Assembly: GCA_964304625.1 (NCBI GenBank)
Contig: OZ199840.1
Span: 4,556,658 to 4,614,765, forward strand
DNA from: Kudoa neothunni
Lineage: Eukaryota; Animalia; Cnidaria
Direction: 5' to 3'
DNA length: 58,108 bases
Shown in pieces: positions 1-58,108 of the stretch (positions within the stretch are counted from its first letter, which is position 1; the number at the start of each line of letters is the position of its first letter). Position numbers and translations under genes: made by a program. The notes under the pieces were generated by a model. That model worked only from the letters and a program-made list of their open reading frames with translations. It did not search any database and was not told the origin of the DNA.

Positions 1-1784
1 TTGTCTAAAAAAGTACGATATTTGGAAAATGCGCACTAAATGTTAGATGGCAAACTCTCCTCGGAAATAGCCACGAGGACGTTAATATACAAATGATAGA
101 AGATAAATTAGTTTAGTTGAGCATATGATGATGATGAATATTATGATTAAAGGTAAAAGTAGTTTGTTAATGAAAAGGTATGTAGCAACCGAAAACACCA
201 CCATTCCATCCATGTTTTTATCATTCTTTGCTATAGTTTAACTAATAAAAATAATATTGAACGATATAAATTTATAATAAAAAATAATTGTTCAATTAAT
301 AAATTTTACTATTTAGAAAAATAAATTAAAAAGATAAATTCATTGGTAGATACAATTAAATTTATAATATTTTAATTAAGAATTTAATTTGTTGTTAATA
401 AATTTGATGTTTTTGTATCATTATATAATTACAAAAAATGGTTTACTTAATTTTTTAAAAGTATTTTCTATTTGGAAAAGAGAGAACAATATAAATAGAA
501 TAATTCCACACAAGAAACCTAATGTTCGGAAAAGCAGTAAAAATAACTAGTTTACATAGTATTAAAATATATAAAACTAAAAAATATTATTCCAATAAGA
601 ATAATTGTTTGTAATAATCTTGCAATCTTCTTAATACGAATCAATTTTAATATTCGTTTTATAGATCATTATTATTATTTACACACATTACTCCTACATA
701 GCAAGTTAACCTAATTATATATTTTGTTGTATTTGATTAGTATATAAAGTCATAATATATTATGACTTCAACCTGCCTCTTAATTAGTTGATTTTTACGA
801 AAGAAATTAGTCTATTTAATTAATTAAAAGCATGATTATAATATGACAGCAATGGAATTTTAAACCTATATATTTTCATTTTATTTCTAATCCTTTCATT
901 TTCTTTTTATTAAAAAAGTGATTAAAGCGGTAAACAAACATGATCACGATGAATTTTTGAGACCACGGGGTATACCATTACCATTTTTATCACATCCTTT
1001 GAATGATAAAGTCTGTTTAATAATACTATAATAATAATAATAATAACAATTTAACTTTTATTTTTCCTTATTTATTAGATGTTATTTTAATTTTTACTCT
1101 CTACATAAATTGTATAAAGCTAACTTTTAGGTTTAAGTTGCTGACTGATTCAACCTAAAATAAATCTTCAGATTTATTTGTTAATTTTTTCAATTAAATA
1201 GTAAATCCTAATATATCTTGAATATAATCTGTTAATAATTACGATAGTTGATCGACGAAATTAAATCGAGAAAAATCCTAATTTTTCATACATAATTTTG
1301 TAAAATATTAATTATGTAATATAATCAAACTTTTTAATTTATATTTCATTCGACTATTTGTTGTTTAATTGAATTATTATTTGTGCATTAATTTCGGCCG
1401 GATTTTAGATTTTAACAAATAAATGACCTACAATGATTTTTAATAAACAAACTTTTACATTTTATATTTTTAAAAATTGGTTGAGTTCGCCTTTATAAGA
1501 TGTCAATTCGATCCTAAATCCAAGATTTTATGACATGAACGCATTTGATATAAAGGTCGTATTGAGTCGTCAATAATCGGCAAAATAAAAGTCATGTTAC
1601 GACTTTTTATATTGGATATAAAATGCCTCATCGTCCTAGAACAACTATTATTGCAAAGAAAAAAAATTCAGAGCCTATAAAAAGACAAAGGAGCAATTTA
1701 ATGAGGTTAAATTTTTCAGTTTGAATCGGTGTGTTCGATGCGTGCGGTAGCGTGGTCGTGCTTGCGCAGGAACGTCTCAATACA

Positions 1785-2450
1785 ATGGGTGCTTACAAGT
1801 ACATCGAAGAACTATACAAAAAGAAACAGAGCGATGTGATGAGTTTCCTTCAACGCATGCGATGCTGGAAATTGAGACAATTGCCCACCATCCATCGTGC
1901 TACTACCCCCGGCAGAGTTGACCGTGCCAGGCGTCTAGGTTACCGTCACAAACAAGGTTTCTGCATCTATCGGGTTAGAGTTAGACGTGGTGGTAGAAAG
2001 AGACCAGTACCCAAAGGTATCACCTACGGAAAACCTATCACCCATGGTGTAAATCAACTCAAAAACACCAGAAGTCTTCAAGCTATTGCTGAGGTATGTG
2101 CTGAAGCATAGAGAGTTACTGATTGTGATTTTAATATTTTTTAGGACCGTGTTGGAAGGGCTCTCGGTGGACTCCGTGTTTTCAACAGCTACTGGGTTGG
2201 TCAGGATTCGTGCTACAAATACTTTGAGGTGATAATGGTCGACCCTGCACACAAAGCCATCCGAAATGATCCACACAACAACTGGATCTGCAATCCCGTT
2301 CACAAACACCGTGAAATGAGAGGTCTCACCAGTGCCACTAAACGATCACGTGGAATCGGAAAGGGCCATCGTTTCAATCAAACAATTGGTGGAAGTCGCA
2401 ACCATTGCTGGAAACGCAATAATACTGTGGTGTTGAGACGTTTTAGATAA
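1785..2450 (+). CDS. RPL15: 60S ribosomal protein L15 (eL15), 2 exons: 1785-2093, 2145-2450
   Basis: [28 protein letters not shown]...[30 protein letters not shown] is the eL15 signature. A 51-nt GT..AG intron (2094-2144) joins ...QAIAE|[18 protein letters not shown] in frame. Confidence 0.97.
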
Positions 2451-2789
2451 CCGACTGTTTCACATATAAAATAGAAAATTATGATGTGGTTAGACAAATG
2501 TTTCGTTTGCGTGCTCTTTTCCTATTATTAAAATTATAAAGTTTAAATCATATAAATATATGTGTTGTCAAGTTTCCATTGCGACTTATTCTAATAAACT
2601 TTACGGTCAGCGCTCATATTTATCTATGATATGAAATAAGTTGGCGATAGTGGGTCGGGATCGGTTGACATAATCTTTTTTTAATTATCTCTTAATGGTG
2701 ATGTTATTTTTTTATTTATGCATCCAATTATTTCTCGATTGTCTTACTCTCTAATGATATTCCAACAACGATTAATATGTAATGTGTAG

Positions 2790-3720
2790 TGGACTTGGGG
2801 GTAAATTTTACCCCATATTTTTTTTGAATTTTAATACTTTAAAAAATCTAATAGTCAATATTGTTGAATAATTTTTAATTCCTATGGATAAAACATTGGC
2901 AAATGCACATTAAATTTTGACGCAATCCACGCGATAATTGGCTTCGTTTACGTTCTGTCTTATGTCGGTACACATCGATGTTTCATTAAAAAAGTAATTG
3001 CGTTAATGCGGAAGAATTAAACGTGTTGCACCAGTTGAAATATTAAAACAAAACACAGGAAGAATTCTTGAATGTTATGAGGAGTTAAAATAATTTTTAA
3101 ATGCGTGAAATGGACAATAAAATTTATAACAATATTCGCTCCATTTAGGAGATTTTTTATAATTTTTCCTCTCGCGGTTTTCACATTTTGCTCATTTTGC
3201 ATTAAGATGTTTCAGTTGGGAAGCATAAACAGTGATTAAACCTGCTTTTATTGTTTTGTTTGTGGAATTGTTCAACGATTTCTTCAAGAAAATCACGCGT
3301 TTTAATTTATTACGAACATAAAAATTCAACATATTCTTTTCTCGGAAAATAAAAATGCTGCCATAGGGGGCTCTATTTTGTGATGATAGTATCTCTTTAG
3401 TTTTTAATGTAATGTCTATATAGCCAATTTTTTCCAACAATTTTTCAGCAGAAACATCGATAAGAAGACATTTTCGTGAATAATATGATGTTCATTCTTT
3501 GATAAACAAAATTCATCAATGAAATTATTAGAATCACACATCCTCATCAGGACTGCCAGCAGAGCTATAAAAAAACCCAAGGTCGAGAAAAACACTACTT
3601 TAAAGTACATCAAAAAATAGAATCGTATCTATGAAAGTTTAAACTTTCGATTCAATAATTACGCCTTCGGACTTCAAATTTAAATTTATCGTCGTACGAT
3701 CGCGATGTTTTGACATCAAC
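2790..3720 (-). mobile_element. Highly degenerate piggyBac-like transposase relic (3' part); boundaries approximate
   Basis: Broken minus-strand fragments KIGYIDIT (cf. KGGVD) and NR..PMAAFLF (cf. RWPMA.F), a Cys-containing tail, and palindromic GGGGTAAATTTTACCCC near 2797, a kind of motif seen near piggyBac ends. Confidence 0.3.
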
Positions 3721-4167
3721 ACTCACTCATACTTAATGTCTCGTGTAGATCAATACAATCACAATTAATTATTAGATAAGTCAAAATATATTTTGAAATA
3801 ACGCTTAAACTTTATAATAATGTGCGACAATGTTTACTGAGTAATTATGTAATCATGCCATGTTAAACAATCTAATGTGTTGTTGTTCAATATCGCAAAT
3901 GTTTAAACCCTACATGACAGTGCTTCCCGCACCCCTAAGGATGTGAATTGTGGACTTTGGAGTAAGAGATTCGATCATAATAGAAAATAATTTTTGAGCA
4001 ATTTTGAGTCGGCTATACCCTATCGTATTATCGTATGCATGTGGGTACGAGTCCTATTTTAGTTGGGAAGCGCTTCTGCATGATATAACCTGAATACGAT
4101 ATGTCATTAAAAATATAAATATTAATGCCTTGCATACAAAAATTGTGTTATTCTTTAATGTTTACAA

Positions 4168-4454
4168 CAGTATTTCCCAATCTTTGTTGTATCGCGCCCC
4201 ACTTTTCCCAGAAAAATAGTTCCGTGCCCCATCATTCTCAAAGTTGGTTGTGATCTTAATCGTCATTTAAAAATTAGCGAAATCACAAATCGCGATATTG
4301 ATTTCAAAGTATGTCATACGGACAAATTATCTCATCATTATCCGTGTCGCACCGATACTCAGGATTTTCCACATCCCAACAGAGCGATTCATTAAACGTT
4401 TAAAAATTTCCATGACCATCAAAATTTTTTTACGCCCCACGATGGGAAACACTG
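4168..4454. mobile_element. Non-autonomous hAT (Buster-type) MITE, 287 bp
   Basis: TIRs CAGTATTTCCCAATC / GATGGGAAACACTG. 8-bp TSD GTTTACAA (4160-4167) vs GTTTACAG (4455-4462), with the nnnTAnnn Buster pattern. Confidence 0.8.
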
Positions 4455-4668
4455 GTTTACAGGTTTTCTATAAAAACCCAAGATTTTGTATTAAATGGAA
4501 AAAACCCAAGCCATAACCCCCATATAATTAGCGCATGCGCTCCACTTAATTTATTAATCTAACAGTGATTCCCAACCAGGGTTCGGTGAGATAGTGCCGA
4601 GGGTTCGACGGACGAGGAAAATTTAGATTTTCCGCTCTGCGCACCCTATGGGCGCAATTTAAGTAGCA

Positions 4669-4789
4669 TCGTGTTTCCTCGAAAAAAAGACCCGGTCTTA
4701 TATTAATTCCATGTTAGAAATTGCTATTAGGTCTTATATTTAATACATCATGAAAATTAGCACTAGGTCTTATTTTTGAGTAAACACGA
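4669..4789. mobile_element. Tc1/mariner-pogo type MITE (~120 bp) nested in the Buster 5' region
   Basis: TIRs TCGTGTTTCCTCGAAAAAAAGACC / GGTCTTATTTTTGAGTAAACACGA. Flanked by CA (left) and TA (right), i.e. a decayed TA TSD. Internal GGTCTTAT repeats. Confidence 0.7.
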
Positions 4790-5049
4790 TACCGCGGGAA
4801 ACTACCTATTTCGGTTAGATACAAAGATTTCCCTTAAAATAAAAATGTATTTAGATAAATACACCTTTTTCACTATATTTCATAATATCCTTAATCAAAG
4901 TGACCGTATATGATTATTTATCGCCCCTCCTCTATAAAGAATATACTATGTGCACTAAGTTTGCTGCGGTGTCATCTTTAAGTCCAATCAGATCGATCAG
5001 CTGCGACTTGTTGTCTTTGAGTTATATTGTTAATTATTATAAATAAGCT

Positions 5050-6860
5050 GAAGTAGACGAGAAAGTAGTCAGACAACTATGTTGAATATGGTTTCACCTT
5101 AATAACTCTTGCCGATGGAAGTCAGCGTCCCCAGTGTATGATCTGTAATGCTGTGCTAAATAATTCTAGCCTCGCTCCTGCAAAACTGCGTGAACGTTTT
5201 ATGAAGCTTCATGTAAATGGCCAATATAAGAATGCAACAATTTTAGATTTTAGAGCTAAAAGGACCAAATTCGATCAACAGAAATCATTGTCTGATCTGA
5301 GCTTTGTGTCAACTGATAAACCAATTTTTCAACCATCCTACGAAATATCATATTTGCTTGGAAAACTAAAAAACACTCGTAGGATGGGCGAATCATTAGT
5401 TAGGCCAGCTGCGATGAAAATGGCAAATATCTTTATGGGTAAATAGGTAAGGCTGCCGAAACTAAATTTCCCCAAGTTTCTCTCTCCAATAATACTGTGC
5501 GATGCAGAGTTATAGATATGAGAAATGATATACTGTCGCAAATACTGGAACATCTGATTTCGAGCCCACTAAAATTTAGCCTCCAACTTGACGAAACTAC
5601 GGATATTGTTGATATATGCCAACTTTCTGTATTTGTGAATTATTTCTACCAAAATTCCATGAAAGAAGAAATCTTATTCTGTAAACTACTCAAGAAGACG
5701 AGAAGAGCATCTGATATAAAAAAATGATGAATAACTTTTTCCAAGAACATCAACTTACATGGGATATGGTGTTTGCTATTTGTACTGATTGTATCTCTGC
5801 CATGCTTGGAAAAAACTCTAGTTTTGGATCTTTAATGAAAGCTGATGCTCCGCATATAATTACAACACATTGTATTCTTTATAGATCTGCGTTGACCATG
5901 AAAACCTTTCATCCGAAACTCAAATTTGTATTGAATATTGTTTTTGAATGTGTGAATTATGTGCGAAAAAGTGCATTAAATCATAGGACTTTTAGGGATT
6001 TGTGCAATGAGTTGGGCTCGGATTTTGAAACGCTTTTATACCATTCGAATGTTCGATGGTTGTCTAAAGGAAAAGTGTTAAATCGCGTTTTGGCGTTACG
6101 CAAAGAACTTGTCATATTTTTAAGGGGACGGAAGCATCAACATGCCCACCTTTTTTCCGATGCTAAATATGTTATTACATTGGCGTATATGGCTGATATC
6201 TTTAATACCCTGAACCAACTCAATCTTCAAATGCAAGGAGGCGGAATAAATATAATCGAAGCTGAAGAAGAGATTCTAGGGTTTCTTAAAAAATTAGTTC
6301 TAAGGATACGTAGGGTACAAAATAGGAACTTTGCTAATTTTCCTTTTCTGGATGATTGCATAAGTAATTTTGAAGATATCGATGGGTTTGCATATGTTTC
6401 TTTACTCGATAACGTGAAAGACTCAATTGTTTTACATTTGAGTGAGCTAAAAACATCCCTTGAAGGATATTTTCCAAAAGACATATCCTATCCAACATGG
6501 GTAAGACAACCATTTCTGTTTTCAGTATCATCAGCTGATGTAAATGATATATATTTGGATGGATTGATTATTTTACAACAAAACAAACTGCAACAACAAT
6601 TATTCAGTACTTCAACATTATCCAATTTTTGGTGTAATCAAACATCTAATTACCCATTGATTGCAAATACTGCCCTTAACCTAATCATTCCATTTGTATC
6701 AACATATCTATGTGAACAACCATTCTTGGCTTCATTGGATATTAAAACAAAAAAACTAAACAGACTTGAATGTGGTGATGACATGAGAATAGCGTTAACC
6801 AAAGTTGAACCTAGGATTTCAAAAATAATTAATGAAAAACAGAAGAAAAGTTCACATTAG
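5050..6860 (+). pseudogene. Disrupted Buster-type hAT transposase
   Basis: YVEYGFT...PQCMIC, FSLQLDETTD, ICTD, HCILYR, LLYHSNVRWLSKG and PFVSTYLCEQ.F motifs are split over ORFs 5138-5446, 5497-5727 and 5724-6860 by a stop and frameshifts. Confidence 0.88.
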
Positions 6861-8634
6861 TTTTATTAAAAAATGGTAAATAATTGTAAGTCTAATAAAA
6901 AAATATAGACATTAATCTTTTCTGAACTTTCGTTTAACCAAACTTCGGCAAGAAATTTTTAATACAAAAAATCACGACACTTGGTGAACGACTTGCAATA
7001 GTATAAATATCTATCTCAATATTGATTCATGAATTAATCTTTGTCATAATTTAAATTTTAGGTATGGACAACAATTCTGTCCATCTGGAATAAAACTACT
7101 GTTAAATCAAATTTTTTATTCTGCGATAAATATTTTAAAACTTATCATTTTGAATCGGTTCAGAGATTATTTTTTTAAATAAACGTAATTTTGAATTAAT
7201 CTTTAATACACGCTTGCTTGTATACATGTAAGAAATTCGTCTCATCACCTATAAACAATACATTTTTGAAACATTAGATAATTATAGCACATAGAAATGT
7301 ATTTATTACTTTTAAATTAGAAGGTCTGATGACTTTATAAGATGGCGGAAAAAACATGCTATCATAACAGGGAGGGGTTCGATGAGGTATTAAAGATAGG
7401 AAACCACTGATATAGATCATTTCGTTTAAGTTTTAAAAAGTTAATTTTAAACGTACCATAGTGTTTATTTTACTTTCAGATTATTGAAAAGTAATTTAGT
7501 GATTGAATTAATTCAAATAACGAAGGTTATATTAGGTTATGGAGCCAAACATTAATATGAAATTCATCTGTTGATGTTTAACATGATTAGTCATATTTAT
7601 ATGGTAAGGTTTAGGGATTACTGCGAACAACAAGGAGAAGATCGATGTTTTAGGAGCTCTAATGAAGAAATTTTAAACGCTCAGTAGTGTTTATTCATTT
7701 TTGAAAATATTAAATAAGGTTCATGCGTCAAATTATTTAAGATAGATTAATTATAATACAATTTGAGACTAAACCACGGTAACTGTATACGAATTTAGTG
7801 CGGCACCGACATACAATCGGAACAAAGTCGTTTCCTACAATTTGTCCTACTAATTGATTTCTCCTTCAAAATTTTTTCATATTTCTTTTTATCATAAAAA
7901 ATAACATTAAATTATTAAAATTCAGATCCAAAAATAACTTTAAAATCCTAAGCCGAGTATATTCGGATTCACGCGTAATTTCCATTTTATTTAGAAAAAG
8001 TTTAAAATTCTTTTACTTTTTGTGTTGAACATAGTTATTTACATTTATTACTCCAAAATTGGTTTATAATGGATAACAGAGACCTATCAGATAACTCATT
8101 GGTTGCCACGTTTGTATATTAATGCGTTACATAATTAAAATAAATTAAAGCAAATTCATGTGATATTTTTGTTTACTTTCTTTAAACGTACATTTTTGTG
8201 GACGTAATGTATAAAACGTAACAATCAATGGTCAAGAAACCTAAGTAGACCATATATTCATACACCAAAGTTTGGTATTTCAGTAGATTATAAATATATG
8301 GCGTAATATTACACTTTATAATCAAAACCTAATTAATAAATGTTTATTTTTAGATTTTACTCCTTTTTTATATTATTTAAATAAACCAAACTTTATTTGT
8401 GTAATCTCTGTACTATTTATCCAAATACTCTTAATTTACTTGAACTTAAAATGACCTTTGCCGGATTTTTGCGCTAGTTTATAATATAATTATATTAATG
8501 AATAATATATGCATATAGCAAATAAAACTTATTGATTCACCTCTAATCTTATTTATGCGTTAAAAAGATTTGTTCTATTCATACGCCAATGATTATTATT
8601 CGTTCCGATTTTTTCTAATATTCGATGAAACAAA

Positions 8635-10095
8635 ATGAGTAGTTTATTCAGAAAAATAATACTAATTCTATCCATATCTTATTGTTTAACTGGTAAAGAC
8701 CATATTCGAGAAATCATTATATTTATTCACTAGATCCAATACTACCGTCTTATGAAAGAGATGAAGGAGACTGGCCTATTGGTGGGGATAAAAATATGAA
8801 CAATGTTATTGACCGTTGGTTTATTGACATCAATGACGCCAAATGTAAACCTCTGGAATACCGAGGAATTAAAGGCAACTATAACAATTTTGCGTCAAAA
8901 GGACTTTGCGAAATGCACGGTATGTCATTTAAATTAGGTTTATTAAGACAATCTCGTTAAGGTAAATTGACTCAAAGGGAAAAACTCCAAGGATGCAAAA
9001 AACCAATGCATCCAGGTCATTGCGTTAAAAATAAGGATATTTCTGTTCAGTACTACTTTGATCAGACAACGGCTAAATGCGAACAATTAAACTATAATGG
9101 CTGTGGTGGAAGTTTTAATAGATATGCAAATGAAGAAGAATGTTATTTATATTGCTTCAGTGAGATATTACAATGTTTCACATTCGAATAACATTGTCGA
9201 TTAGATAAAAAGAATGGAGGGCTAACGGACGCTGATAATTCTAAAATAGAATCACTCAGTGGTAAAAAAATATATTTGTCACCAAATACCTTGGACTGTA
9301 CACTAAGACCAGACGTTAAAGACAAAGATCCAAACACTGCAATTATAGCCGATGTCGATAATAATAAATGTGCTTATGCTGCGGTCTCCATAGATTCAAA
9401 TACTAGAGGAATATTTCGCACGTTTTCTGAATGCGTCAAAAAATGTTATCGTATAATTATTATTAAATGAAAGAATTTTTATTTCTTTAGCGAATCTAAG
9501 TACTGCTAGTAATGCTGAAGTTGAAATTGCGAAAAACGAGAAAGTTTCTGCTTGTGGGGGTGAGCCTTACCGACGTGCTATAACTAAAGAAGGAGATCAA
9601 GAAGAGACAATTTTCAGATATTATTATAGCTCTAAAGATGATACTTGTAAACGCATGGAAACTGGCCCGATTCCAGAGGGTGAGTCTGTTTTTGATAGAT
9701 CAAAGAATAGTTTCCCCACTATGGAAATGTGTCACAGTTATTGTGGTGCAGGTATGAACTTATTTACTTTGCTACAATATTAAATTCAGACAAAATAAGG
9801 CTAACAATTTTGTTGGTTTAAAATAAAAATTAAATTAATTTAGGAGGTTACAAAAAAGAAATAAAGGTCGAGGAAACATGTACATTAGGAAAACTGGGGG
9901 TTTGGGCCAGTGGACCTTTTAAAGCCAAGAGATACTTTTATATTAAAGATGAGAAAAAATGCAAAGCATTTTTTTTACAAAGGATATGAGGGAAATTCGA
10001 ACAATTTTAGAACAAGTGAACAATGCAAAGCCATATGCGGAGAAATTTATAAGGAAGATGGTGACGTTGAGGTTGATGATAATGCAGATAACTAA
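8635..10095 (+). CDS. Secreted protein with five Kunitz/BPTI-like domains, 6 exons (8635-8692, 8734-8919, 8962-9159, 9205-9450, 9491-9751, 9844-10095)
   Basis: Signal peptide MSSLFRKIILILSISYCLT. Phase-1 introns of 40-92 nt. Canonical domain CKKPMHPGHC...YYFDQTTAKCEQLNYNGCGGSFNRYANEEECYLYC plus four divergent ones (e.g. YRGIKGNYNNFASKGLC, YKGYEGNSNNFRTSEQCKAIC). One +1 T in the T-run at ~9969-9976 breaks the last exon. Confidence 0.85.
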
Positions 10096-10849
10096 AATCC
10101 ATATCAAAATAAAAGCTGATTTAGTTTTAGAAGAATTAGTAATCATATTTCCTCGAAAACACAGAGATTTTATAATTGTTTTGGATAATACTAAAATATT
10201 TTTTCGGGCGATTTTAAGTATATTTAAAAACTTGAGCTTAATCAGCTCTTATTATCAAGAATATAAATTAAAATTATATAAAATTTTAGTATTTATATTT
10301 ATTAGGGTTAATTTGAAAATATGATAGGTGTTCATTGAGAAAGGGATTAGTTGATATTTTTTACCTGATACCTGCGCATGTCTCGTTTTGATAAAGATTT
10401 ATAAGACCTGGAACAATTTGTTATCAATGTTTTGTTATTTATCAAGAAATTCTAAAAGATATTTATCATAAAATTCTTCTTTTTAACTATATTTATGGTT
10501 ATATTCCGATTTTAATTCAAAAGGATTTTAGTATAAAAAACCTAAGGGCGAACAAGTATAAATATATAACTTAAAAATTTTTTATACCATGATATAAAAC
10601 TGGTAGGTGTTAAAATTTTTTCTTTTATTATCTGATGAATTTTGGAGAATATAATAAAGATCAGACATATCGAATCAGCCTGTGACACGTAATAGATTAT
10701 TCATTTATCATCTCATTTCTCATTACAGTGAATGAAGAATATTACGTAACCCACGCGGAAGCGAGGAAAAAGTGCCAAATAATCAACATTGTTGGCTATT
10801 TGGCACCTAGCGACGCGCCCACGTCTATTATAAAAAACAAGTGTTTATT

Positions 10850-11280
10850 AATAACTAGCGGGAACTGCCAATCGTTGCTTGGTGAAGATTTCGCATGGAT
10901 ACGTTTCTTAATAATATTCAAGAAATATATTGAAGTTTCAAATTGACCTTAGATGCAAAATAACTAAAAAATTTTAAGCATTATACTTCAACTATTTGGA
11001 TTATGAAATTTGAATTATGATCATTTATTTGAAGGAGTGTTCCAATCCCAGCGTTTATTTAAAAATTTTGTGGGTCGGCACCAACGCTAAACAATTTAAG
11101 GTCAGCTTCGTATTTTTTTCATTCCCGAATTTTTTTAAATCCCGTTAGAACGTTATCTAAAACGTTACTTTTTGGCCCGGAGAATTTTTAAAAGTCGAAT
11201 TCTAGCCTGGATTGGAAACCGTGTGCACCGCCAAGTTTTTAAGAGATAAAAAAATTGAAAAAGTAATAGAGATAGAAGAA
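10850..11280 (+). repeat. Dispersed ~430-bp repeat; diverged inverted homolog at 44005-44432
   Basis: GGTGAAGATTTCGCATGG, GGAGTGTTCCAATCC and GGCCCGGAGAATTTTTAAAAGTCGAATTCTAGCC align collinearly with the reverse complement of 44005-44432. Confidence 0.75.
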
Positions 11281-12299
11281 AATAGACGTAAATCAATTTT
11301 TATTGCTCCAATTATTATCCCTTGGCCGGTAAGAGCTTAACGCACTTTTTCCCAAACAGTTAAAAATCGCTTCTATGTCAACATAAATAATTTATATAAT
11401 TAGAAGAAGTAAGATTACAACCATCTGCATTTAATTTAATCACTATAAGTTCAACATAGCGGATGATTTCAATGAAATCTACGGACAAGGCGCTTGTATT
11501 ATAAAGTTTCAATCTATCTAATTATGGAATTCCATGCCAAATCGCTGTTAATGATGCAAACGTATAATTATTCTCACATTTAAAACCATTAATAGAATTT
11601 TTAAAACATACTTATCAAATCAAATACGTTAAAACTCCGCAAATAGGGGGTGTATTTGCACCAACGCCTAAATTTACACACTAAATTTATATACAAAGTT
11701 AGATTCCTGCAGATAATCAACATTTGATGAAGCATATAAGGAGGAACATTAATTTCAACAAACCATCAGCAGGTTATAAGTCGGTGTTAATCCTGTTGTT
11801 GTAACTGGGTAATCCGTTTAACAAACTTTGAATCGACAAAATCACTATTTTCTAAACACTTTTTGGGGCATTTGGTAGTGTAAAAATGATTTAAAGATTT
11901 TTTGAAACATTGTGATTTTTACAAAATTTCATAAATGTCTTTATAAGGAAAAAAATTTTGACGCACATGCGTACTTTCTGACGCACACACACGGACACTT
12001 CAGCTTGATGTGTATAGGAGATGGTAGATACAGTTGTGCAGGGATACTACGCACTTTTTTGGGACATAGACTCAAGTGCGCAATAACCCCGCATTCCTTA
12101 TATCCATGCTTAGCGCGTGCACATACAGGGAAAAATTGGGTGGGTGCGCGACCACTTTTTCTGTTTTTTTATTTATTCTCTCTTTGCATTAATAATAACT
12201 TTAATAGAGAGGTGCGAAAAATTCTCGTAATAATTTTTTTATTTTTCACAGAATACTTTGAAAAAATAAAATCTTAATTTTAGTCCAATGGGGAAGTGG

Positions 12300-13100
12300 A
12301 AGGTCTTTCATTATTGCGAATTATTAATAAGAGTCTTTTTTCTGACATCGAGTATATCGCAACAATTTTTATTCTCTTTTTGGATTTTTTAGAACCGCTT
12401 AAGTTCTCCTCCATTTTAAATTCTTAACCATACATTAAATTTCACATAGGGATATAACTTTAAATGATATTTTACCTTTTCTTTTCTAATAAAATAATCC
12501 GGTCTCATCCAAATAAAAAATATCTTTTGGATCATAATTTTCGATCAACTTTAACAGTTGATCGCTCCAAGAGGAAACTATTTCAAGATCAACACTCTTG
12601 GATTCACCTATGAATATGTTATTTTCGATCCAACTCTTGAAGAAAAACCTAGAAACCAATCTCCACCAACCACAGAAACTGTTCTTTTAATTTCATATGA
12701 ATAATTATAGGTTTTTTTAATTATATCGTTCTGAGAGAGTACGATATTATGTGATCTTATCAGCTCAATCCACTCATTAAACTAAGAATCTACAGTGTTG
12801 AAATTATCTTTTCTTAAGGTTCCCTTCTATGTTCTAGACGTCCAGTGTTACAATCTTTCGGAATACTGTTCTTTTTTAACAGTATGAAGTTTAAGAAGGA
12901 TATTGATTTTAATTCAAATTTCTCAACATTTTTGGCTGTTGAACAGCTGAATTTTTTAATTTCATCATAATATTTTATTATTTTAATCATCTGAATATCG
13001 ATACTTTATAGGATTTCTTAACTGCGTACTAACCATGTTGGATTTAATTCGGTGATTTTTAATGCGCAGTAAGCATGCAGCCAAGTTTTCTCTGATTCTA
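12300..13100 (-). mobile_element. Degenerate pogo/Tigger transposase relic; boundaries approximate
   Basis: Minus-strand FYLDETGLFY at ~12490-12520 matches the pogo/Tigger (N)ADETGLFY first catalytic motif. The rest is decayed. Confidence 0.35.
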
Positions 13101-15836
13101 GGCTATATTTTTAATAATAATTTTGCTTGATTAAAAATTTTCAAGTGTTTATTACAATAAATAACAACAATGGATACTTTTATTGGGAAATATTGCCATT
13201 ATATCATAAAGTGTGTATTACCCCTGCTACGCAGCATCCCTGCACTACTGTATATATAGTAGATATTTTTGTCAACACAATGTTTTCTATTGCCTTTTTT
13301 CACGTAAAAATAATTATTCGTAAGGTAAAGATCAATAAACATCATATATGGCCCGTTCTTTTATCTGTTTCAAAGTATATTATTGTTTAAATTTAATCTC
13401 AAAATGATCGTTGCTCTTATCAACTCGTTTTCTAACCCCACTAGGGGGTGTCAGTAACCACATTAGGTAACCTCTGTTTCAAAAGATTATTATTCGAAAT
13501 ATTTTATAATAGAATCATGATAATTATATCGTAAACTTTATTTTTATAAATCTTTATTAGTCAAAACTAGCATTCATTTTCCCCTAATAATTTGATTTAA
13601 GATACCAAATATGATTCAATTAAATTGGTTAAAATCGAATTTTTTCCATAAGTAAAAATTATACATTTTATTATAATTTTGAGTTAAATAATTTGAATTC
13701 ATTTTTTTAGTTTATATTTGATGATCCTGTACTGCAGATATAAGGTCCTACTGAAACATGATCAAGAATTAAATAGTAAAAAACAACAACAGAATAATCT
13801 ATTTTTCATGATTTAATTTAGAGTAAATATTCTACAATACAATAAAAAATTGGAAAATCAAATGTTTGATTATTTTGTTAGAACTACGTTATCTATATTT
13901 TAGTTAGAATAAAACATTATGAAATGTCCTAGATAATATAAGACCAAGTTATTTGAGAGTTGTTATTAAATTGTAAAACCCTGTTAAAATGTTTTTATAA
14001 AAGTATGATTGGACTATTTAAATCATTATAAGTACCTAATTGACAAGATATAGTAAACAAATCTCATCGAAAAGACAACTCAATGTCTTATGAGACAATT
14101 TTCTAATTACTCCCATCAATATTATCTATAAAACATTTATTAACCGCAGAAATCTAAAATATGCATCAGATTAATTCTAATTAAATGAAAAAAAGAAATT
14201 ATATAAATTTTTTCATAATAAAATTATTTTTGATCAAAAATCCCAATAGATCTAAATATCTAAATGAAAATTAAAATATTTAATTATATTTTTTACTAAA
14301 ATAAATCTAGTAAGTAACCAATTTCACGCACTTTAAAACCATGTTTAGTTAGAATATTGATTAGCCATTGCTTATATAATGTTTCTTATGATATTCCAAT
14401 ACAAATTGTTCTAAAAATAATATTAAAAAGTTTCAAAATAATGTAACTAAAAGTCATGTGATTGGCCAATCGCGCATTTCTTGGAGTACCCCTTGTTTAT
14501 TATTTAGCTAAGCCAATATTTAACGCCCGAAAACTCCTATAACTATACCTTTTTCCGAAACGTACAATATTATTATTATGAAAGTATCCAATGTAATGAC
14601 CTAAAAACTGCCACTGTATCGCGTTTTAAAATATCTATTATCTCGACTCCTTATGGCGCCCTAGAGATGAAAAATAAAGTAATCAAAACCTATAAATGTT
14701 TTTAGAATCTAAAAATTGAAATTATTTCTATGCAGGACAATTTAATTCTGTCGATAAAGATGTATATGAGTGGATTGGGTGGACACAAAGCAGAAAGATT
14801 GAAGTAAGTGTCGTCACGATAATCATCAAGAGAAATCAATTAGCCAACGAAAAAAGTTTACCTTCACGTGCAATTCATTGAGGGTTTCGTTGTTTTGAAA
14901 AAAGGTCCAACATTTAAAAATAAAATTTGATTAATTAATCTGTTGATGTTACGCCTTAAACTACTTCAGAGTAGACCAATAAAGTCAGAACATTTTTAAA
15001 AGATACTCTGAAAATTTTATTTACAATTTCAACGAAACTGCCTTATTCTACCGATAACAACAAGGGGAGTATTTCATAGATCGTTGAAAAACAGGTTTTT
15101 CTGTTAATACGGTTCTCGAGTTTTAGTTATCTCTTGAAATTATTATATAGTTAGCTGGCCTTTTTTAAATGAAACTTAATCAATATTAAATGTCAATTTA
15201 TTCTGTGAGAATTGCGCACGCATTCGCGTGAAATTGGTCTCTTATTTTATACATATACACATTTTTTTGTAGTTGAATAACAATGATTAATTCAACACTG
15301 AAAATATATAAACCCTTTATGCCAAGAAACGAAATTTATCATTTAAATTAAGATAGAAATATTTTTCTTTTAAAGGATCTAATATACTTACAAATTTATT
15401 TGAATAAAATATTTTTTAACGCAAATAAATTTAAATTACTTTATGTAAATGAAAAATATTCTGGTAAATAAATTAGAATAATTTAGTTAAATCAAACCTT
15501 GGTATACATAACATCAATTAATGGATTTCGAGAGTATGAGCAAACCAATATAATAACATATATTTTTAATAATTTGTAAGTTAAATTATTTGTCTTATTA
15601 GGCTAGCTTACAAAATGATAAAATGCATGGATTCAATAATTCTCAAAGTTACTATTTGAAATAAAAATAAATTCTCCAAAATGTTTCCATAGATGTTTAG
15701 TTGAGCCTTAATTTTCACGTTAAGTATAGATGTGTGTAAAATAAACCTTAATAAATTTTACTATTGATAAATAATAATTTATTGTTTACCCCCTCTATAT
15801 TCATTAAAACTAATTCGTAATAATTTTATGAATATA

Positions 15837-15871
15837 ACGATAATTTTCGTCAGTAGATTATCTTCACAAAA
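15837..15871 (+). promoter_or_regulatory. Conserved pre-ATG element of the surface-protein family (CGATAATTTTCGT...GATTA.CTTCA)
   Basis: The same motif lies about 35 nt before the ATG in copy 1 (15837), copy 2 (44769) and copy 3 (50402), within ~250-300 bp of alignable upstream sequence. Confidence 0.45.
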
Positions 15872-18859
15872 ATGAAATATTTCGTCAATTCATTGGGAAT
15901 TTTTCTTGTTCTTTTTTGTAATTTTTGTACATTACATTTGTTTTATTAATTAAATAATAGTCAGATATATTTTATTAGATGATGTAGGAGCTTCAGTTAC
16001 ACCACAATCTCTAACAACTACAACCAACGCTCTTACCTATAAGATTGTGAAACATGCGAATAAAATGACGGTTAACTTAATATTAAGTGGTACTGCTTAC
16101 GCTCCTTCAAAGTATTGCCGAATCAAAAAATCAGATGAGGCTGGTGCAGCATATGAAGAAATCGATTCTTGCTCAGAAAATAATACTGATAATGTTACTG
16201 GAAAATGTGTAAGGGCATGTATTGGAGATGGCAATAAGTTAACTTACGATAAATTTTCTCCGAGAACAAAATATGTTGAAGTTTTTGTAGCTAATGATGC
16301 TACAGGAGTTTCTACAAAAAATACTGACCCAACTATCTTCGGACTTGAGATACGTAATTTATGGTTTTTAATTAATATAAAATTTTTTTAGCTTTGTTGG
16401 TAAATCCACAAGTCACAGTAACAACTACAAATCAGAATAAATTGAAATTTAGCACAATAACGTGCAAAAACGTTGCATGTCCCATACATTACAAGGGTAT
16501 TGAATATGCTGCTGGACCAGTAGGCGGAACTTGTGTCGCACCAAAAGATTCAGATGCCGCGGACGAAGTAGAATTTGATTTAATGATTCCTCATTATGAA
16601 ATGAAATGCACGAACTATCCAAGTTTCTTTTATAAACTTCAAAATAGATACACATTAATGAATATGGAAGTTTATGCTCCCCAATATTATGTGACATATA
16701 ATAATAGCGAAGATAAAACTAAATATTTATTAAAATTTACTAACAAATTCCCATTTGAAATTTGTAAGTTCAGTATTAAAAAAGCGTCAACCGACATTCC
16801 TACAAATGGTACGAATGATTACAAATCAAATTGCGGCGGAAATAATAAAGATTGTTATGCACCATGTAACGACGTTGAGCTTACTTTTGTGGCATCAGAA
16901 GGGATCGTTGAAGTTTTAATCCAGTCAAGACATTTTCCGCTCCAAGCAAATGGAGCCGAATATTCTGGCTACACACAAAAGAAATATGGTAATATTGATT
17001 AAGTTGTTTTTAAATAATACCCTTTTAGTTATTACAGAAACTAATGATGCTAATGAGACTGGAAAATTGCTATCAGCCTACTTAGCAGCTGGTGTCACAT
17101 TAAATGTACCTTTATTTAATCCTGGTACCGTCAATACAAAGTTTACGCAATGTACCGTAAGTTACTACGCTGCTGATAAACCAATGCCTACAACTACCAC
17201 TACCACTACCACTGCAACTAGAGCGACATGCAATACTTCTGGTACAACACAATGTGCCACCCAATGCACCGCTTCATTAACAATAATCCAGCTGACACCC
17301 GGTAAACCTTATATTCTCGAAATTGTTGCGGCATCAACTGCGCCGGGAAGTGACAATAAAATTCCCGCTAGTTTTAAAGAACATGTATTCTTTAGAACAA
17401 GTAAAATTATAAAAATACCTACATAATAATTACATGAATATTTAATTTAGCGAATGAAAATACAAAAACATTTCCTACTGTTACACCAACAATACGAGAT
17501 ACAGGTCTATCTATTAAGGCACTTGCTGTTGAAACATCGATTTCCAAAACTAGCACCACATGTGCTTATTATCTAAGTCCCCGAGGAAAGGATACATATG
17601 TTTGTGCAATGTGCGTTGATAGTTATCCATGTAGAGGATATTGTGGGGAGTCTCAAACTATCGTGGGGTTATCTCCAGGAACCGATTATGATCTCAAAGT
17701 TGTTGCACACGAAGGTTATGGTTTCAAAGTTCACCAAATCAGAACTGGTATCATATTTTTTCATAAAATAATAAAAGAACAATTTTTAAGTTTTGTCAAC
17801 ACTTACACTTGAAAAACAAATGTTGGATAAAGGTTTTAAAGTCGCAGGGTCCTTATCATCGCCTTACCCAGCAGCCGTATGTCATTACAAAGTTAAAGTT
17901 AAACAAGGAGAAGATTATGGACTAATTTACGAATGTCCAGCACGAACTCCAACAAGAGCTGCTAGAAGTTCTACTCTCGTATCAACATCAAAAATGGGGG
18001 TGGCTAGATCATCAGGGGACCAACGAAACGTGAATGCAGCAACTGCCACCAATACAGCTACGATCTCATCGTGCCAAGCACCACCCTTATGCAGTAATAT
18101 CATTTTTAGTGAAGGATACGAATCAGACAAAGATTATCAAGTTTTGGTGACTGCTGTTGGAAGGTCCACAGAAGTTTCAATAAATATACCCAAAAGTATT
18201 TCCTCATAAATTTTTATATAACCACTTTTAAAATTGAATTAATACTACAACGAAAATTAAAAAATTTACCAATGCTATTTAAAATTATATTTTAGACCCA
18301 TTGCCTTCACAACCCACGGATCTCAATAAACAATTAATAGTGGTGATCACACGTGTCGACAAAACATTGACTGTTAGCACCACTTTACCCGCAGGTTTGA
18401 ATGAAGATGCATTATGCAAATGGCAGTTAAAAAATTCGGGAGAACCCTCAAATCCCATCGTGAAAAAATGCATGACTATTGGTAAAGGTTGCACCCAATT
18501 ACCTCGTTGCAAGGAATTCACAATTACACAAGTTGAAGATATACACGATTACCATTTGACTCTATTCTATAATGAAGATCCAAATACCTACGGTGTTGGA
18601 ATAATTAAACAAGGTAACCATCGTAATATTTCAATGTTAATTATAAACATTTAATAGGTGAAACTTCAAACAAATCAACGTAACTTTTGATATGTCATCA
18701 TTATTTCTAATTTCTTTTAGATCCAAAAATACGATGTATTAATAATCAATTTTGATTATTTTAATCATTATCTTTAGAATTATTTCCGTGATTGTTCCAG
18801 TTGTTATCGTAGTTATCGGAATAGGTTTCTATTTCGGATACATGAAGAACAAAAATTAG
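15872..18859 (+). CDS. Unknown type I membrane protein, copy 1 (848 aa predicted; 10 exons: 15872-15917, 15961-16353, 16392-16988, 17029-17400, 17451-17747, 17791-18195, 18296-18613, 18658-18679, 18721-18735, 18778-18859)
   Basis: All junctions are GT..AG and in frame (2547 nt). Signal peptide MKYFVNSLGIFLVLFFRYILL. About 7 Cys-containing modules, several ending in FN3-like strands (LTPGKPYILEIVAA, LSPGTDYDLKVVAH). TM IIISVIVPVVIVVIGIGFYFGY, tail MKNKN*. Confidence 0.85.
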
Positions 18860-21016
18860 AATTCATTGATGACAAAAATATTTAGATTTTTTAGAATTAT
18901 CAATTATCGTTTGTTAGTAACACGAATGTCCCAGCTTCGCATGGGAATGAGGATATTTTGTCATAGAACGCGTTAAAAAATATATGAATTCTTTCAATTA
19001 ATCCAAAGAACATAAATAAATAACTTTTCATTTAGAAAAAATACTTTTAGCCACTGATCAGTACATTAAAAATTAGGATCATCTCATGGAGATCATTAAA
19101 ATAACAAAACTGTTTAAATTGAGACGACTTGATTTTATTGTTTAAATTCATACTCCTCAATCCAGCATATTCTTCTACTATGTTTCTCCAACACTGTTAC
19201 TGTTGAATAACACCAAAATATCGACAAAAATATTTATAACTATATAAAATAAAATTTCAATGTATTTATTAAACCTCATCGCTTAAAGTTAAATTAAACG
19301 AATGTTTTAGCGAAATTTGAGGGGGCAGTTTTAGTAATAGGGGTTATAATCTACGCGAACAATTCGTCATCGATTTACCAAAGTTGTGTCTTTTTATGTT
19401 ATTTCAAGTCATATAGAGAACTTTTATAGTGTTATTAATTAATTAATAAAATATACAGTATATAACCGATAGTACGTAGTCACCTCGGGAACACAAAAAA
19501 GTGCTTACTAAACGTTGCAAGCGATAGTATATACGTATAATACTCACGCAGTTTTTGTGTTTTTAGTTTTCTAACTATTAATTCAACTTATTTTTAGATA
19601 AGGATAACTAAAAATACATTTTTAAGATTTGATGGATAAAAAATAATTACAAAATTTTGTTGAAACCATATTTGTGATGAAATATTTATATCATTTTACA
19701 GTGCAACCTAGGACTTCGACCATAGTCCGTTCTAGAAGTGTGTCCGAATTCCGAGTAATTTTTCCACTGCAAAATAATGTAATTCAGTTTAATCCATTAC
19801 CGCGCATCAAATAAACGATTATTTTTATTCTTACTTATTAAAAACAATCATTTTTTTATAAAATATAACAAATAAAAATTTGATATGATAAAAAAGATGA
19901 CATATAGGATAAAAATTTTTTGGTTGTCATCGATAGATTATAAAGGGGTCTCTTTTGACTGAGTGACTCTTCTTCTAGGATTTTGTTTCTTATCTGTTTT
20001 TGCTCCAACAAGATTTGTTCTGAATACCCATTCTATAAGTGTTAGAACTCAAAGGTATTTCTGACTCAAAATTTTTGGTGAAACTCCGAGGTTACGCTGT
20101 ACATTTGGATAAATTTAGTAAACAATCAGTTTTACGAGATTAAAGTATTATTTTATTTCTTATTGATTTTTAACGCCATATGAAACAAAGATTTTTATAC
20201 TTTTCTCAAAAAATTAAAAAAAACGTCACCTTACTATTTAATTTGGATACAATGTATACTGTAGAATGTTAAATGACGTTTATTATCGTGCCTTTAGGTA
20301 CATTTTGGAATAATTTTCAGTTATTTATAATCCTCCTGCAAAAATTAAACAGTTAAAATTTAAATTTTATCCTCCCTTCCAATCTTCCAATATCCCAATA
20401 ATCGATAATAAAATTTATATGGTTTTAAAAAGTGCGTAAAATTTGTAGTCACGTGATACCACAGATCGGTAATCCCTAGTTTAACTCGAAGATATTTTAA
20501 AGACTTTTACTTTTTACAATCATAAAAGTGTTAAAAATCGTACCATCTAATACAAACATTGGATAAATCGTGTTGATGAAAGTGTGTACTATCGGTTGGC
20601 TAGTGTATAACACTTAGACCTTAAAAATCGACGTAAATCGACGAAAATCGATTGTAATCGAAAACGGCAATGCCTAATTATAATCCATAATTTCAAAAGT
20701 ATAATTAAAATCTAGATAAGAATAAATCCGCTTATTTAAAATCTGCAACTCTATAAGCGGATATTAATTTAAATAGGATCTATGTAAAAATATTAAATAA
20801 TTATCTCCGAAACATCCATGTTTCATATTGTAAGTTTTTTGATCACAACAACATCACTAACGTTATTTTATTTAATAATAAATTGCTAAATGTGGGAAAA
20901 TGTATATCTATTATAATGCTCCATTATTTTAGTTGAATAAAATTTGTAAAATCCAAATCCACCTATTATAATAATTAATTACAATCAATTATAAATAAGC
21001 CTAGTAGTATTTGAAC

Positions 21017-21087
21017 ATACCTTAATGTATTTATCGAATTTATCGAATTTATCGAATTCATCGAATTCATCGAGTTCATTAAGGTAT
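21017..21087. repeat. Five 9-bp tandem units (TT(T/C)ATCGAA) enclosed by an 11-bp inverted repeat
   Basis: Units at 21030-21074. ATACCTTAATG (21017-21027) and CATTAAGGTAT (21077-21087) are perfect reverse complements. Confidence 0.8.
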
Positions 21088-21517
21088 TACAGATTGTTTT
21101 CCAATAAAACTATAAAGTAGAACTATGAAGTTGGAACGAAAAACAAATATTAGATTTAAAACTCACAGACACATCTGTAAAACATAACCTATTTAAATTA
21201 AGACAAAAAAATCTAAGAAACACAATGCGCAACTCACATAAAAGAGAAAAAATACTATAATTATCCCAACCAAAGCACAAACAAGATTGAAGGCCTTATT
21301 GAATTTAAAATACATCATTATTGTTTTAGAACAATGACACCAGAAAGAAATAACAAATAACCACTGTGTAATAGATAGACAACATGTATTGAGAACAAAT
21401 GAAGATGACGATGATGAATGCCGTTTATAGTAATAGTAATAATAATAATGATAATAAAGGGTTCTCATTCGCCTCCGCTGCTAACAATAATAAGAAGAAG
21501 AAGAAATGAACATACAT

Positions 21518-22599
21518 CTATTGTTGAGATTGTTTGGTGTTGAAGCTGGTTAGACCGAAAATATCAAGTTTTCTTTTATCGGTAGGTTTAAGAATTTGGA
21601 ATGAGCACATTAGGCAGTCATCAATACTCATCAACGCACCAGCATTATCGAATTCGCCACAGTAGTTCGGTGCAGAGAATACTGTGACAAGTTGACGTTT
21701 AGAAAAGAACTCGTATCCATCTTCGACAACTTGATGCGCTCTGCAAATGAGGTCTAGATCGTGTTTTTGTAGAAATAGTTGAACGGTATCTGATCCGAAG
21801 GTGTATGAGACACCTCGATCATTTTCACCATAGCCTTTGATGTCTTTGTCTGGGTCGGCCCATAACAAATCGCACAATAGGCCTTGGTCGGGTACATCGG
21901 TAGGACGCATAATTCGGCGTATCTGTTCCATACTTTGTAGATCTGGAGAGAGACCTCCATGACAACAGAAAATTTTCTCATCGATCAATGCAGCCACCGG
22001 TAGACAGTTAAAACAATCAGTAAAAGTTTTCCACAATTTCACATTATATCTACGTTTACCTACACATCAAAAACAAATTAGAACACATAAAAACAACTAT
22101 TACACTCATCAAAAAATCCATATATTCTATTGATGCTAGCACATTCATGATTGCCACGTAGTAAAAAAAAATTCTCTGGATATTTAATTTTGTAAGCAAG
22201 CAATAGACATATTGTCTCCAACGACTGCTTGCCTCTATCCACATAATCACCCAAAAATAGATAATTCGAATCGGGAGGGAATCCACCATATTCGAACAAT
22301 CGTAACAAATCAAAATATTGGCCGTGAATATCTCCACACACTTTCAACGGTGCTTCCAACTCCAATAGTATTGGTTGACTCAAAAATATATCTCTTGATT
22401 TTATACAAAGCCCACGTATTTCATTTTCGGTTAGTGCAACCACTTTCCCTGGCCGAGTTCCTATTACTACATTAAATTGTGAGAGAACTGCCTATCAAGT
22501 TGCAGGCCAGGTGTGTAACAACTGAACTGGGTGGTTTGACCTACCTTCTAACAGCCGTGATATAATGCTATCTATATTCAACTTCTCTGAGTCTGCCAT
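21518..22599 (-). CDS. PPP1C: Serine/threonine protein phosphatase PP1 catalytic subunit, 3 exons (22599-22545, 22466-22104, 22059-21518)
   Basis: [57 protein letters not shown] and SAPNYC motifs. Introns of 78 and 44 nt restore the frame. Confidence 0.97.
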
Positions 22600-25018
22600 T
22601 GCACGATCTACACCAGATTATACAACTCGCGCATTATGATTAGTGTTACATCTCGCATGCTCATTGATACGTTCCAACTATATTTAATGTGGTGGTGGTG
22701 GTGGTGGTAGGTTTTTTAGTGTTATTCAATGGGTTGTTGTGATTTGCATGAGTCCAATTGAAATTGTAGAATCGATTCAATTTATCGCTTATTTATTTGA
22801 TGACTGTGGTCATATTTTTCTATCAACCCACTAACACACACTCTCCATATCATATTTAAACGATAATAATATCTTAATTAGTTTAATTTTGTTTAGCAGT
22901 TATATGAGCTATTTATTATCATTACTGTGTGGGCTTGGTAGCGGTTTTATGCAGGCGATCTCAATTGAAGATATCGGCTTTCATGGCTGGGGAATTGATC
23001 CTAATCTCTCCCTGGCTTATATATTATTTTCTAGTTCTCTAATTAACATGAAATTTTGTTGGTTATCGAATATTTTTAAATCTATTATTATACATTCTAC
23101 TTGATAGTTAAATATTTTTATATCATTTATTCCCCAAAACATGTTCAATGCTTTATCAATTATGTGTTGACAGAGTGAGAGTTTGTTTTGCTATTATATC
23201 CCAATATAATCATATCATTTGTTATGTATTGTTCCGGGCGAATATAACTTTAGATATTTCTAGTTAATTATCTTGGATTATAAATCGGTTGTATTCGTCA
23301 AATTATCTCAACTAAAAATTCTCTGTTGACTCAGCAAGCAAAATAAGTTTTAAATAATTTTTTTTCGAAAATTGGTGTGACCATTTTGTTTCCTTGAATG
23401 CGAATAAGACTAATTAGAAAAATAGTAACCAATCCGCACTGATTTACCATGGGAGATTTCAGATATGAATGAAAATTTAATGCTTACTGTTTCGAAAAAT
23501 TCCTAGATAAAATTTAAAATGAAAACTAAGTTACAATTATGCTCATTCATAGTTTAAAATAAACAAAATTTGCAACTGTTTTAACATCGTTCTTGTTCGT
23601 TCAACCAATTATAGCACGAATTTCGAGATAAATAAGAACGTCGTAATTGTGCTCTAATTCATATATATATATATATAATAATCACAAAATATTCTGGAAT
23701 TATTTGAAATTTTATACTGTTTTCATTTTTAATAGTTTTGAATTTATTATTAAATTGTTCTTAGAGATATCTCCAATTTTTAATTATTTTTTTAGTTTGT
23801 TTCTTTTATGAGAATCTTTTTGTATTTTTGTTGAGTAAATGAAGAGATTTATTCTGCTGAGGCAACGAATTAGAATATGCAGAATATATTTTAATCCTAG
23901 AAATTCTTGCTTACAAAAAGTTTACATATTTAGTTTTTTAGAATCTGCTATATTTAATTATTTCCATAGCAACAGATAAATTGAACTCTTATTGATACGT
24001 AAATTCGTACAAAAAATTATAAATGTGAACGCTAAGCTAGTAACTTAAATTTTAATTTATTTAGAGTATTTTTAAAACGTATTGTGTACAATTATCGATG
24101 TTGAAGTTTTGAATAATCCTAATCAGAACATAACGTTAAATATAAAAATGATAACTGGAGAAATTATTCGTATTGAAGAAAATAGTATAATAAAGATATT
24201 TAACGAGATTGAAACAACTTAATCGTAAAATTAAGACTTTTTACATTAATCCAAGCTTTGTTATGATGATTATAAAGTTATTTACTAAAATTTATCGATG
24301 GTACGCAAAAAATGCCATTTATTTTGATTTTCACTAAATTAGTTAGTTCACTCGTGTGATATCTTTATAATAAAATCTCATAAATTGGCATTGAAATTTA
24401 ATAGCCCTGGATTATTATGTTATTGATAAATTGTGCTTTGAAGAGGAATAATATCAAATTTGTTGCTTGATTTTTTAAATTATATATTATTTTAATCAGT
24501 TTCTAAATTATATTCATTATTTAAATTAAAAAAATTTAAATATAGGAATTTTCTTTAGAAATTGCCAATTGTTACGATACTGTTAATTTCATTATCTCCT
24601 CTAAGAAGTGAGTGATTATGAAATATGATATTCTTAGATGCACTTATTTACTTATCAGATATTTAACACATTAACGCCTTTATTGACATACAGCAACCAC
24701 GAAAATGTGGTGTCGTTTTGTCCAGTCGATTATAATAAATGTTTCTAATTCATTTAGCTATTTTTAGACAAACCAAAATGTTTATGTTTTAAAAAAAAAT
24801 ATATTAAAATATAAGTATTTTAATGTGATGAATTATTTAATTTAATGTACGCTGTTAATAGATCCCGTTTATTCTATTTTTTTTGAATTTTTTTCACTTA
24901 TTTCTTAGACCGGAAAAATAAATAACGGCATCATATTTTCAACCATTTTTTAGGATAAATGTTTACAACTAGCGCTAATACCCGGCTTCGTGTGGTACTA
25001 TATGATCGAAAAGTTTAA

Positions 25019-26529
25019 CCTTCTAAGTAAACTGAGGTCCATTTGGACCCCAAACAAGATTGCCATCCTGTTTTCTCAGCCGTTATGTAATAACTATAAT
25101 TCGTACTTCTATTATCGTAAAACATGTTTATCTTTAAAGTAATAGATTTATTGGAATTTTCATGTTTCACAGCAATTTTTTTGATATTTTAAAAATATAT
25201 TATTTATAGTAATTTTTAAATGGAAATTAAATTTCAACAAATAATTTTATCTAACGCGAGCGAAAGTTTTTATTGTGTAAGAATAGATTTCTTTTTAGGA
25301 AGTAACGAGGGTAGTATTGATACTAATGAAATAGAAACACCCCACCTAGTGTAATTGAAGGAGACTCTCGGTTATGAGATTGATGAAAATGACAATTCGC
25401 TTACAAACAAAAACAACAATTTATTGAGTGCAATCAAAGCAAAGAAAACCAAGGTGGTCGCAGATAATAAAAATGAATTTTCTTCAAGATGTGATTATGT
25501 ACGCCACCCAAAGGATCTTTTGTATTGTAGGATGTTTTTCATCATTTCTTCACAATGGAAATAGTGGAACAAACAATTAAATATATCAATCAGTACGATA
25601 AGAAATCTTATGGGAAGAAATGGAAAGATGTTGATGAAATGCATGGTTTTATTAGCTGTTTATTGCACATGGCTATTCATAAGAATGGACAAGAGCCTCT
25701 TGTTGAAATGATTAATTGTGACGAAGGTACGAGGATATACAAAGAACCTTTTTCTTTGTACAGATTCAGGCAACTAACCAGAGCGCTCCACTTCGATAAC
25801 GCAGAAACTAGGGAGGAACGGCAGCTACATGATAAATTTTGCACATTTAGAGAAATATGGAACATTTAGGTTAACATGGCAAACAAAAATTATAACCACG
25901 GAGAAAATATGTCATGCTGAGCAATTTGGTTTCTTTTAGATAATATATAAAATGTATGCCAACAATATATGGATTAAAATTTTCTCCAAATTCGTAAAAA
26001 AAATATTTTTTCTTCTAATCACATATATGATGGTGGAATCAACGACATAATCCTCATGTTAAACATTGGTGTCTATATTTCATTATGAAGGAATATGAAT
26101 GCAATTACAATTCGCGCACTTAAATGTTTATTTTATTTTTGCCTGGTATTATAATTAAAACAAATTAACAATAAGCCATTATAAACGGTTGTTGCTCACG
26201 CATGTAGAATATTTAAACTTTCTCCATCCTCATAACATTTTTACATTTTTATTTTGTCCTAATTAAAGCTATACAAGTATTTTTAGTATTAAGAATTTTT
26301 ATTGTCAAAACGCTACATTATTTAAGGCAATTATTGAGCGTTATTTGACAAATTGTCTCCTAAATTGTGCTCAAAGTGTGATTATTCATTTGAAAATTTG
26401 TAATTAACTAACAAAACAGTTACAAGAGAAGTTAATAATTGAGAATAGATTAAATATGAACGAAATTTCTTTTTTCTTCATATTCTTGATTTTTAATGGA
26501 GAAAAGAAAGATAAATATTGAGTTAAGGG
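25019..26529 (+). mobile_element. piggyBac (PGBD4-like) transposon relic
   Basis: ORF 25555-25869 (IVEQTIKY...EMHGFISCLLHMAI...FSLYRFRQLTRALHFDN...DKFCTFREIW) is piggyBac transposase. TTAA-CCTT.. at 25015 with GGTCCATTTGGACC, and ..AGGG-TTAA at 26526-26533, are candidate ends. Confidence 0.7.
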
Positions 26530-27056
26530 TTAATTAAATTAGTTAAAACCTACAATAATATTCTATCGTTTCTTTGACTCAAATTTAGGTTCAGCTTTGA
26601 AATTAAATACATATTTTACTTTTTTTAAGTTTAAAACAAACATTATGGTGAATATAGTATTAATTTAATTATTATATTCTAATGATGCCGAGTATTAATA
26701 CTTTTTGGAAACAAACAAAACTCAAACTAAATTCTCTTAATTTGTTGTTATTTGAAGGTTTTTTATAAAATAATATTTTAAAATTCATTCTTATAATAGA
26801 AACCATATACAGCCAGTGACCGATATTATGTAATCCCCTCGGGACCATGTAAAAAAAGCGTGTAAGAATGTGCACGCCGGTTTTTGCGCACACTGGCGCG
26901 CGTATTTCAATATATTATTCAATTATTTATTAACAGAATTAAATGCACAAATTTTGGTAATTATGTATAGTCTTTTTTAAATGTAAGTACAATGATTGAC
27001 CGATTTTGCATAATTCAAATGGGATCTAGGAGAAGTGTGTGAAATTGGTAACGTCT

Positions 27057-27563
27057 AGTTTTACGCACTTATAAAAATAAATGTAGCTAGTTAATATATT
27101 TGAATTGCATACATTAATGAAATAAATCATTTATTGCATTAGAGATACAATAATTAATTATTTTGATCACAAAAAATTCGATCGATCCTATTTTATCAAA
27201 TTTGAATGATATCTTTCTTGTTTTTTGAAGGTGCCATAGGGGTTGGATAAAAAGGGTATGTTTGGTACTTTATAGTAACAAATTTGGTAGCTTTTGAATT
27301 CAACCTATTGCTTCGTTTCTATTTTATTTGTTCCATGTCATTTAATTCCTTTGAACATTAAACAAAGTTCACCTGTTTTTTTCAAAGACATCCAGAAAAA
27401 ATACTTAAAACCTGTCGATCACGTGATCAGCAACCTGTAAATTTCCCAATCATATTACATTATTTAGATCTAAATTCTTAAATAAAAACATTTCAAAATA
27501 TTATACATCAATTGTACATTTGTTTATTCGAATTGTGTTGCTTTTTAAAAAGTGCGTAAAACC
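27057..27563. mobile_element. ~500-bp MITE-like element with (G)GTTTTACGCACTT termini
   Basis: AGTTTTACGCACTTATAAAA (27057) and TTTTAAAAAGTGCGTAAAACC (ending 27563) are inverted. Related ends occur at ~14323, ~20422 and ~29965, and internal similarity to 29590-29770 is inverted. Confidence 0.55.
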
Positions 27564-28359
27564 GATCACTGACTGATTGGTGTATTTTCTATATGAATAC
27601 AAAGTATGATTAATTTTTCCGCCAAGGCATGTTGGTGGTTTCTCTCCTCTTTATTTGTGGTGATGCAATGGCAGTAACTTTTTTTTATTGAACAATTTAG
27701 AAAAAGTGATAGAAAACAAGGAAGGGGGATGTTGTATAACAAGTGATCTTTGAAAATTGAGTAATACCACAAATACTTATTATACCCTTTTGTTGTTTAA
27801 TATTTGTTTTACTTAATTTCAATGAATTATATTAACGTTGGTAACGTTTTCAAAATAATACATTGAATGATAAATGATATACGGTGTTAGATGTTTATTG
27901 AACTAGAGATAATTATGGAGTTATTCAACACCATTCTTGGGGTATAAATCCGTCCGTGCGCTGCGATTTTCGGACATTGGGACAATAAACACATTTCGTA
28001 CAAAAAGAAAACCAACTGCTCGTTTTATAGCTAACACAAAAACCACCATCTGATAAGTGTATCGTGTGCATTCGCAGTCGGAATAATAAAAATGGCACTC
28101 TTAGGATAAGACGAATATTATGTTCTTGTGACCATTCATGGGAAACTTTATAGAAGCTATCAAAATTATTTTTTAGTTTTAATGATTGAAAAGTTTTGAT
28201 CCGAATAATAAATATCAAGAAATAGAGCCCGCCTTGAATTATTATACTTTAATAGTCAAAATATGAAATTTAATTTAAAAAATATTAATTATAAGATGAT
28301 ATATAAACAAATATTAATCTAAATTGAAATATACTATATTTGGAATTGAAAAATAATTC

Positions 28360-29366
28360 GGCTATTTTACAGTATATGTGACGAACTTCGGATACAATAT
28401 TAAATTGAATATAAAACCATTATATATTTAATATTTGCACAGATTGCTCAAGTCCTTATTTTTAAATTTACACCTAAACAAAAAACTGGATATATATCCG
28501 GATTTTTGTTGGTCGCGTTTCTGTATTTGCGTTTGAAAGCTCCCCAAGTAGCTTCCATTCATTACGAATCTCCTTTTATGGATTACCTTTTCATGAACAA
28601 ACCCTAAATCAGCCAGTCGATTATACCCCAGCCCAACCATCTGTCCATATTATGGAATTGTCTTCAACATTTTCGATGATTATTCCCTCGAGAACACTTT
28701 GATTCCTAAGGCGGGAAATTTTTAAGAAAAAGTTTCTATTTTAGTCTATCATCCAATAATGTATTGTCGGCTCTTCAACAACCTACCTACACATTATATT
28801 TTCTTTTTGAGATAGCGGTTTCATCGATCTGTACAACAACTCCTATTTCACAAATTTTTTCGGATTCTTCATCAAGTTTTGAAGCCAATAAATCATGAGT
28901 AATACTCTTCCATTCAAAAATGGTAGCATATGATTCTATTTTGAAATAAAATGGTAGTATTTTGTAAGTAGCCGTTGGATTTTGAATGATGTAAACCATA
29001 AAATGGAAACTTTTCCAAAGAGGAAGTTTTGATAATTCGAAAATACTATTTTTTCTTACTAAGGATCGTTTTTGGCAATTTGTACATCTAAATTGGTAGC
29101 CATCACCGGTGTCGTTTCTTGTTGATATCTTCATTACCGCGCCACACGAACATTTCATGTAGCTTTGTAGGAGTCCAAGATTCTGCAAAACTTTAATTGT
29201 ATACGCATCCTCTTCACGAAAATATGCAAAATCGAAAACTGTTATATCGTCAATGTCTTCAAAGGTGAATAATTTCCTAAAACTTCCCATCCATCACACG
29301 CGGTTATTCGTTATTCCACAATTTATGAAACATGTCGAAGTTCGTCACACATATTGTAAATTAGCC
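28360..29366 (-). mobile_element. Merlin / ISXO2-like DNA transposon, internally deleted
   Basis: ~31-bp TIRs GGCTA(T/A)TTTACA(G/A)TAT(A/G)TGTGACGAACTTCG. ORF 28787-29290 has a Zn-ribbon (CSCG...CTNC) and VVQIDET...KRKYN; downstream TDGW.GYNRLADLGFVHEKVIH. Confidence 0.88.
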
Positions 29367-30123
29367 CAGATATATTTTTTAAATACGACGATTGAAAAAT
29401 ATAGATAATATATTAAGCTGGAAAATTTTCTACAATGCTACTCACATGACTGCAGGAAAGTATCTTTTCTTGCAAATTTTGTTTGGAAACTTGATTAATC
29501 AAGTTTAATCACGAAAACAATTAATTCAAATAACATAAATATTGATGAAGATAAAATATAATACAATGCTTATATTCTTTAAATAAGTGTCAAATCTGAA
29601 ACCATAAAGCACTTAAACATAATACCCATATCCACCCTTAATGGGATTTTAAAAAAAGAAATTAAAATTATCAAAATCATTGAAAAAAATCATTTGTCAT
29701 AAGCACATTTATTTTAAGGAATCCAAAATATTTTCCGCATTTTCACAAAGAGGATCGATCAATTATGCTAGGTCCGCTTGACGAAGATTTTGAAATCATT
29801 TAAAAAAGTTTTACTCAAGCTAAAATAAATAATTTAATTTTGAGTAATGAAAATTATTTTTTGGTATTAATTCAAATCGATTAAACAGCCATATATGACT
29901 AGATATAGATATATGCGTTAAACGAAAACAGTTTATTAAACATTCTTTTGCATTCCCAAAGAGATTGCGTAAAACCGACTACGTACTGTATAACAGGAGG
30001 TGCTCGTAAAATATCACTCTATTGTCAAAACTATCGTCTTATCAAAGTCTTCTAATATGCCAAAAAATTCGTGTTAATATTTGTTTTGGAAAATTTGTGT
30101 TAATGAACACAATTTCAACTCCA

Positions 30124-30192
30124 TTTATGTCATAATTCATGTCGTAACTCATGTCGTAACTCATGTTGTGACTCATGCTGTGACTCATACTG
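30124..30192. repeat. 12-bp minisatellite (~5.7 units, CTCATGTCGTAA-like) downstream of the RBM39 stop
   Basis: TTTATGTCATAA TTCATGTCGTAA CTCATGTCGTAA CTCATGTTGTGA CTCATGCTGTGA CTCATACTG. Confidence 0.85.
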
Positions 30193-30308
30193 AAGTGAAC
30201 ACTTCAACATATAACGAATTAAAAAAAATAACGGCGGTATACACAAGATTTTTAATTTAACGACAGAAATAAGGCGAAAAATCGTTTTTGTAGTTAAAAC
30301 CAACTTGA

Positions 30309-33300
30309 CTATATAACAGATGGGAAAAGATTACGATAGGAAGATGAGGAAATGTGGAACGATTTGATCACACGGCCCGCATATTTTCTTCCATTCATAT
30401 CATCCACCACGGCAGAAGCTTCTTTATTTGATTTCACTTTCAGATATACATTTCCCTAATTGATAGATTAATTAGAATCAACCCACTCCGTTTAACAGAA
30501 AATTAGGTGTGGAATTTGAATGCACATACTTCTTTGCTATTTTTGTCTACATTGATATGTACAATTTGGGCGAATTTCGATACCACTTTGTAGACATCGT
30601 TTTCAATTTCTTTAAGGATTTCTGGCCTAGAACTTTCTTTAGCCGGATCGAACATATTAGAAAGCACAATAAAAGGTGTGGGGGATGATGAGGGAGGTGG
30701 GGTTTCAGTTGCTGGTGCAGGGGTAACGTTGGAAATAAAGTCAGTCATACCACGAGCGGCAGCGAGTTTTTGCATGAGCATAGCTCTGGAGGTGGCATTC
30801 AAACCAACACCACCTTTATCAGTTTCCTCATCATCAAGAATGTCAGTATTGAGGGTGGGTTGATTTGTCACATCTGAACTATCCGATACTAGTCCAACTT
30901 TGATTTTCTTGCCAACCAACTCGAATCCATCCATTTTAGCTATCGCCTGTTTTGCACTTTCAGCATCTTTGAATGAGATGTTGCCGTAACCTTTCGAACG
31001 ACCGAATTCATCGTATTGAAGTTGTACACTTTCGATCGTGCCAAAGGGTTCAAAAATGGCGCGCAACATTTTCTCAGTTATATTCAGGTTGAGTGAGCCC
31101 ACGAACAATTTGGTCAAGCCCTGTGTTTTGGACATCTGAGCCAGTTCTAAAGCGGCACGATTTTTCTCGGACATCGTGTTTTGGATAATAACAGGACCAC
31201 CATTAAGAGGTGCTCCACTCATTTTGATGGCAAGTGTCACTGATTCTATGTGTTGAAATTCTACATAGGCGATCCCTTTGGAACGTCTCGACGCTCGGTC
31301 GGCTATCATACGGATGTCCCGAATTTTTCCCACATCAGCGAAAAATTCCTCAATATCTCTGCTACTTACGGACTTTTGCAGTTGCATCATCAACACAGTT
31401 CTGGCGTCTCGTTCCGCATCTGTCAAAGGAACCATATCTGCTTTGTCTACCCTAAAATATTGCGGGGGTTCCAAATTAGATATTGGGCTTCCATTGTACA
31501 ACATAAACTGTACATATTGGTCCATTTATTGGCGGACGATCGTTCATTTTTTCTCGACGAATCTCTACTGTCTCCTCTACGTCGATGACGTCGGTGACCA
31601 CCATTTGAAGATGATGACCGATGTCTTCGTTTGTATCGATGTGAAGATCTGTCACGATGTCTGTCTCGAGATCTCGATCTTAATATCACACACAACATTC
31701 ACTCGAGTAACACCTCATGAAAAAAGAATACCTTCGACGAACTCGATCTCTATTTAATTCGTTTAAAATCAATCAAATTTAATAAAAGTTTCACGTCCGA
31801 CACTTTTATTAAATATAATGTTCAACAACAGAGGCAGTGTGTTAGCTAGTTTATTCGTTCATTGACACCTTAACAAGGAACTCGAATTCTCTTAGCTCTA
31901 CATAATATAGGGGGTTATTCATTGTTATAATCTAGCAAAATTAGGTCAAAGTATAAACTGCAATACCAAGATTTATTATTCAATAGCACTATAGCTAATA
32001 ATTTGACTAAAAATGCTTGTTTTGAGAAGGTTGTTAAGAAATACGTAATAGTATCGCGAAACATTCTTATAAATTGTAAAAAATCCGCGAGTTCGCATTT
32101 CGACAGGGTTAACTCTGGCAATACAGAATTTCAGGAGCTATTTCAGCTAGCATTAATTTGTAATTTTTATGCAAATTATTCATACAAATATCTAACTGTT
32201 TCTAGTTGTACTTATTTTTATTATTGAGTTGAATTGGTGGAAAACGTGACCTTACTTTATAGACTAATTAATGACAATTTATTAAAATTGCTAGAATATA
32301 CTCGGTATAATTTATTATTTCATCAAAAAAATAAATAATTAAATCAGAAAATGATGAAATTAGAGAACAACACTGCTGGTGGCATAATTCCTGCTCTTAA
32401 TCAATCCCATGGGATAATCCTTGACACATGATAACATTAAATAATGAAGGGTAGTTTAGCAGCTTTACTCATTATTTTAAATGGAACATAATGTTAATTT
32501 TGTCCTTCATTTAGTTGTTTCATAAAATTTGAATCGTATAAATCACCAAATGGAGATATTTAAAATTAAGAATCACCATAGTTTTCAACACTGTCACGGA
32601 ATTATCTTAAATGATATACTAATTGTAAAGCGTAATATTCAAATAAGTAAAACCTTTATAAATTTCAATACCAAAACTCAGCGCTTCCAGACTCAAACCG
32701 GAACGCGCTGTATTAAATTAGGTCGATATAAGAGTAAGGTTAGTTAGATCCTTTATTACATCCACGGGATAAAAACATGTTGGAACCAGGAACGAAATAA
32801 TCAAGTTCTGGTAAAGCTTAATTTTGAGAATTTAAAATACACGCTCATTAAATATAAAGATTAAAATTAATTATAGCAATTATTTTTATTGACTTCGAAA
32901 TAACCCCATTATTTCTATTGCATAAATTAAATAATCACGACTGGTCTGAAGTATTCTTGAATTAACGCGAGAAACAAAGAAATTGAAGTTCCAAATATAC
33001 GCCAATCTGGAAAAAGCTATAATAACAGATTAACCTTGAAAATAAGTTATTATAGCTTTTTTCCAGCGTAAAATTAAGATAAAAATGGATTAATTTTTGA
33101 TAAGTTAACAATTTAATTTTATCATAAAAAAATATATTCGTTATAATCAAAAATTGATGAGAATTCATTATTAAAATTAGAAAAACTAAATTTTCGTCCA
33201 CATTGATTTTAAAGTAATTGCGCTATTAGGTGCACAATTAGAATATATATCTTGAACCCATGCAACGACCACATTGCCTTCCAGATCATAATACCTATTC

Positions 33301-34311
33301 TAAAAATAAGACTGTGGGATCGTTAATTTTAAAAACTATCAGTCAATCTACAATCTTCATTCAAAATAAAGTTAATGTTTTCTATTAATTACGCTAATTG
33401 TTGAACAATTATTTGAGCCATGAGATTTAATTCCCAGGTCTCATGGAGATTATTAAAAGTCAAGTGACAGTCCCATAGCAAACGGAATTCATGCGACCAA
33501 ACATAAATACTCTGTTTTGATAATTCGTGAATCTCTGTGAATGGGTGGGAAAAAATATTTGTTATTAAACTGGTTAAACAAAGTTTTCACCGCCAAAGTA
33601 TTAATTCAAAAAATTTACAGCCAATTTTACAAGAAGCTACACAAGTTATCCATAAAAAATAAAGCAAAATCATTCTACTAATCCAGGAGTGTTATAATGA
33701 TTAATTAGTTTTTTTCAAAACCTACAATACAATAAAGATTGCTATAATAATTAAAATTTAGCATTCAATTTTATCAAACCAAATTTATTCATTACACTCA
33801 AGTTAAACCGACATTTTAATAATCACAAATATTCACCCTTAATTCTTCATTACCGTTAAAGAACTTCATTTTACAACATTTTGATTAACATTAAATATTT
33901 CTATTCAGTAAATAATTAAGGATTAATCAACAAGATATATTTAATGCATTAATGAATGGGTGATTTGATGTAAAAGGAAGACGTGAAACCATTTTGACAA
34001 ATAAAATCATACCGTGAATCATCTGACGATTTAGAACGTCTCCTAAACCAAAGTGAAGAAGAATAAAATTCAAGTTAGAAAATCGAATTAATTGATTTAA
34101 GTAAGAAAATCAAAACTATTCAATTATAGGCACCTTCTTTTATGTGATTTCACCGGACTTCGTGAATTGGAATTTGATTCCTTGTTTTTCTATGCAAATA
34201 AAGTAACAATTAGATTTAAAACGAAGGGAGATTCGTTCACTATAATTGATCGCTTACTTTTTTATTATAGGAATCCTCCAACAGCGCCTCAACATCAATA
34301 TCGTCTGCCAT
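30309..34311 (-). CDS. RBM39: Splicing factor RBM39/CAPER (RS domain, 2 RRMs, UHM); exons 34311-34258, 34189-34134, 34042-34013, 31749-31732, 31678-31514, 31451-30530, 30455-30309
   Basis: N-terminus MADDIDVEALLEDSYNKK (human MADDIDIEAMLEAPYKK), RS repeats, ERDARTV..SKGIAYVEF, LFVGSLNLNITEKMLRAIFEPFG, LSNMFDP, GNVYLK. Splice phases are compatible. Confidence 0.92.
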
Positions 34312-34584
34312 TGTCCTCGACCACGGTTCACGAAGGAGGCCGAAGTTTTGATTTCTGGTCTATTCTAGTTTCCTCTTTCTTTACCGACCACAAAGTGATA
34401 AAGTCACGTAGTTGTTTCATTTTTATTTAAAATGTATTAAAATTAAAATGAAAGAATCGTTCTTTAAATTTTAATAGGAAAATTCCGAATATATATTTGA
34501 GCTAATTTCTCCATTTATCACATTTAAACAAATACCACAGCATATAGATTGGTCGTGAAATTTTAATTGATTGTTACTATAAAT

Positions 34585-36110
34585 TAGGGGTGCACAAAAC
34601 CCAGCCTCAATGAGCTTTTTTGTGGCCCGCGATTAACTCTAATTAAGTTCAGATTAATGGTATACTTTTAAATAAAATGAAAAAGTGTTACATTATTTAC
34701 CTTTTATTGGTTTATCTAGATATTGAATCTGTTGGAACACCTAATAACATTTATTTGAACTTTTTATTATATGCGAACCTTTAAGAACAAACAATCAATA
34801 AAACTCTCTAAATAGGCGAGAAGATTTATTGATATTAACCACTTCATCATGTGATATAGGAATTTCTTTTAAATATACGTTCAGTACCAATTTGGATTAT
34901 TTCTTCTCGAGTGTGTATGGAGAAGAAGAGAATCATACAGGTACAGGGCTGAAATGTGATCGAAATATTCGTCTGACCATAAGTTTATATTCATTTAAAA
35001 TTAGATTAACGATTAAAGTACGTTTTATAAACGGTGCGAAATAATATGGTATTTTATATTGTGAGTAGAAATCAGTTTTCGAAAAGTTTTTATAAGATAA
35101 ATAAATAAACCTTGACACAAAAGTAAAACGTCTGTTAGAGCTGATAATAAGCACATATTACAGGGCAATTTAAACTGGACTTCACATATGCGCACACAAC
35201 TATTTTTCTCATCCAGGTTATACCTCATATTTAATTTAGTTTATTTTATTGCTAAATTAAATTGAATGAAATCAGGAAAAGAATATTTGATGACGAGAAT
35301 AGAGAATTTAATGACGCCTGGACAGAAAAATACTGTTTTATCCAACGGGGGACAAATATTATTTGTTTGCTATGTCATTCCTCAGTAGTGTGTAGTAATG
35401 TTATCAAATATCAAAAGTCATTATGAGACCATTCATAAAGACTTGAAAACTTTGTTGGCGAAAAAAGAAGCGCTAGAATTAATGAGACAGCTTATGGATA
35501 AAGTAGAAAACTTTGCTTACTTCTCTTTGACGTCAAATGAATCAACTGCACAATTACTTGTTTTTGTTCGCGGTGTTTCATTGAATTTTTCGCAACTCGT
35601 AAGCGTAACAACAGATGGTGCACCAACCATGGTAGGCGAGACCAACGGACTTTTAGCGCTTTTAATGAAGCATCGAAGAAATCATTGTAAGCAGTTTCAT
35701 TGCATTATTCGGTCAGCAAAACCTCTGCAGTAAAGAGCTCGGTTTTCAGTCGTTAATAACTTTGGTGATTAAAACAATCAACTTCAAAAAATCACGAAAA
35801 CTGAACCCTCGTCAGTTTCAAAACTGTCTGAAGAAAAGAATTCTGATTATGTCGATCTTGTTTATTGCTGCGAGGTACGTTGGTTGAGTCAAGGGAAAAT
35901 GCTTAAGAGATTTTGGGACCCAATTGAAGAGATCGTTCAATTCCTCAAATTAAACAACAAAGATGAAGGAATCGCTTCCATGGCTGATTTAGCCGTTCTT
36001 GTTGATATAACTCAACATTTAAATGATTTAAATTTCAAGTTACAGGGAACAATCAGCAGGCGTGTCATATGGCTAACAATGCAAAAATTGACACTAAAAA
36101 CTATATAGCT
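34585..36110 (+). mobile_element. hAT Charlie/SPIN (GTF2IRD2/EPM2AIP1-like) transposon relic
   Basis: Left end TAGGGGTGCACAAAAC...GGCCCGCG after CTATAAAT. Fragments ENREFNDAWTEKYCF..ICLLC, TTDGAPTMVG, FHCII, EVRWLSQGKML.RFW and LAVLVDITQHLNDLNFKLQG. Confidence 0.8.
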
Positions 36111-36299
36111 AACAATAAGGAGAAAAATGAATGAAGAGTTGATTTAATTCAGCATCATTGGATATTCTATGTGTGTTCATGGATAATTGTTGCTCTTTGA
36201 TAGTGAATTCGCTATAGTATATATTATATATTGACATAACGAAGAATTTCATCTATCTTATCTAAGCAATCTCCGATTGCTTAGATAAAAAACTTTTGA

Positions 36300-37400
36300 G
36301 TTTTCCACGGGCTTGTTCAATTCGATTGTTAGTATTGAATCCAAAAGTTATTATGTTTTTTCTCAGACGTTGTGCCCACATATCAGAAATACCTAACCAA
36401 CATTTTGAAAGGTACAAAAAGTATGTGTTATTCGTCTTTTTATTTCGTCTACAAAGGATAGATATTCGTCATATGATTTAGAATAGATAGTTTGTTTTGA
36501 AAGGGTTTTCAATCTATTATTTGTATTTTTATTGACTTCAAGTGAGTGAATTTTTCTACATGATAAGAACATAACGAAATATTTGCATTAAATAAAAATT
36601 TCATTAGTGAATTAATTTCAGTTGCTTCCTCATCATCTAAGATAACTTTTTTTATTTTTGTTTCTTCCATTAATTTACAACACGAAGATATTACATTATC
36701 AGCCAAATTTTGAGTTTCATTTTTAACGAAAGCGAAGAAGTTTGATCAAGTTCGTCCGTGAGAATCAACTACTGCAAAGTTTTACAATGGAGATCTTGTT
36801 TTGTTTACTTTGTAGGTTTTGTCAATATGAAAAATTTCACCATAGTTAGAATAGTAGAGATTTTTCATATTTTTCGTAGTGAAACAGAAAACGTTTAGTT
36901 GATCCGATTCTGCTTCTTTGTAGATGTTGAGCAAGAGTTGACCATCGTATTTTTTAGAAAGGTGTTCCATAGAGATTGATTCTGGAGTATTCTTGTTTGT
37001 GCGATGTTTCATACTTCCAATTTTTTTAAAATTGAAAGGGATGTTCACATCGGATTCAAGACTTCCTTTCACTCTTATGTTATCTGCACCCCAATTAAAA
37101 CAATATGATAATGTTTGTTTCTTCCCATACGATACATTCTAATTATTTCGATAGAAAGATATGTCGTATTTTACATGATTGTGAGTTATATTGTAATTAA
37201 ACACATATAACGCTTCATTTTGAGTAGATATGGTAATAAATGCTGAACAACATTTTGATAATGAGGACTGAGGTGCAGATGTACTTTTTCTTGAATGTTT
37301 AAAGTCTCCATGTGGGAAGATATATTTAATATATCTGTAAATTAATTTTTCTTCGTTATTATTAACATTATCCGACTGATTATCTTAATATTTAAATTTG
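36300..37400 (-). mobile_element. Degenerate Mutator-like (MULE) transposase fragment
   Basis: ORF 36782-37072 ends FCFTTKNMKNLYYSNYGEIFHIDKTYKVNKTRSPL (MULE D-x-T-Y-K motif). ORF 36509-36706 has VILDDE and LCSYHV (CxxH). Confidence 0.7.
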
Positions 37401-38045
37401 ATGCTCCTAACAATTCTGTAAGAGAAACCAGATTCCTTAATTTTAATGTAAAAACATATCATTTTATAACAGTACTTTAATAAAATTATCAAGGCATTGT
37501 TTCATTTCGGTATATGAAGAAAATTGAATTTTAAGTAATCTGTGTACACTTTCCGCCATATTAATTTATTAAGACCGACTCAGTACCAATACACGTGGGG
37601 CCAAAAATAACATAAACATATCTTCGCCAAATTATATCGTTAAAATAAATTTCGTAATTTTGATTTTATTTATTGAGTTGACTTTACATTGTTGATTATA
37701 AGAGAAGGCACTCGGTTGGCTATTGTGAATTCTCACTTAAAATTCATTTTTATAAAATAAAAATTATCTTTTTGCATAAACAAATAAAGAAAAAAATTAT
37801 TTTCTCTAATTATTATCGCATTCCTAAAACATAAACTTTGCACATATACATCGATAATATATTTCAAAAAATAGTAGTTAATTTTTATAATCTGTAATCA
37901 TTTTATATACATAAACAATATCTGAAAAATATATTTTATCCTTTTAATAAGCTATTTTGTTTGTGAAAGTGCTATAACCTGTAGAAAAAAGCGAAATAAA
38001 TATAATCCTATAATCCCCTCACATGCACCGGTGTAGTGGAAAGAG

Positions 38046-39439
38046 AAGGGTTGCCAGAGTTAGTACATTTTCGCACTACATAAGGAAATTGGTACTTCTG
38101 GTACGACTTCGACGCAAGTTGATAAGTTTTAAGATAGAATTATTATATATGCTTGCCACATAATGAGATAACGTGCTAGAAGATTTGGCGCAAAGTATCC
38201 TCTCATATCTCACAAATAGCTCAAAGCGTCAGAATGAATATAACGGATTACAATAATTATTTGACATCAAGCACTATATCATATTAATCTCTGTTGCATA
38301 AGGTGACTGTCTCTTTAGGAAATCGCTCATAAAATATTGGAAGAATGGTCAGTTCTCACAACGTTTGTAAAGGTTGGATCATAAGAAAAGTGGGCTAAAC
38401 CCGCACCAAAAATATTTTCACCTCTATTTAAACCCATAATTAAAATGTATTAGGCTTTTTTAACTTTTTCTTACCCATAGTCAATGAATTCAAAGTTGAA
38501 TCACAAGATGAGAGTTTAGATTTCGTAAACTTAGGAATCCCTTTTAAAAGATTAAAAAAATGATATGTAATTATTTGTTGAGAAGTCTAATCAAAAAATA
38601 ACACCTTCTGGATCTTAAATATTAAAATCCCCGTAAATTATATTCTTCCGGGTAAGTTTTATTTTGAGTCAAAAGTAGAATCAGTTTAGAATGAAAATAC
38701 TACTGGAATAAGTACTCCAGATCTTGATTACTTTCTTACCAAAGCTCTGCATCTCCATTTATTATTGACGAAACAGATATTTCAAAGGTTTTTAAAAATC
38801 ACAAAATTTACGCCTATACGATTATTTAAATCCATGCATCCTGCAAATGTCAATGAAGGAAAACCTCATTCCATCATACCCCTCTCAAAGAGATTTCCAA
38901 GTATTATTGTTGAAAATGACCCAAAGAAATATTGGTATGCAGTCGCAAATGAAAGAAGAGGAGAAACATTTAAGTATCGGTCACAGTCAAAATTAATGCT
39001 GTCTTTACTTGCTTTGGCTCATTCGTCTGGATCTACCGACAGATTATTTTCATTATCGAATTAAAACAAAGGTAAAACCATATTTATATTGGAAAATGAA
39101 ACAATAAATGCACCACTATATACTGAATGTTTCCTAAGAGACGTCAGTCGCATGAGATGGAATCCATCTGACCAATTGACTAAAATGATTGAAAAAATTA
39201 ACCTATATGATATATGATGATGATGAGGAGGACAAGATAATGAATTAATATTTTGATGTATAAATAGATCCTATCAACTATTGTTTCTGTTTCGATTAGT
39301 TTAATGTTGTTAGAATTGTATTATCTGTAAATATGTACATTTTTTAAATTTTTAGTACGATCTTAAATTTGTTGGAACCATTTGCTACGTTTCCATTACA
39401 ATATTTGTTACAATTTATAAAAATCGTCTGGCAACTCTG
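38046..39439 (+). mobile_element. Internally deleted hAT transposon with intact ends
   Basis: TIRs AAGGGTTGCCAGA / TCTGGCAACTCTG. Perfect 8-bp TSD GGAAAGAG (38038-38045 and 39440-39447). Dimerisation-domain remnant LSLLALAHSSGSTDRLFS. Confidence 0.88.
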
Positions 39440-39498
39440 GGAAAGAGACACTATCTCTAACATCGCGGTTTTTACTTCAAATGATCGTAAACTATTCT

Positions 39499-39529
<31 letters not shown>

Positions 39530-39865
39530 CAAAATATTAATTTTATCAACATGTAGATCAATATATTTAAAAGTTTCTTTTACAAACATTAATATTTTGA
39601 GGAATGCTAATATTGTATTTATCTACCAACAAATACTTTAATCTAATTCTTTTATTTCTATACAACTATTAAATACTAACCTTAAAGTTGAAATTTTATG
39701 ATACTGAAAACTTTAATGGATTAAAATTCATGCATATTAATTATTTTGAAGCTAGAATGATAACGAAAGTGAGTTGTTCCTATAACTCCACATCTTATTA
39801 TCGGTAAAACAAAGAGATATGTATAAAAGAAAAACAATAGGTCTCTACATGAATAAATAAAAAGT

Positions 39866-41213
39866 TTATTGTGACGGTGGTGGATGCATTGGGGGGAATT
39901 GAGGTGGCATCATTCCTATGAGAATTGCATATATACAGAACAAGACGAAATCTGATTACCACTTTGCGGTTGTACACCAAACGGAGGCATCCCGAATGGA
40001 GGCATTGGAACCGATGCATTCATCTGAACCACAAAAACGATTAAATCGCGAAACAGCCCAACAAAATATACCATATTTGGGAGTTGAGGGGGAGGAACAG
40101 CACCCGGCTGAGTGGGAAGCATCGGTGCATTCAAATGACCCATTGGAGTGGGAGCAAAAGGGTTAAAGGGTGGCATCATGTTTGGAGGGAAATATGCATT
40201 TTTGGGTGGAAATCCCGCCATCGAAGGTGGGTTCGGATGTGGCAGAGGGACGGCACCACCTGGCGCGTCTGGATTCAAAGCTACTGGCGGAGCATCAGCA
40301 AAAAGTTGATGAGGCTTATCACTGACAGTGAATGGATTGGTGGTGGCAAGAAGACGCTCTAAAGCATAATACAATCAGCTGATCAATCAAAAAACTAATA
40401 TACCCGCAGATGAACCATGTCTTTCGCCCTTGGAATCTTTCTTGAAGGCATATGATACAGAAATTGCACGATTGAGCAAGTGTTGACCGTTCATAGCGGC
40501 AATAGCAGCGTCAGACGCCTCAAAACTGGCATAGTTCACAAAAGCAAAGCCTTTACTTGAACCAGACTCGATATCTCGCATTATCTATCCATCACACACA
40601 CGATTAAATTCGATCAAAAATCCAACAACACTATCTTAAAGGAAGGTATATAAAACAGCTACCTTTGGGGTTTGCAGAATAACTCCAAATGCACTGAATA
40701 TATCGTAGAGCATTTTTTCGTCGATTTCTGGATCAAGATTTCCCACAAAAACATTAGCTCCAACATCCAGATTCTTCTGTTGAGCTGTTGCCTATGGGAA
40801 GCAGTTAGTTTTTTACCAACAAAAGTAAAGTGGTAGATTTAACTTTATTGACACGAATCGGCTTTCCATATAACTTGATCATATTCATTATTTTAAGGGC
40901 GTAATCTGCATCTTCTTCACTCAAAAATTCCACAAATCCATAGCCTTGATGTCCCCCAGAAACTCGATCTTTTGGCATGTGTATTGCAGCTTTATTTTAA
41001 GTGATTACATAGACTCTCAATGGAAAAATTACAAACTGGCCCAGATTGCAAAAACAACTCCCACAAAATGGCCTCGTTAACCTTTTCATCAAGATTTCCA
41101 ACATAGATGGTCGCATCTTATTGATTAGATTTTAATTATTTATTGACATCTGGAGATGATTTACCTTGATTTCGGTCATCTAACGGATTTTGGGTAAAGA
41201 GCGACGTCGCCAT
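39866..41213 (-). CDS. SF3B4: Splicing factor 3B subunit 4 (SAP49), 8 exons
   Basis: [29 protein letters not shown]..., [66 protein letters not shown], and a Pro-rich tail ending PPMHPPPSQ*. Seven short GT-AG introns. Confidence 0.95.
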
Positions 41214-41445
41214 TTTTCAAACTGCGCGCGACTATTTATATTTAGCTTTGTGAGTTCTATGATTATAAAGTCACGTCTCGAAGTTTCAATAATTTATTTT
41301 TCGAATTATACTTATTAGGAAGTTGTTAATTATTTTAACATAGAATAATGCATATTTATTTTCTAAAAATATAATTTATTGACGATATGTATTTTAGTTG
41401 AAAAAATGAATAAAATATTTTAACAACGTCTGTAGATTGATAATA

Positions 41446-42650
41446 CAGTAGTTAACCAATTTTCCGTAACTTTCTGCACATGCGAAAATAAAAAATATAC
41501 CTATCTTAAAGAAATTAATTTCATTTATCTACTTTTGTTGAAACAACATATTGTTTGTATTTAAATTTTTAAAGACATACGTCGTAATTTTATGATATTA
41601 ACTCATTATTACGTCTAGATAATCAATTCTTCTCTATCATATGTTTATTGCGCTTGTTTTAATGTTTAAATACATCTTTATCTGATATAAATTCTGCCAA
41701 TCCTAAATCTTCAGTTTCAGAATCCGCAGATTCAACAGTCAAAGGAGCAAGCTCGTCAAAGTATTTTGAAATAGGCATAATGACTTCCTCTTTAATAATT
41801 ATAAGGAATTTCCAGATGAAAATTCTTTATTGCTAATATTAATATTTAAGGAACGCTTCAATCTATCGTCTGCAGGAAACTCACATTTTCTGAAGCAGTT
41901 AAATACAATATCCTCTGAAATACCGTCCCATGATTTTTAATTAGGAATAATGTTTAAAGCGAATCTTGGGAAGATGTATCTATATCATTGCCAACTGCAG
42001 CAATATGGCTTTCTATTAAATTATTTTTGTAGTTTGATTTGAATAAAAAAATGATTCCATGGATTGATAGTTGCGAAACTCTAGTTAAACTTTTTGTAAG
42101 GAATATAAGAGATATATTGGACAAATGCATTTCGGTGTGGTCAGTGAAATTATTAAGAAGTAGTAAACTTTCTTGTACTTCGTTTTGAATACATTGTAAA
42201 AATTGGAGAGATATTTGGTAAATGTTACCCTAATCATCCATTCCTTCCTGTTTGATTTGTATTTTTCTAAAAACGTTTTAGCATTTTTAAAACAACGTGG
42301 TTTTTTTGATGTCTACTCGCAAGAGATTCGATGCAACCTCCAGACATAGATGCGTGCCTCAAAACAGTAACTATTTTTTGGATTTTTTTCTCACGACAAA
42401 ACATAGCATTAAAAATAATGGACCTCTATGTTGTTAGTAAAATAATGCAGTTTTGTTAAGATTATAGATACAGCCATCGTTGTTACCTTTAACTTGGTAA
42501 TTCAATTTAGAATACCAATTTTACACAAAACTTCAGTCAACGTAAACAGCATCACCATGGGCGGTGATATTTTTAAATTAAATCAGGGTTTACAACCAAG
42601 AAATCAATGATGAGTAATTACTACGCTTGGGTTCAATTCTTTTGTCTAGG
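41446..42650 (-). mobile_element. pogo/Tigger transposase relic
   Basis: Minus-strand fragments KYKSNRKEWM, LLLNNFTDH, QLSIHGIIFLFKSNY and SWDGISEDIVFNCFRKC match pogo DDD-domain motifs. TA-CAGTAG end at 41444. Confidence 0.65.
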
Positions 42651-44004
42651 GTTTCCCGGATACCAACTTTGGAGCAGTACTCGGTAATCGCCAAAAGGAA
42701 TCGATACCAATAAAATTTTGCTTTTTACAACCAGTATATAAGGAAGAATAGTGTGTCAAATCACATTAAAATGTATCAAGATATCTTTAAATTGAGTCTT
42801 TAAAAGTATTCTCATATTTTTATAAATATTTATTAATTTAACCATTGAATAGTACACAAGACTATTAGGTTTGCAATATTCATTGGGCCTGTCAATAAAA
42901 TAGAGGGTAATGGTAAAGTATGCGGTACCTAAAAAACGTCCTCTTGCGCATGTTTTTTCGTATTTCTTTTTTCACGATTCTTGATAACAAAATAAAGGAA
43001 TATGGAGAGCAAAAATTCAGCTCAGAATAATTATTTAAAATTTTGAGAATTTTTCATCCGAAAGCAGTCGGATACACGTATAATCTCCATGTTTTTTCAA
43101 CAAACATTGAATTGATCTCTAATTTGTTTTGATAATCATTCATAAGTTGGTTCAATTTCAATTTTTTTTTCATATAAACACAAATTTTACAATATCAAAT
43201 TTTATTGTACAGGTTTTTTAGGTTTTAAGCATGAATAGTTTAAAAGCGAGAAGACATCCACGTGTTCTCAAATGCATTTTGCTAATTCTCTTGGATTTAA
43301 TGAATTTTTTTAATAATTAATAAACATTCTATTTTAGATAAACATTTATTTTCAATAGTGAAATAACTTAATGCAGATTATATGAAGTTATTACTTTTTA
43401 GGAGGAATCCTTACATGTGTATTTAGTGCAGCATTCGATAAACGTAAAAATGTAGTTTAAAAATTCTCAAAATTGTATTTCTATAAAATTATTAGTTCTA
43501 ATGAATTATATATGCCCCGATAAAAATAATAACCTTGATCAACTTTTGATGTTTACATATTGAAATTTTCACATTTAGTACATTTTGTCGAATTTTTTGT
43601 TAGGAAATGATGGAATATAAAAAAACCTATAAAACAATAAAAATATAGTTTGAATTTTAATAATAAAAAACTGAATAATTTCTTAATTTATGAAAAAAAT
43701 CTAATACAAAAATTATAAACTAAAACAAATCTTACTACATTTATATCAAAATTTAAAAGTTCACAAAATATTTTTATTACAGTGAAAAATGAGGTGTGAA
43801 ATCTGCAAAAAGTTTATTTTAAAAGTTAGCTTTTATACAATTGTTATATATCAATAGTAAAAAATATAAGCAGTAATAAATAACTTTTGAATTAATAACT
43901 AAGAAACAAACAAAACAATTCAATGTTTATTGGAAAAAGCGCATTGAAATTTTTACGGGACCAAAGGATATTAATTTGAGAAAAACAATTAATTAGCTTG
44001 TGTT

Positions 44005-44432
44005 AACTTCATCTTTATTACTTTTTCTATTTTTTTATCTTTTAAAAAGTTCGTGGTGCATATAGTTACTGAGCCGGGCCAGAATTCGATTTTTAAAAAT
44101 CCTCCGGGTCAAGAAATAACGAATTAGATAGCACTTTAAGAGAGTTTAAATAATTCGGGAACCAAAACAATATGACAATGACCTTAAATCATTTGGAGTT
44201 AGTGCCGGGACAAGAAATTGTTAATTAAAAACCAGGATTGATACACTCCTGCACAGAAATGACCATGATTTAAATTTCGGAATCAAAATCGACAAAGAGT
44301 GATGCTTAAAACTTTTTAGTTATTTTATTTCTATGGGATAATTCGAAATTTCAATATATTTTTTGAATGCTATTAAAAAAAATCTCCAGGCAAAATCTTC
44401 CCCAAGTAACGGTGGTAAGTTCGCGATAGTTA
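44005..44432 (-). repeat. Second (inverted) copy of the 10850-11280 dispersed repeat
   Basis: The reverse complement aligns with 10850-11280 (e.g. GGGGAAGATTTTGCCTGG, GGAGTGTATCAATCC, GACCCGGAGGATTTTTAAAAATCGAATTCTGGCC). Confidence 0.75.
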
Positions 44433-44803
44433 TATACAAATTCAAATTATCGGTATTGAGAATAGAAAAAAACCATTATAAAAAGGTTGGAATCTTGGTT
44501 AATTTATAAACTAAATAATTGATTACATTAAGTTAGCCTACACAATGATTAAATGTACAGACAAATTAATTTTAAACGTTACAATTTGAATTATAAGGTA
44601 AATTTCTCAAAAATGTTTCCATAAAAGTTTATTTGATCCCTAATTTGTCTGTTTAATGAGCATATGAGTAAAATGAATCTTATCAAACTTTACTATTCTT
44701 AACAACAATTTATTATTCAACATGTATACATTCAATAAGCCCATTTCGCGATATATTTTATGAATACAACGATAATTTTCGTAATTTGATTAACTTCATC
44801 AAA

Positions 44804-47778
44804 ATGAAATATTTAGTCTATTCATTGGGAATTTTCCTTTCAATTTTGTGTAACATTTACATTTTGTATTTATTTTATTAATTAAAATATTAGCCAGACA
44901 TGTTTTATTAGCTGGGGTAGCCGGTCCAGATGCATCACAAACTCAAACAACTACAACTAAAATTCTTACCTATAAAATTGTGAAACATACTAATCAATTG
45001 AAAGTTAATTTAGTATTAAGTGGTACTGATTATACTTCAAAACATTGTCATATAAAAAAGTTAAATGAGGCTAATAATGTTTATGGAGAAATCGATACGT
45101 GTCCAGAAAATAATGTTGGCACTAGTACTGGAACATGTGTTAGGACATGCACAGAAGATGATATAAGATTTGCTTACGATAAATTTTCTCCGAGGACCAA
45201 ATATGTGGAAGTTTTTGTTGCCGGTACAGCTGTAGAGGCTTCTACAAAAACTACAGACCCAACTATCTTTGGACTTGAGATAGGTAGTTTATATTTTTTT
45301 AAAATTAATCTAAAATTTCATTAGCTTTACTGGTAAATCCGCAAGTTACAGTAACTACCACAACCGGGAATAAATTAAAATTTAGCACAATAACTTGCAA
45401 AAATGTTGATTGCCCAATATATTACAAGGGTGTTGAATATGCTTCTGGAACTAAAGGAGCAAGTTGTATAGCAGAAAATGATACGAATAATGAAGTTGAA
45501 TTTGATTTGATGATACCTCATTATGAAATGAAATGCGTGAATTATCCAAGTTTCTTTTATAAACTTCAGAATACATACACATTAATGAACACAGGCGTTT
45601 ATATACCTCAATATTACGTTACATATAGTAACCAAGAAAAAACTAAATACTTATTAAAATTTACGAACAAATTTCCTTTTGAAATTTGTAAGTTCAGTAT
45701 TAAAGATGAGTCAGTCGCAATCGATGCTCAAAGTACAAACGATTACAAATCAAATTGTGGTGAGGAAAATAAAGAATGTTATGCACCGTGCAACAGCGTT
45801 GAACTCACTTTTGAGGAATCAAAACCAGTCGTTGAAATTTTAATTCAATCCAGACATTTTCCACTCCATAAAATTGAGGCCAAATATTATGGCTACACAC
45901 AAAAGAAATATGGTAATATTGAATAAATTTTTTAAATAATAACCTTTTAGTTATTACGGAAACTAATGATGCTAATGAAGCTGGCAAATTACTATCATCA
46001 TACTCAACAGTTGGTGTCACGTTATATGTAGCTTTATTTAAACCTGGTACTGTTGATACCAAGTTTACACAATGCACTGTAAATTATTACGCTGCTGACA
46101 AACCAATGTCTACCACTACCACTACCACCGCCACTAGAGCACAATGCGATAGTTCCAATACACAATCATGTGCCGCGACATGTGCTGATAAGTTGACAAT
46201 ATTACGGCTTGCACCCGGTAAACCATACATTCTTGAAATTGCTGCAGCAGCAACTGCACCAGGAGAAACCAATAAAATCCCAGCTAATTTTAAAGAACAT
46301 ATATTTTTCAGAACAAGTCAATGTATAAAAATATCTACATAATAATTACATGAAAATTTAATTTAGCGAATGACGCATCAAAAATATTTCCTACTGTTAC
46401 ACCAACAATACGAGATACAAGTTTATCTATCAAGGCACTTAATGCTGAAACGTCGATTTCCCAAACTAGCACCACATGTGCTTATTATCTAAGTCCCCGA
46501 GGAAAGGATACATATGTTTGTGCAATGTGCGTTGATAGTTATCCATGCAGAGGATATTGTGGGGAGTCTCAAACTATCGTGGGGTTATCTCCAGGAACCG
46601 ATTATGATCTCAAAGTTGTTGCACACAAAGATTATGGTTTCAAAGTTCACCAAATCAGAACTGGTATCATATTTTTTCATAAAATAATAAATGAACAATT
46701 TTTAAGCTTTGTCAACATTTACACTTGAAAAACAAATGTTGGATAAAGGTTTTAAAGTCGCAGGTTCCTTATCATCGCCTTACCCAGCAGCCGTATGTCA
46801 TTACAAAGTTAAAGTTAAACAAGGAGAAGATTATGGACTAATTTACGAATGTCCATCACGAACTCCAACAAGAGCTGCTGGAAGTTCTACTCTCGTATCA
46901 ACATCAAAAATGGGGGTGGCTAGATCATCAGGAGACCAACGAAACGTAAATGCAGCAACTGCCACCAATACAAATACAATCTCATCGTGCCAAGCACCAC
47001 CCTTATGCAGCAATATCATTTTTAGTGAAGGATACGAATCAGACAAAGATTATCAAGTTTCGGTGACTGCTGTTGGAAGGTCCACAGAAGTTTCAATAAA
47101 TATACCCAAAAGTATTTCTTCATAAATTTTTATATAACCAATTTTAAAATTGAATTAATACTACAACGAAAATTAAAAAATTTACTAATGCTATTTAAAA
47201 TTACATTTTAGACCCATTATTGCCTTCACAACCCACTGATCTCAATAAACAATTAATAGTGGTGATCACACGTGTCGATAAAACATTGACTGTTAGCACT
47301 ACTTTACCTCAAGGTTTGGACGAAAATGCGTTATGCAAATGGCAGTTAAAAAATTCTGGAGAACCCTCAAATCCCATCGTGAAAAAATGCATGACTATTG
47401 GTAAAGGTTGCACTCAATTACCTCGTTGCAAGGAATTCACAATTACAGAAGTTGAGGATATACACGATTACCATTTGACTCTATTCTATAATGAAGATCC
47501 AAATACCTACGGTGTTGGAATAATTAAACAAGGTAACCATCATAATATTTCAATGTTAATTATAAACATTTAATAGGTGAATCTTCAAACAAATCAACGT
47601 AACTTTTGATATGTCATCATTGTTTCTAATTTCTTTTAGATCCAAAAATACAATGTATTAATAATCAATTTTGAGTATTTTAATCTTTATCTTTAGAATT
47701 ATTTCCGTGATTGTTCCAGTTGTTATCGTGGTTATCGGGATAGGTTTCTATTTCGGATACATGAAGAACAAAAATTAG
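44804..47778 (+). CDS. Unknown type I membrane protein, copy 2 (same 10-exon structure)
   Basis: MKYLVYSLGIFLSIL signal peptide, the same introns and modules as copy 1, and an identical TM and MKNKN* tail. No frameshift seen. Confidence 0.85.
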
Positions 47779-48653
47779 AACTCTCCGATAAAAATATTAT
47801 TTAGGCTTTTTATAATTAATTATCAAATATAGTTTGTTATTATCTTCAACTTACTCAAGTATTCGCTGATTTTTAATTTTATCAAACTGTGGATTTCTAC
47901 ACGTACATTTTATTATTAAATTAATTCAATGATAATTTCGACATTCTATGAAATGAAGGTTTTAATTAAGATAGTGTCTCTACACCAGGGATGGAATTTC
48001 GTTCGTTCAAATAATTTGAGGGCTGTAATTTCGTTCGCGTTTGTTCATTAGTAATTAGTGCAAATTAGGAGTCTTGTGAGCGAGCACAGACTTACCACCA
48101 CCGCCTTAGACTATTGGAAGATTATAAATATCGAAATCTAAGAAAGTAGGTAACAGTTATTTTCGGGGACCTACCGGCAATTGGAGCCCAGAGAGGGTTT
48201 TTTCTAATAGCGAAAAAATTCCACAAAAGAGAATGTTCACACATGAACTCATTGACCTTGTTGAAAATGGCGGTCTATTTCGTCAATAAATCTAACTAAT
48301 AATTATGTACAGTATGAGATAGTTATTGATTCATTTTAATTTCAGCATCACAATCGATCTTTTAACAATTAAAAAATTGCTTGTTCGCCCCTTAAGATAA
48401 CTTTGATATTAAAAAATTTCTGTAGCCACCCAAGTCATTGGTTGTGTGAACTCTCTCATGCAGTTTGCTAAACCCTCGTTAGAAAATATACGGCGGAAAT
48501 GATAAAATAATCAAAAGATCGCTTCGATCAAGATTGAAAACGACGTTATTATCCTCCAACCTTGATCTAGCAATCACCAAAATTCTTCAGTGATAGTTAA
48601 GGGAATATCAAAAATCATATTTCTCACTCAGAGCCCCGAACATAGCTATAGTC
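47779..48653 (+). repeat. 3' flank shared by copies 2, 3 and 4 (absent after copy 1); includes a hAT-like end CAGGGATGG at 47986 with CGTTC repeats
   Basis: Aligns with 53390-54277 and with the reverse complement of 55885-56771. Similarity stops at ...CATAGCTA(T/C)AGTC. Confidence 0.8.
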
Positions 48654-50436
48654 AACAACGGTTATTGCGTAGGTGGATATTGGGCACTTTTTGTTATGTC
48701 ATTATTTTATCGTTTTATAAAGTACAGTTCTACCTCATAAGTTTTTTAAGCTATTAATGAAACATTTGGGATTATTTAAGAATTTTTTACAAATACTAGA
48801 AAATGGATATTACGCACTAATTTTAGTCACTGTGAAATTTAACACTAGCTTAAAATCGAAGTGAATCGTCATTATTTGGTGATTTTTATTTTAAAGAAGT
48901 AGAATGAAACTAAAAATTTTTCTATTAATAAAAATGATCCAGAGTTAATTCGTTAAACAACATAAGTTGATCTAATAGTCAATGCGGAATTAAGGGGAAT
49001 ATTTTATAATTATAAATTTTATCCACGTGCATAAATTTATTAGTATCTTGGTTTTATTTCAGGATTGCGTGTTGTTTTATAAAACTGAGTAGATTCGTTT
49101 ATCTTAACTATATGTGTGATCATTGTACATAAATAAAAAAAATTAATATTAAAAAGTTTTGTACGCTTTCATTATTAGATTGTTTCAGAGCTAATCAACT
49201 CTAATATTTTTCATAAAATAGACGATAAAATTACGGAATTAATTTCTTAATGAAAGCGTAGTTTAATCGCTGATCAAACCTATTTTAAAAAAAAACAGTG
49301 TAGAAAGTATTTTTATTATATTTAATGTAAATAATAAAACTACGAACAAATGGATAATGAGAACAATGTGGATGGAATTTAAATATTTTTTATAAAAAAA
49401 TGTGGTCTCAATCACCGAATAAAGATTGATTTCTTTTATACGTATATCCCCTTAGAGCCTAATATCAATGATCAAATTGATGATAAATCAAATATACATG
49501 ATCCGATAGAATCTTGGAGGGAATCCGACCAACGACAAGCAATTATAACAAAATTAATTAAAATTTTAACTTTATTCGGTTTAATTAATCAATTAAAATC
49601 AATAATTATTGATTAATACTAAACTAAATATCCATATTTACAATAGACGAGAAACGTGTATAATGGTTCAGATGAAGTAACCCATTCATTAAATCTTATG
49701 TGAAATATTAAAATGATATATTAAAAAAATAATTTTCATGTATAACCTGTTGGAAAATAACCATACACTACATTAATCCCGAAACATTACTAAGTTTTGT
49801 TTATTGTCTGCGCAATCTAACAGTTATATGGAGCAGAATTTTTATTTTGTTCCATTTTAAATTCTCCCAAAAGTGCGAACTAGCATTATATGGAGGGTTT
49901 TTTCTGTTTAAGCGAATCTTTACATATAAAAAGATAATTATTATAGGAGGCGAAAGTTTTTGTTGTACTTGCACAAGATCATTTAAATTTGTTCTTCTGC
50001 AAAGGAATATTTTTATTTTGTATTCCTGAAATCTATAATATTTTAATTTTATATAACTTTTAATGTAAAATTTATCTTTGAGAAATAGGTTTTCATCAAT
50101 TAATTAAATTATAGACAAATAAAGAGAAAAAGTTATATTACAATATTACACCATAGAGTGGGTTCGTTGGTCATTATGATGAAAATAAATAATTTCAAAA
50201 AGTTAAATAATTATATTAAACATTTTTCAAATAAATTTATCCAAAGTGTTTCCATCGGTGCTTACATGATCCTTAATTTTCATTTTAAATATGGATGTAG
50301 GTAAAATAAACTTTATTAAATTTTATTAATGTTAAAAAATAATTTATTAATCAACATCAATACATTCATTAAAACGATTCGCGATATATTTTATAAACAA
50401 ACCGATAATTTTCGTCAATAGATTATCTTCATTACA

Positions 50437-53389
50437 ATGAAATGTTCAGTCTATTCAATGGGAATTTTTCTCCAATTTTTTTGTAAATTTTATACACTCT
50501 ATTTATTTTATTAATTAAATATTAGCCATATATGCTTTATTAGTCGAGGCAAGCACACTGGTGGCACCACAACCTCAAACAACTACAACTAAAATTCTTA
50601 CCTATAAGATTGTGAAACATACTGATCAAATGAAAGTTAATTTGGTATTAAGTGGTACTGCTTATACTTCAAAGTATTGTCATATAAAGAAATCAAATGA
50701 GGCTGGTGAAGCTTATGAAGAAATCAATCCTTGCCCCGAAAAAGATAATAACTATAGTACTGACAAATGTGTAAGGGCATGCATTGGAGAAGGAAATAAA
50801 TTAGAATTCGATAAATTTTCTCCAAGAACAAAATATGTCGAAGTTTTGTAGATGATAATGCTGAAACTGCTTCTACAAAAACTACAGACCCAACTATCTT
50901 CGGACTTGAGATACGTAATTTAATGTTTTTAATTAATATAAAATTTTTTTTAGCTTTATTGGTGAACCCACAAGTTACAATAACTACTACAACTCACGTA
51001 AATTGAAATTTAACACAATAACATGCAAAAATGTCGACTGCCCAATATATTACAAGGGTGTTAAATATGCCGACGGAACAGCTGGTGGAAGTTGTATCGC
51101 AACACAAGGCACGAGTACCGAGGATGAAGTAGAATTTGATTTAATGATACCCCATTATGAAATGAAATGCACGAACTATCCAAGTTTCTTTTATAAAACT
51201 TCAAAATAGATACACATTAATGAAGACGGACGTTTATGTACCTCAATATTATGTGACATACAATAAAGAAAAAACTAAATATTTATTAAAATTTACTAAC
51301 AAATTTCCATTTGAAATTTGTAAGTTCAGTATTAAAAAAGCGTCAACCGGCATTCCTCAAGGTAGTACTAATGATTACAAATCAAATTGTGGTGCCGCAA
51401 ATAAAGATTGTTATGCACCATGTAACGACGTTGAGCTTATTTTTGAGACATCAGAAGGGGTTGTTGAAGTTTTAGTTGAGACAGACATTTTCCGCTCCAA
51501 GCAAATGGAGCCGAACATTCTGGCTACATACAAAAGAAATATGGTAATATTGAATAAATTTTTTAAATAATACGCTCTTAGTTGTTACGGAAACTGATGC
51601 TGAAAATGACACTGGAAATTGTTATCAAATTATTTAGCAACTGGTGTCACGTTAAATGTTCCTTTATTTAAACCGAGCGATATTAACACCAAATTTTCCG
51701 AATGTACTGTAAATTATTACGCTGCTGATAAACCAATGCCTACCACCGGCACTACGGCACAATGCAATAATTCTGGTACAACACAATGTGCAACAGATTG
51801 CACCGCTTCATTAACAATAATCCAGCTTGCAACGGGTAAACCTTATATTCTCGAAATTGCTGCATCAGCAACTGTATCAGGAAGTAACAATAAAATCCCA
51901 GCTAGTTTTAAAGAGCATATATTCTTCAGAACGAGTAAAATTATGAAAGTTCCTAATGATGACGTATATATTTAATTTAGCGAACGACGAATCAAAAACA
52001 TTTCCTACTGCTACACCAACAATACGAGATACAGGTCTATCTATTAAGGCACTTAATGTTGAAACATCGATTTCAAAAACTAGTACCACATGTGCTTACT
52101 ATCTAAGCCCGCGAGGGAAAGATACGTATGTTTGTGCAATGTGCGTTGATAGTTATCCATGCAGAGGATATTGTGGGGAGTCTCAAACTATCGTGGGGTT
52201 ATCTCCAGGAACCGATTATGATCTCAAAGTTGTTGCACACAAAGATTATGGTTTCAAAGTTCACCAATTCAGAACTGGTAACATATTTTTTCATAAAATA
52301 ATAATTAAATAATTTTTAAGCTTTGTCAACACTTACACTTGAAAAACAAATGTTGGATAAAGGTTTTTAAAGTCGCAGGTTCCTTATCATCGCCTTACCC
52401 AGCAGCCGTATGTCATTACAAGTTAAAGTTAAACAAGGAGAAGATTATGGACTAATTTACGAATGTCCATCACGAACTCCAACAAGAGCTGCTGGAAGTT
52501 CTACTCTCGTATCAACATCAAAAATGGGGGTGGCTAGATCATCAGGAGACCAACGAAACGTAATGCAGCAACTGCCACCAATACAAATACAATCTCATCG
52601 TGCCAAGCACCACCCTTATGCAGCAATATCATTTTTAGTGAAGGATACGAATCAGACAAAGATTATCAAGTTTCGGTGACTGCTGTTGGAAGGTCCACAG
52701 AAGTTTCAATAAATATACCCAAAAGTATTTCTTCATAAATTTTTATATAACCAATTTTAAAATTGAATTAATACTACAACGAAAATTAAAAAATTTACTA
52801 ATGCTATTTAAAATTACATTTTAGACCCATTGCCTTCACAACCCACTGATCTCAATAAACAATTAATAGTGGTGATCACACGTGTCGATAAAACATTGAC
52901 TGTTAGCACTACTTTACCTCAAGGTTTGGACGAAAATGCGTTATGCAAATGGCAGTTAAAAAATTCTGGAGAACCCTCAAATCCCATCGTGAAAAAATGC
53001 ATGACTATTGGTAAAGGTTGCACTCAATTACCTCGTTGCAAGGAATTCACAATTACAGAAGTTGAGGATATACACGATTACCATTTGACTCTATTCTATA
53101 ATGAAGATCCAAATACCTACGGTGTTGGAATAATTAAACAAGGTAACCATCATAATATTTCAATGTTAATTATAAACATTTAATAGGTGAATCTTCAAAC
53201 AAATCAACGTAACTTTTGATATGTCATCATTGTTTTCTAATTTCTTTTAGATCCAAAAATACAATGTATTAATAATCAATTTTGAGTATTTTAATCTTTA
53301 TCTTTAGAATTATTTCCGTGATTGTTCCAGTTGTTATCGTGGTTATCGGGATAGGTTTCTATTTCGGATACATGAAGAACAAAAATTAG
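50437..53389 (+). CDS. Unknown type I membrane protein, copy 3 (about six 1-nt indels, mostly in homopolymers: sequencing error or pseudogene)
   Basis: MKCSVYSMGIFLQFF signal peptide and the same exon layout. Frameshifts near 50845, 51195, 51482, 51617, 52365 and 52562. Identical TM and tail. Confidence 0.75.
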
Positions 53390-54277
53390 AACTCTCAAAT
53401 CAAAATATTATTTAAGCTTTTTATAATTAATTATCAAATATAGTTTGTTATTATCTCCAATTTACTCAAGTATTCGCTGATTTTTAATTTTTATCAAACT
53501 GTGGATTTCTACACGTACAATTTTATTATTAAATTAATTCAATGATAACTTCGACATTCTATTAAGTGAAGGTTTTAATTAAGATAGTGTCTCTCTACCA
53601 TTGATGGCAATTTCGTTCGTTCAAATAATTTGAGGCTGTAATTTCGTTCACGTTCGTTCATTAGTATTTTGTGCAAATTTGGAGTCTTGCGAGCGAACAA
53701 GAACTTACCATCCCCGCCCTAGACTATTGGAAGGTTCTAAATATCGAAATCTAAGAAAGTAGGTAACAGTTATTTTCGGGACCTACTGGAAATTGGAGCT
53801 CAGAGAGGGTTTTTTCTAATAGCGAAAAAAATCCACAAAAGAGATCGTTCACACATGAACTCATTGACCCTGTTTAAACTGCTGGTTTATTCCATCAATA
53901 AAGTTAATAAATCTAACTTATAATTATGTGCAATATAAGGTAGTTAATTGGTTCTGTTTAATTTCACATAACAATGGATCTTTTAACAATTAAAAAATTG
54001 CTTGTTCGCCCCCTTAATTATAACTTTGATATTAAAAATTTTCTGTAACCACGTAAGTCATTGGTTGTCGTGAACTATCTCATGCAGTTGCTTAAACCAT
54101 CGTTAGAAAATATACGGCAGAAATGATAAAATAATCAAAAAATCGCTTCGATCAAGATTGAAAACGACGTTATTATCCTCCAACCTTGATCTAACAATCA
54201 CCAAAATTCTTCAGTGATAGTTAAGAAAATATCATAAACCATATTTCTCACTCAGAGCCACCAACATAGCTACAGTC

Positions 54278-55884
54278 CGAATGGAGAAATTTTGCCGATG
54301 GGAGAAAGATTACCTGCGCAAAACGTGAATAAAACTTAATTTAAATCGCATATTAACTGCGTAAGACCAGTTAAGGGACCCAGAATGAGTGGAAATTCAA
54401 ATAAAGATATTATTATGCTTAAGACTACCAAAAATAACCGACATGATGCTTTGTGAAGATTATTTTTACGTCAAAGATTACAAAAAAAATGAAATTCAAT
54501 ATTGGAGGTGTCAAGTTAGGACAATGTAGAGGAAGGTTAAGAATAACAACTCTTGATAATACGGAAAACATTGAAAAAACTGGATTTCACAATCACGTCG
54601 TAATCGGAGGTAGGACAAAAATAAAAAATATTCCACAATAAAATAAAATTCTTAGCAGAAACTACTTTATATCCAACAAACAAGGTGTATAGTATTGCAA
54701 CCAGCAAAGAAAAAAATTAATGAATTGCCGATTATTCCTAAATCTTTTGTATACAAAAACATAAGAAATTTAAGAAAAAGAAACAATATTCAAATTAATC
54801 CAGCGACAAATCTTTGTGATGAAATTAAGACTCTGAGAGATGAATCCTTTTGTTTGTTCGATTCAGGTTCTGATGACGAAAACAGAATAATCATTTTTTC
54901 TACAGAGAAAAACCTTTTACATCTGAAAAATTCAGATTTTTGGATTGCGGATGGAACTTTTAACGTTGCGCCGAAGGGATTTTTTTCAGTTATATGCTAT
55001 TCATGGTAATGTATTCACAGGGTTTTTCCACTAGCTTTTGTTTTAATGTCGGACAAGTCTGAGAAAAATTACACGAAAATTATTGAAATAATCAAGGAGA
55101 AGGGTAATATGGAGTTACCGAAATCAATAATTATTGACTTTGAAGTAGCAGCATATAATGCCTTTAAAAAAGCATCAAAACATGATGTACAATTTTGTTT
55201 GTTTCATTTCGGACAATGTAATTACCGAAAAATTCAATCACCTGGACTTTCCGAGGAATACCAAAATAACCTAGATTTTAAAGTTTTCGTTAATAATGCG
55301 TTATGTCACTCGCATTTGTCCTAAAGATTTTGTTGAAGCTGAATTCAAAAAATTGTGTACTTCTGCTGAAAAATTTCAGATTCCTATCTTCAATTATTCT
55401 TAAATATTTTGAAAAAAAACTTTATTAGAAGCAAAAAGTATCCCATTGAATCATGGAATGCATACCAAAGAGTGCTGAACGATGTAAAACTAACATCTAA
55501 CAACGCAGAAATATTCCATCGGCCACTTTTATTCCCGCTTTGACCAATCACATTCAGGATTAGTCACATTCATCACAAATCTAAAAGAGCAACAAAGTTT
55601 GATTGAACAGGAAATTATGTATCAGCTATGTAATCCAAATACAACAAATCAGAACAAAAAGACGGAAATAAAAATGGAAAAAATTGAAGGAGATATGCTC
55701 GAATTATGGTTCCTATTATGGTACATTTTATGTAGAAGCTATATCTAAAACGTATAATTGGAAATTAAAATAAAATTATAGGTACTTTGCGTTTTTTTTC
55801 AATAAAAAATTACGGTTGATGTATTTCTTTGCATTCGCGCATGCGCGGGGTAATCTTTCTCCATCGGCAAAATTTCTCCATTCG
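54278..55884 (+). mobile_element. FLYWCH-type Mutator-like element (MULE), ~1.6 kb, ~43-bp TIRs
   Basis: TIR CGAATGGAGAAATTTTGCCGATGG(G)AGAAAGATTACC begins exactly where the flank diverges from the copy-2 flank. Contains a transposase. Confidence 0.8.
54385..55773 (+). CDS. MULE transposase with N-terminal FLYWCH zinc finger (several 1-nt frameshifts)
   Basis: YFYVKD...QYWRC..QCRGR...FHNH (FLYWCH), WIADGTFNVAP (D), IIIDFEVAAYNAF (D), FCLFHFGQ (CxxH) and TSNNAEIFH (E). Confidence 0.8.
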
Positions 55885-56771
55885 GACTGTAGCTATGTTG
55901 GTGGCTCTGAGTGAGAAATATGGTTTATGATATTTTCTTAACTATCACTGAAGAATTTTGGTGATTGTTAGATCAAGGTTGGAGGATAATAACGTCGTTT
56001 TCAATCTTGATCGAAGCGATTTTTTGATTATTTTATCATTTTCTGCCGTATATTTTCTAACGATGGTTTAAGCAAACTGCATGAGATAGTTTCACACAAC
56101 CAATGACTTACGTGGTTACAGAAAATTTTTAATATCAAAGTTATAATTAAGGGGGCGAACAAGCAATTTTTTAATTGTTAAAAGATCCATTGTTATGTGA
56201 AATTAAACAGAACCAATAACTACCTTATATTGCACATAATTATAAGTTAGATTTATTAACTTTATTGACGAAATAGACCGCCATTTCAACAAGGTCAATG
56301 AGTTCCATGTGTGAACGATCTCTTTGTGTGGATTTTTTCGCTATTAGAAAAACCCTCTCTGAGCTCCAATTTCCAGTAGGTCCCGAAAATAACTGTTACC
56401 TACTTTCTTAGATTTTCGATATTTAGAACCTTCAATAGTCTAGGGCGGGGATGGTAAGTTCTTGTTCGCTCGCAAGACTCCAAATTTGCACAAAATACTA
56501 ATGAACGAACGTGAACGAAATTACAGCCTCAAATTATTTGAACGAACGAAATTGCCATCAATGGTAGAGAGACACTATCTTAATTAAAACCTTCACTTAA
56601 TAGGAATGTCGAAGTTATCATTGAATTAATTTAATAATAAAATGTACGTGTAGAAATCCACAGTTTGATAAAATTAAAAATCAGCCGAATACTTGAGTAA
56701 ATTGGAGATAATAACAACTATATTTGATAATTAATTATAAAAAGCTTAAATAATATTTTGATTTGAGAGTT

Positions 56772-58108
56772 CTAATTTTTGTTCTTCATGTATCCGAAAT
56801 AGAGAAACCTATCCCGATAACCACGATAACAACTGGAACAATCACGGAAAATAATTCTAAAGATAAAGATTAAAATACTCAAATTGATTATTAATACATC
56901 GTATTTTTGGATCTAAAAGAAATTAGACAAAAAATGCATGACATATCAAAAGTTACGTTGATTTGTTTGAAGATTCACCTATTAAAATATTTATAATTAG
57001 CATCGAAATATTATGATGGTTACCTTGTTTAATTATTCCAACACCGTAGGTATTTGGATCTTCATTATAGAATAGAGTCAAATGGAGTATCGTGTATATC
57101 TTCAACTTCTGTAATTGTGAATTCCTTGCAACGAGGTAATTGAGTGCAACCTTTACCAACAACCATGCATTTTTTCACGATGGATTTGAGGGTTCTCCAG
57201 AATTTTTTAACTGCCATTTGCATAACGCATTTTTCGTCCAAACCTTGAGGTAAAGTAGTGCTAACAGTCAATGTTTTATCGACACGTGTGATCACCACTA
57301 TTAATTGTTTATTGAGATCAGTGGGTTGTGAAGGCAATGGGTCTAAAATGTAATTTTAAATAGCATTAGTAAATTTTTAATTTTCGTTTGTAGTATTAAT
57401 TCAATTTTAAAATTGGTTATATAAAAATTTATGAAGAAATACTTTTGGGTATATTATTGGAAACTTCTGTGGACCTTCCAACAGCAGTCACCCGAAACTT
57501 GATAATCTTTGTCTGATTCGTATCCTTCACTAAAAATGATATTGCTGCATAAGGGTGGTGCTTGCACGATGAGATTGTATTTGTATTGGTGGCAGTTGCT
57601 GCATTTACGTTTCGTTGGTCTCCTGATGATCTAGCCACCCCCATTTTTGATGTTGATACGAGAGTAGAACTTCAGCAGCTCTTGTTGGAGTTCGTGATGG
57701 ACATTCGTAAATTAGTCCATAATCTTCTCCTTGTTTAACTTTAACTTTGTAATGAATACGGCTGCTGGGTAAGGCGATGATAAGGAACCTGCGACTTTAA
57801 AACCTTTATCCAACATTTGTTTTTCAAGTGTAAGTGTTGACAAAGCTTAAAAATATTTAATTATTATTTTATGAAAAAATATGTTACCAGTTCTGAATTG
57901 GTGAACTTTGAAACCATAATCTTTGTGTGCAACAACTTTGAGATCATAATCGGTTCCTGGAGATAACCCCACGATAGTTTGAGACTCCCCACAATATCCT
58001 CTGCATGGATAACTATCAACGCACATTGCACAAACATACGTATCTTTCCCTCGCGGGCTTAGATAGTAAGCACATGTGGTACTAGTTTTTGAAATCGATG
58101 TTTCAACA
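56772..58108 (-). CDS. Unknown type I membrane protein, copy 4 (3' part only, runs off the window; many indels)
   Basis: The reverse complement encodes the same modules 5-7, micro-exons, TM and MKNKN* (stop at 56772-56774). Confidence 0.75.

Follow-up and report, generated by a model that had tools for sequence, protein, structure and literature searches.

How a small parasite of fish comes to carry paralogous genes that diverge at one end and are nearly uniform at the other, and what their products might do, is the question raised by a 58,108-nucleotide stretch of the genome of Kudoa neothunni, a myxozoan relative of jellyfish (the whole stretch analysed is called the window). A preliminary description proposed four members of a variant surface antigen family. 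Copies 1 to 3 are borne out, coordinates included (Table 1), as is the architecture of signal peptide, seven modules, transmembrane (TM) segment and tail of about five residues: the gene model and hydropathy agree, with hydropathy peaks at both protein ends and a tail conserved in about 24 loci. A 10-exon model corrects the earlier gene structure, with micro-exons of 22 and 15 nt preceding the TM exon. Each module occupies one exon, except that exon 3 holds two, and GT/AG borders are present at 9/9 introns in 13 of 15 aligned family genes. Single exons served as queries for all searches and structure predictions, and the joined spliced protein for counts, which for copy 1 give 29 cysteines, seven N-glycosylation sequons and a TM at about residues 819-841. 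The short motif upstream of the ATG may be a common core-promoter or 5'UTR element.

Table 1. Features of the window and of the adjoining sequence, with strand and supporting observations.
Feature	Position	Strand	Observation
Short motif	15836..15850	+	~35 nt upstream of ATG; recognisable in most of 30 loci
Copy 1	15872..18859	+	Intact 10-exon gene; 848 aa, type I membrane protein predicted
Copy 1 exons 1-5	15872-15917, 15961-16353, 16392-16988, 17029-17400, 17451-17747	+	
Copy 1 exons 6-10	17791-18195, 18296-18613, 18658-18679, 18721-18735, 18778-18859	+	
Variable mosaic 5' half, modules 1-4	15961..17400	+	Local dS 0.33-0.39, dN/dS 0.28-0.56
Module 4	17029..17400	+	Predicted FN3 fold; loop with suggestive positive selection
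Homogenised 3' block, copy 1	17547..18927	+	Change-point, dS and identity comparisons
Copy 2	44804..47778	+	Intact 10-exon gene
Copy 3	50437..53389	+	Splice sites all intact; 8 private 1-bp exon indels in assembly
MULE-like DNA transposon	54277..55885	+	Terminal inverted repeats ~38 bp; PF10551 E 4e-4, below cut-off
Contig-end overlap with 'copy 4' (56772-58108)	55467..58108	-	Redundant duplicate
Complete copy 4	G000:C3 ~4616264-4619233	-	Across 200-N gap

The private indels of copy 3 lie mostly in homopolymers, and its frameshifts are probably read errors, since those at 52364 and 52419 are absent from independent contigs of the same sample, which have gaps near others. The fourth paralog does not survive as a truncated gene in its own right. 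A 200-N gap closes the window, whose last 2.6 kb show 0 substitutions and 34 small indels relative to the sequence just past it, marking them as a redundant contig-end overlap. Copies 3 and 4 are oriented tail to tail, and both ends of the MULE-like element adjoin the same 3'-flank site of these two copies.

The family extends far beyond the window. In the 40.26 Mb, three-chromosome genome, a hand union of three genome searches confirms at least 222 distinct exon-3 loci, and first-look matches to four queries give 451-493 candidate loci, dispersed over all three chromosomes. Of 150 scored exon-3 matches, 143 are stop-free; comparison at the DNA level covered about 45 loci. The roughly 450 candidate loci equal about 8% of the 5,316 annotated proteins and about 3% of assembly DNA, yet the genome paper, which reports ~7x HiFi coverage and 45.6% repeats, makes no mention of the family (PMC12239612). 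Literature searches found no description either, and the family is apparently undescribed. That no homolog could be recognised was too strong a statement, given the FN3-like fold, paralogs numbering in the hundreds and homologs in five outside samples. A word-indexed homolog search with exon 3 gave no match, and relatives were recovered by profile search only; family sequence was found in no RNA run. A distant outside homolog keeps the architecture, intron positions, TM and basic tail, and one outside protein matches a single subfamily at 68-74% identity, hinting that the subfamilies are old.

The fold of the modules is best supported in module 4, where all top-50 Foldseek and VIA-align rows are FN3 domains or FN3-containing chains (Foldseek probability 0.9-1.0, E 0.01-0.08; VIA Z 6.5-7.5, rmsd ~3 over ~83 residues) and the atlas TM-score against Dscam FN3 is ~0.55. 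The model of modules 2-3 contains two beta-sandwiches whose best Foldseek rows are tandem-FN3 cytokine receptors at E>0.01, with mixed VIA results. Modules 1 and 5 give weak Pfam FN3-type matches, module 5 also atlas leads, and modules 6-7 are tied to the fold by motif only. Structure scores are middling overall (pLDDT 61-65, Z<=7.5, Foldseek E>=0.0096), Pfam fn3 matches reach 15-20 bits against gathering cut-offs of 25-39, and the module-4 profile, compared with PDB sequences, finds titin as its best match at E 0.17. Support for an FN3 fold is moderate. Like the FN3 superfamily (PF00041, PF10179, PF25059, PF24946), the modules have a predicted seven-strand sandwich (module 4), the F-strand motif and phase-1 introns at module borders; unlike it, they have four cysteines each and score below every Pfam cut-off. 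They are barely alignable to one another (best hhalign pair ex4/ex5, 43%, E 2.5e-4).

The polarity of the genes holds up closely. Between copies 1 and 2, 50 of 129 residues differ in exon 2, which encodes module 1, and 6/135 and 4/106 in modules 6 and 7; intron 6 differs at 4 of 100 nt, against 10 of 43 in intron 1. Cysteines are fixed and the loops variable. The switch falls within module 5, as first proposed, with the best change-point at 17547 (p-distance 0.199 to 0.032, 2dLnL 214); over 15 local pairs it ranges from 17368 to 17792. The uniform block of copy 1 takes in most of module 5, modules 6-7, introns 6-9, stalk, TM and tail and continues ~60 nt beyond the stop, and the 3' identity of copy 2 to copies 3 and 4 runs ~900 bp beyond its stop, up to 48653. 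Among six local genes, dS is 0.34, 0.37, 0.33 and 0.39 in modules 1 to 4 and 0.07 and 0.06 in modules 6 and 7, and intron p-distance is 0.12-0.17 in introns 1-4 versus 0.04-0.05 in introns 6-9. In 6 of 6 genes, the 3' half has a slightly raised GC3 (0.26-0.29 versus 0.22-0.28). Five other clusters show the same 5'-to-3' drop in dS; two of them were chosen by 5' similarity, so this bias runs against the polarity effect. Towards distant subfamilies, dS is ~0.8-1.2 in most modules and does not change systematically from 5' to 3'.

Because synonymous sites and introns fall together while dS between subfamilies is flat, these data support the proposal that gene conversion keeps the 3' half uniform, and they point to conversion restricted to subfamilies. 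A more constrained protein sequence in the 3' half is ruled out as the cause of the step, since the drop is equal in dS and introns and is not seen in dN/dS; a lower 3' mutation rate is disfavoured by the flat dS between subfamilies, and cDNA-mediated conversion is ruled out by introns 6-9, which are homogenised, not lost. Contig depth in the source sample, a weak measure, is higher across the 3' half, as expected if several real copies have that half in common. The 5' half is a mosaic in which identical tracts of 40-240 bp are common to changing gene pairs. The tracts are pair-specific, four-gamete clustering is significant (p<=0.001), and almost every cross-segment tree fails the AU test, with the subfamilies remaining monophyletic.

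The expectation of broad positive selection across modules 1-4 is not supported: dN/dS there is 0.28-0.56, it is below 1 in every module, and the framework is under purifying selection. M2a tests are non-significant in modules 1, 2, 3, 6 and 7. An M2a signal in module 5 (local set, p 2e-4) was discounted, since module 5 contains the conversion boundary and no such signal is left in 27 genes. Positive selection is suggested in one loop only, the cysteine-bounded loop at exon residues 74-80 of module 4 (omega ~2.6), whose LRT of 19.4 exceeds all 20 mosaic-null simulations (maximum 13.8).

The best explanation overall, to which we give a probability of roughly 0.6, is a lineage-specific surface repertoire of about 450 members, shaped by polar conversion and acting at the host interface. 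Each protein would have seven FN3-like modules, stabilised by disulfides and arranged as a rod, with a TM anchor and no signalling tail. The genes would evolve by ectopic, DNA-templated conversion inside subfamilies, with long tracts overwriting the membrane-proximal half, which would consequently coalesce recently in each subfamily. Short tracts alone would persist in the distal half, so that old variants are retained and reshuffled into new mosaics; the most likely cause of this persistence is that distal-identical copies add nothing to the repertoire. Such proteins would most likely present a varied outer surface on a standard base, evading fish antibody or binding variable host ligands. 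The sequences suggest surface display, selection for repertoire breadth and a host-facing role, and the family is a strong, though unproven, candidate for immune evasion or host/cell recognition. Antigenic variation proper, in which one or a few of ~450 FN3-rod coats would be expressed and then switched or recombined against fish antibodies, is a more doubtful proposition. The variable N-terminal and conserved C-terminal polarity once offered for it is not diagnostic, because it is also found in non-immune adhesion families such as the clustered protocadherins of teleosts (PMC1852091). The repertoire would, under antigenic variation, derive from an ordinary animal adhesion fold.

Fugu protocadherins, with their matching polarity and discrete boundary (PMC1852091), suggest that the rods might instead serve the parasite's own cells as a code of identity or adhesion, similar to clustered protocadherins, sDscam or Alr. 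Distal FN3 modules would then be homophilic, sorting clones or building cell-in-cell stages and spores, and the homogenised base would let members of one subfamily make common contacts in cis. Rods of FN3 domains are typical of animal adhesion proteins, and cnidarians use Ig/FN3 allorecognition proteins (PMC9546547), but Ig or cadherin domains were not found in the Kudoa proteins, and a 5-residue tail could not signal alone. Dominant purifying selection and the outside protein matching a single subfamily also fit such a code; about 450 copies are nevertheless many given how few cell types and annotated proteins the parasite has (PMC12239612), and we consider it unlikely.

Diversity selection would be unneeded if the family were a simultaneously expressed structural coat or adhesin whose 5'/3' step merely reflects the starting points of conversion or of duplication driven by transposons (3' flanks, MULE ends), together with escape from conversion at high divergence. 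A dN/dS below 1 everywhere, a repeat-rich genome (PMC12239612) and a homogenised tract that enters the non-coding 3' flank and stops at the MULE in copies 3 and 4 agree with this. However, independent clusters on three chromosomes have their boundary within or close to module 5, the 5' half still swaps short tracts and thus has not escaped conversion, and the module-4 loop stands beyond its mosaic null, which leaves this explanation improbable. That collapsed or cross-polished reads produced the identical 3' halves is very improbable: despite low coverage, a proven overlap duplicate and a 3' dS of 0-0.01 among copies 2, 3 and 4, copies 1, 5 and 6 have their own 3' substitutions (dS 0.06-0.11), each cluster has its own 3' type, and source-sample contigs have several 3' variants as well as higher depth there.

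Antigenic variation has been reported in myxozoans, its molecular basis is not known, and candidates so far are families of 18-27 genes in Sphaerospora (10.64898/2026.02.11.705288). The host-interface repertoire favoured here offers a defined candidate for Kudoa persistence in fish muscle or for host-tissue recognition. It also suggests that myxozoan gene counts may be underestimated where such families are missed or repeat-masked. The many replicate clusters are useful for studying polar gene conversion, and diagnostics or antisera have an obvious target in the conserved base.

Among known systems, fugu protocadherins offer a close evolutionary parallel, with divergent 5' ends, subcluster-homogenised 3' ends and conversion inferred from synonymous sites (PMC1852091). 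Fugu Pcdh2 and the Kudoa family alike consist of tandem paralogs with divergent distal and subcluster-specific homogenised proximal domains (PMC1852091), but the Kudoa modules are FN3-like and gave no cadherin-repeat match in a domain search, and the genes number ~450 copies on three chromosomes versus 77. Each Kudoa gene, unlike clustered protocadherins, has its own TM, tail and exons 8-10, with no constant exons in common. Hydractinia Alr proteins are likewise single-pass, with one domain per exon, an unusual disulfide-bearing Fn3-like domain and multigene clusters (PMC9546547). The V-set/I-set Ig domains and ITAM/ITIM tail of Alr are absent from the Kudoa proteins, where the tail has five residues and Ig-family Pfam searches gave no match bar one member at E 0.054.

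The analogy to VSG and VSP drawn in the preliminary description stands as a functional likeness and falls as membership. By definition, VSPs have a Cys content >10% (the search pipeline used 5%) together with >5 CXC/CXXC motifs, and Sphaerospora molnari has 18 VSP-like genes (10.64898/2026.02.11.705288). The Kudoa protein has 3.42% Cys, one CXXC and no CXC; its genes encode beta-sandwich modules and have nine introns, and its tail does not fit [KR]X[KR]XK[KR]. With Giardia/diplomonad VSPs and the S. molnari genes it shares a signal peptide, a Cys-containing ectodomain, a single TM, a very short conserved tail and large family size.

Searches found no sequence or fold similarity to VSG, var/rif or ves. 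VSGs are GPI-anchored and have a helical coiled-coil N-terminal domain, whereas Kudoa proteins have a TM with a basic tail and their modelled domains are all-beta. The VSG archive is largely pseudogenic, in contrast to the mostly stop-free scored Kudoa loci, and the Kudoa family sits in a metazoan parasite. What it has in common with Trypanosoma brucei VSG, Plasmodium var/rif and Babesia ves is hundreds of paralogs, variable distally and conserved proximally, and mosaics built by short conversion tracts, which here are germ-line mosaics between paralogs.

The genes followed here belong to a real, large and apparently undescribed family in Kudoa neothunni. Four queries of the whole genome each returned 451-493 first-look candidates, and a last-module query returned 308. 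Scoring covered 150 candidates per search, and a hand union of the scored exon-3 matches holds at least 222 distinct exon-3 loci, all at E <1e-28. Each of the three chromosomes carries family loci, arranged in tandem clusters at internal and near-terminal sites. Among the first scored exon-3 matches, 143/150 are stop-free within the match. About 45 of the ~450 loci, selected for similarity to copy 1, were read at the DNA level; the frame is kept through exons 1-6 in 24 of 30, and some others look like read errors. One locus of the local subfamily (G000:C3:4.66 Mb) is a clear pseudogene: exon 6 is missing, as are parts of exons 5 and 7.

Copy 1 comprises 10 exons separated by nine introns of 38-100 nt. 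Its 848-aa product (29 Cys) runs from a hydrophobic N-terminus through seven modules and a Ser/Thr-rich stalk to a TM helix, and ends in a basic tail ~5 residues long. Phase-1 introns mark every module border, exon 3 encodes two modules, and the copy 1 stalk is divided over micro-exons of 22 nt and 15 nt. Modules carry four cysteines each, except for five in module 5. Among 15 aligned genes, 13 keep GT/AG at 9/9 introns, and most partial loci keep it likewise, which validates the exon model without RNA; none of the RNA runs searched for a family gene contained a match. Intron 1 has an in-frame alternative acceptor 18 nt downstream. A short self-complementary motif ~35 nt upstream of the ATG, recognisable in most of the 30 loci L001-L030, is kept across subfamilies despite near-saturated synonymous sites and is a possible shared promoter element.

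The assembly (G000) comprises 40,260,978 bp in 4 contigs; the window occupies C3:4556658-4614765, and its GC is ~30.6%. Its published description, recovered from yellowfin tuna data, reports 40.2 Mb, GC of 30.41%, three chromosomes plus mitochondrion, a median intron of 49 bp, 5,316 predicted proteins, 45.6% repeats, k-mer coverage of about seven and nearly absent parasite RNA, with no mention of fibronectin, antigens or surface proteins (PMC12239612). The best named matches of the window's RBM39 are cnidarian. Housekeeping genes sit between or near family copies, so the local cluster is mixed rather than purely an array. The inverted repeats are probably an old non-autonomous element. The sole SSU rRNA match found (G000:C2:5426127-5426748) is a 3' fragment with unrelated AT-rich sequence in front of it, either a truncated rDNA copy or an insertion.

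Features of the window (window positions unless a chromosome is named)
Feature	Position	Remark
RPL15-like	1731-2309	housekeeping
Transposase or transposase-like remnants	5138-6860, 25555-25869, 28787-29290, 35398-35733, 36782-37072, 38765-39064	hAT, piggyBac/IS4-like and SWIM/MULE-like; the rest unassigned
500-bp inverted repeat pair	10851-11352, 43932-44433	76% identity; one directly upstream of copy 2
Self-complementary motif	15836-15850	
Copy 1	15872-18859 (+)	
PP1 catalytic subunit	21518-22443	housekeeping
RBM39	30503-31525	housekeeping
Copy 2	44804-47778 (+)	
Copy 3	50437-53389 (+)	
MULE-like element	54277-55885	centre of putative inverted duplication; multicopy by contig depth
Copy 4	56772 to window end (-)	complete gene at ~4616264-4619233 of C3
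200-N scaffold gap	58109 onward (G000:C3:4614766-4614965)	2.6-kb overlap left unpurged, with ~1.3% indel errors

Divergence among six local genes steps down from 5' to 3'. Modules 1-4 have dS values of 0.34, 0.37, 0.33 and 0.39, module 5 has 0.13, and modules 6-7 have 0.07 and 0.06; the proportion of differing sites is 0.12-0.17 for introns 1-4 and 0.04-0.05 for introns 6-9. dN/dS across modules 1-7 is 0.56, 0.28, 0.32, 0.43, 0.37, 0.30 and 0.25. Protein constraint is ruled out as the source of the step, since silent and intronic sites fall as strongly as amino acids. A regional difference in mutation rate is opposed by the 5'/3' dS ratio, which fades from ~5 within the cluster to ~1.7 against a relative 700 kb away and ~1.1 against distant subfamilies, a gradient that speaks for the 3' halves having coalesced recently within subfamilies. 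The preliminary description had proposed that gene conversion keeps the 3' half uniform, and the joint fall of dS and intron divergence, with the low between-subfamily ratio, supports this. The introns are homogenised, not lost, so the conversion template is DNA. Clusters at C3:0.9, C3:1.7-1.9, C3:9.8, C1:1.1 and C2:9.8 Mb show the drop again, and at C3:4.92 Mb it is faint.

The 5' half is not static; its site patterns indicate continuing exchange of tracts. Four-gamete incompatibility there averages 0.57, with 0.33 at neighbouring sites (p<=0.001), and identical tracts differ by pair (for example 241 bp, copies 3/4; 159 bp, copies 4/6; 142 bp, copies 3/5). By AU test, almost every cross-segment tree is rejected; subfamilies are monophyletic in each segment. 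The MULE-like element separates copies 3 and 4, which point towards each other, and both its ends touch the same flank position. This layout would fit either an inverted duplication linked to the transposon or a conversion tract that stopped at the element. Their 5' differences are patchy (0 to 0.29 per 100 bp) and, if the pair began as a single recent duplicate, would have been imported later.

Amino-acid differences between copies 1 and 2 number 50/129 in module 1, 21/99 in module 2, 26/95 in module 3, 31/121 in module 4, 10/99 in module 5, 6/135 in module 6 and 4/106 in module 7. The computed change-point, 17547, agrees with the switch earlier placed inside module 5 (~17530), and intron 1 (10/43 nt) is indeed much more diverged than the ~100-nt intron 6 before module 7 (4/100 nt). 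Copy 4 had been counted as a fourth paralog in the window; it is actually an error-rich overlap of the complete gene across the gap, redundant because 55467-58108 duplicates the post-gap sequence, from which it differs by 34 small indels and by no substitutions. Frameshifts near this assembly's contig ends are therefore unreliable. The exon indels of copy 3 are single bases, mostly in homopolymers, and same-sample contigs contradict them wherever coverage is clear, so copy 3 is probably intact.

An in-house implementation of M1a/M2a found no positive selection in modules 1-4 of seven local genes and, with 24-28 genes, none in modules 1 (p 0.15), 2, 3, 5, 6 or 7. Module 4 in the larger set gave an LRT of 19.4 (omega 2.6, ~4% of sites; four residues in a Cys-bounded loop) versus a maximum of 13.8 in mosaic-null simulations (n=20). 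With seven modules tested and the loop alignment in doubt, this signal of positive selection is suggestive only. Neutral-class sites make up ~40% of modules 1 and 4 versus ~20% of modules 6-7, so the variability is mostly relaxed loops and old, shuffled diversity. Of the pattern that the preliminary description held would count against it, dN/dS below 1 is found; uniform divergence is not.

Relatives, none of which had been recognised before, lie among FN3-like folds and outside proteins. Pfam gives sub-threshold FN3-type matches in modules 1, 4 and 5, and the top 50 Foldseek and VIA-align matches of the module-4 model (pLDDT 65) are FN3 domains or FN3-containing chains, with middling scores. 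The exon-3 model (pLDDT 61) forms two beta-sandwiches; its best Foldseek matches, tandem-FN3 cytokine receptors at E >0.01, are too weak to imply cytokine binding. A profile search recovered 15 unnamed outside proteins, eight of which were traced, to five samples. In one sample, three divergent family copies accompany an RBM39 that shares 81% identity with that of the window, so another Kudoa or a close myxozoan is probably present in it. Module order, intron positions, the TM and the basic tail are all retained in one of these copies. The family is therefore older than this species, and it may be multicopy in other lineages. A distant homolog from an outside sample (L063) has apparently lost intron 2 and kept introns 3 and 4. 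An outside metagenome protein (P0121) shares 68-74% identity with one subfamily (G000 C1:14136900 and seven related loci) and no more than 61% with the remainder, which suggests that the subfamilies arose before the species did.

We favour a host-facing surface repertoire, with a probability of roughly 0.6. Conversion would keep the membrane-proximal base standard, and the distal tip would stay shuffled and diverse, facing the host. A self-recognition or adhesion code is unlikely; it stays in consideration because the family's pattern most resembles that of the fugu protocadherin cluster, where each subcluster has homogenised 3' ectodomains delimited by a discrete boundary (PMC1852091). Less likely than these are a neutral origin of the polarity, which is doubtful, and an assembly artefact, which is very improbable. 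The polarity of the Kudoa family was earlier likened to that of VSG and VSP; the family is neither a VSP nor a member of the VSG, var or ves repertoires, yet its genetics work as those of the three repertoires do.

Follow-up and report, generated by a model that had tools for sequence, protein, structure and literature searches.

A decayed MULE between near-identical inverted gene copies in Kudoa neothunni: most likely a product of gap repair rather than of transposition

Gene-bearing palindromes whose arms are kept alike by arm-to-arm gene conversion are known from the ampliconic regions of primate Y chromosomes. Formation of the Tetrahymena rDNA palindrome is a related inverted-repeat case, and Tanaka et al. 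reportedly described, in 2002, palindromes at short inverted repeats. In yeast, fold-backs and palindromes form at Alu inverted repeats after a break; once resection has left single-stranded DNA, inverted repeats that are diverged and lie some distance apart anneal there and prime synthesis of a fold-back (PMC10164571). Homology-mediated end capping is, in the outline given for it, a related palindrome-forming case (PMC3834830). Animal TIR elements give rise to duplications without transposing, through gap filling accompanied by template switching (Tan et al. 2021, PMC8277862). Alternative transposition of Ac/Ds is expected to keep the element ends intact and to leave matching TSDs at the breakpoints (PMC8225341).

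Here we describe a locus of the myxozoan fish parasite Kudoa neothunni in which copies 3 and 4 of a local six-copy gene family converge tail-to-tail around a decayed FLYWCH-MULE. The event that it most likely records, gap repair or template switching, is of a known kind, and transposition would not have made the locus. The locus shares with fold-back palindromes a short central inverted pair (here the ~40-nt MULE TIRs, 1.5 kb apart) with the intervening sequence as spacer, mirror-image flanks on both sides and a junction inside the short repeat. It differs in that its 2.35-kb tract is interstitial and runs into an inverted paralogue which was already there, rather than forming a dicentric or chromosome-scale palindrome, and in that we infer the break from sequence. 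Like the primate Y palindromes it has inverted gene copies, a unique spacer and near-identity by intrachromosomal conversion; unlike them it measures 2–4 kb instead of 10 kb to megabases, and only the conserved 3' part is homogenised, a part that is also highly similar in the non-palindromic copies. As in the Pack-TIRs (PMC8277862), an animal TIR element is the site of repair synthesis that duplicates host sequence without transposition; Pack-TIRs, however, carry the captured sequence between their TIRs, whereas at this locus the host sequence that was duplicated is external to the element, and nothing has been mobilised. With the Ac/Ds rearrangements (PMC8225341 and, in outline, PMC3744419) it has in common breakpoints at transposon ends and inverted flanking genes. 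Unlike those, it lacks intact termini and matching TSDs at the two breakpoints tested, and its element is dead.

The inverted repeat and the scaffold gap

The window, by which we mean the whole stretch of 58,108 nt that was analysed, contains the following features.

44431–48653, + strand: family copy 2, the reference for the ancestral tail (gene, then TE-X, then element S)
48649–50231, + strand: element S, Tc1/mariner-like (TA/CAGTC...), 3'-truncated; many dispersed copies begin at the same nucleotide
50232–54277, + strand: family copy 3, from homology to copies 1, 2, 4, 5 and 6, open segments and a transmembrane (TM) exon
51968–54320, + strand: left arm of the near-identical inverted repeat, extending 43 nt inside the MULE
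53603–54272, + strand: TE-X, a dispersed-repeat fragment; dispersed copies continue past its cut point
54273–54277, + strand: CAGTC, the first 5 nt of S, kept on both sides of the MULE
54278–55884, + strand: decayed FLYWCH-MULE, 1607 nt, from Pfam matches, a broken frame and comparison of termini
54389–54526, + strand: FLYWCH zinc finger, N-terminal half with a stop at its end (PF04500, 21.7 bits, below the cut-off of 23.6)
55010–55321, + strand: MULE transposase domain remnant, DDE (PF10551, 33.5 bits, cut-off 27.6, E = 6e-8)
55885–58108, − strand: right arm as far as the window shows it, holding the 3' part of inverted copy 4; its sequence is duplicated by the contig beyond a 200-N gap

The likely order is copy 3 (+), the 1.6-kb MULE and copy 4 (−). 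The same sequence had been predicted to lie inverted on both sides of the MULE for at least 2.2 kb, and 52057–54320 and 55842–58108 are indeed inverted copies (2286 nt aligned, 97.4% identity) with the element between them. The end of this arm at 58108 is due solely to a 200-N scaffold gap directly after this position, the last of the window. In extended coordinates (the window plus the sequence beyond 58108, that is, the gap and then the post-gap contig) the full arms measure ~4.1 kb (50243–54320 vs 62771–58681, 94.2% identity). The complete inverted copy 4 is present on the post-gap contig.

Pre-gap positions 55467–58108 (2.65 kb) repeat post-gap positions 58309–60939 directly (98.6% identity). 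In 44 columns the pre-gap copy differs privately, and 22 of its 27 private indel columns adjoin the same base (homopolymer-type). It agrees with the left arm against the post-gap copy at 0 sites, and with the post-gap copy at 33. Because of these private, mostly homopolymer differences and the 0 vs 33 split, we regard the pre-gap 2.65 kb as a redundant, low-quality, error-rich contig end, an unmerged contig overlap. The truncation of the arm at 58108 and an extra partial MULE just past the window are assembly redundancy at the gap. The inverted repeat at the locus is real; some of what is apparent there is an artefact of the assembly gap. Care is needed with gene models and copy counts at this place, and probably also at other 200-N gaps in this low-coverage assembly, which is apparently the ~7x HiFi assembly of Kudoa neothunni and gives the left MULE junction from one contig.

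Near-identity of the arms is confined to the inner 2.35 kb, starting at 51968. Copies 3 and 4 show dense differences as far as 51967, where these cease, which gives the identity profile a sharp edge, and the outer halves, only 78–96% alike, are those of old, diverged paralogues. Between 52057–54277 and the post-gap copy there are 17 substitutions, all within two short patches (53004–53263, patch 1, and 53870–53894, patch 2), together with ~10 single-base indels private to the left arm; the arm-to-arm exchange proposed in the original prediction is borne out by this pattern. The inner 2.35 kb and the outer ~37 nt of both TIRs form a single continuous near-identical inverted repeat around a spacer of 1521 nt of unique sequence. 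A CMTIG/CMVVG difference between the copies had been taken to argue against a simple fold-back read. The difference is real, being found also in the independent post-gap contig, and the argument holds, given the unique 1.5-kb centre and arm differences confirmed by a second contig. The flank–MULE junction occurs three times genome-wide: in the left arm, the pre-gap arm and the post-gap arm.

The MULE and its left end

The reading frame of the element is split across three frames by stops and frameshifts, with the remainder of the FLYWCH finger in another frame, and there is no intact transposase ORF; this copy is evidently coding-dead. Its TIRs lie at ~54278–54314 and ~55848–55884 (~37–43 nt in this and other copies). 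The genome holds at least 10 near-full copies at 86–96% identity, and the interior of the present one is collinear with 10 others. A foldback-like unit with the gene in its arms had been envisaged, and Pack-MULEs had been named as carriers of gene pieces. Against the Pack-MULE form, the gene lies outside the TIRs and the junction is unique to this locus. Against the foldback form, the arms consist of the resident gene and other TEs which do not accompany other MULE copies, none of the 10 examined having inverted flanks beside the element.

The absence of a TSD was correctly foreseen. The 9 nt to the left of the MULE, GCTACAGTC, are the reverse complement of the 9 nt to its right, GACTGTAGC, and not a direct repeat of them, and no direct repeat of any length was found at the two ends. 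Two other copies have a 9-bp TSD, GATAATAAT in L006 and GAGAAAACC in L010, and L007, L008 and L009 have direct flank repeats of ~80, 77 and 52 bp, respectively. The family ends are GGT...TCG, left ends starting GGTATGGAG and right ends finishing CATTCG (each in 5/5 other copies). The present MULE begins CGAATGGAG; its CGA is what the right end reads in reverse complement, and the outer part of the left TIR is of the right-end type. Both of its TIRs share GCCGATGG and GATTACC, which are in no other copy compared, and left-type sequence resumes after ~nt 37 of the left TIR. Because of the right-type left end, the shared private TIR variants and the missing TSD, we conclude that the left MULE junction is evidently a recombinant formed within the TIR. 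As in fold-back or gap-repair products, the mirror flanks are continuous with a short central inverted repeat and the recombinant junction lies inside it.

The gene family and its tails

Copy 3 comprises a membrane-protein gene, its 3' flank, the truncated repeat TE-X and the first 5 nt of the Tc1/mariner-like S. The multi-exon gene (~50519–53389) is predicted from its sequence to specify a Cys-rich FN3-like single-pass membrane protein, and its TM exon ends ...VIVVIGIGFYFGYMKNKN, with the stop next. Pfam returned weak fn3-type matches only on the gene exons, and a protein-atlas search with the last ectodomain exon gave just generic beta-sandwich (FHA-like) neighbours at <=0.90, none usable. 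The ciliate code (table 6) was tried and rejected, the 147 long ORFs which it gives vs 10 under the standard code being about the chance number for AT-rich sequence with one stop codon. A nematode origin was set aside as well, the SL1 spliced-leader sequence not being found in the genome. Dozens of paralogous family matches lie elsewhere, among the matches listed.

The tails of copies 3 and 4 each run from the gene 3' end through the TE-X fragment and the CAGTC of S to a MULE end. TE-X, copies of which occur on all three chromosomes (76–86% identity), is cut at a TA by S, and S follows copy 2 at the position where the MULE follows copies 3 and 4. Dispersed S copies and copies 2 and 5 read TA/CAGTCAACAACGG; copies 3 and 4 read TA CAGTC/MULE. 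Other S copies have longer 3' ends. Similarity between S and the MULE as the cause of this shared position was rejected, there being no homology between them and S having Tc1/mariner-like TA/CAGT ends. Copy 6, the counterpart of copy 3 in a duplicated dimer, has a different tail: it departs from the copy-3 alignment at ~53512–53530, ~70 nt before TE-X, and continues without a match to anything else at the locus. In patch 2, copy 3 resembles copy 5 and the TE-X consensus, which suggests that copy 3 natively carried TE-X and S. In patch 1, copy 4 is the same as copy 6, whereas copy 3 is the same as copies 1, 2 and 5. The gene 3' half is 93–100% alike across all copies, and conversion is evidently frequent within the family.

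It had been proposed, as one possibility, that the MULE produced the fourth copy. Beyond the gap, copy 4 covers unit positions 1–168, absent from copy 3, and so reaches 168 nt further 5', where its upstream region matches that of copy 5 in inverted orientation (86.6%). In places its outer windows are nearest to copy 5 or copy 6. Copy 4 is evidently an older, independent paralogue with its own upstream region, and since it has this region and the outer halves have diverged, the MULE did not create it. A role of the element as an engine of family amplification likewise found no backing: the other five local gene copies were found to have no member of the MULE family beside them, only 1 of 10 other MULE loci has a weak gene-family match in its flank, and the present locus shows no transposon-driven amplification engine.

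Repair through the TIRs and its alternatives

We favour, with moderate confidence, a history in which the inverted paralogues underwent homology-directed gap repair or template switching with each other and annealing of the TIRs completed the process. The MULE would first have inserted, with a normal 9-bp TSD, 5 nt inside S downstream of copy 4, and its present right junction would be the original one. A later break to the right of the conserved 3' half of copy 3 may then have let the broken end invade the 3' half of copy 4, with repair from the inverted paralogue. Synthesis would have proceeded outward across TE-X and CAGTC and on into the reverse-complemented right TIR, and the new strand would have been captured by annealing to the MULE's own left TIR. 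Such a process would be gap repair of the SDSA/BIR type and would amount to a template switch by fold-back at the TIRs. A single repair event would thus explain why the left flank and TSD are lost, why the left terminus is right-type and why the inner arms are identical. Mismatch repair might have passed over the two diverged patches, or they might stem from later short conversions by other copies. The MULE would have taken a passive part, in that its TIRs offered ~40 nt of homology in inverted orientation. Nicking by transposase at the element's left end could have begun the break but is not required. We infer the ancestral allele, which is absent from the assembly, and assign the donor arm from the TIR evidence alone. 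A search of the assembly for the left junction predicted for that allele (reverse-complemented remainder of S, TSD and GGT MULE end) found none. The one-step model leaves unaccounted for an inverted S fragment which lies 6.4 kb past copy 4 and resembles the S of copy 2 at 96.5%.

That fragment is what an inversion would leave if two MULE copies had stood at the same site in the tails of copies 3 and 4 and recombined through their TIRs, with a separate arm-to-arm conversion. Either NAHR between inverted TIRs of both copies inverted the copy 4 segment, or a larger palindrome lost its centre in a deletion by single-strand annealing of TIRs. This reading also predicts the hybrid left TIR and the lack of a TSD, agrees with the frequent conversion in the family, and has a parallel in the non-matching, inverted TSDs which NAHR between inverted TEs leaves (PMC8225341). 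It nevertheless needs at least two events where one suffices, the junction is at no other family copy, and no second MULE or remnant was found distally, between copy 4 and copy 5; we consider it unlikely.

Less probable still is a chimeric read or mis-join in the 93–100% conserved gene 3' half of a low-coverage meta-assembly. A matching published assembly has ~7x k-mer coverage, a contig break with a redundant, error-rich end falls inside the structure, and the left arm has its ~10 private single-base indels, all of which would fit. A fold-back or missing-adapter read, however, has no unique spacer, and here there is 1.5 kb of MULE interior collinear with other copies. Furthermore, the right junction is in two contigs, arm-specific variants are linked to their own junctions, and the TIR changes from right type to left type within 37 nt, too short a stretch for an assembler join.

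We hold it to be very improbable that alternative transposition (sister-chromatid or reversed-ends) by the MULE transposase made the inverted duplicate and hence copy 4. The breakpoints do coincide with the element ends, and Ac/Ds makes inversions and inverted duplications (PMC8225341; in outline, PMC3744419). The left terminus, though, is CGA... and not the GGT... of the five other copies, there is no matching TSD, the element is coding-dead, and copy 4 is old, diverged and has its own upstream region; sister-chromatid transposition would not, moreover, put a mirror image of the adjacent flank at the other end. Insertion of the MULE into the centre of a pre-existing perfect palindrome, with the TSD later erased by conversion across flank and TIR, draws on the fragility of palindrome centres but is hardly credible, as the old centre must fall exactly 5 nt inside S on both arms and the TIR-spanning conversion of the gap-repair model is required all the same.

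If gap repair did take place, the locus would be a sequence-level record that the 40-nt inverted ends of a dead transposon can complete a repair which welds inverted paralogues into a near-perfect palindrome, and the recombinant TIR and lost TSD would be its trace. As a long shot, we might suggest that MULE-centred mirror duplications recur in this genome and that convergent read-through yields a hairpin RNA acting as an RNAi-type silencer or switch. Were this true, transcripts reading through the 2.35-kb inverted repeat would fold into a long hairpin directed at the conserved 3' half which the local gene copies share, a built-in silencer or switch for a candidate variant-surface family. Such silencing may be likened, in the outline available for that case, to that of Ac by an inverted Ac allele in maize. 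RNAi control of the Giardia VSPs is a further analogue.

The inverted repeat and its central MULE

Repeat search and self-BLAST identified 52057–54320 and 55842–58108 as inverted copies (2286 aligned nt, 97.4% identity) separated by a unique centre of 1521 nt. The original prediction, that a FLYWCH-MULE is flanked by the same sequence in inverted orientation, is thereby borne out, with the corrections given below. The centre, plus approximately 43 nt on each side, makes up an element of 1607 nt (54278–55884), of which at least 10 near-full copies (86–96% identity) occur elsewhere in the genome. It possesses a Pfam MULE domain at 55010–55321 (33.5 bits, above the curated cut-off) and a match to the N-terminal half of a FLYWCH finger at 54389–54526 (21.7 bits against a cut-off of 23.6). 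Its reading frame is broken across three frames with stops, and the window MULE is a decayed copy. As had been noted, it lacks a TSD: the 9 nt to its left (GCTACAGTC) and the 9 nt to its right (GACTGTAGC) are reverse complements, not a direct repeat. At least 150 places in the genome match the MULE transposase domain above the Pfam cut-off, many of them with open frames of 300–570 aa; MULEs form a major part of this 40-Mb genome and possibly continue to be active.

The MULE lies between two members of a gene family with six local copies.

Local copies of the FN3-like membrane-protein gene family (window numbering continued past 58108)
c1: 15.3–18.9 kb, + strand
c2: 44431–48653, + strand
c3: 50232–54277, + strand, flanking the MULE
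c4: 58723–62950, − strand, flanking the MULE
c5: 71.7–78.9 kb, + strand
c6: 80.5–83.8 kb, + strand

Every copy encodes modules rich in Cys, each about 100 aa long and occupying one exon, followed by a transmembrane exon and a six-residue tail. Against Pfam the family gives weak fn3 matches only; its product is plausibly a surface protein, and a putative antigen at most. Dozens of remoter paralogous matches (67–69% identity) are found elsewhere in the genome.

The scaffold gap and the order of the locus

In the next 30 kb that we fetched, a run of 200 Ns (extended 58109–58308) directly follows window position 58108. Past this gap lie MULE positions 1190–1607 and then a complete inverted family copy, c4 (extended 58723–62950). 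The end of the window is therefore a scaffold gap, which the original prediction could not take into account, and the complete inverted copy 4 lies beyond it. The 2.65 kb before the gap (55467–58108) is duplicated, at 98.6% identity, in the 2.65 kb after it (L002:201–2831, in the fetched stretch L002). A three-way alignment of the left arm (L) with the right arm before (R1) and after (R2) the gap gave no column in which R1 agreed with L against R2, 33 in which R1 agreed with R2 against L, and 44 private to R1. The last are mainly single-base indels, and 22 of the 27 indel columns adjoin the same base. This distribution indicates that R1 is the same locus as R2, poorly read. Judged from the alignment, R1 and R2 are an unmerged dovetail overlap between two contigs, with about 2% error-type differences in the pre-gap sequence, which gives rise to a spurious partial MULE and a spurious extra partial gene copy. 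The true order is likely to be copy 3 (+), MULE, copy 4 (−).

The published Kudoa neothunni assembly (40.2 Mb, N50 12.0 Mb, three chromosomes plus mitochondrion) was built from HiFi reads at approximately 7x k-mer coverage with hifiasm-meta and scaffolded with YaHS (PMC12239612). The same kind of overlap may be hidden at its other 200-N gaps; fetched stretch L013 also contains an N run. Between 52364 and 54300 c3 carries some 10 private single-base indels, several of them exonic, relative to c2 and c4 in an otherwise identical stretch. These are probably residual low-coverage assembly errors, not real frameshifts, and together with the pre-gap sequence they suggest residual errors, including possible false frameshifts in c3.

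Relationship of copies 3 and 4

The alignment of c3 with c4 (about 4.1 kb, 94.2% identity overall) falls into two parts. Left of 51968 the copies differ densely (78–96% identity per 250-nt window), and over some stretches c4 resembles c5 or c6 more than c3; between 51968 and the MULE, c3 and c4 are near-identical. Because the 3' half of the gene is 93–100% alike across all six copies, the excess identity of c3 and c4 is clearest at 51968–52550 and in the 3' flank. Extension of the contig, proposed earlier as a means of locating the arm ends and the N-terminal side of copy 4, yielded a complete gene reaching 168 nt further 5' than c3, whose upstream 170 nt match the upstream region of c5 in inverted orientation. 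With a 5' region of its own, copy 4 is, on these comparisons, an older paralogue; the suggestion that the window MULE produced it is not upheld. c4 and c5 stand head-to-head, their upstream stretches (extended 62952–63123 and 71486–71653; L002 and L003) being homologous, inverted, 86.6% identical and about 8.5 kb apart, with a longer copy of S (a Tc1/mariner-like element, see below) and other repeats between them. The cluster thus holds one tail-to-tail and one head-to-head pair.

Within the three-way aligned part (52057–54277) all 17 substitutions outside the MULE fall in two patches, the second lying in TE-X, a dispersed-repeat fragment in the gene tails.

Substitution patches between c3 and c4
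Patch 1: 53004–53263, includes the CMTIG/CMVVG codons; c4 = c6, c3 = c1, c2 and c5
Patch 2: 53870–53894, within TE-X; c4 = c2, c3 resembles c5 and the repeat consensus

The CMVVG/CMTIG difference remarked on earlier is real and arm-specific, and lies in patch 1. The CMVVG codons and linked intron changes are private to c4 and c6 (in c6 at extended 83.2–83.5 kb); these two copies lie 20 kb apart, one inverted and one direct, and patch 1 has the look of a short gene-conversion tract exchanged between them. Such short conversions are evidently common in this family.

The MULE junctions and their origin

TE-X occupies the last 670 nt of each arm (53603–54272) and is dispersed on all three chromosomes, where its copies continue beyond the arms' stop point. 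At this point c2 and c5 pass into the 1.58-kb dispersed element S, independent copies of which all start TA/CAGTCAACAACGG, a Tc1/mariner-like end at TA. Both c3 and c4 read ...TA CAGTC and then MULE, which places the MULE 5 nt inside S with the remainder of S absent on both sides. The genome contains this 31-nt flank–MULE junction exactly three times, in L, R1 and R2. On another chromosome, on the reverse strand of L023 (C1:13394375-13401374) near 3715, TE-X is cut by S at the same TA (...catagctgcagtc/AACAACGG; 74–91% identity); either TE-X and S were copied together as one unit, or S has a hotspot at that TA of TE-X.

Ten other MULE copies, each with 3-kb flanks, were compared. Among them, all five preserved left ends start GGTATGGAG and all five preserved right ends finish CATTCG, while clean TSDs of 9 bp (GATAATAAT and GAGAAAACC) flank two complete copies. 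At its left end the window MULE starts CGAATGGAG, an exact match to its own right end in reverse complement. GCCGATGG and GATTACC are common to both of its TIRs and absent from every other copy compared, and beyond about nt 37 the sequence is again of the normal left-end type. The inverted identity of the arms thus runs through the flank into the TIR, and ends where TIR homology ends. As read from these termini, the left junction arose when the right TIR, as reverse complement, interacted with the left TIR, and not when transposase joined a left end to its target.

On this evidence it is highly probable that the locus is real, with two genes set tail-to-tail about a dead MULE and a junction recombined within the TIR. 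For the specific route we lean, with some reserve, towards gap repair from the inverted paralogue with capture at the left TIR. The MULE would first have entered S at a point 5 nt inside it, on the downstream side of inverted copy 4, and generated a 9-bp TSD. A break would later have occurred on the right-hand side of the conserved half of copy 3, and the inverted paralogue would have served as the repair template. Invasion in the conserved 3' half would have been followed by synthesis across TE-X, CAGTC and the right TIR (as reverse complement), and the new strand would finally have annealed to the left TIR and been captured there. A single event of this kind would account for the identity of the inner arms and its sharp outer limit at 51968, as well as for the hybrid TIR, the absent TSD and the lost remainder of S. 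In the two patches, either islands of heteroduplex would have escaped repair or short conversions would have followed later. The direction of donation is read from the TIR, and the ancestral allele, with the pre-event junction, was not found in the assembly. In yeast, inverted repeats anneal in resected DNA and prime fold-back synthesis even when a spacer separates them and their sequences have diverged (PMC10164571), and animal TIR elements undergo transposition-independent gap filling with template switching (PMC8277862).

The same hybrid end is predicted if two MULE copies were inherited and TIR–TIR recombination, as an inversion or as a centre deletion of a larger palindrome, was followed by conversion. 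An inverted S fragment 6.4 kb past copy 4 is suggestive in this respect, but no second MULE or remnant was found beyond copy 4, and we consider this history unlikely. Low assembly coverage might lead one to suspect an artefact, which is more doubtful still given that the spacer between the arms is unique, that two contigs contain the right junction, that each arm has variants of its own and that the switch falls within 37 nt. Alternative transposition, as originally proposed, leaves intact termini and matching TSDs (PMC8225341); the window MULE has neither the usual left end nor matching TSDs, making this explanation very improbable. That the MULE simply inserted into a palindrome already present, its TSD being erased afterwards, is just as improbable, as the same TIR-spanning conversion would still be required.

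Pack-MULE and foldback-like readings were rejected: neither the ten other copies with their flanks nor the genome-wide junction search, which returned only L, R1 and R2, revealed the defining features of such units. Nor was evidence found for the proposed engine of family amplification. Palindromic rearrangement mediated by inverted repeats, accompanied by conversion between inverted paralogues, is a known class of event; the locus is a well-documented natural case of it, in an unusual organism and a candidate surface-protein family.

Three other, independent copies of this MULE family, L007 (C2:989626-991201), L008 (C2:5578665-5580198) and L009 (C3:87158-88654), are abutted at their ends by direct duplications of the target of approximately 80, 77 and 52 bp, 92–96% alike; the two complete copies described above have the normal 9-bp TSD. 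TSD-like repeats of this length are uncommon in the Mutator superfamily, and hint at insertion or repair via widely staggered breaks.
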